A DNA stretch of 63,404 nucleotides, the filler included, from Sluysia triapertura (Eukaryota), in the NCBI GenBank assembly GCA_046118255.1. It is 5 parts of 5 records of this genome, joined end to end, with 100 filler letters (N's around TTAATTAATTAA, not from the genome) between each part and the next. Parts side by side here need not be neighbours in the genome. Positions count along the whole stretch, not along the records: positions 14,126 to 24,905 come from JBJNIA010193571.1; 4 more parts are not named here. One strand, 5' to 3'. The translations under genes were made by a program, and so were the position numbers. Shown piece by piece: positions 1 through 63,404 of the stretch; positions within the stretch are counted from its first letter, which is position 1, and each line of letters opens with the position of its first letter. A model generated the notes under the pieces. The model did no database searches and had not been told where the DNA came from. It worked only from the letters and a program-made list of their open reading frames with translations.

Positions 1-3000
1 ACTAAATATAGTTTTTAATAATTTTTCAAAAAATTAAAATTATTTACATTTATATAATTTTTATGTCTTTACAACAGTAATGATGTTAGTGTGATAAATT
101 TCAGCTTTACAAATTAACTTAGCCTTTAAGGTCTAATATTAGTATTTATATTTGAAGTAGGTAAATTTAAGTTCTAGTTTAGTGAGAATGATAAACTTAA
201 CAGAAATGACCTTACTTTCATGGAAATTTATTGCGAATAATCTTCTTTTGTCGAGTAGATACCAATATGACTGCTAAAATTCAGTATTTATACACTAAAA
301 TTGCAGACGCCATATTTGTTTTTCATTTTCTTTTAAATTGATTACAACTATTTCCATTTAAACAAAAACTAGAAAATTTGTAATTTTGAAATTTAACTTA
401 GTTATTTTATTTATTTATTTAATTTATAAAATTTCATTACAGTAATTCATATAAAAATTAAAAATTAAATAAATTCTTGAAATACATCTATAAAACATAA
501 AACATTAATTTACACAAATAAATAATCAAATTGCATTTCAACAGTTGCTGTAGTGTTGTTTATAAAATTATAGCAAAAATTAATCATATTTGTATAGAAA
601 AGTATTAGCAGAAATAATATTATATATATGTTGAAATTGAATTATTAAATTGTATAAGTGAATGTTAAAGAAATAATACTATAAATGGAGCAGCATCTGA
701 CTAAATATTTTCCAGTTGATTCGATTAAATATTTAGTAGCACCTGATTATTTTGGTTTGAATTATTTCCTTGTTTGGCACAATAATAACATTTTAAATCG
801 ATTGTTGATTCCTTGGTTGATTGAATAATAAATTTTGATACTTATTGTTTATACTATTGAACTATTATTCAAAGTACATTTTGTTTATTTTAGCAATTAT
901 AAAACTAAAACTTAAAGTTAAAATTAAATTAAAGTAACTGTGCATATTTAAAATTTATTTGCCATTCACTTTAAAAATTTTGTGCGATATTGATAAAACT
1001 TTGTATAAACCTAAACTGTGATGATTTTTTTTAAATTTAAATTAGAATAATTGTGTATCCAGTTTTATTATAAGTAAATAATGTATTGTGATCATAAAAC
1101 TTTATTAAAGCTTAATACCTTGACCTCTTTTTCGGGTGACTAAAAATAGAATCCGATTAAAAAACTATAGATTACAAAAATAGCGTAAAATAATTAATTT
1201 TAAGAAATTTTCTTAATGAAGTTAAATTTCTGAGTTATAACGGTCGTACATAGTAAAAAGAATCTATCAAATTAATGCGCATTAAAAGATCAATTTATAT
1301 CTGTTATTGAAATTGACATGTGACATATTGCGCATTATATCACAAGTTTTATTTTTGATCAAATTTATATATGATTTAAATTGATGTATTATTGTAACAA
1401 TAAATAATGTTATAGCCATTATGTTAAATTCTGATTTTATTATTTTGAATTATGTAAGAGTTTGTCACAAAACTCCTTATCATTGGAAAATTGGTGGATA
1501 ATAACAAGACTGAAATTCGACGGAAATCATTGTTAAATATGTACTTTTTAACAATAGTACATATTATAGTTATAGTAATAGTAATATTTTTAATTAATTG
1601 TAATAATTATTTTAATATTTGTAAAATATTTTAAAAATGAAAAGAATTTTAAATATTTATTAAATGATTTTTTAAAAGTACTTTAAAACTTTAAATGTAC
1701 ATAGTAATTTTAATAGTGATTTTATTATATTTATAAAAAATATTTAGTTTATATTTAGTTTATATCTGGATATATAAATAGAGAGTTGCTATGAAATTAC
1801 GCACAAATAAATAACTTAAAACTTGCGAAAAGCAGTTATTAATTGTGATACAAAATAATTCGTTCATGATGCTGCAGATTCAATTGCGCTTTTTAAATTC
1901 GACAAAAACTTTAGCGGAGCTTCACAAATTATATCTTTTCAAAACATTATAATTGGAAATGTCTTTATCTAATGCGAAGATCAATGTCATCGTAAGTTAA
2001 TAATTGTTATTTTTTTTCTTTGATTAGCTTAGCCTCAAAATCACACGTAAAATACCACATATTTAAAAAAAGCCAACTTATTTTTAAAAATATTATTTAA
2101 CTAAGGATTACATCATTTTAATTTTGATTTATTTATTGTCTATTTAATAAATCTTTGCATATCTGTGTTTGTTTTTAATTAAACTCGTTAAGTTGAAAAT
2201 AGTAGCCGTTTGAGAGTTTTAATTAAAGAGTCAATTGTTCAAATATGATTAAAAGAATTGATAAAAAAGCTAAAGAAATCTAAGAAAGTTTATTAGTTGT
2301 CTCAAGATTTTAAGAAATTTAAAGTAATTAAATTAAATTACATTAATTTGAGAATTTTAACTTGTAGTATTAAAGACCCTCATATGCATTAATAGAATAA
2401 TTTTAGAAATATAATATATTTCATAGCAGTGATTAGGAAATTCTTTTCGTAGATAAAATCTGGAAAAACTGTAACTGTGTCTTCCGTAGGGATATAAATG
2501 ACATGATTACAGGCGAACCCGTAAAGATAATTTTATAATTGTTAGTGAAAGCAGGCACTAAACACAACAAACCGATTCTAAGGAATAAATGTGATAACTA
2601 TGCAAATTAATCAATTCCCGACTAAACTGCATAAATAACCACATTTTTCTATGATAAAACTCGAATGGAATTACATTAATTTATGAATTTTTCTGCTGAA
2701 AAAAGACTGGTTCAACGCAGTGGTAGCAAAAGAATTTTACATTTCCATAGCAAATGACTAAACTTTGTTTTTAATTAATTTATTTTATTTGTCACTTTAT
2801 TTTTATTTGGTACTAACATTTATAAATGTTGTGTCACTCTGGAACTTAGATATATTTTTTTATAACAAGACTGATTTATATTGAATTATAATTGATCGTA
2901 ATATTTTGTATTTATTTTAAAATTTTGTAAAATTATTGTCATTAATTTAAAAAATAGACTTAACATAAATTTTGGTGCTCCTTAAAGCATAATTATATTT

Positions 3001-3049
3001 ATCAGATTTGTTTATAATTTCAGATTTAACATTTTATGGCAAACTAAAA

Positions 3050-3490
3050 AGAAAAAAGAAATGAATATTAAACCATAAGATCGTTTGTTCTTACATTGGA
3101 ATCTTTTGATTGCAATCTAGAGGTTTTGTCAAATTTTGTAAATCAATATCAGCTTTACGCTGGTGTTTATGTCTGTAATTTGGATATCCAATATCGACAT
3201 TTTCCACTTCATTGAAAGTGAGAAGCGTTTGAGGCTTATTTGAATATTCCAGATGAAAATAAAAATACATTGAAAGACTTGGTTGATGATTTTAGCAATA
3301 AACTTTCGTCCAGACTGTAAATTTGTTAATTTTAAAAAATTTTGAAGCAGAATACAAAGTAGTAAAGAAGCTGTCACAATATTTTTATTTGACTTAAAGC
3401 AGTTAGCAAACAAGGCTGACACAGGTTTTACATGGGAGCAAAAAATGAATTAATAGCTTAAAAATTTATCGATGAATGTAGAGACCTTTC
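3050..3490 (+). pseudogene. Degenerate Ty3/gypsy-like gag fragment
   Basis: Reads SRIQSSKEAVTIFLFDLKQLANKA...NELIA*KFIDECRD, homologous to the gag ORF at 24309-24833 (RIQGTNESVTKYIFDLKRLALKA...NELIVQKFLDGCKD); has stops and frameshifts; boundaries approximate. Confidence 0.65.
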
Positions 3491-3651
3491 GACAAAGAGT
3501 ATTTACGTACTGTTATTTTTGCTATAAATAAATGTTGTGTTTTGACTAATTTTTAAGTAAACATAATGTTTACAATTTTATTTGTAAATTAGTCTTTATA
3601 TCTAATATTGTATTGCATTGCAATTTATATTCACCAAAATAAAAAAATAAC

Positions 3652-3937
3652 CTATACTCCATATATCGCACTGACGACTATATGATTTCCCAACAACAAT
3701 TTCGGGAGCCATATACATTGGTGTTCCACAAAATTCAATCATTCGATTTTGATTTTTTCTTAGTTCTACAGCCAAACCAAAGTCACCTATTTTAACATCA
3801 TAGATAAATACTGATAATGTTGATGATATATCAGTAGAAGTACATATTATTTGCTTATGTCGAAGAAATACATTTTCTAATTTGATATCACGGTGCACTA
3901 TATGTTTTTGATGTATGTAAGAAATTCCACATCCCAT
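3652..3937 (-). CDS. STK33: Ser/Thr kinase exon (subdomains VIa-IX), STK33-like
   Basis: HRDIKLEN, DFGLAV, CGTPMYMAPE and YSRQCDIWSIG motifs; tttag acceptor before 3937 and GT donor at 3651; neighbouring exons not recognised. Confidence 0.7.
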
Positions 3938-5895
3938 CTAAATTTAAATTATATTTTTTATTGTTGATATTGCGCACTTAATTCATTTTATAATAAATGT
4001 TCAAACAATTCATCAATATTTTAAATTTTATTAACATTTGAGAAAAATAAAAAGTTTTTCTAAATAATTACAATATCAATACATTTAATTTAACTTATTG
4101 TCGGTGTATTTCAAAAGTAAAACATTTCTAATAATTAAATAACGAATTATTTATTTATGAAGTTGAAATATTGTACTCGTGAATTTAAATAATGTTTTCA
4201 ATTAATTGTTTGTCATGCAATAAATATAAATAATATTTTGTTTATTTTGGAATGAAATTGTATTTTATTAATTGTTTTAAATTAAATTAGTTTTTCAACA
4301 ATACTTAAAACATTAAGACTAAGCCTCGTAATGGTAAGGTACTTTAGTTGCTTAAAGTAGTATTTAGACTTTAAAAAAATACCAATTTTAAGTTAATACT
4401 GTTAATTCTGTTATCTTATCGTCACATCAACAACTTGTCATGTTCTAAATAAGATAATATTATCGCTATGTTATCTTATATGAAAGTGAAAACATTTTTA
4501 AAGAGACAACGACGTCATTTATTTGCCACTTATTTGTTAATCAAGGCCTATATATACATAAGGGTCATGGCTCATGATAACAAAATAAAATAAGCATCAT
4601 TGAAGAATTAAGATTAGGTATTATGATGAATTGTAAGAATAAAATAAGTATATAAAATACTTGAATCAAAACAGAAATGCGGAGAAATAACCCTTTCTAA
4701 GGTTACAGTTTTTAGTGTTAAAGTACATTTAATTAATTTAATTAAATTTTGTTTAATTTAATAACTTCATGAAAAATGTTTGCTCATGACAGAATAATAT
4801 TAGATTTAGTGTATAATTATGAGTTTTATGAGTATTCTTAATGATAAATTATAATGAAGTACGTCGACGTAAATAACGTAAAAATTAGTTTTTATAATTT
4901 AAAATTAAAAATTCCGATGTTTAAGTATTAATGATGCATAAATTAATAAAGATATGTTATTGAACTTGATGCACAACGTAATTTACAAAGTATTCCTATA
5001 GAAAAATAAATTTATTATTCCATTAATTTTATCTTCAAATTAAGTTAATAAATTGCGCTATCAATACAATAACAATGTAGTAATGATATTAAATTTTAAT
5101 TTAATGATATTGAAAAGATAAGAGATTGTTTCATTGAAAAGATAATGAAATTGGACACAGACCGAAATTATTGTCGAAATTTAATCAGTAAAATTGTTAA
5201 AAATTTAACAATATCTTACTTTAAAGTGAAACAATAATTATTTCCAAAAATCCAGGTTTAATAAAAATTCAAATGTAAAATGAAGTAAATAAAATAGTTT
5301 CACATAATATTAACAAATAATAATCATTACTAGTTAATAAACGTTTATAATAAATAATCAGTATCATTACAAAGGTCGTTTTAATCGTTTTAAAAGGTCA
5401 TTTTAACAGAATAATTTAAGTGTATTTTATATTTCTCTTAAGGCAAATAAATACATAACACAATTAATTTAAGAATAATTGCTATTCTGGACACCAGAAT
5501 AATTTTGAAGCCTGATATTAATAACTATATAATGCAATAAAATTTGTACATTGAAACATAGTTAAACCTTCATAATATGCCGTAAAAGAATTACTCGTAC
5601 AATCGAGAATAGGAGTATAATTTATAAATCCTAACTTCACATTCAATTAATTCAGAAAATCGCATTGTAACTGCTACTCGAAACAAAGTATCATTTAAAT
5701 AATTTTGCGAAAATCAGTGATGATTTGGCCTGCATACAGAAATATTTACTAAGTCCTTTTGACACCTAGGCAATAATGCTTACTGTGAAATGAATGAATA
5801 TCCACAAGGAGTGGATACAACATTTTTTGATGTTTTTAAAATACATAATACTTTCGAGGTATCTTCTGATACCTCTTTTAATGTTTCAGTACTAG

Positions 5896-6144
5896 TTATA
5901 GCAATAAAATAATTTGGTAATGTAAAGTACATAGATACGTAACTTCAAAATTGCTGTCTTCGTTCCATCTTGGATTATTATTATATTTTGAAGAACTTTT
6001 ACCAATTATTGTATCGTCAACATATAATATAACATAATATGATGATGTACCTGGTCCAACAGTATGTCTAGTTGTACATGCAGTAGCTTTTGAATCATTA
6101 GCCGCAATTATTCGTGACGTTATGAAACCATAAAAAATATTCAT
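5896..6144 (-). CDS. N-terminal C2-like domain fragment of novel PKC (epsilon/eta type)
   Basis: MNIFYGFITSRIIAANDSKATACTTRHTVGP...YVILYVDDTIIGKSSSK..NNPRWNE aligns by eye with the PKC-epsilon N-terminus ([31 protein letters not shown]...YIALNVDDSRIGQT..K..NSPAWHDE); no downstream PKC exons seen. Confidence 0.65.
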   Translation of the reverse strand: MNIFYGFITSRIIAANDSKATACTTRHTVGPGTSSYYVILYVDDTIIGKSSSKYNNNPRWNEDSNFEVTYLCTLHYQIILLL

Positions 6145-6822
6145 TTCTTAAAATGGCAATACTTCATTAATGTCATCATCGCCAAAATAATGAATTATAA
6201 AAATAAATTTTGTAAGAGTATTTACTTTTTTATTGTATTTTGCTTTTATTTTCTCAATCCATTCTTATCAAATAATAAATTTCATTTTGTAATTGTGTTC
6301 TTTCATTTTCATTGAAATTAAAATCTTATCGAACTTTTACTATTGCAGATGATCATCTTTTCCTGCTCACTTACATTTACTACTAAATCGGATTCAACAA
6401 AGAAATTCGGAGGATTCACTTGTATGGAAATACGAAAAGCCAGCTCATGATAATACAAAGAATTATCGATTTCTAGAAAATAAATTTTGATGAATGAAAG
6501 TGAATTTTGTGAGCATATAATAGAATGTTAGTAAGGGATTAAGAGTGTTATTATAAGAATTTTATTGTTATGATGTTAGTGTATGAGGTCTATATGTGAT
6601 TGCATATTTGTTTACTATTTGTAAGTTAAATGTGAAGTTTATTTATTTGTGTTAATTAAAATTTTGAACCACCACTACAATAGTACACTCGATTAATGCA
6701 TAAATATATTGAGTGGCAATCATTTTGATTAAGAATATTGAATTATTCTGGGTAATAAATGAATGAAGTACCTCTATGAGGACCACGGACGTAATTATTC
6801 CCATTATCAATTATTATTATTG

Positions 6823-6964
6823 TGTTGAACTGACGGAGGATCGAACCCGGGACCTCTCCTGCGCAGTTCGAATGTTCTACCACTGAGCTATCAGCACCGT
6901 CTAACAATTTTATTTTATTATTGTCAATATAACATCATGGCACCTTAGTCATTTTACCCCAATA
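6823..6964 (-). mobile_element. tRNA-carrying short TGTT...AACA element, copy 1 (one end internally deleted)
   Basis: A and B boxes of a tRNA-like core; homologous to the copies at 23973, 41459 and 51816; flanked by ATTG on both sides (6819-6822, 6965-6968). Confidence 0.8.
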
Positions 6965-9955
6965 ATTGTAATAACTTTATGTAAATGTAAAATATTTTGG
7001 TTCTTCTTCTAAGTCTTTAAAAATTTATGCGTTATTTCTTTGCCTTTACTTTATTAAACTTTCGTCAAATTTAAATATGTCTGAATGCTGTTTTATACTT
7101 TATACATTTTGTACTTTAAAAACTCTTGTTCTCTTTCTGAATTCTTATATTATTCTGAACTTCTCTATTAATGTTATCACTTCATATGAATTAACATCCT
7201 CGTTCTTGTTGTTCAGGATATAAGTGCTTAACAAAATTATAATTTTCTGAAGTTTATTTATCCAAATTCAAATATATGTTTGAAAAATTTTACTTTAACT
7301 TCTAGAATTAAAATTATCTAACTCAATTTATGAAGTTCCTATTTAACCTAAACCAATATATATATATTTTAATTTAATAATTATCAAGCTCTATTTCTTA
7401 CCCCTTTTTATTCAACAAAAAGAAAATAAATTATATTCAAAATTATATAATTTAATTATAAATTATATTATCTATTTAATAAAATTATACATCTGCAATA
7501 AAGGTGTGGTTATATTTTTATATATTAAATCAAAATATTTTATCGTAAGAAAACTCGCCAAATAATCAACAAATATAACCTCTGTTCGGGATATTGTAGT
7601 GGATTATGATGGATTGTATTATAATTATTCGAAACTTCAAAAAGAATTTTAGTTTTTGTCTTTTTCGAATCACAAGTTATAATCTTCTTCAAATCACGAA
7701 TTATAATCTTCTTCAAAGTCACAAATTTAAAATCACAATCACGTTTTATTTGTTGTCTCGAAATAATAACCTTTTGTACTCCAATAATAAATAATCTGCA
7801 TAATTGACTAATTAAATAATTCCAATAACTAATTTTAATCAATAAATATTTCGTATATTAATTTCGTATATAATACAATAAATCAGTTATATTATATAAA
7901 TAAATTCCACACAATAATTGTGATGATGGTAATTTATTATTATGATTATGATTATTATTAATTCTTTGGCTAATTTTATATACGAATCTTTACGTTAAGT
8001 TAATTTTGATCGATTTTATGTTCTTAAAATTTGATTTCATATTGTTATTAATTATCATTTTAGAATAATTTTTTGACTATAAAATTTAATATTTATAAAT
8101 TCTAATTTCATATTAACTTTATTGAATCTAACTTTAAAATAATTATTTCTACATTTTCACTTTGAATTTAATTGTTATTTGTTATTAAATTTCAAATTTA
8201 TATTGACTATATGTAATCTCATTTTAAAATGATACTAAAGCATTACAATTTTAATAATTTTTAAACAATATTAAAAATGAATTTATTTCATTAAAAATAA
8301 TAATTTATTTTATAAATTAAAACTGAATAAAATTAAAATGAAGAATGAGTATTATGTCTATACTGTTACATATTACAATAATAATAATTATAATAATATT
8401 GAATAATAATAGTAATAATGATAATTATTATTATACTGACAATATTAATAATGATAATAATTATATTACTGAATAATAATTATTATTGTAATATTGTTAA
8501 TAATAATGATAGTATTTTTAAAATATAAACAATTATAATAATGATAATAATTATTATGATGTTGAATAATAATGATAATATTATTATAATATTGATAAAA
8601 ATAATAATGATGATAAAAACAATGATAATAATAATAAATAGTTATTATATCATTAAATCAAATAATTTAAGTTGCATAATTTGAGCAATCATAATTTTCT
8701 TTTGAAAAAGAATAAATTGTTTTATTTATTCACTTTATTTAGCCTTACTTTATATAATTATTTTGGCATTTTATTATTGTAATTATTATCATTATTACTG
8801 TTTTAATAACTTATATATATATATAATCACAAATGAAAATAAAAGTTTTGAAAGGAACATATTAAAATATTCTGAAACTATAAACAAACAATTCTTACAT
8901 AAAACACATAAATGAGAACTTATCATCAGTTTTAAAAAGTAAATTTAGAAATCTTTTGATCGAATAAATGAGCGGAAAAGTGAGGAATCATAAATAACAA
9001 CAAGTACAAACTAGCAGTACCACTGAATGCATATGAATGTATAAATGAATTATAATACAGCCAAATATATTTGACTACATTTAGACCGTATAAAAACAAA
9101 AAATATGCCAGAGATAGCTTTAATGCATTCGCTGCCAACCGCGAATATACTCGTGATACATTTAATAATGTATAATGTATATCATAATGTATCTTGTGGA
9201 ACTTGCAAACATTTTATGGCCACAAACGTAAATATACAAGTGTAACAACTTGAAAAAAAGCTACAAATAAATTGTTTTTACAAAATTTCTATTTTATTTA
9301 TTAATTTGTTATGTTTATTTTCCTCAACTAATCGTTTATTGATAGGTACTATTCTGACTCTACTGATAATATATGTTGCAGATAAACTCAGAATCAAATT
9401 GTTCATCATTACATGATCCCGTTATCTGCTGAGATTAAATAGAATCTAAGTAATCGTCAGCAGTGAATAACCAGCCTTTACAAATTTACAGAAAATTGTG
9501 TCCCGTGTTTTAGTATTTTTATACTTCCATCTGTTCGTATGATTCATTTGTTTTTTTGAAAATGAGAAAAAGGATATCGAGTGCTGTTGCATTCCCATTG
9601 TAAATGATTATTTATGACAAAATATGTGTGTATTTATCTCGAAATAATAAAACTTAGATAAACAATAACACTCAAAACAGAAATGGCAAATCGAATAACT
9701 TCGTACAATTTAGGATTGGCAGGAAATATGTATTAAAATATTTTGTTTTGCAAAACAATCAGAAAATATCGCACAAAAATATGTTTGACTGTAGTATAAT
9801 CGGTATGAAATAAATTATATACGTATTTTGAAGTTAAACTTCTTCAATATTTACGATAAATCAAGTATTTGTAACATAATATCGATTATAAATAGAATTT
9901 GTTCGTAAAATATAATCCCAAAGAATCTCTATGAATGGAAATAATAAACTGAAGT

Positions 9956-10266
9956 NNNNNNNNNNNNNNNNNNNNNNNNNNNNNNNNNNNNNNNNNNNNN
10001 NNNNNNNNNNNNNNNNNNNNNNNNNNNNNNNNNNNNNNNNNNNNNNNNNNNNNNNNNNNNNNNNNNNNNNNNNNNNNNNNNNNNNNNNNNNNNNNNNNNN
10101 NCATNNNNNNNNNNNNNNNNNNNNNNNNNNNNNNNNNNNNNNNNNNNNNNNNNNNNNNNNNNNNNNNNNNNNNNNNNNNNNNNNNNNNNNNNNNNNNNNN
10201 NNNNNNNNNNNNNNNNNNNNNNNNNNNNNNNNNNNNNNNNNNNNNNNNNNNNNNNNNNNNNNNNNN
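9956..10266. other. Scaffold gap (N run)
   Basis: N run containing an isolated 'cat'. Confidence 0.99.
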
Positions 10267-13022
10267 TTTCCTTTTTAATTTATAAATACGGTAATTTTTA
10301 TTCATTTTTGACATATTAGTTAAAAGCAATTTTTCTTTTCAAAAATTTAAATAGAAAACGTTGCTAAATAAATGATTATAATAACGGTGATAATGATAGT
10401 AGTTTTAATATTTTGATGTGATACAAACAATGAATCTTAGTTGTCGTACAATTTTTTATTTTTGTATTTCGAGTTTTTGTGTAATTTATGATAAATACTA
10501 TTTATTTAATCCTTCACCTACGAGTGTATATTTAATAGGCAAGCTGCTCATACGTAAAAATAAGCAACAAATAAAAACAAAAACTATTCATTTTGTTTTC
10601 GCAGGAATAAAATTTAAAAGCATATTCTTCTTGCAATTTGAAGCTGTCTCTCTATGTCTACTTTTTGTGTAAAATGAAATTTTCGCTTACCAAATTTAAA
10701 CTTTCCATTGGAGTTTTGCACAAAATGTTTCATTTTAACCTCCTAGTAGAAATTGTACAGTGTAACTTACACAAAACGAACTATTAAAACGAACTATTAA
10801 AATGTAATATTTTTCTAACTTGACTCTAAAAGAAAACACAGTCTACCTTCTTCCATAAGTTGAACTTCTTTACATTTGAAATTTTCTCAATACTTATTTT
10901 AGATATAAAATGGAAATAATTCTTTATAATTAGACCACATAGTAAAATAAATTATGTGAATTTCTATGTCCTGTGCATCTAAATATTCATAACATAGATA
11001 AGCGACACCCGTTCTCGAAGCAATTCAACGGCCACAATACTAAATTTATACCGTAATTTTTATTGGTAGAATTATCTTAACTGGGTTCAAACTATTTCTT
11101 GTAAATCTTGAATTATTATGATAAATTGGAACGTTATAAAAATAACAAACCATTGCTTATAAAAACATTGAAAAATTATTCATTAAAAATGAACACATCT
11201 AAATGAAATCAAATATTCATAACATAGATAAGGGACACAAATTCCGGAGCAATTCATCAGATAGCTTATTAAAGGGTTAAGTACTACTTTTTGAATATTA
11301 TTCTGAATATTATCGTTCGTAATTATTATTGTTTTATGTTTGAGTAAAGAAGGAGTGACAATGGACAATGTTAATGTTTCTGTAAAAGGTGAGTTATTTC
11401 GGGTTTTAGTTATAACGAATAATTATTGATATAATTGGAATAAATTATTTATTTGACAGATGATAAAGTTTGCTGCGATGTTTTAAAATTTTGATAAAAA
11501 TTATGGTAAGGACTATAAAATTACATATCGACTTCTCAAAATCATGAATTTTCGCTCACGATTAGAATACAGAATCCCTTCTAATAAATTATCGAATAAA
11601 AGATCCTTTATAAAATTAATAATGCACTTCACTTACACAAATATTATTAAATGTTTTTACTATTTCTATAATTTCTAGAATTTTGTAACGCATACACAGG
11701 TTTCAGGGAATATCAAACATATTCAAATATATTCTACATTCAACGATTCTCTTTTCAAGAAACTATTAAACAAATTAACATTCTGTTACAAGTATTTGTT
11801 TAACACTTAACCTGCGGTTACAATAAGTTAATAATAAGTTAATAATAATAATTAGAACCTTACAATCAAATTTAATGCTTGATGGTCGAATTCTTAGTAA
11901 GTACAACTACAAAGTTTAATACAATGAACAAAACCAAAATTCATCAATACAAATTATAACGCTTACAAAGATTACGAAATAAAACTGATTTTCAGTCTTT
12001 AACTTTAAATAAAATGTACTTTTGCCTGTATTTTATCCCTCAATATATCGGAGAAACCTTATTCTTTCTTTAGAAATTTAAGTAAGTCTATTTTATGATA
12101 TTAATCTTATTGATCAAAATTAATATTACCTTATAAAAAAATAACTTATTGATGACATGGAATTTGGAAAAAATCTACTATAAACAGCTATAAATTCTTT
12201 GAATATACGATTGAAAATCTTATGTACTATTTTCTGAATTTTCAATATGGCGATGATTAAATGGCGATTTTCATCAAACTGATGCTAGTTTATATACTAG
12301 TCATCAGCCAATGAAAATCGATGTAGAAGCCTCCATTCTATTTTTAGAAGCTATGTTTTTTGGAAAATAATTAGTTTTAAAGTAATTTTAAAGATTTATA
12401 AATAGTTTCAAGGCATTTTATGATTTTAATTGATTTTTAAATGATTTTAAATAATTTTAAGGCATTTTATGTGATTTTAGAGGGTTGTGATGACGAAGAA
12501 AAATTTTCATTTCCATTTGTAATTCAAGCATTTCATCGAAAAGTTAAAATGCATAAATTCTAACCAATGAAAATTCATACACGCATACGCTTTATAAATT
12601 ATGTCAATCTTCAGATTTATTAATTATATTGCATGATTATAAATTAATTTCACAATTCAATTATATAATTTTAGATAACTTTCACATTTTTTAGCATTTA
12701 TAATATTATTAGCTTAAAAACATAAATCTAATAAAAAATATTATTTCAATAAATAATATAAAAATAAAAAAGATTAGAATAACATTGATGTAAAATATGA
12801 AGAAAGAAAACCAGAATCCAAAAAATAACTGTTGAAAAAAACATTCCGGTTCTTTTTTATTGTTTAATTTCCGGTTAGTAGTTAAGAAATAATAATAAAG
12901 TTATTATTATTATTATTAATTATATATTTATATATTTATTTAAATAAAAATCGTTTTAATAAAATGATCATAAAATAACTTCAAATTTTGTTAAATCAGT
13001 ATTTTATTTTTCGTATACATCG

Positions 13023-13218
13023 TTAATCCTTTGCGGTCCTCTGTCGAGGCATCCCCGACGCTAAATATTAAATAAATACATAAATATAACATAAACGTAA
13101 TTAAATTAATAAATAAATAATTTAAATTCGATTTGAGTATTTTTTTTGAGTCAGGCGTTTATTTGTGAAAATTTTGTGTTTTCGCTGGAACTAAATAGGA
13201 CCTGTAGAGGGGATTCAA
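13023..13218. mobile_element. Possible piggyBac-like MITE remnant
   Basis: TTAA-TCCTTTGCGGTCC at the left and imperfect inverse GGACCTGTAGAGGGGA-TTCAA at the right. Confidence 0.3.
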
Positions 13219-13956
13219 TGGAAATAAAATAGGAACGCATACGGTTAAAATAGATAAAATAGAAATTAGCACTTAATCCATTATTGTATATCAATAATGT
13301 CTAACTTTTTTTATCCCCACGAAGACGTCATTATTGATCTTTTTATTAAAATTTCAAATATCGTTGATTTTGTATAATTATTCACAGTTTGTACTTTTAT
13401 CTTTACTAAATAAGAGACAAATTAAAAGAACTCACGATAGTATATATAGTATTGTGTAAAAGTTTATTATTAGTAAATGAAAAACAATATTTTTAATTAG
13501 AAAATAGTTTTAAATAATTAATGCATAATAGAAAAGTTATTGATTGATTTTAGTCAGTTTTAATAGATTTTATAATTGATATCAATTCCTTAAAAATTAA
13601 TGGATTTTTTATGTGATGGATTCCTTAATTGTTCTTTAATTTGGGAGGATAAATAAGCGAATAAGGTACAATAATAAAACAAATTAAATTAGATTGAATT
13701 ATCCGTGACATATGGGGAAATTGATAAATTAATGGTTATCCGACGAAAGAAAATTGATTGAGTTGATTGAAAATTAATTGTATTTTGGTAAAAAACATTA
13801 TCAACATACACCTGATCCACACGTTTTCCTTACTTATATAAGATACAAAATCCTACTCAAACTTTATAAAACTTTTGAGCTACCTTAAGCCAATAATATA
13901 AACTTTATTAAAATATCATTAATAAGCATTAGTAAACGCTTATTTTTATTATTTAT

Positions 13957-14025
13957 TACTCCCTCTGTCCGAAAATAAGAGTCCCATTTCTAAATATTAG
14001 GTTTTTTTATTGATTTAAATGGTAT
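13957..14025 (+). mobile_element. Stowaway/mariner-type terminal inverted repeat, truncated by the contig end
   Basis: TA-CTCCCTCTGTCCGAAAATAAGAGTC matches the Stowaway-type TIR pattern TA-CTCCCTCYGTCC..AAATA.G.GTC. Confidence 0.55.
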
Positions 14026-14125
14026 NNNNNNNNNNNNNNNNNNNNNNNNNNNNNNNNNNNNNNNNNNNNTTAATTAATTAANNNNNNNNNNNNNNNNNNN
14101 NNNNNNNNNNNNNNNNNNNNNNNNN
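14026..14125. other. Artificial contig linker
   Basis: 44 N + TTAATTAATTAA (stops in six frames) + 44 N. Confidence 0.98.
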
Positions 14126-14931
14126 ACTAAATAATTCATTTTACAATACTTTAATTGACAAAGAACGTCGAAATATCTCATGTTTTACTCAATTTGTCAG
14201 TTTCGCCTGAATTTAGATCAAAAGTTATACTACGAAAATATCCTGAATTATATCAAAAACAGCTTTATTCAAATATGGTTACACAAAATAAAAATTTACA
14301 GAAAACATTAATTGAGTTAGATTGACAAATTAATAAACCATATTCACGATTACAATTGATTACTTAATTTTGTTCGATATTAATTGAGAAAGATTACATT
14401 TAAATTGGAAATGTTATATTGGTAAAAAAAAGAAATGACAAGTATGAAAACATTCTCTAACTAATTATGTGTGAAGTTTTGTCTCAGTTTATGTACACAT
14501 TTTGTGATTCTATTAGTAACAATTTGGAGCCATTTTGAATTAATACAATCTGTTTAATTTTGTACCACTTTGATAGGTAAAGAAGCGACTTAAAATATTC
14601 ACATGTTATATTAATTACGTAATTCGCTGTACTGATTTTATAACACAAGCCTATTTTTATTGTACCTACATAACATATTTGTTTGATTTGCAACTAAATT
14701 AATATATAATTATCAAATTTATACGATCTATATGATAATCAATATGATTGTACTGGTGGTTTAGAGAAGTTATAAATAGTATAAATAATTCTTTCTTATA
14801 GTTTTCATTATTATTTTATTTTATTTTTATTATTTTAGTATTTTTATTATTATTTTATTTTTATCATTATTTTTGTTTTATTATTATTTCTTTGGCACAA
14901 AATTGAAATTTTAAAAATTATTTTTGCAATA

Positions 14932-15980
14932 ATGGTCAGTTTAAAAATTAATCAAATCCGATGCCAACATTTAGAAAATCACCCAGTTCAGTTGCAAGAA
15001 ATTTATCATGATTTTATACGAATTAAATATAAAGATTTTGCTATTATTATAAGTAAAGTTCTAATTCATTTTGTCTACTATACTCCTTTAGAAAGCTATA
15101 TGAATTTACCAGAGCTCATTGTTGAAGCTATAGTTGATGTGTTTCGTGTAAGCGATGAAATGACGCAAGTGTATCGATACCTGTTGACTGTGAAAGGTAA
15201 ATTGAAAATTTTATATAACCAATTTGAATAGAAAAATCTAATGCATTCAAGTGCACTTTATCAAAGCTCCAACGTTTTGTGAATCCTGACATGAGTATTA
15301 GATTCGGTGAAGATTTCCAAGCTATTATTTTAGATTTACGTACGGACAAGTGCGATTTGAATGTCGAGGATGATTCCAGTGAAATGCCACGTTGCAAATC
15401 ATGTAAATACAAAGACATCGATGTAAAACTTCATTTAAGTAAATATGTTAATAAATGTAATTATCAAATGATGATAACGCATCATGATAAAGATGATGTA
15501 TACCTACTGTTATGTAACGAGTTTAGTTCTAAAGAGTTTTTAATTTACATATCTGAACTTAATTTTAACGTAAAAAAGCCAAAAAGATTTAAAAAGATTT
15601 CGAAGTCACTATCCAGAAATGTTGGATGTGCCTTAAATGCTGATTTTAAAACCAATTTATTAAATGAATTTGTGCAGACTTATTGTATGAGAGATTGTGA
15701 TGACAATTATGCAATCCAATTCATGCTGACGAGAACGACTGTAGTATCACCAAGTTTAAAAAATTTTGAAATTGGATATACTAAGTCTATACAATCTCAA
15801 GATATTAAACATGAGAATAAGAGTGAAGTTGAGGAAAACAAGGAAAAAGGATCGTATCTCTCTGCTGATACGTCATTTGATGTAAATAATGAATTTAAAT
15901 TTGTGTTATTTAGTTTCGGTCGTATTCTTCGTGTATGGTCGTTCGAGAGTAGTGTAAAGATTATAGTGTACCAATTATAG
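14932..15980 (+). CDS. Orphan two-exon gene, ~337 aa
   Basis: A 35-nt GT-AG intron (15197-15231) joins ORF 14932 and ORF 15279 in frame (..LTVKEKSNAF..); no family recognised. Confidence 0.65.
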
Positions 15981-17947
15981 TAAAACTTTCTGCATTATTT
16001 TCTATAGCCATACTTACAATAGAATTCGATTTTGGGATGGAGAATCTGGATGGTATTTTGCTACAACGTTTGTTCATGATAACTCTAACGGATTGATAAT
16101 AGATACATTTAAGACTTGTATTAATAAAACCTTAGCTTGTTATTACATTGACTTTTATTTTCAAAGTATTGATTTAAAACTTTTTAAGTGCCTTAAGCAC
16201 ATATCTTATAACAATAAATCAACGTATGATATAGATAAAGTAAAGACGATAAAATTTATTCGAAAAAAGAAAACCCCTACGCCCATAGTTGTTTATTATT
16301 AATTTATTTCAAGTGGAAAGTTAATTAATTATTAATTCACTCTATGTATCAAGTTAATCAAAGTTTAAGGAATTAAGCTTTTAAGTTACCGCTGTTAAGA
16401 ATTAACATTTTAGTATACGGTTGTCTTAAGCAAGATTTAGTAAGAAAAAGAAGTTTATACATTTAAGAATATTTTCTTCACGTAGAATTTTTTCTAGAAA
16501 TAAAACCCTGAAGCAACATCTTCTGCGTAACTAAATCTTTGACTTCAAGCGGACCCAAAAGATTATTTAAATCATATTTGCTTAAGTTTAAACAATTAAG
16601 AGAAAAATACCAGCACATCTTTAGCTTTTTTATATCTGAAAATATTGATTAAGTTATCGAATAATTATATAGTTGATTTATATTATATAACAATAATAGT
16701 AATAATAACAATAATAATCATAATGTGGTGACCAACCCAATAATTCAAACTTTTATAACATAATAAAACATCAAATTCACATTCAATAACGAAAATCATC
16801 AAATATCTACAAAAATTAATTCAAAATATTACAAACTTTATTATTACCTTCTCAAAGCATTTTTAATTCATAACTTTATAACATTAAAATTACATTCACG
16901 TTTAGACCATCAACGCACATTAAATTTTACTTAAAACATTTCAACCTATAATTCATAATATCAAATTACAATTACATTTAAAACCATCAATTTACAATTT
17001 GAAGTTCATTCAGAATATTATAATCCATAAGCTTACAACATCCAAACTTCACCTTCAGTCAAAACCATCAATCTATAATCTATAATTATCTAATAACATT
17101 AAAAGTACAATCACACCTTAAACTATCCAATTCTCATTTTAAAGGAATTCAAAACACTTTTAGTTCATAATTTTTAACATTTAATTGATGGCCAACCAAT
17201 TAATCTTAATAAACTCCAAATATATTAAAATCACATAATACGCATTTTTAAATCTATTTAAAACTAATCAAACATATCTAAAATCATATTCTTTAACAAC
17301 ATGTAACAATCTTGTAAAATTCATCACAACCGCTTTTATATCTTATTTCATTTCAGACCAACCAAAATAAACTTTTACTTTTCAAAATACTTCAAGCCTA
17401 CAATCTCATAACAAATAATACCATCAATTTACATTAAGCGATCCATCAAAAATATTTATTCGACACCTCATAACATCCAAACCACAATAACGTCTTAAGC
17501 CATTAAATTACATTAAATACATTAAAAAATCCAAAATATTTATCTCCAACAATTCAATCACAGTCACACTCGAAATTAATCAACAAATATCTCCAAAGTA
17601 AATTAAACACCATAAATCCACAAGTGGTACCATTAAATCTTAATATTCAAACATTACCATAACTCAAAAACACTAAGCAGCATTCAAAAAACATCGTAAA
17701 CATTTACACCTTAATACATCTTCAGCCAGAAACATCATTTCAGTTAAAACATTAGGTTTAATTATGCAAAGTTACTTAAAACCCCAAAAAAGTACTCAAG
17801 ATCTGTATGAAAAAGCGTCAGCACTTAAATCCATAAGGTTGCAAGTTCCTTTCGCTTTTATAATTTAGATATATTAAGAAATATTAAGAAAATCAAAGAA
17901 AGATCGTGTAAAAAATTGATATTTCTCAAGAATTTATGCATTTTTCA

Positions 17948-17949
<2 letters not shown>

Positions 17950-18018
<69 letters not shown>
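17950..18018. repeat. (AAT)n microsatellite inside a family A arm
   Basis: Perfect trinucleotide run. Confidence 0.95.
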
Positions 18019-18023
<5 letters not shown>

Positions 18024-18094
18024 CGTTATTATTATTATCACCATTTTTATATAATTAAATTAATTTAAATTAAAGCAGCTCAAAATCAACTGAG

Positions 18095-18290
18095 TTACCG
18101 CCATCATCAGTAATGACACTTTGCTTTACATTTACAATTCTGTGTCACTGTTGATTATGTTAGTCATCACATTTTGACGTCACTTTTCAAATCACAAAAA
18201 ATTAAACTTAACGATTATTGGCGGTCCAACCAAATCAGTAGTTGTGTTTAAACTCTCAAAATCATTTTTTGTTGGACAGCCAATCGTGAT
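18095..18290 (+). promoter_or_regulatory. Putative arm promoter: TCA-N-TGA palindromes plus ATTGG..CCAA(T) pairs
   Basis: GCCATCATCAGTAATGACAC, TGTCACTGTTGAT, ATTGGCGGTCCAA and TTGGACAGCCAAT; equivalents occur in other family A arms. Confidence 0.5.
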
Positions 18291-18425
18291 ACGGAAAATT
18301 TATCAACAAAAAATAACAATTGCTATTTCAACAAGCTTAAACGAGCGAATTTATATAAATCATCAATCTCATCAACAACTAGTTATTGTATAAAAATTAG
18401 ACTTACGAATTTAAAGAAAGAAATA

Positions 18426-19335
18426 ATGATGTTTAAGAAAGCGGTGACAGATTTTGATGTCGATTCTGTTATAGAGTATCCAAATAAATCTGAAGTTTGT
18501 CAAATATCACTTTTGTTCCAACTTGCACTAAATCAAGGAGTCAAAATCAAAATGGCAAGGTGCTTGTCATAATCCAAGATGTTACTTATCGACCCATTTC
18601 TTTACAGAAGCACGTTGCTCAACTTGAAGCTCAACTATTGACGAGAGATTTAAGAAGTGACAAAGAAATATTACAAACGTTACAAAACAGATTTTTGAAG
18701 CAGCGTAAAGTTACGAAATATTTCTCCGGCATCCATATTTTTAGTGAAAGTTTAACCGAAAATTTTCGAGATAGTGATAACTAAAATACACTTACAAGAA
18801 ATGGTCGTAATTTCGTCGTAAATTCCATCCTCGGCCTATAGAAACTTTAAATAATATTCTTGAGGTTTATAAAAATAATTCTGTGAAGTTAGATGAAGAA
18901 ATAGAAAGGATAGACCAAGAATCGGAGAACATTCGAATAAAAAACGTAATGCTCGATGATCGCAAACAGAAATACAATAATCACTACATCAATACTCACA
19001 AGGACCATGTTCTGCATACAAAATTTGTCCAACATCATGAATATTATAAATTAAGTGTCAAAAATGGCTATTATACCACCAATAAATATAGAGGTTGCAA
19101 TATCAAACGTAAATTCACTATTAAATATTCATGAAATGATACAAATGATAACAAAGAATGTATTTACAAAATTGAGTCTAATAATGTCAATGACCATAAA
19201 GTCAGAAGTAATAACTTTTATGCTAAATTTTGTTACAACAATGTTAATAATTGTAAAGGTACTGAGTTCAAATTTAATGACTATTTTATCCTAGGTGATG
19301 AAATTGAAGATGTTAAAGTAATAGCTTTCTTTTAT
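18426..19335 (+). pseudogene. Frameshifted orphan gene (cargo of the left arm)
   Basis: ATG at 18426 followed by consecutive overlapping ORFs 18497-18784, 18883-19134 and onward, on the same strand. Confidence 0.45.
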
Positions 19336-19773
19336 TTATTTGCCTTTATTGCAAACTTTAGTACCAATTGTTACATCAACTATCATCTTAATCGAAAACT
19401 TTACATGTATCCAGATATTGCTGTCTTGGTACAAGTTGTAACACGTCCTTGACCAACACCTTCCACATTTAATATCATTATTCATTAAAAAACGACTAGC
19501 TTCTTCATAGATCCTTCTAAACTCGCTTAAAACAACAGCAGAATACATCTCATAACTGGTCAAATCATCAGCCATTTTTGGTATTTCTTCTATCATCAAA
19601 ATAACATATGTTGTTCCATCTACAATTTCTTTATCTAGTAACTGCGTTAATTCTAACAAATTTTTTGTCATAACATGCTCGCTTTTCATTGTTATTTCCT
19701 CGACATTATCTACTAGCATTTTATCTAATGCAACTGGCCATAGATTGACTTTAAAAATATTTGAAATGATCAT
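19336..19773 (-). CDS. Orphan protein, 145 aa
   Basis: Open ORF with protein-like composition (CGRC motif); 3' end abuts the convergent gene. Confidence 0.55.
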   Translation of the reverse strand: MIISNIFKVNLWPVALDKMLVDNVEEITMKSEHVMTKNLLELTQLLDKEIVDGTTYVILMIEEIPKMADDLTSYEMYSAVVLSEFRRIYEEASRFLMNNDIKCGRCWSRTCYNLYQDSNIWIHVKFSIKMIVDVTIGTKVCNKGK

Positions 19774-20068
19774 ATAAACATTTGAGTTTCGCTCACTAAT
19801 GTAGTCTCTTTGGATGTTTATGAGCTGTTTTATATTTATTATCGAAGTTAAAATTAAAGTTCGATTTATTAAAAAGTGTGATATAATTGCAAATTTTAGT
19901 CTTAATTATTGTTACCGTATTTAAACTGAATTTATCAACTTTACATTGAATCATTGCTTTATTAAATCTATTACAAATATTTTTATACATAATGTAATTA
20001 AAATAACAATTAACACGTAAATAATAATTGATTTACACTGTAAAATTTAAACAGTAACAAATTCTGTT

Positions 20069-20615
20069 TTACGCTTGAACAAGAAAAATACAATCATCAT
20101 AATCTAAAAATAGTTGAAAAAGAGACTCGTAATTGTCAATGATAATTACACGAGTATTTGTAACAACTGGAATTGCATATCCGCCAAATGAAAGATTCAC
20201 TAGAACTCTTTGTTTTCTGATGTCACGAGCAATCCTGTAACATATTGTTATCAAAGAACGGTAGTTGTAACTCATTAAGTCCGTGAGCATACATGCATTG
20301 TTGACCATATTTAAAGCAGTGGCCAGTATCTGACGTACTGTATATACATTGTCAGGTTTTGTAATAACGTGAGTGACAGTTACGTTCCATATTTTTACTG
20401 TTTCTATGAACATACTGGCAATCATCTCCATTTGGAAAAAGTCCCGTGTATTTATCATATGAAGTACAATAAACATCATAATTGTAATTCAATGTATTAT
20501 CAATACTAGTTTCAAATGTTGTACTTTTCGATTCATTTAACAGCATGTTCCTCATTCGGTTCACTTGGTCTGACATAATCTGAGAACTATTTTTCAGGCT
20601 ATAATTTTTCTCCAT
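20069..20615 (-). pseudogene. Orphan gene with one frameshift (cargo of the right arm)
   Basis: Overlapping ORFs 20352-20615 and 20069-20479 directly inward of the right arm. Confidence 0.5.
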
Positions 20616-23600
20616 TATGATATGAGAAGTAGTAAAATTTATTAATTTAATTAAATCACTTTCTAAGACACAATTAATGTAATGATAGATGATATTGATG
20701 AAATATTCTAAACTTTAATTGTTTTACCTTTTATTCTCAATAGAGACAGTTTTTAATTATTACTTTCAGTGTTTATTTCTAAATATACTTTTTGAAAATT
20801 GTCTTTTACTATAATAATTTTGAAATAAAAACTTTTATTTTTACCTATTCAGCAATTTGTGTAACTGTTATTTTATAAAATTTTAATAACGAGTTTCAGA
20901 TTAAAATTAATTGTGACAGAAACAATATGCACATCTAATTGGCTGGCCAATTAGAGAGTAACTTATGCATTCCCGTGAAAATTTTAATTATCGAAATCTG
21001 TCAATAGTTGACAGTTAATAAATGAAATAATTTGTATAACTAAATCTGTCAATTATTGACAAAAAATATAATCCAAAATGACAATGAGATGATAAAAATA
21101 ATGGTGATGAAAATGATAATGATTCAATGTAGTAATGTGAAAAATAATAATTATTATTATAATGATAATAAAAATGGATTAAAATAATAATAAAATAATA
21201 ACAAAATAAATAATAAAATTATAAAGATATTAAAAACTCAAGTATTCTTTTCCTTCATAAATTTATCTTTCTTTAATATTAAAATTCTTTTCTTTTAATT
21301 CTTTTACTATTGTTTGAATAAAAAAGACAATATAAAGAGAATTCATGATGCAATATCAGAAATCTTATTGAAATAAACAAAATGTTTGTTGGAGGGAAAC
21401 GTAGTACATTGTTCTAAAATGAAAAAAGTATAAAAAGAAATTAATTAAGTTGGAGATGCTAAAAGAAATTCCATTTAAATTACTATTATGTTTTGAATTT
21501 TACTTACAAATTTTATGATTTGTGATGGAATAAAGGGTTAAGAAGTAAAGTTACAAGTTTTTGTGTATTATAATGTTGGCCACCACAGTTTCCACAAAAA
21601 TACTCACATTCAATGGATAATGAAGTTAAAACGTATGAAGACAATTTACGACCAATAATTGTTTTTAATTTTACATTCATCGATTTTTGTAAAACGATTT
21701 ATTTAATTATTATTAAGTCTTTATATTTTTAGGAGTTATCGCAGTGGCAGCATTAGTATTTAAAATAATAATAACTTTAAAAATGATAACAACACAATAA
21801 TAATAATAATAAATAGAATCTACAATATTAAATTTTATCTACCCATTACTTTGAGTAGATAAAATTTGACAAAAAATTAAAAACCAAAATTTAAAAAATA
21901 GCAATAAAAATAGTAATAATAATAACAATATACGTACAACCACTAATTGATTATGAAATTTATTTGTTTAATATTAATTCTATTAGCTCAGTTATCTGTT
22001 TAAAATTAAAAATTCGTTGAAAACAAAATTAATTGTCCAAAAACACTTAATGTTCAATTAGATTGCGACTTATCTAGAAAAACAAATAATGATCACTATA
22101 TTTTTCAAATATATTTTCGATAACTTATGCCTCGAAGTAGCATTTTATAAAACATGTCTTAAAAATAACTGATACTGCTTCTTGATATTAACAATGAGTT
22201 TACTATATCTCTTAAATACTCCTATGAATAATTTTTGCGTTTTGTGTTCCATCAATTATAGTAATTAAATGTAGATTATAAAATATGGTATCTGTGTCTG
22301 AAGCGCCGAATAAAACAATTATAATCTATATACATTTAGAGTATTTTTAAATAAATGGGGTGCTAAAAGTAACTACTGAATATTGAAGTTCAATATATTT
22401 AGAAATGCTCACAGTACAGCAGCAGAATTTTTATTAATTAAAATATGTTTTACTTAAATGCACTTATGATATTTGAATATGTTCTTTAAGATTATGAAGG
22501 TTCATTGGTGTTCAAATATCTCTGATTGAACAATCGATCTGTAATTTACTATTAAAACTGTGTACACATTGGCATTTAGAATGTCAGCATGTTCATTATG
22601 TTATGGTAGGCACGGATGTTATGCATTCACAAAGTGTTGTGCAAATATTGGGAATATATACGAAATTAAGGTTAAAATTATTTTTACATGGTATAAGTGT
22701 AATTTACATATTATTAACAATAGGTTATTCAAATTCTCGATTAAATCAGATGGAATCTTTGATTAATAGTCATTATTGGCCGTCCGCTCTTAACCATCAT
22801 AAAAATACGCACACACCGCACCAAAACTATTGAATCACCATAATTAATAATAAATAACTATCGTGTCTTAAATATGAGCTATATTTAAAAGAATTTGAAC
22901 TTGTCGTCCTATTCTGATATCTTATTGGAGTACGTCGTGATTAATATTATTTTCTAACAACTAATTATAACCAAAATTTATTATATTAAGAAAACTTATG
23001 TATTATATTTATAATATATTTTAGTTAGTATTGTATTTTATTTGTAGGCTTATTTACTTTATACATAATTTCATATTTACTTCATGTTTATTGAATTTTT
23101 TTATAATTTGATTACGCTCGTATCTACTGCAAAGTGCTAAAAAGCGCTTAAATTAAATTATTCACTGTAAATTTCTGAAACAGAAGGAGCTTTCCTTTTT
23201 TTAATATTTCATAATCTTCCAGTGATTTGGTATTATCTGGCAACTGATTGTATATTTTTGAGGCGTGTACGGTATCACTTAGCTTAATGTAAATTATTGT
23301 GTCAATGAAATATTTATGTTGGTTTCCAAATTTTTATTTTCTAAGAGATATTCGGGATTTCTGCAATCTGAGCAACTATAAATTATTGTCATGATTTTGA
23401 ATTCTATTCTGCTTTTATTAATAACCATAGTAATTTTTTATAAGATGTTACATGAAATCTTTTTTACTTGGAAAATTAGTCTTGATTATATATAAATTAA
23501 AATTAATTTTGAGTAATATCAATATTTGTAATAATATGAATATCTTATTACTTTTAAATTATGGGAAATAAACTTAAATTTCGAATTATCGAACATTAAA

Positions 23601-23972
23601 ATTATGTTAGGTAACTTCTACTTTGCATGAATTCTGTTGGTCAAAATGCTTTATTAGTCATCTCCTTGGAATAGTTTGTATACAAACTCCTATTATATCA
23701 GACTAGGAATAATTTCGGTCGATTTATAAGTTCTCGGCTAGTTGCTCAAGATAAATGATGATCAAGAAGATGATCGCATACACAGAGTTTCTGTAACGTA
23801 TCGCAGACATTATTATCATTAAGTCCATAATGTTTTATACATTGTTTTGGATTAGATACGTTGCATATTAATTATAAGTGATTGAGTCTAAAACCAGAGA
23901 ACGAGATTTATAAAATCAAAATACAATTCTGTACCTTAATTGATATATTTAAAGTGGATGTAAGATTGATAT

Positions 23973-24129
23973 TTTTGGGATAAAAAGGCCTAAAGTGCCA
24001 TTTGGTAAAATTGACTACATTAAAATGAAATTGTTAGACGGGATTGATATCTCAGTGGTAGAGCATCGAACTGCGCAGCTAGAGGTCCCGGGTTCGATCC
24101 CCGGTCAGTCCATTTTATGAAGTCTAACA
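23973..24129 (+). mobile_element. tRNA-carrying short element, copy 2, inserted in a gypsy remnant
   Basis: (T)TTTGGGAT...TGTTAGAC-tRNA core-TTTTATGAAGTCTAACA; TSD not resolved. Confidence 0.8.
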
Positions 24130-24905
24130 TTTGGTGATGATCTTGTCTGTTATTAGTTTTATTCTGTAACAATCTACACTCCGGTTGAGTATATCCTTTT
24201 CTATTACAATAATAACATATAATATCATTCTTAAACTGAACAGTTTTTCTAAAATTAGAAAATTTACTCGGACGATAATTATTTTTATAGTTATTTCTCC
24301 AGTCATTATTAAAATTGACCATTATTAAATTTTCTTGGTGGTGTAATGGCTATTCTTCTTTGTGGTGTTAACGATCTTCTGCGTTCATTATTAAAATTTC
24401 TGTTACCACTACCAAATCGATCTCTACTACGGCGTTTATTGGAAAAATCATTTTTGGGTGTCTGAGTATAAATTAGGTGTTTTAATATCATGTCGCTCCA
24501 TTGATTCAATATCACAAACCATAAAACTTGCTTTATATGGAGTAATTGATAATCTAGCTTCCATTTTTGTGGCCTTTGAATATCTTCTAGAGTTGTGGCA
24601 TCAGAAATGAGCAATTCTGATCCAATCGGATCCTTACATCCATCCAAAAATTTTTGCACGATCAATTCATTTCTCTGGTCATGACTAAAATTGGGAAATG
24701 CTTTTAAAGCTAACCGTTTCAAATCAAAAATATATTTTGTAACGGATTCATTTGTTCCTTGTATTCTGTTTCTAAATTTCCTACCATTTGTAAATTGAGT
24801 ATCTTTTGTGACCAGCTGATTTTCAAATTCCATTCCATGCGTTTTTCTTCAGATATATTTAAGTAAGCATCTAAAGCTCTTCCGCGCAAGTGTAATGGAA
24901 ATCTC
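24130..24905 (-). mobile_element. Ty3/gypsy LTR-retrotransposon gag remnant
   Basis: Capsid-like Q..ESV..YI.DL..LA motif and degenerate zinc knuckle CYYCNRKGYTQPEC; frameshifted. Confidence 0.75.
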
Positions 24906-25005
24906 NNNNNNNNNNNNNNNNNNNNNNNNNNNNNNNNNNNNNNNNNNNNTTAATTAATTAANNNNNNNNNNNNNNNNNNNNNNNNNNNNNNNNNNNNNNN
25001 NNNNN
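24906..25005. other. Artificial contig linker
   Basis: N44-TTAATTAATTAA-N44. Confidence 0.98.
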
Positions 25006-25510
25006 AAGTGATAATAATCAACTTTTTATGCAAATTTAATTGAATTTCTTAACGAACTCATAACTTTATCAATACTTTTCACAATGGTTCAACCCTAATC
25101 AATTAGAAATTAATCGTTAAAATCATTTATCAGTTAATTTACCTTATATAAACAATATTTATGTGTTAAATTTTTTTATGTAGAAGCATAAGCTCAGATA
25201 CTCGTTCCGATAACCTGGAATGGAAACGCGAAAGTAAGCCTCCGTTTTATTTTGAGATAACATTTATTTTACAAGAACAATTATCAATTTTGCTTTTTTA
25301 TGTAATTCTATCTTAGTCTCCTCCTTTAAATTTAATTTCAATGCAAAATATTATAGTCTTATCCCTCTTTTGGGACTCTACTTTTAATTAAAATTAATAA
25401 ACAGAATTAGAAATTCACTCGACTTATTGATAAAAATAAAAAACAAACTAAATTAAATAAAATTTATTTAATACAATTGATTAAAAGATTTATTCTAAAA
25501 AATTAAAATG

Positions 25511-25543
<33 letters not shown>

Positions 25544-25932
25544 GCAAATTATGAAGATTTTAATATTCAGAAAGTGAGAGTAATAAATAAGACTTACCCA
25601 CAATAAGATTTTCACTGATAAACAGTCAATTCCTAGTTATGCCTTTTCCTTTTAGATAAGATGTACTGTGCAATCCCAGTGATTATGACTTGAAATCCTC
25701 CTTTGTGTTTTTTTAATTTTTGCGTGTATTTATGTTGTTTTTTATTAATTTTTATTTATTTTTTATACGTAATAATATTTTACTATATATATTTAAATAA
25801 TAATTTTGTTAATAAGTAATGAAATTTTTCTATCAACATTTCATTTCAGTAGTGATACATACTAATTCTACTACTAATATTTCAATAAGTAGGTAATAAA
25901 ATAAGTAACATAATAATATTAAATTAGTATAA

Positions 25933-27000
25933 TGTGATGGCCAACTTTTTCATTCAAAATTAAAATTATTATTTTACATAAAATATCATATCTCCTAGCA
26001 TCTTACATTTTTCCTTTCAGATCCAGTAAAACCTTATTTTTATTTTTTTCAACAGTTTTAATTCACAACTTTGGAATATTAAACTTATATTTACAGTCAG
26101 ACAATAATGTACATTAAATTTCATTCAAAACATTTTAATCCACAATTTCATAATATTAGAATCACAATTCACATCTCAAATTATCAAATATACATTTAAC
26201 GTTTTAATCCAAAACATTTCAAGTTCACAATCCTTCAACACTCAATCATTAACATCAGCGAAAAACTTTGAAGCCATTTCAAAATCAAAATAACATTTCT
26301 TTAACTATGTATTATTTTCTTTAAACAATCATTTATCATCTCTTCCCACATTACATATCTTCGTAATCACTGAATAAAGTCATTTTAAAGAAAGAATTTT
26401 GCCTACAAGAATTTTATTAAGGTAATAGAAATAGAATTTATTTCAAAGAGAAAGTTAAATAAATAAAGTTTATGCATTTATAATTTTATATATTATCATT
26501 ATTATTATTATATTCACTTACTTTAATATAATTATTATTATTATGAAACCATCTTTATTATCTTTTATATCATTATTTATTATTATTATCATTATTGTTT
26601 GTTGTTAATACAGTCATTACTCGAATTAACAACTGTGACTGCTAACACATTTTATTTCATTGTCAGTCATCAGTGGACAGCTTAATTAAAGTTAATTCAA
26701 CATATTGTATTTACTGCCTACCGATGATAGACACTTATAGGAACAATACATTAGTTTCTACTCAATTTGTGGTTTGATTGGTCACCCAATCAAATTTTTG
26801 TTTTCTGGGTTTAAAAATATCTAATATTGCTAGATATAATGGACAATGATAGATACGCATTAATATAGAGCTTTACAGAATTTATTAGTTTAATAGTCAA
26901 CTATCAAAAAGAGATAGAGAAAAAATTTTTATTTTATCATTCAATTTAAAAATAACTTTTTAGATAAAAATTAAAAAATTTCGATTTTAGTGTGATGCCA
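25933..27000 (+). mobile_element. Family A arm
   Basis: TGTGATGGCCAAC start, C/A-rich ~78-bp degenerate repeats, TAAAGAAAGA, TAT-rich tract, and TTTGATTGGTCACCCAATCAAA palindrome near 26773; inner boundary approximate. Confidence 0.75.
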
Positions 27001-27019
27001 TCAATATTTCATTTATGCA

Positions 27020-27990
27020 ATGCAAAGAACTTAAAAGTAAAATGTAACAGAATAATGCAAGGCAATAATAGAATTGAATGTGACCAACAAATTGAATGGC
27101 TTGTTGAACGAAAATTAGATACATTTAATTTTAGAGAAATGCGACTATATCAATTTATTAAATAGATAAATAATAAAATAATTAGAAGTATTACAAAACC
27201 TAATAGATGAAAATAAAAGACTCATTATTATCGATGATATTCCATTAGATGATGAAGGTTATGATCATAATTATATGTTAATTAACTGTCAATCACTCAG
27301 AGGAAGATGATGGATCAATGTTATTAGTTGATAATCAAGTATTAATTGTAAATAGAAATTTTGCAAGAAAAATGATCAAGCTATTAATGATGAAACAACT
27401 GAATATACACACTGTCGGCAATAAATAATTTGACAACTTGTCTTAAAATATTGAAAACAAATTCATGCTCCAAAAGATCATCGTTTCATTTTACCAATAA
27501 AAATATAAACGAATTGAGTAAAATTAGTTTAATGTATTATCCAACAAATATCCCCCGTCACAATGATGAAAGTCACATCGATACAATCAATACTGCAGAA
27601 AATTATAACGCGTTTAGATCATTACAATGCCCATTCCAGTCCGACGAGTCGGGGGCATGTATTAAATTCGGATCCTCGTGTAAGTACTACTATTCTATTG
27701 ACCAAATTAGTTATATTGGAACTAATATATTTGTTTTCCACGAACATGTTCGGCGTATACAAAGTCTACTAAAAACCATCCTCGATTTCAGCAAAGCAAG
27801 TATTCCAATATGTAAAGAGAATTACAATGAACTCATCGGCGAGACTCAATCATTAGATGCTTAAACCACAGCAATTTTAAAGTAATCTTAATTTTTGATA
27901 TTCATTTAGTACTTAATATTTGTTTTTTGCATAATTCTAGGAGCCTGCAATCTATGAAACTGACGACGTGTTCCCGTGTAAGCATTCTGG
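27020..27990 (+). pseudogene. Degenerate orphan gene inward of the arm
   Basis: 144-aa ORF 27430-27864 with disrupted coding-like flanks. Confidence 0.4.
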
Positions 27991-28831
27991 ACAGTATTCT
28001 TAACAATTATATAATTCATAAATGTTACACTTTTGTATTTGATTATATATAAATATATTTCGATACCCTATCTTTTTATATTATAATTTTAAAGTCAAAT
28101 TTATATGATGAGATTAAATTTAAACTAATAAAGTTTTCAAATGTAATATTAGAACGATAATATAAAGATCCAGATTTTTCATACCATTAACTCAACTAAA
28201 CCAACCCTATAACATCCAACACATAATAATTTTGTTAATGTTGGATTTCAGTAGTAAGTAATAAGTATTAGAAATAATAATAAATTAAATAAATGATAAT
28301 ACTATTTCCTGAATATTTGCGGTTTTAGTTTGTTAATCAATTTTAATTGCTTATAATTTATATTAATTCTCATTTTAAAATGACTCTTGTCGATTATGAT
28401 GCTTTTAACTTTGAAATCACATCATTCTCTCTATTCAGCCCTATAGTCGAAAATAATGTTAATAATTTTCAATTACATACTGATTTTATTCAATCTCAAT
28501 TTAATATAATTCTAACTCTCACATTGGAATGATCTTCGTGTCCTTAAAATTTGGTGTTATATTCTTTTTATAGAATCTTATTTTAAAATGATAATTTATT
28601 TAATTTCAATTTAAAATCAGTTACTGTTATTAAATTTTGAATTTATACAAACTCTATTAAATCTCATTTAAATTGATACAAAGCATTATAATCTTGATAA
28701 TTATTTTAATTTTATTTGAAAATAATTTTCTTTTAAATAACTTTAAATTGAATGAGTTTTAAATTTGATTTGAAAACTTGAACATTTAATGAAGATTGAA
28801 ATTTAAAATATATATTAGAGACATCGAGATC

Positions 28832-28925
28832 TATTAACATTATTGTTGGTATATTAACATTATTGTTGGTATATTAACATTATTGTTGGTATATTAACAT
28901 TATTGTTGGTATATTAACATTATTG
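28832..28925. repeat. 20-bp minisatellite (TATTAACATTATTGTTGGTA) x4.7
   Basis: Exact tandem copies. Confidence 0.95.
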
Positions 28926-31049
28926 GTTTATTTTCAGTCTAAAATAAAATAAAAATTTTCTTTAAAAAAATAAAATCAACTATATTAATTTTATTTAGTC
29001 ATCGTTAACTTAATAAATAATTATAGTTTTCCTAATTTTTCCAATAGAAAGGCTTGAAAATAGAGTTGTTGAGAGATAAAATTCGATAAATATTACAAGT
29101 TCGGTTGAAATTAAAGATTTTTATAAAGTATATTGGAGAGTTCAAAGTTGAATTAAAATTTATAGAGAAAATCGAACAAATTGAGTTTTGTAAAATAATA
29201 TCAGAGCACATACAAGAATTTAAATAGGTAAACTTTAAAGTAGAACTTTGTTAAGCACTTCCATCTCGAATTCACACTTCCAGATAAGGTAAACATGATA
29301 GATAAAACATTACTTCCGGATAGATTGATAGAGAAAATTTACATTAATAAAAGATTGTACCTTCAGATAAATTTGAGTAGTAATATAAAGTGAAAATATT
29401 ATTAAATAAGTTTAGATTATTACCAAAAGACTAAGAGTTCATTCAAACATACTCAAATTTTATAAAGTATCACTTATCTAATTTTTAGAGCTATTTCATA
29501 TATTACATAGTAAAACTTGTTAATTCTGAATTTTTTGGCCAAGTTAGTTCGAAAATATTCGAATTCAGAACTGTAATAAAATTTACGAAAACTCTAAAAC
29601 AACTCCATCATAATTTGAAAACTTTAAAATCACATTTAATAAGTAACAGATTTATAAGGTATAATGTTTACGTTTTACTTTTGTTTGAATGTGCAATAAA
29701 TAATAAATCTTGTAAGTCTTATTTAATGATTTAAAGAGATAGATAATAAACAAAGTGTACGATAAATTATAATTTAATTAATCTTTTAGAAATCCATGCG
29801 ATAAACTATGAAGTTTCAAAAATTTCAAACTTTGAAATAATAATATTAATATTAGAAATAGTCGAAGCCAACACAGCATATTTACTAGTTTCAAAATCAT
29901 TTTAATGACAAAACATATTTTCACAAATTATTTTCTCTTTGATTGACAGTTTTTATGCAATATAATACTTGGGAAATCGAGCCAATTACAATTGAATCGA
30001 ATATTACAACGTCAGAGAATTACAAATAAAAGCAGAAAGTAGAAAACAATATTTGTGGATCCAACGGTAAGCAATATAATAGCAGGATGCAAATGTAGAT
30101 AAAATTATAATATAGAATGAAACTAGCAATTCCATAGAATTGTGATGGGGGAATTCTAGTCATTATTCTCCCCATCTAACACATTTTAAACACTTTCGGT
30201 ACCATATATTTCGCAATATCGCCCTCGCAGACGCACATTTCGCCAACTAAAACTGCCGATCTCAGTTTCTTCATCATTGTCACTGTTAGTAGTATCACTG
30301 CTATCCCTACTCTCTCTATTTCACTCAAGTATTCTTTTTTCATTACTGTCTGAATCATCAAAGGGCGGATGCGGGAAAATAAAGGTATAGAATATAGATT
30401 TCGAAAAATATAGAAATTCAAATAAAAGTAATGAAACGACGTAAATTATTTATTCATAATCATAGTTTAGGACTTCAATAATTCTAAGTACGGAGTAGTT
30501 GTGATACAAACAAATCTAAAAATCCTTTACAACTGATATAGCCAAGCACTAATATAAATAAGCAATGCACACTCAATATATATCCAACGAAATTTCTTTT
30601 ATAGCGTTATGTTACAAAGTCTTTGTATTATAATTACTTGGTTTTAAATAATTTCTAATTTATGTACTGCACCGACTCGCAGACTCGCATCTAACTTATC
30701 AATATTGTAATCGGAAATGACCAGTACAATAATTTGAATCCAGAATATCAATAATGTATTTATCAGCAATATACATCTTACCTTATTTTTGTTTTAAAAG
30801 ATTTATTGTGCGATCAGACGTTAAAAATAGAAATATTAAATGAAAAAAGATAATTCGTTAATTAAAATTAGTGAATTATGTGTAAATTATTAAATAATTG
30901 AAAGATAAGTATGTTTCAAAAGAAAATTAGACATTTCTGTCAATGAGGAATTAGAAATATCTAATATTGATAATAACAACGATGAAAAAAATAAAAACTT
31001 AACTTTAAATTTAATCGAAAAACAACCTTAGTAAAAGCTACAGAATGGT

Positions 31050-31790
31050 TTTAACGTCGAATAATGATAAAACTCCAGAATAACGGCAGCTTATTAATTG
31101 ATTTTGCTGATAAGAAAGTATTAAATCAGCTAATGATTCTAGCCAAACTTGTAATTAATGATACACTCGCTTATTTTATTGATAAAAATATAGAAATTAC
31201 AAGATAATTTAGACTTCGCGTTTTTTAAAATGGTTTATATTAAAATACGAATGGTAAGATAAATGTTGGTTTTCAAATATGTATAGTTATTAATCACTCT
31301 CAACCTTTTGTCCACAATGTTTATAATTTCATATATAAATTAAGTGAACCAATTTGTTTATACTGTTCTAAAAAACATAGAGAGAAAATTTGTCCGGATA
31401 AACAAAATAAACAGTTCCATTAGTGCATAAATTGTGTCAAAATATGTGGAAATTTTAAAAACTAAGCGAAATTGCAGCTCTAAATAAAAAGACTGAAAAA
31501 CATTTTAAAAAGATTAGATTCAATTTGGTATTCGAAATGTTAGGTTATCAAAATTATAGGGATTATATTCATGAAAATGGTATTGATACTTTTTGTTTGA
31601 TATTATCTTGGATCAAGAATGATAAAATATTTAATTCATTATTTCTTCTAAGCGGATATTTATTTTTTATGAATATCGAGAAAGATTTAATATTAGTTTT
31701 TATCGAATAATCAAGTTGGTATTAAATTACCTGACATTTTTCACTTAAATATTGAACATGTGGAATTAAACATTACTGATACGAATAAAT
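31050..31790 (+). pseudogene. Non-LTR retrotransposon ORF1 zinc knuckle / AP-endonuclease remnant
   Basis: CLYCSKKHREKIC...CINC followed by GIDTFCLILSWIKND...LSGY, resembling an APE N-terminus; many stops. Confidence 0.5.
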
Positions 31791-31795
31791 CTTCA

Positions 31796-31796
<1 letters not shown>

Positions 31797-31845
<49 letters not shown>
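31797..31845. repeat. (AAT)n microsatellite
   Basis: Perfect run. Confidence 0.95.
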
Positions 31846-31846
<1 letters not shown>

Positions 31847-33587
31847 GTTGTAATAAAATTAAGTTTTTCACCACAGTAAGAAGAGTAGGAACAAAATTGA
31901 TACAAGATCAGTCAACTACAGAGTATTGAATAATGGATACTCCAAATGTAACACTCGAGAAAGATCGAATCTTACATACCATTCTTTGAAAGGTACAATA
32001 ATAACAATAATGATAATAATTATCAGTTTAGTCATTTTCATTTCAAAAAGAGAACAGATCACATTTAAATTTCGAAGATAAATTTACTGTACAATCACTT
32101 ATTATTGTCAGATGTTTATCAGGTTATCAGTTGTAAAAAATTGAATTTTCTAAGATAAAATTAAAATGTAATTTTAGAAAATAGAAGAACAATGTCGGCT
32201 ATGAAATAATAAAAATGTTTAATATGATTATGATTAAAATATTAGAGTTTAGGACTACGTATGGGATCTTTTGTGTGTCCAAAGATTCATAATTTCTATT
32301 TGTACCTCTCAGGAGTAAAATATTAATAGGATTATGGAAATGGATATGTCTTAAGACTAATTGAAATTTACAGGGATTATGTCATCTCCCTTAAGAAAAT
32401 ATAGATCCTTTTGTAAGAGTTCTACGCATTGATAGATTGGTGATTTAGTTAGATTTTAGACAACCATGTTTGTTTGAAAGATATATAATATAATAATATA
32501 ATTAATATTTAATAATCTGTTTAATATGGGTAAAACATAATTATGTTTTATAAATAGTATGAGTTTTGTTAAAATCATAATACAATGTTTTGTACAGTTT
32601 GGCATTGTTTTGACTTTAGATTCGAAATTAAAATTAAAGAAAAAACTACGTGCACATTTATACACTAAATTTAAAAGTTGTAATTAATAACAGAATTTTA
32701 TATAATGCCCACTATAATCAAAGTTGCAAAATATTTATCTTTAGCAATGAAGAAATTTTATTACGAAGCTAAGAATAAATAATTAGATAAAACTTGAAAA
32801 GTTAAAAAAATTAAAATTATTTTTTATTTAAAAGTTTGTCTATATCATTGAAAAGAAATAGTACCGAGTTGTATCAGTTATTTCACAGTGGAGATTAGCA
32901 CAAACATCGAATTGTAAAGGAACCAGGTGTATCTATAAAATCGTGTCTATGATCACTGATTCAAATTCAAATTTTGAGCAAGCATTCCAAGTTGCCAAGT
33001 ACTCCCTTTTCATATTTTATACTTTTTAGTTAATAAATCTTTATTTAATAGTTTTGAGCCTTTTTCTAATATTTAAATTTAACTACAACTTGTCAGCGAA
33101 ATAACACATCGCTAAGCTAACAGTTCCTGACGTATTGTGACTCTGATCACTTCGTCAACACTTTCAGCTTCCTCTCAAGCATATTATACTAATCACTGTT
33201 ATCCACGTAGGAGTGTGATAGGAGAATTAGATCGGGACATCCTCTGCATCCAAGCAACGGTGCAGATATTACTCAGGCAGATTTGAAGAAATTAATGATA
33301 TAAAACCGTAATTAATCAAATATTTCGAAAGGGAATCAGAAACTCACCATCGATGTGAGAGAAAGTTATTGAAATGGAAGGTGATTATTTTATTGACTAA
33401 ATATATTTGGAATATATGAATAAATGTAATTTTTATATTTTCCCATTTTTTCAGACTTTCATTCAAACCTGATCACTTATTGATTGCTCAAATTTAACAA
33501 ACAATAAATATAATAAACAGTAAATATCAAATAATTAGATACAATTTAAATGACGTGCATTTATTAAACATCATAAACATTACAAAC

Positions 33588-34559
33588 CTTTGTAAATCCT
33601 CATCATTCGCCACTGTCAAACCCATCTTCAAGGCGCTGTAAGCATCTTTATATCGTTCCCGAACAAACAAAAGAAATGCTTTCACATAGAACCATGCTGC
33701 ATGAAGACCTTCTCCCCATGTGTTATTTGGCGATTTTTCACCACCGCTGGAACTGGTGCCTGGTGACAAGGCAGCTACAGAATCGATTAATGTTTGAGCC
33801 TCATCAAATCGACTAAGTCGAGTCAGAACAATAGCCAAATTAAGAATCACAAACACTCGCAAGGCAGAACAATTGTCTTGGGGCTGACGTTGAGACTGAA
33901 ATGAAATAGATCTTGATAACGATTTTAGAAAAGTTAGCACGGGAATACATCAAAATAACACAAAACTTACCTGTATGTGAAGAGAATATCTAAGCTGGTT
34001 CTCTGCACAGTTCATCTGGTTCATACTCATAGCATATAGACCCAGCAGTGCGTGCAGCACACCAGCACGACGACGACGAACTTTGGCAGCTGCACTAGCT
34101 CCAGCCTGATGAGACCAAAGTAATGCTGAATTCTGTAAATGAGTTGCTGGGTATGGCGACTGTTGATAGAGAAGCCGCAGTGCATTACCAATATCTTGAA
34201 CTGCTTCATATTTTCGACCAGCAACTAGTCGACATTGTGCCGCCCACTCAAGAACACAGAAACGAAGCCCAGTCACAAGAAGAACTTGAGACTGATTATA
34301 TTGAGACATTGGTGCACAAGACAGAATAGAAGACCCGGTTCCTCCAGAATTGGGGGCTGAAACACCAATCTCTTCAGCTAGAAAGACAAGCAGTTTATCC
34401 AATTGTGTTTCTGCTTTTTCTACGTATCGTAGAGCTCGTTCCAGATGCCCAGAAAGCATTGCATGCTGAGCACTCACCATGTATACCAGTACAACTTGCT
34501 GTTCTTGTGAAAACCAGCGAAACTGAACACGATTTTGATTGGGCAATGGCTGACCAGAG
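33588..34559 (-). CDS. MAU2: Cohesin loader subunit MAU2/Scc4, two internal exons (34559-33971, 33895-33588)
   Basis: FRWFSQEQQVVLVYMVS..H.M.SG..E.A..Y.EKA, CRLVAG, LHALLGLYAMSMN and FYVKAF motifs; canonical splice sites (CAG|GTAAGT, tttcag|) keep the frame. Confidence 0.85.
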
Positions 34560-35452
34560 CTAAATTTACCAAAGATAGGTTGCGGTAATCATTGGTAATC
34601 ATGTACATTGTATTTGTGTTTATTTGCAAAAAAATACATTAGAGTATTACAGGTTCCCTCTGGAATTTGGTCAGAATTATATTCAAGCTCAATCAACGAT
34701 GTTAAAGGGTCCATAGATCAGAAATAACATATTCGACTGAGAATAATTGTGAATATTGAGCCTATATTTGAGACGAGAGGTTAACATTTGAAACATGCGT
34801 GAATTCCGTGGAATGAATTTTGAAACTATGATCTTGTAAATTTTAGAAGTTTGGTTATATTTATGCTGTTCTAGTAATTTGTATTCAATAGCATTTATCT
34901 TCGAGTTAAAACTTAGTGTCATAGTTTAGTTTACATAGTGTCATAGATCATAGTTTACATCAGTCTTCTTCAAAGGGAGGCGCGGCCCACCAGGGGTCAC
35001 GAGAAATTTCAAAGTTACAGTAAAGTATTCATAAGAAAATATAATGAGAAAGTATAATTTTAAATAATTTTTAATACAATTATTATTTTATTTTATCAAT
35101 AATAGTATTAGACGACGAAACAGAGACAATATTTGATGTTTTATGCCAGAATTTGTAAAATCGTTATTATTAAATAAGTTTTCATTTTGGGCATTAAAAA
35201 TAATTTACTTTATTATTTTTATTTTAGTCCCTAAAGGTCGCGCGAAAGTGTGAAGACCACTCATTTACATGATATTTCATAAGATAGATGATTTCATTAG
35301 TTTGTATAGTTAGTTCACACTGGATTAAGATAAAGGCTACAGTCAAGTGTTTCTTTTGACTGATAAGAAAATATTCAATAATGTACAATTTTGTTTTAAC
35401 TTCACTAGACGCAAGAATAAACAGGGAACGATCTACCCCACGTGACATTAGA

Positions 35453-36323
35453 TGTAGTGGCCAACACTCATAATTCAAAATTAATTAAAATCTCATATTG
35501 GACATTCACAAATCAAAATTCACCCAAATTCAATTTTCAAAATAATCACACTTTTACTATCGAACTCCACCATCACAAACATCATAAAATAACATTCGAT
35601 ATTTATAACCTCATCAACTCACATATATCAACAATTTAACTAACATGTCAACCATCCATAGCATAAGAAACTTTGACATTTAACCTCAAATAATTTACAA
35701 CATTCATTAACCACATATTTCAACAAACAAATCACAATCACAATATAAAGTAAACAAACCTTAAATATACTAACATTATCAAACAACGCTAACAAGAACC
35801 TTAGAAATATAAATCATTTACAACAAAACCTTCAATCAACTACACCAACCTAAACCCACTTCACATACACATATTCATCGTTAATACTTACTAATAATAA
35901 CTTATTTTATAATCGCCATTCAAAATTAAAATAACTTCAACCTTTCATTAAGCATTTCACATCATTCTATTCAATACACAAATCTTGTTTTCAAACTATA
36001 AACCTTTAATAAGTTTCAATAAATTATTCTAACATTCTTCATTTCACTTACAACCCAAACCATTACATCTTTTAAAAACAAATTTAAGATAACTTTAAAG
36101 GTTTCATTATCATACTGTGAGGCAACAACTACAAATGATACATTATGCACTTACTTAGTGTTGTTCCTTCACAATATGACATCATTTCGTTCTTTTTATT
36201 TTTCATCTATATGTAAGAAAATGTTTTAAGAATATAAAGAAAAGATTATGTTAAAGGTTTTTTAAAGATTTATGCGAATTTTATTTAGTAATAATAATAA
36301 TAGCAATGTTATTGTTGTTGCTC

Positions 36324-36363
<40 letters not shown>

Positions 36364-36775
36364 CATTACACTATTACTGTTACTCATGGCTAAATACAAA
36401 AATAATTAAAAACTTAATCATCGCTGTTCAGACTGGTTGCTGCCATCACCAACGATGACAGCCTATGTACATTTTTCATTAGACTGTCAACGTTGATGAC
36501 TGTCATTAATTAGTCATTAGTTTTTACCGTCTCCATATTAATCCGTTTATCAAATAATATCCAATCAGAGTACAGCTCACTAAAAAATATTATGTTATAA
36601 CTTCACAATACTCTGATTGGATAGACAGAATTTGAAATTATAATGTAATAATTGGTTAGGCTAAAAAAAGAACAAACAATAGACAATTAAAATTTTTATG
36701 ATTCTCAATTAATTTTTTACCGGACAGTTAAAAATTCGTTTAGTCAATTTAAGAAAATTTTAGTTCAAGAGTAGA
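35453..36775 (+). mobile_element. Family A arm
   Basis: TGTAGTGGCCAAC start, C/A-rich arm, (TAT)n, GCCATCACCAACGATGACAG, CTGTCAACGTTGATGAC, and inverted ATCCAATCAGAGTA..TACTCTGATTGGAT. Confidence 0.75.
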
Positions 36776-36776
36776 A

Positions 36777-37700
36777 ATGATGAAAAAGGAATTACTTATG
36801 CAACGCGATAAAAATGAATTTTTGTAGTCTTACTATTACAATTGTCGCATGTTAGCGAAGAATATTCCGATATTAATCCTAAATGGTATCACCAAATAAT
36901 CAACATATTTGTAATAATTTTATGAGTAAAATTACATCCTCCTATGATTATCATGTACAACGCAAAGATATAATGAATTTCCAAAAAGAACGGATTACGA
37001 AGTTATATGATAACAGTTCGATTAATGATTCCAATTCTAACAACTCATTGTTCATATGGTGCCCCTGTGCTCAATGTAAAATTCGGATACAAGATGACTC
37101 GTTGGTAAAAATGATGTTTTCAGAACCATTTATCGCACAGTTGTGTTATAAAACATACGAATGACCATGATAAAGTGTTGGAAGATCAGACGATTAGCTA
37201 TACAAGTGCAAATGTAAAAATTTCAGATTTTCGAACAAATCACTCTACTGTCGACAGAAATTATGTTAATCCTTTTCACAGATTCGAATATCATGATTTA
37301 GTGAAAATGTTTATTCAAGCCACTAAACTGTTTATTGAAAGTTTACCGTCAATGGCTAATTCAATGAAAGTAGATTCTCAAAAGATGATCCATCAATTAA
37401 TTGAAAGAAAGTGTCAGTTTTATTCAAATTTTTTATGAACTCTCCTTTTCGATACAGTTTACTATCTTATGAACTGATACTATCTGTTCATGTTATTATC
37501 CAAAAACATCTTAATATTTGGTCCTTAAATGAATATATCGTGCCACCGATTAAGTTTATGTGTCCGATTATGTAAGTTTCGAATTTTTGTATCTAAATAA
37601 TTATTTTTTAGTCGTCATTCAATTATTTTGGATCGATGATATGCAACGACAGGGTCTTAAAAAATATCGCGTCGGAGTCTCATGGATGATTCTAATAGAT
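36777..37700 (+). pseudogene. Degenerate orphan gene inward of the arm
   Basis: Consecutive ORFs 36883-37164 (WCPCAQC) and 37175-37438. Confidence 0.45.
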
Positions 37701-38329
37701 AAATCAATTTTAAAATTTGGTGTAATTCGAAATTTTAATTATATAATAAATTTTCATTATATATCTTTTTTAATAACATTCCAACTTAATGGCACTATGT
37801 TTATAAAGATAACTTTAAACACGACAGATAAGGTTGAGAGAAACCTTAATAGACATTATAAGTCCTTACGTTCTCTTAATAAATTAAACAAAACTAGCAG
37901 GAGCTGTATGATAACTAAAATTAAACAACCTTTAAAATTAGAAAGAGATTTCGTAAGATTAAATGCAATACACTATGCACGTAAGAATTGTTCAATTGAG
38001 CTAGAATTTGTTTTAGAGACAGCACTTAAAGAAATAAAAACATCACCCAATTACATTCATTGTATAACAAATTTAGGTTTTAAATTGGATGTTTCTAATA
38101 AAATTAAGCCCTCAAGGAGAGTCAAACTCGAACAATTACTTAAATTCTTTTTAAAATACAATTTTACAATACATAACACTAATAATACCTCCATAATTAC
38201 GATAAGATTATCTCGAAAATGTGAAAAATAAGTTCTTTTGGCAAAATATGAAACAAATTCATCAAACATAATTCAATTTTCACAGAAGTTATTCCGGTTT
38301 TGAACATTATTAATAATTCATTATATAGT

Positions 38330-38760
38330 CTAAAATATCCGTCAGGTGAAAAAGTATTCGTTGAATTACCTCACCTGAAGCATCTATCAAATATAACAAA
38401 CTTATCAAAATTGATTGAAAAAGCAGTTTTACAACAATTATCGAAGTTTTTTTAGATTAAAATAAGCTTCGCATAATGTATCAGTTTCACAGCTATATTA
38501 AGATATTAAATTATTATATTTTAAATGGCTTTAATGTGGTGTTATAAGATGTGTCTGCTGCTTTGACGCAGTAGATCATGACATTACTTTGTGACCTCCA
38601 AAGTTGCTTATTTATTACACTAAAACAGTTTGAATCATACTTAAAAGAAAGAAATAATATGTTTTACTAAAAAATATGAAACTCTTAGGGATCAATACTT
38701 GGTGTATTATTGTATTAACATAGAAAATATTATTCAACAGAAAAGCTAAATTGAAAAACT
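38330..38760 (+). pseudogene. CR1/L2/Jockey-type reverse transcriptase remnant
   Basis: LSNITNLSKLIEKAVLQQL, D(V)SAA-FDAVDHDI and GSILG motifs, with frameshifts. Confidence 0.65.
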
Positions 38761-39069
38761 AAATTGATAATGGAAATAAATATTGGAAAAACAATGAAGA
38801 AAAATCAGACGTAAATGAAAATCAATGAAAAAAGTTAATTGTAGGTGCAAAATGCTAAAAGTGAAACTAAATGAAACTAAATAGAATGATATATTGATTA
38901 AAAAGTGAACATGGAAAAAAGTATTAAGTGATTTAAAGAAAATATCACATATCCGAAAATTTAATAAAAATACGGATCAACCCGGTTTTTTTCCCCCGGG
39001 TTCAAATCTTGTTTTTGACATTTTAAAAAATAATATTATTTTAATTCATAATATTTGAAATAAAAAAAT

Positions 39070-39169
39070 NNNNNNNNNNNNNNNNNNNNNNNNNNNNNNN
39101 NNNNNNNNNNNNNTTAATTAATTAANNNNNNNNNNNNNNNNNNNNNNNNNNNNNNNNNNNNNNNNNNNN
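39070..39169. other. Artificial contig linker
   Basis: N44-TTAATTAATTAA-N44. Confidence 0.98.
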
Positions 39170-40085
39170 AGTTATTAAAAGATTCTGTAGTAAAACTATG
39201 TTCAAGTAGACCTGATGAACCGATTATATTTTTAAGAGGATATTTTCCCAATTTAGAATGCAAACCTGATAACCAAAATAGTAGTGAATTAATAAAATTT
39301 GACGATGAAATAAAAGGTGTTGTACATTTTCACATAATGAGCTATAATGGAAATTATAGAGTTCACATGCAATGTTGATGATTGTGGCAGTGTTTGTCAT
39401 TCCTCGAAACATCAAAATACAAAAGATCGACGAGGGGCTGTAAGTGATGAAGTAACTACTGAAGAGGATGTATCCATCTTACGTAAAAAAAGTTGTACCT
39501 AAAGATTACATTACGATGGGTGCATTATCAAAAGTAATTGAAAAGAATGTTTTATTTGCATATTTGAATGAAAAAGAAAGAAGTGATATATTTGATGCTA
39601 TGTTTCCAGTACATAAAAAAGAAGGTGATATTATTATTGAGCAAAGTGAGAATGGTGATAACTTTTACATTATTTATCATGGTGAAGTTCACGTTTTCGT
39701 AAATGACGAATACGTCAGTGTCATTAGTGAAGCTGGTAGCTTTGGTGATTTGGCATTAATATACAGTACACCACGTGATACAACTATGAAAGCGTTAACA
39801 GATGTAAAGTTATGGGGTATGGATCGACACTCGTATCGACGAATTTTGTTGGGAAAATTGTATACAGAGTTTCAATCCTAGAGGAATTCGACAAATGGGA
39901 ACAATGTATTGCGGCAGCTACTTTAGAACCTATAAGTTTTAAAAATGGAGATTATGTGTTGAAGCAAGGAGAACCTGGGGAATATTTCTTTATTATTATT
40001 AAGGTTGCAGCTAAAGTCTTTCAGAAACCATCTGATTCTGAATCTGAAAAAGAAGTTGGCATTTTAGGTGCTTCAGATTATTTCG
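39170..40085 (+). pseudogene. PRKAR1: PKA type I regulatory subunit, frameshifted and truncated copy
   Basis: LLKDSVVKLCSSRPDEP (D/D domain), RRGAVS pseudosubstrate, [14 protein letters not shown] cassette and second CNB domain up to SDYF; frameshifts near 39475 and 39865. Confidence 0.85.
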
Positions 40086-40547
40086 AACCAAACGAAGAAG
40101 AAATTGCTTATTCCCATCATCAAGGAATTGTCTTTAATTCATTAAGCTCGGATATATGTTATAAAATGGCTCTTTGCCCATATACAACAATGAAAGATGG
40201 AAGATGTACAAGATTTGGCCTACAAGTGTAAATACCTACATTCCATCAATGAATTAGATGATATTGATGTCGACCCAACAGTCCGAGATGATCACTACAA
40301 CAGAATAACACACTTGATTGCAGATGTCAGTACTAAAGAGGATGAGGCCACAACCTACAGTTCTACAATGCCACGATTAGGCTTGGATCTGCTCCATAAT
40401 AACAAAGTAACTATTCATTGTGATTACGTAAAAACCGATTTAATTTCATTTGTTTATTTAGACAGTGAAACATGGTCCCCAGCAAGTCGAGTCCAAAATT
40501 TAATTGCTGATAATATAAATATTCTTAACTGTAGTATAAAAAATTAA
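40086..40547 (+). CDS. Unrelated orphan coding sequence fused to the PKA RI copy
   Basis: The reading frame continues past SDYF into non-PKA sequence, then into the 116-aa ORF 40197-40547. Confidence 0.4.
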
Positions 40548-41458
40548 TTCTTCTTGTTGTACTATTCATTGTTATTTGTTTATAAGTCTAAAATATTATA
40601 TTTGACAATAATAATAACTAAGTATACATTTAACTTTAAAATTAATAATAATAAGAAGTTAAAAATAATTAAATTTTTAATTAACTTAATTATACCTAAT
40701 AACCATAAACATAAACCTTTACAAAATCCCTGTAAAAGGTTACTTCTTCGTATTTCTCATCGTTTTATCCTATCGCTTATCCCATCATTACAATTTATCA
40801 TAATCCCACATCTCAATTCCTCAATAATGATCACCTTATTCTGTCATTCTGAGGCTTTTTGTATTCAAAACAACTAAAAACGATAAAATTTTATACATTT
40901 TTATAATTCGAAATAAATTTTTTTGTAATCTTTATTTCCTTTTTGTTCTACAAAATAAAATCATGTATTTTAGTTTTAAAAGACAAAAAAATAATTTTTT
41001 TAATAAACAATTATAATATAAAATATAAAGTTAATAAAACCTATAGATTTTATTCTAAATTTAATAATCATCATCAACAGATAATTTGACGATTGTAATG
41101 AATTTGATGATTGTAACAACAAATCAGGATTACCGTCTATCAAATCAGCAATTTAATACGAATAATGTCTGTTTCGAATAGTGAAATTTTCAGTAGCAAG
41201 AAAAATAATTATGAACATAAGTCAATGTTATTTATAAAGTGTCTAATAGTTCCAAACAAAGTGGATCCTTTGTTACATTTACATATTATTAGTTTCGAAA
41301 ATGTCAACTTTATTGTATCGATATGGAATGTTCTTTATAGAAGAATTGAGAATTCTGAATATGTTATTGTTGAATATGTTATTTCTGGTATATTGTGACA
41401 GATCGACATAACAACTTGTGCCTTATGTTTTCGTGATATCTGATAGACCATTTCTTTT

Positions 41459-41909
41459 TGTTAGACTTCATAAAATGGACTGATCAGGATTCGAACCCGG
41501 GACCTCTCGCTGAGCAGTTCAATGATGAAAAACATGTATTAATATAATTGTCTCTTCTCTTTTTAGAAAAGGAAGGTCTTCTTGTATTCAGGTGCAATTT
41601 TCTTGCAGGACATGGTCACGGTATGCGTTGTTCGAGAACTCCACAGCAAGTCATACGAGAGTCTTGATTTTGGTCTTGTGGAAGCCAAGTGTCTTGAGAA
41701 GCCTATCGTTCTCGGGATCCCATCACTCCAAGGCTCCAACGGCAAATGTATCCAGAGACATCTTGCACTCTAGTTGTTCCTGCAGTTTATCATTGAAATC
41801 AGCATACTTCGCAGTAGTGGTGTTTCGGGCTATCTCTACCCACTGAGCTATCAGCCCCATCTAACAAGTTTGTTTGATTATAGTCAATTACACAATCATT
41901 ATCCCAACA
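41459..41909 (-). mobile_element. tRNA-carrying short element, copy 3, interrupted by a 309-bp insertion
   Basis: TGTTAGAC...ATCCCAACA ends, flanked by TTTT on both sides. Confidence 0.8.
41525..41833 (-). mobile_element. 5'-truncated RLE-type non-LTR retrotransposon 3' end (NeSL/Utopia-like)
   Basis: Minus-strand frame AKYADFNDKLQEQLECKMSLDTFAVGALE*WDPENDRLLKTLGF...AYRDHV matches the K.KY...VGALG.WDP.N..LL C-terminal RLE motif; short 3' UTR; GC-richer than the flanks. Confidence 0.7.
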
Positions 41910-42529
41910 TTTTATACAAATCTATCGTAAGCAGTTGTTTATCGATTTTCTGATAAAGCATTCACACATAATGCTTTTTATTTTAGTATTATAAATTTAG
42001 TATGTTTCTAATCGTGGGTTAATTATTTCTCCGGAAATTTTACATTTAAAATCACTCGCTAAAGAAATAAATGTATCAAATCTTTAAATTAATTTAAATT
42101 AATTACTGTCTTATGAATTTAAATAAATTCCTCTGGTATTAAGGTTCTTTTGAAACATATATATAATTGAAATTAATATGTACATTGATATCGAAAGATC
42201 CATTCGAGTAGTGATCCGATATAAATAGTTGATTCAATCGCAAATACTAAATACATTCGTGATCGTTCTAAAACTCAGATATTACTTGGTCTATAGGCAA
42301 TTACAAATAATTGTCAATATACGCAAGAATAATGAATTTAACTTTTTATTTTTTAAATTCACATTAATGTAAATTTTATTTATATTATGATATCTAAAAT
42401 CTTTTACAAATTCATTTGAAGTGTTACGTTTGAAATCATTATGACATTTTAGGATTAGAAAGTTATGAAAAACGATTAAAAAGAGATTAACACACGTAAT
42501 GTTATTATTCTTTAATATAACTCAAAGTT

Positions 42530-43800
42530 TTAATTTAAAACTTTTCTTCTATGCACATCAAGTAGCCTCGTCAATAATGGAACGTCGAAAATAAAATAAG
42601 AAAATAAACTATAGATCGAATGAATAAAAAAATTAATTACATTATAAAACAGGATCTCGTTATGTCGCGTTGGGCTTACTTCTGTTAATTTCTTTTGGAT
42701 CAAGTGACGTTCGGTTAGGTTATGTACATCATCTGGGTTGCACAATTATCACTATAATTGAGCACTATCGTCGCCAACACAATTATCACCATTATGAAGA
42801 TACTGTAAGGCTTGTAAAATCAACGGTATCGTATCTTGATCTTGATGGGATATACAATACATACATTTAATTTTATTTAGTTTATCTCTACAATTATTTT
42901 TGAATAAACTAATTTCTGATTGGATAAAAGCAGCTGTTGTATCATGCTTGGATAATTTTTGTATTACTTTTGCACAAATGTTATGTAATCCACCAGTTGT
43001 AATACCACCACCACCACCACTACTACTACTAATGCAACCATTTATAAAACAATCACCAATAGCATCACCATAATCAGCAATTTTATTCAATTTATCTTTT
43101 TTTGACATTTTATAAACACTATTTTTCTTGTAAAGCAGAGAATTTTGTAAATCTAATACATTTAGATCATCTTTGAAAAATCGATACTTTGATAATGTTT
43201 AATTAATTTTTTGACTTTTACTGAAATAGTTGGGTTGACTAGTACATCTTCGGAATTTCAAATAATCATCAGATTTGTCCGCTACATTTGTCAAATGGTT
43301 ACCATATTCTGTAGAAATAATTGGTGTACTTTTAGTCAATTCAGTACAATGAGTAATTAAATTACATGATGGTTTTAATTTTCCCGAACCTTTTTTTAAT
43401 TTGAATTTTTAATTGTTGTTGCCACTACTAGGAGCTCCCTTTACTAATCGCGTTAATTTACTTTTTAATTTACTTTTTTTAATTCGTGGTACTGAAATCA
43501 ATGCTGAATTAGTTTCCATAGTATTAGAACTAGATGACGATGTGGATATGGTTGTAGCTCTATGGTATAAACCATTTGTGGCGTTTGTAGAATTGAAATC
43601 TAAAGTTGGTAAATGAAGAATCGACAGTGATCGAAGTCGATTATGTAATGACATGGATGCTGCTTGATCAGTTGTATTCATTGTGTTAATATTAGTCTTT
43701 ATGTATGACAAACGTATGACCACTTCCACTTGGATAATTGTGCTGAAATTCTGAAATGTAAGGATTATTTGTACTCATCATAGATTTTTTTGATGGTTTA
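42530..43800 (-). pseudogene. Frameshifted orphan gene inward of arm 44638
   Basis: Chain of ORFs 43409-43729, 42752-43108 and 42530-42745; Ser/Gly-rich. Confidence 0.5.
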
Positions 43801-43849
43801 AAATACAAAATAATTTAGACAGTAGAAAAATCATGTAGTTTTTCATACA

Positions 43850-44638
43850 TTTTGTTTGGCGTTAGATATACTTTTTAATCTTAAAAACTTTAATTTTTAA
43901 TAATAATAAAATTTTGTGTACAGCATTAACCTGATTAGGCGTCCAATCAGGAAACGTAAAAATTAATGATCAGTATAACACTGATTGGACGACAAATATT
44001 AAAGATTATATACAGAATGATTAAAAGAGGAGCCACCATCAATGTTGAGATGAATTTATATACAGTAATCAAGAATTTCAGAATTACATAAAATTAATGA
44101 AGGTTAATATTAATAATATTAACAATAATGTTGTTATTATTACCAATATTAATTAAAAATAAAATATTTAAAGTGCTTAAATTCTTTGTAAAGATCTATA
44201 CATGAGCTTTCTTTAATAATCTTTAATTTCTTAACACATTGAAAATTAGAGACAAAGAAAGAATGTGATATTTTATGATTACCTACAACTCTTTATTGTT
44301 AAAATAGCATTACCAGTTTAAATGTTATCGAAATGTATTTGATTAGGGCCTAAATACCTTGAAATATTATTGTAGTGTTGTTCTGTAACGAGAGGTACCT
44401 TACTTTGAATACTTTTTAATGTAGTTTTATAATTTAAAGTGTTATTATAGTTTATATGTTCTGGAACTGCGGATGTAATTGACTTTAATAGATGAATTGT
44501 TTTGATGAACGTAATAAATGTGATATTGCTAAAATGTTAAAGAGTATGATTTTATGTAGAATGTGTTGATTTGATAAATTTTGTAATGTTATATAAAAAG
44601 AAGGTGAATTTTTTAAAATTGAAAGGTTGACCACCACA
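43850..44638 (-). mobile_element. Family A arm
   Basis: Ends GGTTGACCACCACA; G/T-rich on the + strand; CTGATTAGGCGTCCAATCAG at ~43931; purine block homologous to 17870-17940. Confidence 0.75.
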
Positions 44639-47099
44639 CTAAATCTTTGCTTCGGTAGGGATTTTATAGTTGAAACTATAAAAATTAAAATGGTAAAAAC
44701 AAAATAGTAAAAATTAATAGTAAAAACAAAATAAATTCTTTAACAATTTATATTAATCACTTAATAAGGTACAATTGAGATTATATATATAAAATGAAAT
44801 AAGTAGATTACGTAGAATTAATTTTAATTCTCGAAATAATGATTCATCAATGATTTTACGTGAAATCTATTATAAGATTTCGGAAATGATGATAGAAAGT
44901 TAATTTACGTTTATTTTTCGAGGATATAATAAACTAACATAATAAACTACCGCATTTTTTTGTTTAAGGAGAAATTCAGTAAAAATTTAATTTTCTTAGT
45001 AGGAATTTTCTTTAGTCTTCAGAAGTTTGGCTCCTGTTTTGCTTCGACAAAAAGTATTTATAAGAATTGGTCAACAAAATTTGTTTTAACAGAAAAATTG
45101 CGTTTTGTTAAATTTTAAAACAAAATATTTATTTTATTTATTAAAACAAAAATGACTTAAAAATATTTAAATGTAAGAATTGTGTAGAATAAAAGGAAAA
45201 ACTTATTGTGAGTTCACCGGCGTACTGGACTTACCTGTTAGGGCCAGACGTTGGATTTTTGGAATAAAGATTGGATTTTAACGTAAAATGAATGGAAGTT
45301 ATATAAATTTTATGTTAATTGCCTAGCTATCAAAGAAAACACCGAATAATTAGTATTTTAATGAGGTTCTAAACCGAACCATAGATTTTAACTATAATGA
45401 ATTTGATCAGGTTCTGAAACTGAACCTTTTGAATTAATTCTTTTAAAGTTGATGAACCTGTAGAATTTACTAAAAGACTAAATAAAATTAAAATCAAAAT
45501 AATTTTTATTAGATAAAAAAATATATACAATTATAATAATAAATAAAAATGGTTGACAGGGATTAATTTAAAATTAATTAATCCTAACTTTATATTTTAA
45601 TAATATAATAAATCGCGTGAGAAGTTGACGTTGATTCAAAGAATACGGATAATGTCAAAAATTAGCAACCGAGTTTTAAAACGCAGATTGAAAAACGATA
45701 ACGTTTAACTGATGTTTTTATTTGCGTCTGTAGGCTTTCAATTTTATTAATTATATAGCAAAGAAATGACCTTGATGTTACAATAATTTAAACAATAGAA
45801 ATTTAATAATAAATATTATATTCCCTTGACTAATTGTTCATTTTATATTAAATTAAATATTAAAAATTAATTAAATATTAAAAATATTCAAAAATACTCA
45901 CTTATTTGTTTCTACAAATTTATCCATATAATTAAAACATTTATTTGAACATAAATTAAATACAGATTAAATATTTAGCCTGAATAAACTTTAGAGTTTA
46001 TTATAAATTTTTATAAACTTTAGCCTGACATAAATATAAATTTAATTATAATATTAAAGTTTTAATTAATAAAATTACTTACATTAGTTTAAACCCAAAA
46101 TTAATTTTTAAATCCAAAATTATTAGACCAAAATTAAAATTATAAATCAATAAAAATTATATAATACAAAATTTAATCAATAACAATAATACGAAATGTT
46201 CAATAAAATATTTGGTAATGTTGATTTTAATTGAATGTTTATGTTTAGGTTTTGATCTTGTTTTAAGAAATTTTCTAAGTTTAGAAAAGGATTATTCTTT
46301 AATTTATTCAATAGGTAGTTTAAATTATCTTTGACAAATAATTCACAATTTGAAATGACTTTATAAAATACGTTAAACAAGATATAAAATAATTTAACTA
46401 CAAAATATTTATTATAAAATTGACGATTTATACTTAGTATTTAGACATTTACTTCTGCATAAATCCATTAGAGTACAATCTGTTTCGTTATCTAAAAAAA
46501 TTTAGAAAAATGATAATTATTATTTAAAATTACATTAAATATTACTTTATTGGATTTTACATTAAGATCATTGATTGAGACTTGTCGAAACATGGTGTTT
46601 ATACTTTTATAAAGTTCAATGATTTTGCTGTCACTCATAGTATGTACATATTTACATCTATTGCCATACTTTAAGAAAACTCCTGATTCGTTTAAAGAAA
46701 AAGGACTTAAGGCGATGTCACTGTATTGAAGAGAAAAGATATCAATTTTGTAATTTTTTTGTGAAGAATTAATTTACATTTATTGTCAGTGACATCGAAT
46801 GGTTTGATCATTTTAAAATCTTTATTCTTTGTATTTAAAAAAATTGATCAGAGTACTTGTCTTTGTTATGATCTAGGATCGAACTATTAAACACTTTATA
46901 ATGTTTAAATAAGTTGTTAAAATAAATATTTTTATAAAACTTTAAATAATAAATAAACGGTAGCCTAACTAAAGTTTTATCATGATCTTGTTTATGTACT
47001 AAGTAACTCACCGATAGTTTCGTTACGTCTTTATGATCGGCTTGATAGTGTACGTTGCGGCTCGTAGGTAGTTTGACCAAACCTTTTTCTTCTTATCGT

Positions 47100-48218
47100 T
47101 CATATGTTAAGTAATACGTCGATAGTTGAATTACTTTTTTATGAACGGTTTGATAATGCAAATAACGATTCGTAAATAGTTCGCTCGACTCATTATCATC
47201 GTCTTGGTTATGCAGATTATGATAATCAAGTACTAAGCTGTTGATTATTCGCAATTTATTAAAATGATTGGAGATTAAAATTAAAAATGTGGATAATAAT
47301 AATAAATGTTATTATTATTATTAATAGAGACCTTAACATAAACTTACTTTTATAATCTTATATAATTCTTAATATATAAGTTATAAAAGCAATTGAATCT
47401 TACATACTTATGGATTTGGAGTGTTGACGCTTTTTCATATACATGTTAAATGCTGTTCTAAGGTGGTTTTTAAATATATGCTTGGTGTTTTGAGGTATGA
47501 TTGTGGTTATGATCCTGCATGATAATGTGTCGAAAGTTTACAATGAATTTTTAGATACTAACGAGCGTTTTTAACTAAAGATGAGTATTGAAAGTTATAA
47601 TTTAATTGTTTTGAAATAACATGAATGCTTAGAATGAATGATAAATATACATTGGAGTTTTGAATAAGATTAATGTTTAGTTGTTAGGATTGTGACTGAA
47701 AACTGTGTTGAAAAGAGTGTAGTTTAGTGTATTAAAAGGAGATAAGTTATAATCTAGCTTTTAATATGTTCTAAGGCGATCATAGAATGTTAAAAATATG
47801 ATTTATTTTCTTGATATATTTGAGTAATATTGTCTCCTATGCTGTTTGGGATTAAATGACCATGGATCATGAATTTAGAATGTTTAGGTTGCTTTGAAGT
47901 GATGAATAAAATATTTTGATAAATTTTTTAATATAAACTGATGGTTTTGAATGTCATTGTGATTTGTTTGTTATGAGATTGTGGATATGAATTAATTTTA
48001 ACGGGTGAAAATTTTTAGTGGATATAAAGGAGATAAATATGGGTATGTTAAAATGTTAGAGAATGTGGTTTTATATAGAATATGTTGGTTTAATTTGGTA
48101 TTGTTTTATGTTGGTTATTAGACTTAAATTGTAGCTTTTGAGGGTGTACGTGATTTAGTTACATTAAAGAGAACAGATTTTGATAAAATTTATTAATAGT
48201 TAAAGGTTGGCCATCACA
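47100..48218 (-). mobile_element. Family A arm
   Basis: Ends GGTTGGCCATCACA; reverse complement contains TATGAAAAAGCGTCA.CAC..AAATCCATAAG, shared with 17806-17838. Confidence 0.75.
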
Positions 48219-48772
48219 AAATAATCACATACACCAATTTTGATTCAGTAAATTTTTAATATGTTTGTGAATCAATAAAATTATATAATACAAAATTTAA
48301 TCAATAACAATCATACGAAATGTTCAATAAAATAATCGCATAAACAATTTATTACATACACCAATTTTGAATAAAGTATTAATATGTTTGTACTTTGTAC
48401 CAATAAAATTTAACAATTATCAATTTTCCAACGTAAATACAAATTGGATGAATAACAATAGATCCAGTTTCAAAATAGAAATAATTATCGTAATAATAAT
48501 GTTGCGTCTTTGAAATCAACGGTAACAATAAACCAATACTAATTTAATTTACTTAAATAAAATCTCAAATGATTTCAATATTCACTAAATCTAGTATATT
48601 TATTCAACCCAAAAAGTACGTTCTTAATTTAAATTAATAAAAATAAGTCAATAATATAATAATTACAAAATCAGATACAAGTCCTTATTGTAATTCTTTG
48701 CTTGAACAATAATGAAAAATAACTAAATTTCAAAGTTAACAATAAGATTTTTGGCAATATTAAGACCACAAC

Positions 48773-49063
48773 TGTAGGGAACCACGAACCACACCTCTTC
48801 ATATCAAAATTACAAACACATTTCATCACACATGAACATTTCTTACATAAATAAAACGATTACTTGAGTCATTTAAAAACACGTGTATATAGTATTGTTA
48901 TCATAACTTTTATCATAATAACCTCATATAATCGTAACTCCATCGACATTATTACATTAAACTAAGTAGTAATTCAATTTAAATTTCATTTTTTATTGTC
49001 ATTATTATAACTTTTCTTATTGTCAATTATTCTACCTTACCTTTTCTCATTATTCTTTTCTGT
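48773..49063 (+). mobile_element. Family B arm
   Basis: TGTAGGGAACC start, C/A-rich, alignable to the reverse complement of 54700-55009. Confidence 0.65.
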
Positions 49064-50827
49064 ATGCGTATTTATTCTTTTTATATTTTATTACAGTTTT
49101 ATTGTCTTCTCATGCTAGTTACAGATATTTGTATTAGATGCGTTAAAGAACAAAGTCCAAAAACTATGCGATTTGATAGACTTATGAAAAAATCGATTAT
49201 GATTAATGACAACTGTAACAAACGGAAGATAGCAAATAAAATTGATAATTCATTTACATATAAATTAAACAGAAGACAAGATATTATGCATTATTTTCGA
49301 AACCGTCTTTTGGATGATATTCAAACATTTGATTTAAATGACCAAAGCCTAGTTATAGAGTGCTGTAATTATTTATCTTTTATGATATGATCATAGGAGT
49401 AGTTGAGTAATATAAAATAATATTATTTTTAAAAGACGCAATAACTACTTTGGATAGTGAAGTTCAAAATTTAAAGGCCCATTGTAAAACTTTGATTTAT
49501 GATAATAGAACATTAAAAGATAAATTAAAAGAATTAGAAAAAATTTTGGAAAGCAAAAAAGCTGGTTTAATAGCATTAGATGAAAATATTTTATATTATA
49601 CTTTTATGATTGATTTATTTAAATTAGATGGTCAAAAGCAAATATCTGATGTCGAATTTGGAATTTTGAATCAATGTATTTATGAAAAATTTTGGTTAAA
49701 AACACTTCTATTATTCCTTTCTTGAATCACTTTATCAATCTGATGTCAATTGACTTTATAAATGAAATAATTGATTTTACAAATAAAGTTTTGCTGAAAC
49801 TGTCATCAGAATTGGACAATAAAGATATTAATTATCAAAGAACAATTTTTTTAATGTTAGTTTCAAAAACTTGTTTAGATCACAATTTATATAAAGATGC
49901 AATATATTTTGTAACGAAGCTCTCAACTATACTAGAAAGATTATTTGTGATGAAGCAAAATGTTTATTGAGTTTAGGTTTAATACATTTGAAATCAAATA
50001 ATACCGATCATTCACTTGATGCATTTAACGAAGCAATGGAATTATTAAATAGAAATTGTTCAAATGAAATTTATCAAAAACTCATTTTAGCTGAACACTA
50101 TTTTCAATTAGGTCATCTTTTATCAAATACTTCTTTGAAGGAAAACAGTGTAAAGTATTTTGAAATTGGAGTTACAGTTTGTACTCATGCTACACAAGAT
50201 GAAGAAAAATTAACCAATGCACTGATAGAATTGGCTATGTTATGTAATGAAAATGATTTTATTAATGATGCAGTATTTGTTTGCGAAAAATTAATGAAAT
50301 TCTTTCATTTTAAATTATATAATAAAGAAACAGAAAGCTATAAATTGAAAACACTTTATCATATAGCTTTGAGTGCAGAACAAAATGTGGGAAATTCAAA
50401 TAAATTGCTAAATATCGAAGTACCAAGTGTCGTTGAATTACCTAAATCACTTGAAAAAACTATTATTGAATTAATTATTATATTTTGTAAAAGTGAATTT
50501 TTTATTGCAGCTGAAGTTTTATGTAAGTGGCTTAAAAAAGCGAAAGATGAAAATGAGGTTAAGAAATTATCAAATACAAATATCACTATTCGTCTTTCTA
50601 ATCCTAGTGCTAATTTGAAAAACAAAATCGATCAAACAAAACCAGAAATATTAACAGACAAAATGATTTTGTTTAAACCATTAACTAAAAAGCATTCAAA
50701 GAATATTAAGCAATTACCAATAAAATTTACGAGTTTGTTTAAATCTAATAAATATTTAAATATATCATCACATAGTGATAAATATATTTATTTTAAGAAA
50801 CTGTATAAAAATGTTAAAATAAAATAA
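49064..50827 (+). pseudogene. Highly divergent kinesin light chain-like gene (coiled coil + TPR-like), two apparent frameshifts
   Basis: LDSEVQNLKAHCKTLIYDNRTLKDKL...LIALDENILYYTFMIDLFKLD matches the KLC heptad ([26 protein letters not shown]...LEEEKKHLEFMNQLKKYD); intron 49365-49435 restores the frame; downstream helical TPR-like ORFs. Confidence 0.65.
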
Positions 50828-51815
50828 AATTGTAAATATTTTATTGATAAATAACAACAGTATATTTTTGAATAAATAAATCTGATTGTTGTTATTTGTT
50901 TATATAATTCTTTAATATATTATTCTTAATATATGATTCTGTTTTTATAACTGTCAATTTATCTCTACCTCCTTTTATTAATTATATATGCTTAAGTAAA
51001 TAAAGTAATAATAATATTTTATAATGTGATACCCATTTTTAAATATAGAGTACAAAAATACATAAAAACAAAATAAGTCTGCACTTTAAAAATGCCAAAA
51101 AGTCTTATGATAAAATAAAGTTAATTAAAAAGTTTGCAGAAAAACATTTCATAAGTATTAAAAAGCCTATAGAAAAGCCTTTAAATAACAAGATAAAAAT
51201 AAGAAACATGTAACAAAAATCAAAAAGGTGGCTATGAATTGATTGCACTTAATTAGGACACAAAAACATCAGTTTAAACGCAAATGCTAATTAAACATGA
51301 ATAAATTCGTTAAAAATGAATGAAGTCGATTTCTAGCTTACATCTATATACTAAATGTATGGAACGATATTTTGCTGTCATAAAATACAGAAATTATTAC
51401 AATAGTTGGTTATTCATTTCTGCTGTGTTTCTTGAAAGTATTTCTTTAGTAATCTGACTAAACTTTATTACTGACTGACTTATTTGTGGTTATGTTGGGA
51501 TTGTCTAACTGTGATTAGGAGACGGGTAAGAGACATAGAATTACGAAATGAAGGAAGACTTGATACGAAGTGATAGATTGAACATTATAAACGTTCAGAA
51601 TAAGAATCATGTAAGTAAAAGCATTTATAATAAGGTTAGTAGCTGAAGAATACCTTAGAGTTTCAAAGACATGTGTAAGGTGTGGAAGCTTGAAATGGAC
51701 TTTAAAATCCTTTGAAGGTATTAGAGTACCTTTGAGCTGTGAACATTGAGATCATTTGAGACATTATTAACCTTTAGGTATTCTTTAGCTATTTAGGGTT
51801 CTTCGAATAACCTTA

Positions 51816-51970
51816 TGTTAGACTTCATAAAATGGACTGACCGGGGATCGAACCCGGGACCTCTCGCTGCGTAGTTCGATGCTCTACCGCTGAGCTCTCA
51901 GCCCCATCTAACAATTTTAGATTATTATAGTTCATTATACCAAATGGCACTTTAGGCCTGCATCCCAACA
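51816..51970 (-). mobile_element. tRNA-carrying short element, copy 4 (complete, 155 bp)
   Basis: TGTTAGAC...ATCCCAACA flanked by a CTTA 4-bp TSD. Confidence 0.9.
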
Positions 51971-52201
51971 CTTATAGAGTATTTAAAATCTTTAAAATAG
52001 TTGCGAAATAAAATTGTTGTTATTGGTATTAAGAATAAGTTTAGTATAGTAATAATTAACATGAAGAAGTATAAAAAGGAATCAGAGATGTGAAGGTGAA
52101 AACATTTAGAGCCTTCTGAATGCATTATAAATTACTAAATAGCTTTAGAACCTCAATAAAACCTTTAAACATAGAATAAGATTCAGTCTAAAAATAGATT
52201 A

Positions 52202-52301
52202 NNNNNNNNNNNNNNNNNNNNNNNNNNNNNNNNNNNNNNNNNNNNTTAATTAATTAANNNNNNNNNNNNNNNNNNNNNNNNNNNNNNNNNNNNNNNNNNN
52301 N
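52202..52301. other. Artificial contig linker
   Basis: N44-TTAATTAATTAA-N44. Confidence 0.98.
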
Positions 52302-53418
52302 AAAGTAAAATTAATTTAATATAAAATTCCAAAACTGAGTAATAATAAAATTAATGTAAAACCAAAATAAATATATATGTTAAAATTTAAATAAGTTTCA
52401 ATTATGTCAAAGTCGACGATCAATAAATATATCAATAATTATTGTTGTAATTATAGTGTGCGTTGATGTTGCGTTGTGCATTGACATTTCTAATAATTTT
52501 TGGTGGATAGTGTCAAGCAAAAGAAAATACTGAATATATTAGTTCGTTTTAGATGCTTGCCTAATGCCACTTATTGCTTAGATTTACAAATATTATTATT
52601 ACTTTTGTTTATTTCACTTTTAATTTTTAATTAAATTTTAGTTACTTAAAATAATCAGTAATTAAATTAGTATTTAATCATTATTTAATTAAAAATATAA
52701 AAAATACTACTAGGGCTGTCACCGTATCTCATGAAATTATAAAAGAAAAATATAAATAAATAATAATAAAGTAGTTAAAGATAAAAAATATTAATAGTTA
52801 AAACTTATATAAAATTATTTACGGAATAACCAGTGGAAATCATTATTTAAACGATTTGTTCAAATCCAATTACCTAATAAAACTGTCAAAAACGTTGGTC
52901 AATGACAATGCTACCAGATAGTCTAATCTCTCATTCTATATTAACAATAATGTATACTAATTTTATGTTTTTAATTCTTATATTGTTGTTTAATAAAAAC
53001 CCGTTATTTTTCGTTGTTTATCTGTCTTTAAAGTTAATTCTTGTTTTCAAAGGCATTGAGCCTTTTTGTTTCATAATTTAATGTTTAAAAGTTTAATTTG
53101 TATTAATAATATAAAATTTAAGTTATATGCAAAAATAAATTAAATTTCTAATAGTTTGAAGTCCTCCAAAATAACATATATAAATTTAATTTTAGATTGT
53201 AAAACGAATCAAAATAACTAATTTTTAAGTTATCTGTGTCGACGTGATTCGTAACACTTCATCACTAAGAATACTAGTAAAATTCTATTGTTGTTTTGTC
53301 ATGAGCACACATTTTTCAACAAATTATCAAATTACACTATGGAGGGCGATAAACAATTTAATTTATTTGAGTGATCATTATTTTTGTAATTTTTTATTAA
53401 AAAAGTTTAAAACACCAA

Positions 53419-54078
53419 TTAAATAAAACAATTTAACTTTAATTTAATAACTTTTAACAAAATAGGCTTAAGGCCTGTCAAAATTAACAAATAGAAAACA
53501 GTAACAAAGTTTGATATTTTATTAGAAATGAAACATAACAAGTGCAGAACGGATATAAACGTACTGAATAATAAAACAGCTCTATCCGTAAATGAACATG
53601 ATCGTTTTGGATTAGTAAAACTAGTCGTATAACACCAAAATTGTTGCTGAACGCTATAATGTTTGTAATCAAATGATGAAACATCGCATTTATTTTTCGG
53701 TGGAATTTCTACACCAAAGACACGACAAAAATTTTTCGACCAAATTAAATCACTTTGAGAAACATCTATATCATCTCTAGTTAACAATTTCTTCGCGTTA
53801 ATCCAATCCATACATTTTGTAATAATTGTTAAACACTTTCGATAATAATCAATGGTAGTTGTTAAATGAAACTGATTTTCTTTCATATAAATTTTAATTT
53901 CTTTAGATACTACTTCAATATCTGATAATAATTTCATATTAGCTTTAATTTTACTAAAATTCCAATTAGCTATATATATTAGTTCATCATATGATGGTTT
54001 TAATTTCAAATAATAACGCGATAAGTAATAAATCCAGATTTTTTCATTACTTGATACTTCTACATTAACTGTTGCCAT
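53419..54078 (-). CDS. Orphan protein (219-aa ORF, hydrophobic C-terminus); likely last exon of the family B arm cargo
   Basis: Long ORF inward of arm 55009; coding-like disrupted sequence upstream to ~54560. Confidence 0.5.
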   Translation of the reverse strand: MATVNVEVSSNEKIWIYYLSRYYLKLKPSYDELIYIANWNFSKIKANMKLLSDIEVVSKEIKIYMKENQFHLTTTIDYYRKCLTIITKCMDWINAKKLLTRDDIDVSQSDLIWSKNFCRVFGVEIPPKNKCDVSSFDYKHYSVQQQFWCYTTSFTNPKRSCSFTDRAVLLFSTFISVLHLLCFISNKISNFVTVFYLLILTGLKPILLKVIKLKLNCFI

Positions 54079-54559
54079 TAATGTTTAATATTGATTTTTT
54101 TATTATCAAATTTTTATTAATTATTATAATTTTTTTATTATTTCTTTACATAATTTCGACAAGAAATTATGGGATAACAAAGGAGGACAGGCAAAGTACT
54201 GATATAATAGTCTGTACATACTTGATTTGTAGTAAATTGTGTTATGACATTCTACATGAATAGTATTTCTGTAGATTGTGATGTTAATTGTTTTGTCGTG
54301 TTGAAACTGAGACTGCTCAATACCTCATTCTTCGATTCCGATATCGACTCATTTTTAACATCATTATCAGGAAGTATATGTTTTAAACTTCATTGTAGAT
54401 GGTAAATTGAATAGATTATTTGACTATAAGCTATTAGAAACATAATCTTTCAAATCTTCTTTCTCAGTAACCAATAACGTAATATTATCCATAGAAAGTA
54501 TCGGCATATATCTTTTGCGACCATAATATTCGAATAATTGACTTTCCAGTTGAAACGTT

Positions 54560-55009
54560 GGAGTTATTAAAAGAACAAATTTTATAACAGATATTAAATG
54601 TAAACTTTATAGATTAACACATGGATGAATATGTAAGAAAAGTGGAAAAAACGAAAGAATAAAAAGACAGGTTAATAACAAGAATTAAAAAATAATAATA
54701 ACAATAACGTAGTTATTATGTTTATTAATACTGGCATTGTTGGTGTTGATATGAAATTTTATTATGAGATTTATTATAAAAGTTATTATCCGATAATCAT
54801 ATATTACTACAATAATGACAATAATTATTATACATGTATATTGTTTAATACGATTTGAATTGTAATAATAATAACTGTAGTTCATGATAATTATGTGCAA
54901 TGATTATGTTTGTTTTTCGAATGAGGTTAGTAATTTGTTTAATAATCTGTGTACATGTGAAATGTTTTAATGTGATGAAGTGTGATGAATTTTGTGCGAT
55001 TTCCCTACA
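54560..55009 (-). mobile_element. Family B arm
   Basis: Ends GCGATTTCCCTACA (reverse complement TGTAGGGAAATCGC); homologous to the 48773 arm. Confidence 0.65.
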
Positions 55010-56683
55010 GTCATTATTATTTGAATCAACGTTGCTAAATATACATTAAAATCGTCACGAACAAACTTAAGATCTCTGATAAATAACATTACAAAATTAT
55101 CAAAAACGCGTTTTTATTTTATATTGAATGTTACAAAAATGGATAACCAAACATAGTATTTATTAACGACTTTATTATAAAATGATATTAAAATATACGA
55201 ATGTACAATAGTTAAATGCATGCTACATAATTTTAAAAATGACTTTACTTTATCTTCTTCAATTCTTCATGCATAAAACATATATTTTAGGTTGCAACAA
55301 ACATAGTTGTTACTACGATCTCAATGGATTAATAATGCATATATTGTATTGAGCACAGTATTCAAATTACTTGTATTAATACTGTCAACTACGATTATAA
55401 CATAGATTGACATTCATTATGATAGTAACTTTATATAACTTATATCTTAACCTAAATGTTATATGCAGACCCAAATTGATAAATATTATTGGTTATTTCA
55501 AGCAAATTGATGATTATAAATATGAATAACTTATAAATTTGTAACATACTCGTTAGTTCTTTTTTAAATTGTGCATAAGGTACTATTGAAATTTCAAGAA
55601 GCATAATAAATCTTCAACTCGCATTTTTATCAGTTTTTGTAGTTTATAATTAAGGTTACATTATGAATTAATTTGTGATTAATATTCCTTAATTAATTTT
55701 GTAATTGAAACTTTGTTATATCTTCTATCTTCTATATTCATTAAAACCTCTTAAAAGTTTTTATTCGCATCACTCGGCACTGGGAAAATAACTCCCATAA
55801 TAAAATAAATTTTTAAAATTAAATTACAAACCTTGCATATAAAAGGATAATTAATAGATATAAACATAAATATTTACCTCAATGTAATTGAAATAAGGTT
55901 TTCATCATAAAATTTTTATTGTTATTCTCAAAACTTTGTAAACCTTCCAATTCCGTTGATAGATTCTTGATCAATTTCTGCAACATTTATGTTTTTGATG
56001 TAAGAACTTAAACCATTCTTTGAGATTCATCCGACATATCATCAGATTTACTATAATTTTTATTTTTTAACTGACATGCTAATTAAATCTAATTATTTCT
56101 TGGTTTAAAATCGCAAATTCTTGATACACGTTTTATAAAGATTTTACTACTTTATAAGCTTTATTCATTCTCTAGAAAATCTATGCCAACTTCCATAATA
56201 TCTCTAAAATATTGAATATCCATTTACTAATAATACTATCAAACCATGTAATACCTAGCACGATAAATTTCGAAAATTCTTTTAAAAAATTTTTCAACAA
56301 ATTGTGCATTATAATTAATTCTTGAGGAATGTATCATCTAAAGAATAAGTTTTATTAAATATTCCAGTAGGATATAAAGTTTGAGATCCAAATAATAAAA
56401 CATTATCAAAGAAAAAATTTCAAGAATGCTTTCTTGATTGTTGGTAATTCTAATATCTTTAAAAATTGATTCGACATTATTGAGTGGAAAATATGAGCAG
56501 TTAATAAAATGAATTAAACGTTTTTTTACAATAAACAAATGACATAAAAATATAATTAGAAGAAATAATATCTTTAAGTAATTGATTTAATTGATTAAAT
56601 TAGTTGGTCGTGGTTCTTTTTCCATATACTAAATTACTGAATAAAAATTATTTAAAAATAATGTGCCATTTTTCATTAAATTT

Positions 56684-57982
56684 TTATAACAGTTTTATAG
56701 TGGTGGTGTTAGATTTTAAAATTTTCATTATAAATTCATTTAAATTTACTAGCATTATTTTCATTCTTATGTTAGGACAATTTCTTATTATCTGATATTC
56801 TTTACAAATTGTTAATTTATTGTTGTTACGTTCGTGCTTAAGGCACTTCAAATTCTTTATACTAAGCTGTTGAGGGCGATAGAAATAATAAAAAGTTACA
56901 GTAATTTTATTAACATAAAATTTGAATACATCTACAAATGTTTTCATACAAAATAAGGTTTTGTTAAAAGGAAGAACCTTATGTGGATAAGATCTTCTTC
57001 CGTGCAAGTAAACTCCGTTACACTGTTTTCCGTACGTACCACAACAATCCGACCATAATACCACACGATAGACTGCTATTGCTACATCTTCTCCAACATC
57101 ACATAACTCTTTACTCTGATATCTTTTAAAGTTATTCAGTTTATCTAATAATAAAAAGTGAAGTAAACAATGATCAATTGTCGGCAATAATGCGACACGA
57201 TAAGCTACTACTAATACGTCTTTTACAACATTACATAAACCTTTACTATCATATCTTTTATAATTATTCAGTTCATCTAATAATAAAAAGTGAAGCAAAC
57301 AATGATCAAGTGTCGGCGATAATGCGACACGATAAACTACTATTACTAAGTCTCCTCGATTCTGGACATCGTCGATTACACGGACTAATTCTGAAACAGT
57401 TTTAATTCGAAAAATCATGTACAGAAAAACTACACCAGCTGAGTAAATGTCGATTATAAAATTGTATGATGAACTGTTACCACGAGAACTTGCAACTTCA
57501 TGAGCCATGTGGACATCGGTACCAACACCTCTCGACATCTTGCCAAGTGATTGGTTTAAATTGATGCATTCTGTAACCAAACCAAAATCTCCTATTTTCA
57601 ATTTAACTTTTTCAATTACATCGTTATCGTATGAAAAGACAATTCGTTTTGTATTGGAACTCCTTGATTTTTTAAATTTATCATCGAAACATCGAACTGG
57701 TTTAAATTGATCCATGTTGTAACGAGTTAATTTCTTATTTTCTGAAACCGTAAGTTGATTCATTTCAGTCAAATTGTTAACAGAAGAATGATTAAATTCA
57801 TGATTTTGAGACTGTGTCTTGGAAATTAAATTTGGATTTCTTGTTGCTAATGAAATGGTACCAACTTTAACACTTCCAGAATTAGTATTAATTTCATTTG
57901 TAAATTCCATGAATTTCGAATAACGTTCAACACAAAAATGATCACAAAAGTTGACGGATAACAAGCGATTAAAAATTTTCAA
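56684..57982 (-). CDS. Pseudokinase: eIF2-alpha-kinase-like C-lobe, 44-aa tandem repeats and a Polo-box-like segment
   Basis: KIGDFGLVT, GVGT..MAHE, YN..IDIYSAGVVFLYM and TVSEL motifs; no Gly-loop, VAIK or HRD; 132-bp internal duplication. Confidence 0.7.
   Translation of the reverse strand: MKIFNRLLSVNFCDHFCVERYSKFMEFTNEINTNSGSVKVGTISLATRNPNLISKTQSQNHEFNHSSVNNLTEMNQLTVSENKKLTRYNMDQFKPVRCFDDKFKKSRSSNTKRIVFSYDNDVIEKVKLKIGDFGLVTECINLNQSLGKMSRGVGTDVHMAHEVASSRGNSSSYNFIIDIYSAGVVFLYMIFRIKTVSELVRVIDDVQNRGDLVIVVYRVALSPTLDHCLLHFLLLDELNNYKRYDSKGLCNVVKDVLVVAYRVALLPTIDHCLLHFLLLDKLNNFKRYQSKELCDVGEDVAIAVYRVVLWSDCCGTYGKQCNGVYLHGRRSYPHKVLPFNKTLFCMKTFVDVFKFYVNKITVTFYYFYRPQQLSIKNLKCLKHERNNNKLTICKEYQIIRNCPNIRMKIMLVNLNEFIMKILKSNTTTIKLL
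57040..57352 (-). repeat. 132-bp in-frame tandem repeat (~2.3 copies)
   Basis: YRVAL.PT.DHCLLHFLLLD.LNN.KRY repeated. Confidence 0.9.
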
Positions 57983-57999
57983 TTTGAAAACTCAAAGTC

Positions 58000-58311
58000 A
58001 GGTGAATTGATATCGAGGAATGAATTTTTAAAATTTTTTGTTATTGAAACAAATTGAAAATAATAATAAAAATAATAAAGTAATAAAAATTAATAATAGT
58101 AAAATAAAATAATAATAAAATAAAATAATAATAAAATAAAATAATAATAATAATAAAATCAATAATAGGCGTTTATGATTTGTCGGGGATAAAGTATGAT
58201 AATGCAGATATTGCAGATGTGTTTTATTTCGATGTAATTTTTATTTGTGATGAGGTTTATGTGGTTGATGGTGAATGAGATGTATGTTATATATTGAAGC
58301 GTGACACCACA
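58000..58311 (-). mobile_element. Family B-related arm
   Basis: Ends GCGTGACACCACA (reverse complement TGTGGTGTCACGC); skewed arm shares TTATCATA(A)CTTT(T)ATC with the 48773 arm; AAT/AAAAT tract precedes the kinase ORF. Confidence 0.55.
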
Positions 58312-59199
58312 TTAACATTGGAATTGAACGTATACATAATTAAACTGTTAAACTTCTACTTAACTTTTTAAATTAAACATGTTTTTGAATAAATTAAATT
58401 TCAAAATTTTTTATTAGTATTTTTATATTACAATTATAAAACTATAGCTTATTCATTTGTACTATTTGTTATTAATAATTTATCGAAAATCCAATTATAA
58501 TCAATAATATTATTTTATAGCTAATTCAAATCAATATTAAATGATCTTCAATTAATAATTGTTTTCTTTTCCAGAATAATAAGCTGGTATTTATAATATG
58601 CTTTTATTAAATGTTACTGTTCTTACACACTATTGTTCGCTGATATTATTCTGTGTCCTGTAATTTTTTCAATACCATTCTATAATAATTTCTATAATAA
58701 ATTCTAGAGTAGTAATAATAATTAAATGTGCTCACAATAGTTTTGTAATTTGTGGTCGATTTTATTTTATGTTATTGCTCTGATCTTATAATCCATTTAC
58801 ATTCGCTTTGATTTGCTAACTGATGTTTATTTTCTATTTATATTATACCAGCGACAGATACTTTTGTGGATCAATCTGTGGATTTTATTGTGTTGAATTA
58901 AGGTGATTTAATTTATTGTACACAAAAATTATTAAATTGAAAGCATTTGTTATTAAAATATGAACTTGAAAATTACGATTAAGTTTCATTGTTATCTTCA
59001 TGAAATAATAAATTTTAGACTTGTTACAATAAAATAATAAGTGATACAAAAAAATAATTTTATTTATACTAATTAAACTAAAAGTTTTTGAATTGATACT
59101 GATTATCTCCTGAATAGGTCTTTTACTTCGTAGTACACATTTCACTAAATAAATAAAAGGATAGAGTTAATATTTTAAAAATATTTTAAATTTACTTTT

Positions 59200-60310
59200 A
59201 TGTTATCTGGTACCACCCAATCGAAATGTAGATTTGTGTAATTGCTTGTGGACACTTCGAGCTCTTTTATGACGGGATATTGTATTGAAGAAGAAGTTAT
59301 CTATTCTGTTTAGATGTATGATGACAAGTGTTGAGTTACTTCCGAGCTCTTCAAGCTCATCAGCGGAATGGTTATATTTGCATCTTGCAACATATCGTGA
59401 ACATTCTCCAGTTTGTATGGTTATATAGCGCCGTCTTATAATGTTTATTGAAAACTGCTAAATTGTACAACTTTGTGCTTAGAGGTCTATTACTAACATA
59501 GAGTGACTTTGAATGACTAAATTCTGAATTCTTGTTTAGAGTTTTGGATCGTGAAGCATGGGTTTTACTTGTCATGACGAATAAATCAATATCTATTATT
59601 AAGTATGATGATAGTAATAGATTAATAAGCATCAATATAATTTGATTCTCATTATTCGTTATAAATCTGTCACAATTTTCATAACGCTGTATTAATTTAT
59701 ACTTGATCATATAAGATTCATTCAATGTCGAATTCATTTTTACATGAAAGATATAAGTCGATATAAACTTTTAAAGCTAAAGTTTTGTTCGGGTATGAAA
59801 TTGACACATACTTCATCCTCTTTATCATTTGAAGAATTTTTATTAATCGCCAACGCTGTGCGAAACCCATATGTTTCGTATGATTAATTGTTTAACATCT
59901 TAAGACATAAGAATACATCAACTCCAAACTTTGATTCATTATATTTTATTAACTTGTATAGCTAAATTGTAAGTTATCCTCTATGTGAGAGTCGGACACA
60001 TTAACTCCGCTGACATATTTGAATGGCACATATAATGACGAATTCTCGGGCAAACTAAACCTATTTTTTAAGGCTTCATTTTTACGAACAATAAAAGCAT
60101 CTTTTGGTTGAACGAAATCTCAATTTGAATAATTGATCTTAAACATTTTGATAAGTAACATGAACTTGATCTTAATTTTATGTAGTTATAAGAGAATAAA
60201 CTTTCTTTTGGATTATATAGAGATCTGTACCAGTTTGGACAAAGTGTCAGATCATCACTATTTATCGCAACAAAATCGTACGATATATCATCTTCTATTT
60301 TCAACATCAC
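59200..60310 (-). pseudogene. Degenerate orphan gene inward of arm 61587
   Basis: ORFs 60068-60310 and 59372-59737 on the same strand, with disrupted coding-like sequence between. Confidence 0.4.
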
Positions 60311-60319
60311 TTAACAAAT

Positions 60320-61587
60320 TTATTAATTTCTGTTTTTTCTATAAGAAGTTATTATAAATGAATTTTTTTGTAATTGATATACTAAATTAATTTAATTTGA
60401 TTTACCTAGTCACCTTTCAAATTCTAAATTGTCTTTTTTGACTATGATTACTTTTATCTTCAATATAAAATTAAATTTTTTACCAAAGAGTTAACTATTT
60501 ATGAATAGTTAAATATTTATGAATCGTAAAATTAATTTGTTTTGCACAAACCGTCTATAATAATGTGATACATTAAAATCTAATGAAAATGTTTATAAAA
60601 CGAATAAGCAAAATTGATTGGATGACAAAAATAAACAGTAATTTTTCTTTCGCATACCGTACTGTAAAATAAATAATGAGGATTAAGTCTGTCAAATTTG
60701 GTGTCCAATTAGATGAAGAGAGACATTTAATTGGACGTCCAATCAATTGAAGTAATCGACGCATAGTAACTATCACCAGTTGACAGTTTGATACAATATA
60801 ATAATTTAGTTTAATGCATTGTCAACTAGAGAAGATCAGCTAATTACATTACTCAGTAAAAAGATAATAATGTATAATAACAATAATAGTAATGAATAAT
60901 AATTAATAATAATAATTTAAATAAAAACATAAGTATTTTCTTAATACGCGATCTTTCTGTTATTGAAACTTTTATTGATATAAATAAATTTATTTAGTTT
61001 AAATATAAATGAATAAAATGTTTTAAGTAAAATTTAACGTTCATGAATGGTTTTGAATGGTATATTTGCTGTTGGCGTTTTGAAATGTGACTAGTTTTAG
61101 TTGATCTGACAAAAATGAAATATATCAACGGTTTTGATACATTCTCCAAGGTAGTTATACATTGTTAACATTGATTGTACTGTTATGGAACTATGAGTAA
61201 AATGTTTTTGATGAATTTTTTAAATGTCTGTTATAAATCTGTAAGTGAATGTGATCTTCATGTTATTAGGTTATAAAATAGGAATGTTTTGAAAAGGTTA
61301 GAATAAGGTTTTAGTGGAAGTAGAGAAAATAAAATATGAAACAGTTTAGATGTAAGAATAGTTAAAATGTAATGGGATGTGATTTTATGTGAAGTGTGTT
61401 GAATTAAGTTTGTAATATTTTGAATTATCTTTTAAGTAAATCTTTGATGATTTTAGGTATTGAATGTGAATTTGATGTTATGAAATTTTATGTTTAGAAG
61501 TATTAAGAATTATGAAATGTTTCGAATAGTGATTGTGTTGTGTTATGATAAAATAAAATTTGTAAAAGTAATAGGTTGGCCATCACA
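60320..61587 (-). mobile_element. Family A arm
   Basis: Ends GGTTGGCCATCACA; reverse complement AACATCAAATTCACATTCAATA...AAAATCATCAAA shared with 16767-16803; AATTGGACGTCCAAT at ~60729. Confidence 0.8.
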
Positions 61588-61760
61588 AATTGTCATACAA
61601 TTTGACATCCACGTTTTCCTCTTATTTTATATAAAAATGATTTTATATTCAAATTTTGAAAAACGCTATTCTCATTTTGTAAACAAATATGAATTAATTT
61701 ATTCATAAATATTTCAAGATTACAGAATTATGATTAAGTTTGAAAATTATGTTATTTCAG

Positions 61761-62123
61761 CAATTCCAAAAAGAATCCCAGAATCAGATTTAGACCTTCC
61801 GCATTACTTATATTCAGAACGTCCTTCAGTCGGTCCAAATTTACGACAAGCTCAGATTGAAGATCCTGTTCGTTTTAAAGTTAAAACTACTAGTATAATC
61901 GGTGGACCAAGACTAGGTCAAACATTTCTACGACAAACTCGTGGCTTAAATGTTTTACCGGCTCGTGTTGATGCTGGGTTGATCCGTGAAGGTCGTCAGG
62001 TTATTTGCAAATTTCGATTGATTAATACCGGCCCAGAACCATGTCGGTTCAGTGTCATACAACCTCGACGAAATAACGTTAATTGGCTATGGATAGAATA
62101 CATTCCTGGTGTGATACCTGCTG
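61761..62123 (+). CDS. SPAG17: SPAG17/PF6 C-terminal (ASH/PapD-like domain) exon
   Basis: RGLNVLPARVDAGLIREG..FRLINTGPEPCRFSVIQP..EYIPGVIPAG pattern; tttcag acceptor and G|GTAAGT donor. Confidence 0.7.
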
Positions 62124-63299
62124 GTAAGTTTAACATAAATATAAATATAGTGACCGAAGAAAGTTTAGTATAATTTTTACTTATATTATCAATGTTATCA
62201 TTACAGCTTCTACGCGAAAAAGCATCGTAAACAATAACTAATTTATAATGTTAATAATCTGCAACCTAGGAAAAATATTATGCGTTATTAAGCTCATGAG
62301 TGTACATAGGTTTATTTTTCAAAGTAATGACCATCATATTTTTGCCAACTGCGTTCTAAATCCAAAAATGTCTTCAAATCGTCTATATCGGTGGTGGGAA
62401 ACCTAGACTAATAACAGAGCCAAGTATGTCGTATTAAATTTTTCCAAGAACCACAAGTAAATCTTTTATCAAATATTAATAGAACGTACAAAATATTTAA
62501 ATAATAAAATAATTATATATATTCAAATTACAAAAATTTGCAATTTATAGAAAATTAGTTTATTTTCGAAATTTGAATTTCTCGATAGAAAAAATAATAT
62601 ATTGGGTCACAAAATGTTATGATAAGAGCCATGGTCATTGTAGGTCATTGTAATTGAAATGCTGACCACCTGCACAAATCATTCTTCATTTGTGGAAAAG
62701 ACGAAAATAGTATTTGGCTAAATTAGAATTATATTGTGATATTTTATTAAAATAAGTCGCCATTTTTGAAACAAGGAACAAACCTTGAGCAAATCTTTCA
62801 ATCGCCAATTTCATTCATTACTTTGTTTGCCCAGCCTTTTGAAAGTTAACTTATAAATGTTTTTCGATTTTCCTATTACAGATTTTTTATCAACTGTTTT
62901 TCTCTACTTGAAATTTCAAGAGTACAAACATCCAATCTGTTTCTTTTATATTCACGTATCCTATTTTATATTATTTTATCTCAATGCATTTATTTTAACT
63001 GTTGAATTATCGCTTTATTTTTTCTTTAAAGAATTTTATGACAAATCAACTATTATTTGCTTTATAATTCAAAAATGGCTATTGCAAAAGAAAATATCAT
63101 TTGATTGATTCAAGCACAATTATTTTTTATCTATATATGTTAAAATAACTTTGTACTAAATTTAAAGAACATATTTTTTATTTGTATGTAAAAATTTATT
63201 TGAATTTAATACGACAATAATTTTTATCATATTGTTTGTATGTTTTATGTTTTTATTTGATTGAATAATCCATTTTCTTTTTTTACTTATTATTTTTAT

Positions 63300-63338
63300 C
63301 ATTATTGTTATTCTTATTACCATTATAATTACTATTAC

Positions 63339-63404
<66 letters not shown>
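63300..63404. repeat. (TAT)n microsatellite
   Basis: Trinucleotide run to the end of the window. Confidence 0.95.

Follow-up and report, generated by a model that had tools for sequence, protein, structure and literature searches.

What kind of entity carries a common end and a promoter-like sequence into several coding regions of one genome, and where do those coding regions come from? The question is raised by seven TGT-starting ends in a stretch of Sluysia triapertura DNA (GCA_046118255.1) of 63,404 nucleotides, filler included, here called the window.

Ends, arms and the promoter-like module

A motif search of the window finds TGTRRTGRCCAAC exact at 16724+, 25933+, 35453+, 21587−, 48218− and 61587−, and with one mismatch at 44638−. 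The preliminary description was thus right to place seven such ends on four contigs (of the five in the window, joined by N-spacers). With up to two mismatches there are 15 matches against a shuffle mean of 4.37, and none of 100 shuffles reached 15, an enrichment that is partly post hoc because the motif was derived from the very sites counted. All seven ends start with 5′-TG, as LTRs do, and they read TGTGG, TGTGA or TGTAG, agreeing with the TGTNR form that is common to Gypsy LTRs and Ginger elements (PMC2836005, in its accessible part). Beyond the TGT, homology ends sharply and the flanks are unrelated in all seven units (adjacent four nucleotides ATAA, ATAA, TAGA, AAAC, TTAG, ATTT and AATT). 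Together with a chimera described below, the seven units take up 17,701 of the 62,744 called bases of the window.

The arms behind these ends contain 4–8% G and 17–22% C. Only 12 of 617 tiles of 200 nt are as C-rich and G-poor; all 12 are inside arms and they touch six of the seven. Blastn blocks of 65–86% connect arms 16724, 25933, 44638, 48218 and 61587, and in the arm profile that had been proposed as a check, run leave-one-out on the window, all seven arms score above every one of 100 shuffles (35453 and 21587 only weakly, at 2.9 and 7.1 bits). The arms align off-diagonal, though autocorrelation gives no clean period in them; in the main they are polar and have no partner arm. Inspection by eye shows no target site duplication (TSD) after TTTATGCA, and the idea that an arm is a small element in itself, with its end at that sequence, was dropped for this reason.

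The longest arm (16724..17902, +) has a TGTGGTGACCAAC end and runs to an AAGAAAG block at 17896; within it, at 17185–17196, the end recurs and opens a second arm unit (profile match 17186–17476, E 6e-9). An AAT tract and a promoter-like module (TGACGTCA and two TTGG-n-CCAA palindromes) follow at 17950..18290 (+). At 20905..21587 (−) a TGTGGTGGCCAAC end leads into a short arm, AAGAAAG (21273), a TAT tract and an ACTGTCA/TGACAG plus ATTGG-CCAAT module. A TGTGATGGCCAAC end is followed by arm, AAGAAAG (26388), tract and promoter-like module at 25933..26818 (+), by arm, tract, ACTGTCA and two CCAAT palindromes at 60689..61587 (−), and by an arm without module at 47340..48218 (−). The TGTAGTGGCCAAC unit (35453..36658, +) has arm, tract and promoter-like module, and the TGTGGTGGTCAAC unit (43904..44638, −), whose end has the one mismatch, has arm, AAGAAAG (44213), tract and an inverted CCAAT pair. 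The inward order given earlier stands for the C/A-rich, G-poor arm, the AT tract and, in six of seven units (48218 lacks it), the CCAAT/TGACAG module. AAGAAAG is exact at its block in four arms and a variant in three. Leave-one-out recovers five of the six modules above all shuffles, 35453 being the exception. The module is a likely Pol II promoter.

Five further, degenerate TGT starts, missed by the preliminary description, are present at 6679−, 31875−, 48773+, 55009− and 58311−; the arm profile recovers none of them. Four open segments of uncertain membership. At 5899..6679 (−) a degenerate TGTAGTGG arm precedes the N-terminal C2 piece of a PKC-epsilon-like gene, from its Met (E 6e-5), and at 56684..58311 (−) a degenerate TGTGGTG arm and TAT tract precede a 408-codon ORF with a GCN2/PERK-like kinase piece (E 3e-5). 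A second type of arm, TGTAGGGAA, precedes broken ORFs with a weak TPR match at 48773..50827 (+) and, in a homologous copy (a likeness reached in 0 of 200 shuffles), further broken ORFs at 53419..55009 (−).

Unkempt fingers and other host pieces in the cargo

That the coding regions lie on the inward strand is borne out, since stop-free coverage in fixed 1-kb windows is higher there in all seven units. All seven cargos are also split by stops or frameshifts, a feature overlooked before, though some of the breaks could be assembly errors. Three cargos have no match to any known family. Behind arm 16724 this is a broken coding region (18426..19449, +; nothing in Atlas for 18811–19131), behind 35453 several broken ORFs (36777..38452, +) whose longest stop-free stretch is 225 codons (the single-sequence fold of 37641–38228 has pLDDT 36), and behind 44638 a broken low-complexity ORF (42533..43774, −), for which a protein search gave 0 of 197 candidates.

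The cargo proteins had been said to show no similarity to one another. This is wrong for 21587, 25933, 48218 and 61587, which share a CCCH zinc finger of the type of Unkempt, an RNA-binding translational regulator; an armless fifth locus (39172..40547) has it too. The fullest copy, behind arm 21587 (20069..20612, −; one stop and one frameshift), contains fingers 2–3 colinear with Unkempt and scores 38.3 bits against PF25427 (cut-off 31.1). Two other copies are below the cut-off at 19.5 and 16.9 bits. The broken ORF at 26835..27864 (+) ends in a finger (about 27628–27705) and a helix, its Pfam finger match being weak (E 9e-4, below cut-off). Those at 46180..47299 (−; degenerate finger at about 46630–46707) and 59206..60310 (−; ending in finger and helix) were recognised by pairwise match only. 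Matches to Unkempt in PDB 5ELH reach E 9e-15 for the 20069..20612 copy and 2e-5, and Unkempt tops the five matches of a profile built from the finger copies. In the other copies one can still make out the Cx9-Cx6-Cx3-H spacing of finger 3, though several lack ligand residues and, unlike Unkempt itself, what is present is a fragment only, in multiple copies and with a new C-terminal part. These comparisons show, at the level of sequence, a derivation from host Unkempt. In six pairs of four fingers, 82, 87 and 46 of 156 codon positions 1, 2 and 3 are identical, position 3 being near saturation and the counts at positions 1 and 2 biased upward because the alignment is anchored on the finger. The finger appears to be kept under purifying selection at the protein level.

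Other host pieces stand beside the fingers. The second ORF behind arm 21587 (19336..19773, −) is a piece of CCT-alpha (E 6e-15) that spans human residues 28–180 in 145 codons without a stop, with about 53 of 137 residues identical to the PDB chain (counted by eye). Neutral simulations at 70% identity left it open in 5 of 400 runs, those at 60% in 3 of 400. The armless locus (+, frameshifted) is a PKA-RI piece, colinear from the D/D domain to SDYF within 915 nt, which after base 40085 continues in frame into sequence of Unkempt finger 2/3; over 46 residues this Unkempt part matches the 21587 copy without a gap. The chimera shows no arm because its 5′ end is lost at the contig start. Its PKA part stops at base 1 of codon G325, where a human PRKAR1A exon boundary, c.973/974, is also found (PMC11240189, in the part available), and it crosses the human splice sites c.177 to c.891 (variant-table names) uninterrupted, an intron loss judged against human PRKAR1A and not against the host's intron positions. 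Host genes do have introns, as in MAU2 (GT-AG, near 33896–33970, read by eye). The CCT-alpha, PKA-RI and PKC-epsilon pieces are uninterrupted, 3′-truncated and 0.2–0.9 kb in size. Since the host pieces look mRNA-derived, reverse transcription is favoured over DNA capture of the Pack-MULE kind.

Cut-and-paste elements, host genes or virus segments

The earlier framing in terms of Ginger elements and terminal inverted repeats (TIRs) would make the units cut-and-paste elements of a Ginger2-like type, whose TIRs are very short and whose subterminal arms, on one side or on both, bear promoters; the cargo would be Pack-TIR-like, the mRNA pieces having come by separate retroposition. There is something in its favour. 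The TGTNR termini and few-kb size are those of Ginger2/Tdd and Ginger1 (Bao et al. 2010, PMC2836005, accessible part), and the flanks are AT-rich as in Ginger2. The 16724+ and 21587− ends are turned towards each other across 4,864 bp, have convergent ORFs and agree at 12 of their 13 end bases; 25933+ stands opposite the degenerate 31875−, and 44638− faces the armless PKA-Unkempt ORF. However, Ginger TIRs are 40–270 bp long according to the same source, and the facing arms, alike over about 13 bp, give no blastn alignment; for 25933, 48218 and 61587, 9–13 kb of contig contains no complete inverted arm that could be their partner. The flanks of the facing pairs differ (ATAA and GTTT; ATAA and GTAA) instead of forming a 4-bp TSD at a CCGG/CCGT or RTATAY target. 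Another view of the 16724/21587 pair is that one unit was inserted within the other, of which there is a weak sign: the + frame that ends near 19310 is taken up again immediately beyond 21587 and stays open for 47 codons. No transposase, rve-type included, was found in 77 frame scans of the window against Pfam (some overlapping), and the preliminary description had recognised none either. Nor does the window show paired TIRs of any length or the 9–10 bp TSDs that the MULE type would have. In Pack-MULEs and animal Pack-TIRs such as Ssk-FB4 (Tan et al. 2021, PMC8277862, in its accessible part), also multicopy, non-autonomous and with gene pieces beside long arms, DNA (median 224 bp) is captured between long TIRs and the Ssk-FB4 TSDs are 9–10 bp, whereas the present pieces have a spliced look and most of the arms lack a partner. 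The Ginger2-like origin is unlikely, with perhaps a quarter of the probability.

An exact ACA with the unit's own 4-mer occurs in three of seven zones (21796, 38720 and 58751), which is the chance level given 12 of 40 for foreign 4-mers; the attractive single TSDs at 58751 (CGACCACA followed by AATT), 38720 (TTAACA followed by TAGA) and 21796 were dropped for this lack of enrichment. In an Rfam search of the window the only matches were two that resemble tRNAs, and no ribozyme attained the gathering score, so a Penelope/Terminon-like reading is not favoured.

Somewhat less probable again is that the units are a core duplicon or a multigene family of the host in rapid evolution, in which an Unkempt-derived gene was duplicated with its promoter, the TG-ended arm being an older element fixed there. 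The selection signal in the finger, the ordinary look of the CCAAT/TGACAG promoter, the want of a mobilising enzyme or TSD in the window and a direct duplication of roughly 60 bp bracketing the 48218 unit all suit it. Against it are the sharp stop of homology at TGT, the service of one arm and promoter type to unrelated cargos and the broken state of every cargo. The alternative of an endogenous segmented virus, suggested earlier, would mean that a DNA virus with host-derived genes, polydnavirus-like or other, left integrated segments here; it is very improbable. In its favour, several same-strand ORFs belong to no known family, and an unnamed viral cluster heads the Atlas rows of the 25933 ORF (0.86, lead only), an ORF whose Atlas leads are otherwise CCCH ones below 0.9. 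Against it, the sole match of that ORF among 1.84 billion representative proteins is repeat-rich and judged spurious, Pfam scans of the window gave no viral protein family, and none of the 36 loci from motif scans (3 viral, 33 metagenome) has a G-poor arm or a promoter match beyond the motif itself.

A proposed gene-capturing retroelement family

We lean, at a little under an even chance, to a decayed non-autonomous LTR-type retroelement family that captures genes. From the earlier account we keep a family that carries genes, is non-autonomous, has TG ends of the integrase type and reads inward from its promoter; what changes is that the cargo is not unrelated, the Unkempt-derived finger being its shared core. 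Each unit would be polar, with a TG end, a repeat-built arm and a likely Pol II promoter pointing into captured host sequence, arm and promoter acting as a U3-like region and a Gypsy-type integrase being provided in trans. An early member would have captured Unkempt fingers 2–3, and its descendants would have spread while keeping the Unkempt protein under selection. Pieces of PKA-RI, CCT-alpha and probably PKC-epsilon and an eIF2-alpha kinase would have been acquired when reverse transcription switched templates to spliced mRNA, in one case perhaps via a spliced host–element chimera. The remnants would be mostly single units, like solo LTRs, later decayed.

Partial, mostly 3′-truncated chimeras of several parents are the signature of LTR-mediated retroposition (Tan et al. 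2016, PMC5131818, accessible part; maize Bs1 is cited there), and the pieces here are partial, chimeric and, by the human reference, intron-free. The TG end and non-autonomous multiplication are further likenesses to such retrocopies or pseudo-LTR retrotransposons. The products should, by that source, carry both LTRs, with the retrocopy between them and remnants of element ORFs, whereas here there is one arm per unit and Unkempt, a captured gene, seems to form the core of the family under long selection. No second LTR copy was found in the window, and the same-strand neighbours 48218 and 44638 are 67% alike over 202 bp, not near-identical direct LTRs; an absence of paired direct LTRs is expected if the units are solo LTRs. 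No polypurine tract precedes any of the seven ends (6–11 purines in the last 15 nt, without a G-rich run), no primer binding site (PBS) was seen by eye at the units, no 3′ end is conserved among them, and no gag-pol in the window is linked to an arm. Gypsy-like gag remnants are present (assigned by eye; no significant Pfam match), and upstream of the single such remnant that shows a PBS-like site (2973), the sequence does not resemble the arms. The Burro giant Gypsy elements of planarians, probably of the same phylum, are also LTR elements full of host-derived domains, but there the domains (AIR1, Smc, MATH, BIR, ankyrin) are in a gag-pol polyprotein (PMC6431247), of which there is none here; "CCCH" has no occurrence in that review.

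ORFs inside an LTR, downstream of its promoter, would be unusual. An unlikely form of the retroelement reading would nevertheless make the 2–3 kb units giant solo LTRs, portable expression cassettes with the gene inside the LTR behind the promoter and the Unkempt module a selected accessory gene. The module would then steer host translation or escape silencing, the same slot would try new host mRNA pieces, and the units could fill a quarter of the genome.

Full-text literature (Repbase, Dfam and most subscription journals lying outside its scope) gave no capture of Unkempt or CCCH sequences by transposons, and a search of the same scope, on transposable elements and retrocopies in monogenean genomes, gave nothing. 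A mobile family that keeps the host translational regulator Unkempt under selection at the protein level would be a case in which an element has domesticated a host gene and not the other way round. If the window is typical, this family would be a dominant repeat of Sluysia triapertura and would supply many of its new chimeric genes.

Ends, arms and inward module

Each unit is known here by the position of its TGT end: 16724, 25933 and 35453 on the plus strand, and 21587, 44638, 48218 and 61587 on the minus strand. Seven matching ends had been reported at these places; six are exact, but one has a single mismatch. With up to 2 mismatches allowed, the end motif has 15 matches in the window, above all 100 shuffles, and outside the TGT the flanks are unrelated among units. 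The arms, the stretches inward of TGT, are as G-poor and C-rich as had been described (4–8% G), all 12 tiles (of 617) that are as C-rich and G-poor as arms fall inside them, and sequence comparison shows them to be homologous to one another. Within the 16724 arm the end recurs at 17185, so arms appear to lengthen by duplication.

Inward of the arm come an AAGAAAG-type block, an AT tract and then a module that combines ACTGTCA/TGACAG sites with inverted CCAAT pairs, which we take to be putative NF-Y and TALE-homeodomain sites. The AAGAAAG-type block holds the place in the order that the preliminary description gave it, but the exact sequence is present in only 4 of the 7 units. Palindromic motifs, said to be clear in six units, are indeed found there as ACTGTCA/TGACAG sites and inverted CCAAT pairs (6/7). 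Coding on the inward strand was also upheld: stop-free coverage is greater on that strand in all seven fixed windows (one-sided sign test 1/128, by arithmetic), and an earlier run, with windows picked after the ORFs were seen, had the same outcome.

There are five further, degenerate TGT starts (6679, 31875, 55009 and 58311 on the minus strand, 48773 on the plus strand), four of which lead through a short C-rich arm to inward ORFs. Of these arms, those at 48773 and 55009 form a homologous pair, that at 6679 leads to the N-terminus of PKC-epsilon, and that at 58311 to a GCN2/PERK-like piece. An arm profile search of the window did not recover these five starts, so their membership of the family is uncertain. 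[At 14793–15980 (+) a TAT tract, with no TGT arm, precedes two frames (130 and 250 codons) that belong to no known family; the sequence downstream of them shows weak similarity to the tail of the kinase ORF at 58311 (E 0.004).]

Unkempt-derived cargo and host pieces

The cargo proteins had been considered dissimilar to one another. This does not hold, as an Unkempt-type finger is common to the cargos of 21587, 25933, 48218 and 61587. Behind 21587 the cargo copies Unkempt fingers 2–3 (against 5ELH, E 9e-15 and 2e-5) and scores above the PF25427 cut-off; the other three have finger 3 in common (pairwise E 0.001–0.007). No such motif match came from the control on the opposite strand, where the only hits were a non-coding block in common and a single weak match of compositional kind. 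Identical codon positions 1, 2 and 3 number 82, 87 and 46 of 156 (4 fingers, 6 pairs), a pattern by which the finger copies have diverged as proteins, subject to the bias of choosing this region by its motif. The cargos of 16724, 35453 and 44638 had no match in family scans or protein searches. All seven main cargos are broken by stops or frameshifts in the assembled sequence.

Behind the Unkempt ORF of 21587 is a CCT-alpha piece, stop-free for 145 codons, that corresponds to human residues 28–180 (E 6e-15; ~39% identical, counted by eye). In a neutral simulation with assumed divergence, the CCT-alpha-like frame stayed open in 5/400 runs at 70% self-identity and in 3/400 at 60%. At the start of contig 4, in a chimera at 39172–40547 (+), a PKA-RI copy is colinear from the D/D domain to SDYF in 915 nt, and its best named matches are from trematodes (68%, versus 62–67% for most others). 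After SDYF the frame runs on into Unkempt finger 2/3, and this part matches the 21587 copy ungapped over 46 residues; the 10 junction-adjacent residues alone are not significantly matched to that copy (135/2000 shuffles). The PKA-RI break is after base 1 of codon G325, matching the human c.973/974 splice boundary, and the copy crosses the human boundaries c.177, 349, 440, 502, 550, 708, 769 and 891 intron-free. These boundaries, from variant names in PMC11240189, are human and may not be those of the host.

A non-coding block, 69–77% identical, is shared by 4560–4900 (−), 40690–40856 (+) and 53207–53339 (+). It sits downstream of the PKC-epsilon piece and of the PKA-RI piece; it may belong to the family as a 3′ module or be a repeat in its own right.

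Host exons and other elements

All five contigs are AT-rich (GC ~24%) and, besides the N-spacers, there is one more gap, in contig 1. Host exons encode a very divergent MAU2 (33530–34588, −; 26–34% to best matches), with a short GT-AG intron near 33896–33970 as read by eye, a PapD-like flagellar domain (61730–62173, +) and a Ser/Thr kinase (3602–3937, −). The MAU2 exons identify the genome as an animal's, and the slight lead of trematodes among named PKA-RI matches suggests, weakly, a flatworm. A degenerate satellite of ~85-bp units occurs on two contigs (8090–8288 and 28331–28733), and there is a 20-bp tandem array at 28833–28920.

A 155-bp element that starts TGTTAG and ends CCCAACA, with tRNA-like sequence on its opposite strand (Rfam RF00005), has copies at 51816–51970 (+), 24129 to ~23975 (−), 41459–41909 (+, with a ~310-bp insert) and ~6820–6964 (+, degenerate). 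Duplications of 4 bp (CTTA; TTTT) flank two of the copies, and a solo LTR or TRIM bearing a tRNA sequence seems a closer description of the element than a plain SINE does. Two related gag-like remnants, assigned by eye as probable Gypsy, are at 24023–24905 (−), terminating in a CCHC-like knuckle, and at ~3200–3484 (+), where a PBS-like TGGTGCTCC at 2973 follows a CTTAACA end.

Far ends and class of the family

As first reported, no transposase was recognised: none was found in 77 frame scans of the window, from which reverse transcriptase was likewise absent. The facing arms of 16724 and 21587 are alike for ~13 bp and nothing beyond. No full inverted partner arm is present within 9–13 kb of 25933, 48218 or 61587 (for 35453 and 44638 the contig ends lie too close for this search). 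No polypurine tract precedes TGT at any end, same-strand neighbours include no twin LTR, and no 3′ end common to the units was found. Far-end candidates flanked by a perfect 4-bp duplication were found in 3/7 units, against 12/40 with foreign 4-mers, and because of the latter score target site duplications are not established. In the right flank of the 21587 end, a 47-codon open frame (21588–21729, +) is in phase with the 16724 ORF once the 21587 unit (19311–21587) is taken out; there are hints that this unit may be nested in that of 16724, without a target site duplication. [A ~60-bp near-perfect direct duplication has one copy, of 46146–46210 and 48270–48335, at the 48218 cargo end and the other ~50 bp outside the TGT end.]

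The TG end would reflect insertion by an integrase, and the host pieces would derive from template switching in LTR particles. Such switching, according to PMC5131818, leaves partial, 3′-truncated, uninterrupted, multi-parent host pieces, and the units here likewise carry pieces of this type. Set against the Ginger elements of PMC2836005, whose TIRs they resemble less, the mostly unpaired polar arms are a better fit to LTR-like units, solo or 5′. Because of the TG end, the capture-type pieces and these arms, the tentatively favoured reading is a family of LTR type, non-autonomous, whose core gene derives from Unkempt. A Ginger2-like Pack-TIR, against which the same mostly unpaired, polar arms count, is unlikely; that the units belong to a gene family of the host or to a core duplicon is slightly less likely again, and a viral origin is highly improbable.

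The feature is real, richer than first described and decayed, and no mobiliser was found for it in the window. The main-text literature searched gave no description of an Unkempt-carrying element. In its working the family resembles LTR-mediated gene capture, its status as an LTR retrotransposon being that of a candidate with no twin LTR or polypurine tract found; it is classed with gene-capturing transposable elements.

Follow-up and report, generated by a model that had tools for sequence, protein, structure and literature searches.

The window analysed here is a stretch of 63,404 nt from Sluysia triapertura. It contains a region of 4864 bp spanned by TGTGGTGACCAAC on the plus strand (16724..16736) and by the inverse sequence TGTGGTGGCCAAC on the minus strand (21575-21587). 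The two ends match at 12/13 positions, as the first-pass annotation had described, and the inverted similarity is gone after about 20 nt; the DNA between them is arm or cargo throughout, with no host DNA. In the window the terminal motif is found 7 times at up to 2 mismatches, against 0.2 expected by chance; this count is the fair one, the pattern used later being derived from the matches themselves. The end TGTRRTGRYCAAC starts 7 arms, and termini of the TGTNR type (TGTGG, TGTGA or TGTAG) are present in 7/7 clear arms.

The left arm (A) has a body (16737..17949, plus strand) that is C-rich and G-poor, with a skew of -0.71 over 300 nt, and is built on degenerate repeats of about 85 nt (self-match of 141-275 to 226-356, 68%); many diverged relatives are found in run X1. 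The body is followed by a (TAA)23 run (17950..18018), an AAT/ATT-rich run being found at the same place in other arms, by a 13-mer resembling an inverse end (18159-18171) and by a block (18217..18358) that may act as a promoter, carrying two ATTGG-N4-CCAAT palindromes (at 18217 and 18271, each with 1 mismatch) as well as TATATAA near 18352. The right arm (B; 20616..21574, minus strand) contains a short C-rich head, an AAT-rich run (21143-21224), an exact ATTGG-N4-CCAAT palindrome (20938-20951) and TGACAG/CTGTCA sites. The lengths proposed earlier, about 1.7 and 1.0 kb, are correct, while a relation of the two arms is not borne out by alignment: only the first 20 nt or so align, and the local alignment is not significant (z=1.9). 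Arm A aligns with arms C, D, E, F and H (z 7.6-13.7), not with B or G (0.4). When the right arm is scored against a leave-one-out profile of the others, 60/60 shuffles score as high as its head, 1/60 match the block before the microsatellite and 0/60 reach the promoter part, the last two scores being marginal. What links A and B is the terminal 13-mer, the strand skew, the AAT run and the promoter palindrome.

Three ORF-like regions lie between the arms, as had been annotated. Gene 1 (18426..19452, plus strand) is a broken ORF over three frames with stops, and no plus-strand frame ends in a stop at 19335, where it had been said to meet gene 2 without spacer; its last frame is open to 19452, generating an overlap of 117 nt. 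No match was found for it in Pfam, in viral contigs or among the window ORFs, nor, for one piece each, in PDB sequences or the ESM Atlas, and its AlphaFold model (pLDDT 39.9) is unusable. The other two genes are not orphans, as 2/3 are identifiable fragments of host genes. Gene 2 (19336..19791, minus strand) is a stop-free, intronless fragment of TCP-1 alpha (CCT1), covering approximately residues 17-177 (Pfam 2e-6; PDB E 3.2e-15), with 145 open codons in an ORF at 19336-19905 whose first Met is at 19773; it has an in-frame gap of 11 residues, and its nucleotide-binding motif is altered. The match to TCP-1 alpha stops at about 19356, some 20 nt from the 19335/19336 meeting point, which therefore looks like a truncation junction. 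In simulations of neutral decay the fragment stays stop-free in 26/1000 runs with 30% of residues changed and in 3/1000 with 45%, assuming a host TCP-1 alpha at least 55-65% identical to the human protein. Gene 3 (20100..20615, minus strand) is an intronless Unkempt CCCH zinc-finger fragment, matching at about 20229-20504 (zf-CCCH_UNK 1e-14; 5elh E 2.4e-26); like gene 1 it is broken, with 3 in-frame TGA stops, and a comparison with a large protein set, confined to near lengths, gave 4 candidates, 0 of them significant. Judged by sequence, genes 2 and 3 are modified fragments of common animal genes, one for a chaperonin and one for an RNA-binding zinc finger, which a mobile element of a probable flatworm genome likely acquired from messenger RNA; their host counterparts would have introns in the captured regions, as the vertebrate genes do.

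Similar modules are found along the window, with the order TGTNR 13-mer, C-rich strand, AT-rich triplet run and then intronless ORFs, and ATTGG-N4-CCAAT palindromes are present in 5/8 arms. Arm C (25933..27864, plus strand; palindrome 26777) carries a CCCH-bearing ORF (27403-27864) and has no clear partner arm before host MAU2-like exons. Arm D with its intronless ORFs (35453..38450) is on the plus strand; on the minus strand are arm E with ORFs (42533..44638; palindromes 43934 and 43984), arm F (46495..48218; CCCH-like ORF 46495-46773) and arm H (59206..61587; palindromes 60696 and 60730; CCCH-like ORF 59206-59457), together with the weaker arm G (56684..58312), which has TGTGGTG, a short skewed head and an AAT run and was chosen by eye, below the profile cut. 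The 435-codon ORF of arm G contains a kinase fragment, perhaps eIF2-alpha-kinase-like; it has no PDB match at E<=1e-5. A candidate end at 31875 is doubtful, with a score at background level and neither promoter palindrome nor long ORF behind it. The window is broken by five N gaps, so that partner arms may be hidden.

Among the cargo of these modules are TCP-1 alpha, Unkempt, PKA-RI and a kinase fragment. The Unkempt-like finger lies behind 4 arms, and that of gene 3 recovers the ORFs at 27403, 59206 and 46495 (E 1e-4, 2e-4 and 1e-3 among 583 ORFs); it is also fused to an intronless, frameshifted copy of PKA-RI, which runs into a CCCH-like finger ORF (39172..40547, plus strand) and starts at a scaffold gap. 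Colinearity of this copy with its orthologues extends from the dimerisation domain to within the second cAMP domain and leaves no space for introns; the best scores of the copy among 33 chosen matches are with neodermatan flatworms. Stop-free frames of at least 150 codons number 11, against 0 in 40 block shuffles.

The DNA to the left of arm A speaks against the 4.86-kb stretch being complete, as had been proposed, since the sequence immediately left of 16724 is itself repeated: many diverged contigs of run X1 cover both the left arm and this DNA. An intronless, frameshifted ORF block (14932..16302, plus strand), also repeated in X1, has a 3' piece sharing 40% identity (42 aa) with the tail of the ORF at 56684-57991; its ORF 15228-15977 has no match in sequence searches, viral contigs included, and a predicted model with pLDDT 30. 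The spacer that follows (16303..16723) has several diverged relatives in X1 and is hence not unique host DNA. Summed contig depth, which is not copy number, is 138-426 for the spacer, 774-8927 for the upstream ORFs and 20 for the exact-match contig; contig coverage was examined over 15000-17930 only, and X1 may be the window's own sample.

The flanks of the two ends, ATAA and GTTT (1/4 identical at 4 bp), are not a TSD, as the first-pass annotation had recognised: within 6 nt of each end no exact direct repeat of 4-12 nt occurs, nor is there a TSD of 2-10 nt. Flank identity at the TSD lengths of Mutator is 2/8, 3/9 and 5/10, and none of the 14 possible plus/minus arm pairs has an exact TSD of 4-10 nt. 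The 4.86 kb likely never transposed as one piece bounded by this pair of ends, and the stretch is probably neither a virus nor a self-contained unit. On balance, and with modest confidence, we read it as two arm-plus-cargo modules of an abundant repeat family, placed tail to tail and possibly belonging to a larger composite; they would derive from a non-autonomous element with Gypsy/Ginger-type (TGTNR) ends that takes up fragments of host mRNA origin. The first-pass annotation had kept two single-arm units as its fallback; this is now the favoured arrangement, because a TSD is missing, the arms cannot be aligned and the left flank is repeated. The truncation of TCP-1 alpha at the junction, the recurrence of the CCCH finger and the scarcity of convergent adjacent pairs (2/7: A/B, and D/E across a gap) also count for it. 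In 3 places an ORF block is followed by a spacer, an arm on the same strand and then another ORF (upstream block to A, F to E, H to G). Against two modules count the lack of host DNA between the termini, as expected of one element, the fact that a TSD can decay or vanish by adjacent deletion, and the need of an integrase for two ends, with no common 3' end of single modules found. Apart from AT-rich matches, the 8 arms share no segment in the 900 nt that precede them.

A single discrete non-autonomous DNA transposon of the Pack type, with Ginger-like ends and two unequal arms, is the main rival, possible though less likely. Its normal form would be two convergent arms, and unpaired arms would be nested, truncated or split by gaps. 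The 12/13 inverted repeat with TGTNR at both ends, the interior made of arm and cargo, the convergence of D and E and the two-end requirement of an integrase agree with this, and arm C paired with the end at 31875 would give ATAA/GTAA (3/4); against it stand the absent TSD, the unalignable arms, the repeated left flank and the background score of the 31875 end. TGTNR is the motif seen at the ends of both Gypsy LTRs and Ginger transposons, and the size falls within the 2.6-7 kb of Ginger1 and Ginger2, whereas the inverted repeat is 13 bp here and 40-270 bp in Ginger, the 4-5 bp TSD is lacking and no integrase is found in the window; the available part of the Ginger paper names no flatworm host, 'Schistosoma' and 'Schmidtea' appearing 0 times in it (PMC2836005). 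According to the accessible text on Pack-MULEs and animal Pack-TIRs, including Ssk-FB4, those elements are similarly non-autonomous and amplified to multiple copies; their long arms bear promoters, which are putative in the arm family, and host fragments in them are captured and chimeric (PMC8277862; PMC6446971). The arm family differs by its TGTNR ends, the lack of 8-11 bp TSDs and of near-identical arms, its intronless cargo and the recurrence of one finger across diverged modules. The proposed analogy with Mutator stands for the long arms and captured fragments, not for the 8-11 bp TSD or the near-identical long TIRs.

It is improbable that the arms are LTRs, or 5' parts of LTRs, belonging to a Gypsy-type retroelement, non-autonomous or giant, whose cargo consists of LTR-mediated retrocopies, arm A being part of a plus-strand element and B of a minus-strand one. 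The arm 5' ends fit TGTNR and, on the 5' side, agree with the TG..CA ends of Gypsy LTRs, and intronless, multi-gene chimeric cargo beside Gypsy-type ends is described in the consulted part of the work on LTR retroposition (PMC5131818). Planarian Gypsy elements such as Burro, as far as the source text available goes, include giant forms with accessory ORFs and host-like domains (PMC6431247). Same-strand arm pairs (F to E, 67% over 202 nt; H to G) and the inverse-end-like 13-mer of arm A point the same way. Conversely, no polypurine tract precedes any of the 8 arms (longest purine run 2-6 nt), no TGG primer site lies between TATA and ATG (arm A only, by eye), the same-strand pairs differ greatly both in size and in sequence (z=2.0 for H/G), and each putative second LTR is followed by another ORF; unlike those retroelements, the family has no evident PBS, near-identical direct LTR pair, linked gag-pol, RT or integrase.

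It is very improbable that the stretch is a viral integrant, whether part of an ambisense DNA virus (densovirus-, bidnavirus- or PIVE-like) or of a segmented virus that has captured genes: convergent genes between inverted ends, several unmatched ORFs and, in the portions of the literature available, parvovirus-like TIR elements such as planarian PIVE-PEVE and densovirus NS1 in flatworm genomes (PMC3198968; PMC13055364) would fit, but the identifiable cargo is host-derived, Pfam assigns none of the 104 ORF pieces (24 + 80) to an NS1/Rep, helicase, capsid or PolB family, and 0/3 proteins tried, with ORF 53422-54084 among those searched, have a relative in viral contigs, where close relatives only would be seen. 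The same pieces contain no transposase, integrase or RT linked to the arm family, and the earlier report that no NS1, capsid, PolB or transposase motif is recognisable is borne out. What remains of the annotated architecture is a mobile element with inward-facing, promoter-like arms; the likeness to densoviruses is not supported.

Since no integrase, RT or transposase of the family was found, the mechanism of the tail-to-tail modules is deduced from the end sequence. A Gypsy/Ginger-type integrase acting in trans would cut at the 13-mer, the arm would be a promoter driving the cargo, and the latter, intronless and chimeric, may have come in as reverse-transcribed host mRNA. The Unkempt-derived finger could have been captured once and then amplified with the arm family, and selection may have held some cargo frames open before the present copies decayed. 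The A/B arrangement itself could derive from deletion or recombination between neighbouring modules or, alternatively, the stretch could form the right-hand portion of a composite that is larger and begins further left. A bolder view, speculative and rather unlikely, sees a high-copy flatworm element of interchangeable arm-promoter modules with integrase-type ends, which makes selected genes out of host mRNAs. There, the Unkempt-derived finger would be a diverged family with new partners (PKA-RI), CCT1 and the kinase would be truncated decoys, and modules would recombine into one- and multi-armed composites, resembling a virus that has accessory genes but neither a capsid nor an integrase of its own.

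Few descriptions exist of TIR-type elements capturing genes in animals, and the main survey, in its accessible text, put intronless copies aside (PMC8277862; PMC6446971). A search of the literature, with subscription papers, supplements and Repbase largely outside its scope, found no description of the arm family. If the interpretation is true, this family, with ends of the Gypsy/Ginger type, promoters of its own and cargo that is RNA-derived, chimeric and partly selected, would bridge Pack-TIRs and LTR retroposition, and parasitic flatworms might owe many of their lineage-specific 'orphan' genes and unclassified repeats to it; as context only, unclassified repeats make up 21.6% of one fluke genome, not that of the source species, in the part of the report available (PMC9565688). 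For annotators, it is a warning that such ORFs would be decayed cargo and not viral genes. The Rfam matches in the window are two tRNA-like SINE heads only.

The 4.86-kb stretch bounded by arms A and B (16724..21587) is probably made of sequence from a gene-capturing mobile element, and searches of main-text literature returned no description of its arm family. The inverted ends at 16724 and 21587 match at 12 of 13 positions and no TSD accompanies them, as the first-pass annotation had indicated in discounting the ATAA/GTTT flanks. Its "complete ambisense unit with orphan genes" stands for the inverted ends and falls for two of the genes. Gene 2 (minus strand, 19336-19791) corresponds to residues ~17-177 of TCP-1 alpha (E 3.2e-15; about 54/145 identities with the mammalian protein, counted from the printed alignment), with no stops and only in-frame gaps; a substitution-only simulation of neutral decay left its frame without stops in 26 of 1000 runs at 30% changed residues and in 3 of 1000 at 45%, the required divergence being assumed from host TCP-1 alpha conservation. 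In gene 3 (minus strand, 20100-20615), three in-frame stops interrupt a fragment of the Unkempt CCCH zinc finger (E 2.4e-26; Pfam 1e-14). Gene 1 (plus strand, 18426-19452) is spread over three frames and has no matches in Pfam, PDB sequences (one piece), ESM Atlas (one piece), viral contigs or window ORFs. Since genes 1 and 3 are broken, any selection lay in the past. The spacerless convergence of genes 1 and 2, taken earlier for tight packing, is better read as a truncation junction, because gene 2 breaks off ~20 nt from the meeting point and gene 1 has no stop at 19335, its frame being open to 19452.

Similar cargo recurs in the family. The Unkempt-like finger also lies downstream of three further arms, C, F and H (by alignment, and with E values from 1e-4 to 1e-3), and an intronless PKA-RI copy runs into a CCCH-like finger, forming a chimeric retro-like gene (39172-40547); this finger is split by a frameshift into weak pieces (E 0.17 and 0.42) and matches the ORF of arm H at 1.6e-4. 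Trematode orthologues, which differ from one another by so little that they are 97-99% identical over that stretch, share 68% identity with the PKA-RI copy. Trematodes and cestodes score highest among 33 named matches selected from 120, which makes a parasitic flatworm the likely host. Behind arm G, a 435-codon stop-free ORF (56684-57991) carries a kinase fragment and an internal 132-nt tandem duplication (57055-57353); towards its end it is 40% identical over 42 aa to ORF 15967-16302, part of the ORF block that precedes arm A. Stop-free frames of at least 150 codons number 11 in the window versus none in 40 shuffles; by our reading, eight belong to such cassettes of arm and intronless cargo and the remaining three to host exons or to a fragment resembling gag. 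Two long intronless ORFs with no visible arm, 48983-50827 (310 aa with TPRs and a weak match to NASP, E 0.004) and 53419-54084 (221 aa, no match in viral contigs), are possibly further cargo.

The terminal motif occurs seven times in the window versus 0.2 expected: on the plus strand at 16724 (A), 25933 (C) and 35453 (D), on the minus strand at 21587 (B), 44638 (E), 48218 (F) and 61587 (H); a weaker eighth, arm G (58312), was picked by eye. In 7/7 arms the strand beyond the motif is rich in C and poor in G (skew -0.38 to -0.88), and an AAT/ATT-rich run comes next. With at most one mismatch, ATTGG-N4-CCAAT is present 11 times (2.2 expected; 11 reached in 0/100 shuffles), 8/11 sites falling within arms A, B, C, E and H and none in D, F and G. 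On the minus strand at 31797-31875, TGTGGTGAAAAAC is directly followed by a TTA run, possibly a collapsed arm.

The stretch is present, as contigs, in one public run, possibly from the source sample; there, 2494 contigs (at least 80% identity) cover 15000-17930. The exact-match contig has a depth of 20.4. Against this, summed contig depth, which is not a copy number, reaches 283-10320 in arm A, 774-8927 in the ORFs upstream of it and 138-426 in the spacer on its left (16303..16723). A single variant is common to up to 67 distinct contigs, thus arm A and the DNA on its left are clearly repeated.

Arm A, built from degenerate ~85-nt repeats, can be aligned to five other arms (z 7.6-13.7) and not to arm B (z 1.9), whose kinship with the family past the terminus is marginal, so that the two related arms proposed at first are not recovered by alignment. 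The suggestion, also made then, that single-arm units meet here is the somewhat favoured one if a larger composite is included, given the missing TSD, the non-aligning arms, the repeated left flank and the order cassette, spacer, same-strand arm, of which the window holds three cases. That A and B form one element is a less probable reading; in its favour, no host DNA lies between them, and an integrase requires two ends.

The family ends fit TGTNR, as do those of Gypsy LTRs and Ginger transposons (PMC2836005), a fit that points to an integrase that may be supplied in trans; the intronless, fused cargo points to a probable RNA step in its capture, for which LTR retroposition offers a precedent (PMC5131818). 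The arms are not filed as LTRs, since neither a polypurine tract in front of them nor a good direct LTR pair is found. The short TIR and the missing TSD take the family out of Ginger; for Mutator the TSD is lacking again and the TIRs are too dissimilar (PMC6446971), and for a densovirus the ORFs have no NS1 match in Pfam. On present tests the family belongs to none of these, and it appears to work in the manner of Pack elements, its ends being of the Ginger/Gypsy type. The closest survey covers 370 animal Pack-TIR elements and left intronless copies aside (PMC8277862). Burro elements are flatworm retroelements bearing host-like accessory domains (PMC6431247).

The window as a whole is a eukaryotic scaffold of ~24% GC with N gaps. 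Between arms C and D it holds GC-rich exons of a host gene, the MAU2/Scc4 cohesin loader (33527-34588), and elsewhere tRNA-headed, tRNA-derived SINE copies (6826-6966, 23971-24138, 41456-41524, 41834-41893, 51807-51959), two of which contain Rfam tRNA matches (24041-24112, 51833-51904). The segment 24309-24848, without a Pfam match, is a putative gag-like fragment and is related to 3313-3444 (48%); short pieces at the end of the arm D cassette (38380-38600), without a tool match, we take to resemble CR1/L2 LINE reverse-transcriptase motifs. Module F lies between two copies of a ~65-nt direct repeat (46147-46210, 48270-48332), whose length and distance from the end do not suit a TSD. Besides the arm family, the window has two more families of dispersed repeats, one at 8019-8288 and 28454-28733, the second at 4571-4899, 40654-40853 and 53207-53337.

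Follow-up and report, generated by a model that had tools for sequence, protein, structure and literature searches.

A 432-codon open frame in Sluysia triapertura joins an incomplete eIF2-alpha-kinase fragment to a heavily repeated sequence family: a candidate decaying chimera

The stretch of Sluysia triapertura DNA analyzed here (63,404 nucleotides at its full length; hereafter the window) is AT-rich eukaryotic DNA with 14-41% GC per kb, mostly 20-30%, and carries exons of a cohesin loader, a C2 protein, a PapD-like protein and another kinase. The two long Cohesin_load exons at 33527-34588 (minus strand) have 34-41% GC, well over the window background, and a 310-codon TPR-like ORF is found at 49895-50824 (plus strand). 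Four mutually similar CCCH zinc-finger remnants at 20226-20351 (minus; Pfam zf-CCCH_UNK, E 1.3e-9), 27403-27861 (plus), 46495-46773 (minus) and 59206-59457 (minus) are apparently members of an expanded, decaying RNA-binding family. At 39200-40230 (plus), a sequence that resembles a PKA regulatory subunit and contains two cNMP-binding domains is frameshifted, has no apparent introns and looks like a processed pseudogene. A TCP-1/cpn60-like fragment is located at 19339-19905 (minus; E 2e-6), and a gag-like remnant recognized by eye, with a zinc-knuckle-like stretch, two frames and no Pfam match at E 0.01, at 24020-24848 (minus). A dispersed repeat of about 150 bp, the copies of which are 80-89% alike and by eye tRNA-derived and SINE-like, occurs at 6826-6966, 23971-24138, 41456-41524 with 41834-41893, and 51807-51959. 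The frame studied here reads on the minus strand from 57982 to a stop at 56684. Downstream of it, 55750-56600 and 53419-54606 (both minus) hold apparently frameshifted coding stretches and a 221-codon ORF without a family. The frame itself consists of four segments, and a relative of the last one is found elsewhere in the window:

56684..57991, minus strand: whole open frame, 435 codons from stop to stop.
57614..57982, minus strand: residues 1-123, an in-frame segment without kinase N-lobe or HRD, present in a few copies (contig depth, profile scan).
57347..57613, minus strand: residues 124-212, an eIF2-alpha-kinase fragment comprising beta8-DFG, activation segment, helix F and helix G (Pfam, PDB, profile).
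57055..57353, minus strand: tandem array with 2.3 copies of a 132-bp (44-codon) unit, 84% matches (repeat search).
56687..57054, minus strand: residues 311-432, tail belonging to a heavily repeated family (summed depth, homology to the ORF at 15967-16299).
16099..16224, plus strand: diverged tail relative that shares 17 of 42 residues, within a broken ORF chain at 14839-16299.

An uninterrupted ORF of 432 codons had been described in the initial annotation without its strand, and this description was correct: with stops occurring locally at 0.083 per codon, the chance of a frame this long at the local composition is 4e-17, indicating that the frame descends from coding DNA. The first methionine is residue 25 (ATG at 57910), which would yield a product of 408 amino acids if used. 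Residues 1-123 would stay open by chance with a probability of 2e-5, and therefore this segment too was once coding. Its Pfam matches were all below the curated cut-offs and no kinase profile matched it. A relationship of residues 1-123 to the CCCH-finger remnant at 59.2-59.8 kb was considered and rejected, as 90 of 2000 shuffles did as well and the DNA comparison stayed at the level of shuffles.

The eIF2-alpha kinases GCN2, PERK, PKR and HRI have in common the DFG, the GT... and the Y...D.YS.G..F..M....T..E of subdomains VII-X. Residues 124-195 of the frame matched Pfam Pkinase with E 5.3e-8, and the DFG (residue 132), DIYSAG (residue 178) and an eIF2-alpha-kinase-like T.SE in helix G are kept, in line with the DFG and the GCN2/PERK-type subdomains VIII-X noted previously; the APE position reads AHE. 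The seven best PDB matches were GCN2, PERK or kinases without a name, with like alignments, and BRAF followed close behind the top matches (20.9 vs 24.4 bits). Among 1.84 billion representatives, 13 proteins matched at 30-39% identity, in every case within residues 91-229, and the best of them was an annelid dsRBD kinase; an eIF2-alpha-kinase name was attached to four of the 10 clusters looked up, and a dsRBD was found in five of 10 proteins. Together, the data make a sound case that the kinase piece belongs to the eIF2-alpha kinase family, the assignment being made at family level only.

To set the bounds of this piece, we used an eIF2-alpha-kinase profile of 22 kinase domains drawn from proteins matching the frame. 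The 67-bit score of this profile is circular because the profile was built from matches to the same ORF, and its bounds alone were used: residues 124-212 correspond to columns 159-244, i.e. 86 of 291 columns, less than one third of the domain. In contrast to active eIF2-alpha kinases, the frame showed, in motif and profile scans, no Gly loop, VAIK lysine, helix C, helix E, HRD or sensor domain, and the remaining kinase parts were also absent from the 5.4 kb upstream and the 56 kb downstream within the window, searched in six frames with stops read as X. The only HRD kinase motif of the window, at 3895, is in another gene; the sole other kinase match is a separate exon at 3.6-3.9 kb, and the next best match scored 1.4 bits. 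The lack of an N-lobe and of HRD that had been proposed for the ORF thus extends to any frame of the 5.4 kb upstream. At the other end, detectable kinase homology stops at residue 212, ahead of helix H, with no significant subdomain XI match in 57055..57353. The label "eIF2-alpha-kinase C-lobe" can therefore be kept in part: the sequence is a catalytically incomplete eIF2-alpha-kinase piece, not a whole C-lobe.

The start of the tandem array (57353) adjoins the end of kinase homology (57347). The array accounts for the DHCLLHFLLLD repeats seen earlier, and YRVVLW is the beginning of its third, partial copy of the 44-residue unit. The stretch is contained in one public run, of which we aligned 274 contigs on 56600-58040 at 80% likeness. 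Summed contig depth is not copy number and was read only as "many" versus "a few". It started at 18 in the first bin, rose to 404-5747 across 56698-57334, where the tail has about 400-5750 (56698-57089), and fell to 34-164 across 57335-58040, which includes residues 1-123 (34-164). The kinase boundary, the array boundary and the depth step all coincide near 57350. A second contig of 173 nt, 88% alike, crosses the same kinase-repeat junction, extending 105 letters to one side and 60 to the other, with 19 differences in these 165 letters, indicating that the fusion is not brand new. Other contigs display further arrangements of the array, and there are three skip joints. These measure 42, 60 and 72 nt, each a multiple of three, the sequence between them being unseen. 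In one diverged contig the first ATG is altered and the sequence near the N-terminus is 17 nt shorter and out of frame.

The tail has no Pfam, PDB, PHROG or Atlas family, and relatives of its repeated family are not known beyond this genome. Residues 350-391 of the frame aligned with 16099-16224, in the homologous ORF at 15967-16299, with a score of 86 that was reached by none of 3000 shuffles and was the best non-self score among 422 window ORFs. The chain to which this ORF belongs (14839-16299, plus strand) consists of three broken ORFs (130, 250 and 111 aa) with no Pfam match above cut-off and no PHROG; no kinase piece was found in it next to the tail relative, and it may show the repeat family without a kinase piece. 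The coinciding boundaries together with the kinase-free relative of the tail indicate that the parts of the chimera have separate origins. A further proposal, that the frame is element-borne, agrees with the heavily repeated C-terminal half; the rest of it was not substantiated, as searches nearby turned up neither a terminal inverted repeat nor a transposase nor a viral gene. Among the 25 longest of 357 inverted-repeat pairs there were only AT-rich matches, and comparison of 28 window ORFs with PHROGs gave a generic kinase match only and nothing viral nearby.

Divergence between copies looked neutral in the small samples at hand, an outcome that the initial annotation had named as speaking against its own model. 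The two full repeat units differ with pN 0.129 and pS 0.127 (pN/pS about 1), an estimate based on 17 differences only, 13.5 nonsynonymous and 3.5 synonymous. Of 102 variants between contigs and window, 40 were listed, 30 of those in the C-terminal half, and among these 30 six were synonymous versus 8.7 expected at random. All 14 listed variants with at least 85% of depth differing from the window were nonsynonymous, and the six synonymous variants were all among the 16 at intermediate share (Fisher p 0.019, with the 85% cut set post hoc). This pattern suggests that the repeat family is constrained in this frame and that the present copy drifted at conserved sites; alternatively, the excess of amino acid changes could reflect diversifying selection. 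At residue 161, 35 of 47.6 depth carries the canonical APE proline. Stops in this frame were found in none of the 40 listed variants; a random change gives a stop 3% of the time here, and none in 40 has a probability of 0.29 under neutrality. At six sites the window's own base is missing from the aligned contigs, and hence some of the differences may reflect another individual or an assembly error.

Searches of larger collections added little to this picture. A set of 5.8 billion proteins contained no homologue, whether near (E 0.01), longer (residues 110-300, E 0.1) or shorter (E 1), and single-protein scans of viral contigs, metagenome contigs and phage records found no relative. In the ESM Atlas, residues 110-300 led to generic kinase clusters (0.95) and residues 255-400 only to short proteins without a name (0.80). 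The AlphaFold single-sequence model reached a pLDDT of 35. Modeling of residues 95-321 with 12 kinase relatives (a 13-row alignment) gave pLDDT 46 and pTM 0.29, weak evidence in which the C-lobe was left unclosed; a fold search with this low-confidence model, uninformative for that reason, had no match at E 0.001, Polo-box folds included.

The initial annotation had assigned the C-terminus by eye to a duplicated Polo-cap/Polo-box-like segment. No Polo match was found for residues 205-432 in PDB or Pfam at E 10. Of 117 loci with PLK motifs, 49 extended far enough in frame to either side and were used; the 68 short ones were dropped. Profiles of these 49 regions and of 22 PLK1-like Polo-cap/PB1 regions scored 1.3 and 0.7 bits, values equalled by 112 and 287 of 3000 shuffles, respectively, and a profile of 30 whole Polo-box domains scored -1.0 bits, equalled by 570 of 2000 shuffles; all 27 held-out PLKs, in contrast, scored 46-161 bits. 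When half of the residues of PLKs were randomized 14% dropped to 0.7 bits or less, and with 60-70% randomized 37-58% did so, indicating that only a very decayed Polo remnant could escape the profiles. The by-eye likeness of 14 residues is slightly above shuffles: it scored 21 against PLKs, which 23 of 3000 shuffles reached, as compared with 58-71 for the 49 real PLK 14-mers, and one of 42,688 14-mers elsewhere in the window, in unrelated sequence, scored higher. The best pairwise PLK score was reached by 53 of 200 shuffles, and L039, alone of the 49 PLKs, gave a collinear alignment of 43 columns (z 2.4). The tryptophan of the first PB1 strand is present in this copy as W310, whereas the other two repeat units have Ser or Leu at this position; among the contigs, 400 of 414 summed depth have another base at the first position of the W310 codon, and for S311 the window is contradicted by 414 of 414. 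The Polo-like motif therefore depends on changes that are almost confined to this copy. A PLK kinase profile matches no further than residue 190, whereas the eIF2-alpha-kinase fit runs through helix G. Two more by-eye PLK likenesses downstream were absent from the profile tests. The C-terminus thus gave no Polo-box hit, a result that the initial annotation had itself named as refuting, and the Polo partner is not supported.

Chimeric unprocessed pseudogenes and captured gene fragments are a recognized class. The frame resembles them in having an internal gene fragment fused to a repeat, several copies, neutral-looking divergence and broken fragments nearby; it differs from them in that the copy is still without stop or frameshift and no carrier element was found. 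We favor, with a probability of roughly 55%, the explanation that the frame is a decaying, relaxed chimeric copy formed by DNA-level duplication, likely without a working protein. DNA-level duplication or non-allelic recombination would have placed an internal eIF2-alpha-kinase piece next to a repeat-family member with the reading frame preserved; at least one round of copying of the fused unit would have followed, and the present copy would have drifted afterwards. The descent of all parts from coding DNA, together with the small share of random changes that make stops, would explain why the frame is still open. If translated, the kinase piece would be unable to bind ATP or to catalyze, and it is predicted not to fold as a lobe. 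An origin by shuffling, one of the two that had been put forward, fits a chimeric ORF with an eIF2-alpha-kinase-derived piece. We counted in favor of decay the other broken gene pieces of the window (PKA regulatory subunit, CCCH-finger, TCP-1 and gag-like), and against it the single frame of 435 codons without stop shared by all four segments, the open N-terminal codons, the three skips in multiples of three and the diverged second contig with the junction.

Other explanations account for part of these observations. The DFG-helix G piece could be an exon of an ordinary spliced eIF2-alpha kinase with intron as its flanking in-frame sequence, for which two candidate acceptors (57846 and 57741) and, right after GDL, a GTAAT at 57346 could be invoked, and sequence past 63404 lies outside the window; however, the 5.4 kb upstream contain no kinase exon and the 56 kb downstream none for subdomain XI, introns would not remain open for 123 and 220 codons (2e-5 and 5e-9), and AHE stands in place of APE, so that we consider this model very improbable. 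We also considered that there is no foreign fusion at residue 212 and that the 44-residue unit represents a duplicated and very diverged form of the helix H-subdomain XI-helix I end belonging to the kinase itself; the repeat family would then descend from the 3' part of such a kinase gene, e.g. as 5'-truncated copies. MAFFT sets R244 of KRY, in the first repeat copy, on the near-invariant subdomain XI arginine, 65 residues past the helix F aspartate versus 60 in P0008, and depth is greatest towards the 3' end. Yet a profile of 22 kinase tails scored -1.2 bits against the repeat, a value that 610 of 3000 shuffles also attained, depth is low over the kinase core, the tail relative at 16.1 kb is without a kinase upstream, and the model did not close the C-lobe; this origin of the unit is in our view unlikely. 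The model of the initial annotation, a kinase C-lobe fused to a Polo-cap/Polo-box and acting as a PK2-like dominant negative, can draw on the few shuffles that reach the 14-mer score, on the L039 alignment and on the finding that a remnant with at least 60% of its residues replaced is often missed by profiles. Set against the profile scores near zero, the missing Pfam and PDB matches, the nearly private W310 and S311 and the absence of helix E, it is the one we hold to be extremely unlikely.

A decaying chimera has also to be weighed against a working protein, i.e. an expressed member of a small, fast-evolving subfamily in which the helix F-helix G module docks eIF2-alpha and shields it from its kinases. 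One long frame over all four segments and the second contig with the same junction would fit such a subfamily, as would the end of the fragment at helix G, which is reported to recognize eIF2-alpha in PKR (PMC6467004). On the other hand, pN/pS is about 1 in the repeats, APE is lost in this copy, the first ATG is not kept in one relative, no confident fold was obtained, and PK2, despite its whole C-lobe, is reported in the same paper not to bind eIF2-alpha (PMC6467004). PK2, as described in a preprint (bioRxiv 10.1101/2025.02.05.636571), is like the frame in being kinase-derived, in missing the N-lobe and in being unable to catalyze. It consists of a 22-residue extension and a folded C-lobe (residues 23-210), carries MFG in place of DFG, and binds subdomain III-IV of HRI via helix E, beta8 and the extension. 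Its C-lobe is thus complete (~188 residues) with helix E, unlike the ~88 kinase residues without helix E found here; a PK2-type extension would be homologous to kinase subdomain I, and residues 1-123 give no kinase-profile match; and DFG is kept in the frame. Furthermore, PK2 is viral, whereas the frame has spliced genes of animal type around it, no viral gene was found, and 20 viral loci match at only 24-38%. Judged by this account of PK2, a dominant-negative action of the PK2 type is unsupported for a fragment with neither a complete C-lobe nor helix E. We regard membership in a fast-evolving expressed subfamily as doubtful and a functional decoy family as quite unlikely, and we see only a slim chance that an animal genome has built a small expressed family of eIF2-alpha-kinase decoys of its own, in which the substrate-docking helix F-helix G piece, joined to the tandem 44-residue unit and the tail from an amplified, lineage-specific family, dampens the integrated stress response by shielding eIF2-alpha.

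If such a family were real, the host would encode its own equivalent of viral inhibitors, acting by a mechanism different from that of PK2, and an expressed and conserved frame would represent a host-made kinase-fragment decoy of the stress response, of which the literature listings and abstracts searched contained no description. The analysis also illustrates that a motif recognized by eye can depend on substitutions that are almost confined to a single copy. A large uncharacterized repeat family with coding signs exists in this genome. As a decaying chimera, the frame would be of minor importance otherwise, apart from the evidence it gives that gene fragments are scattered and fused in this genome.
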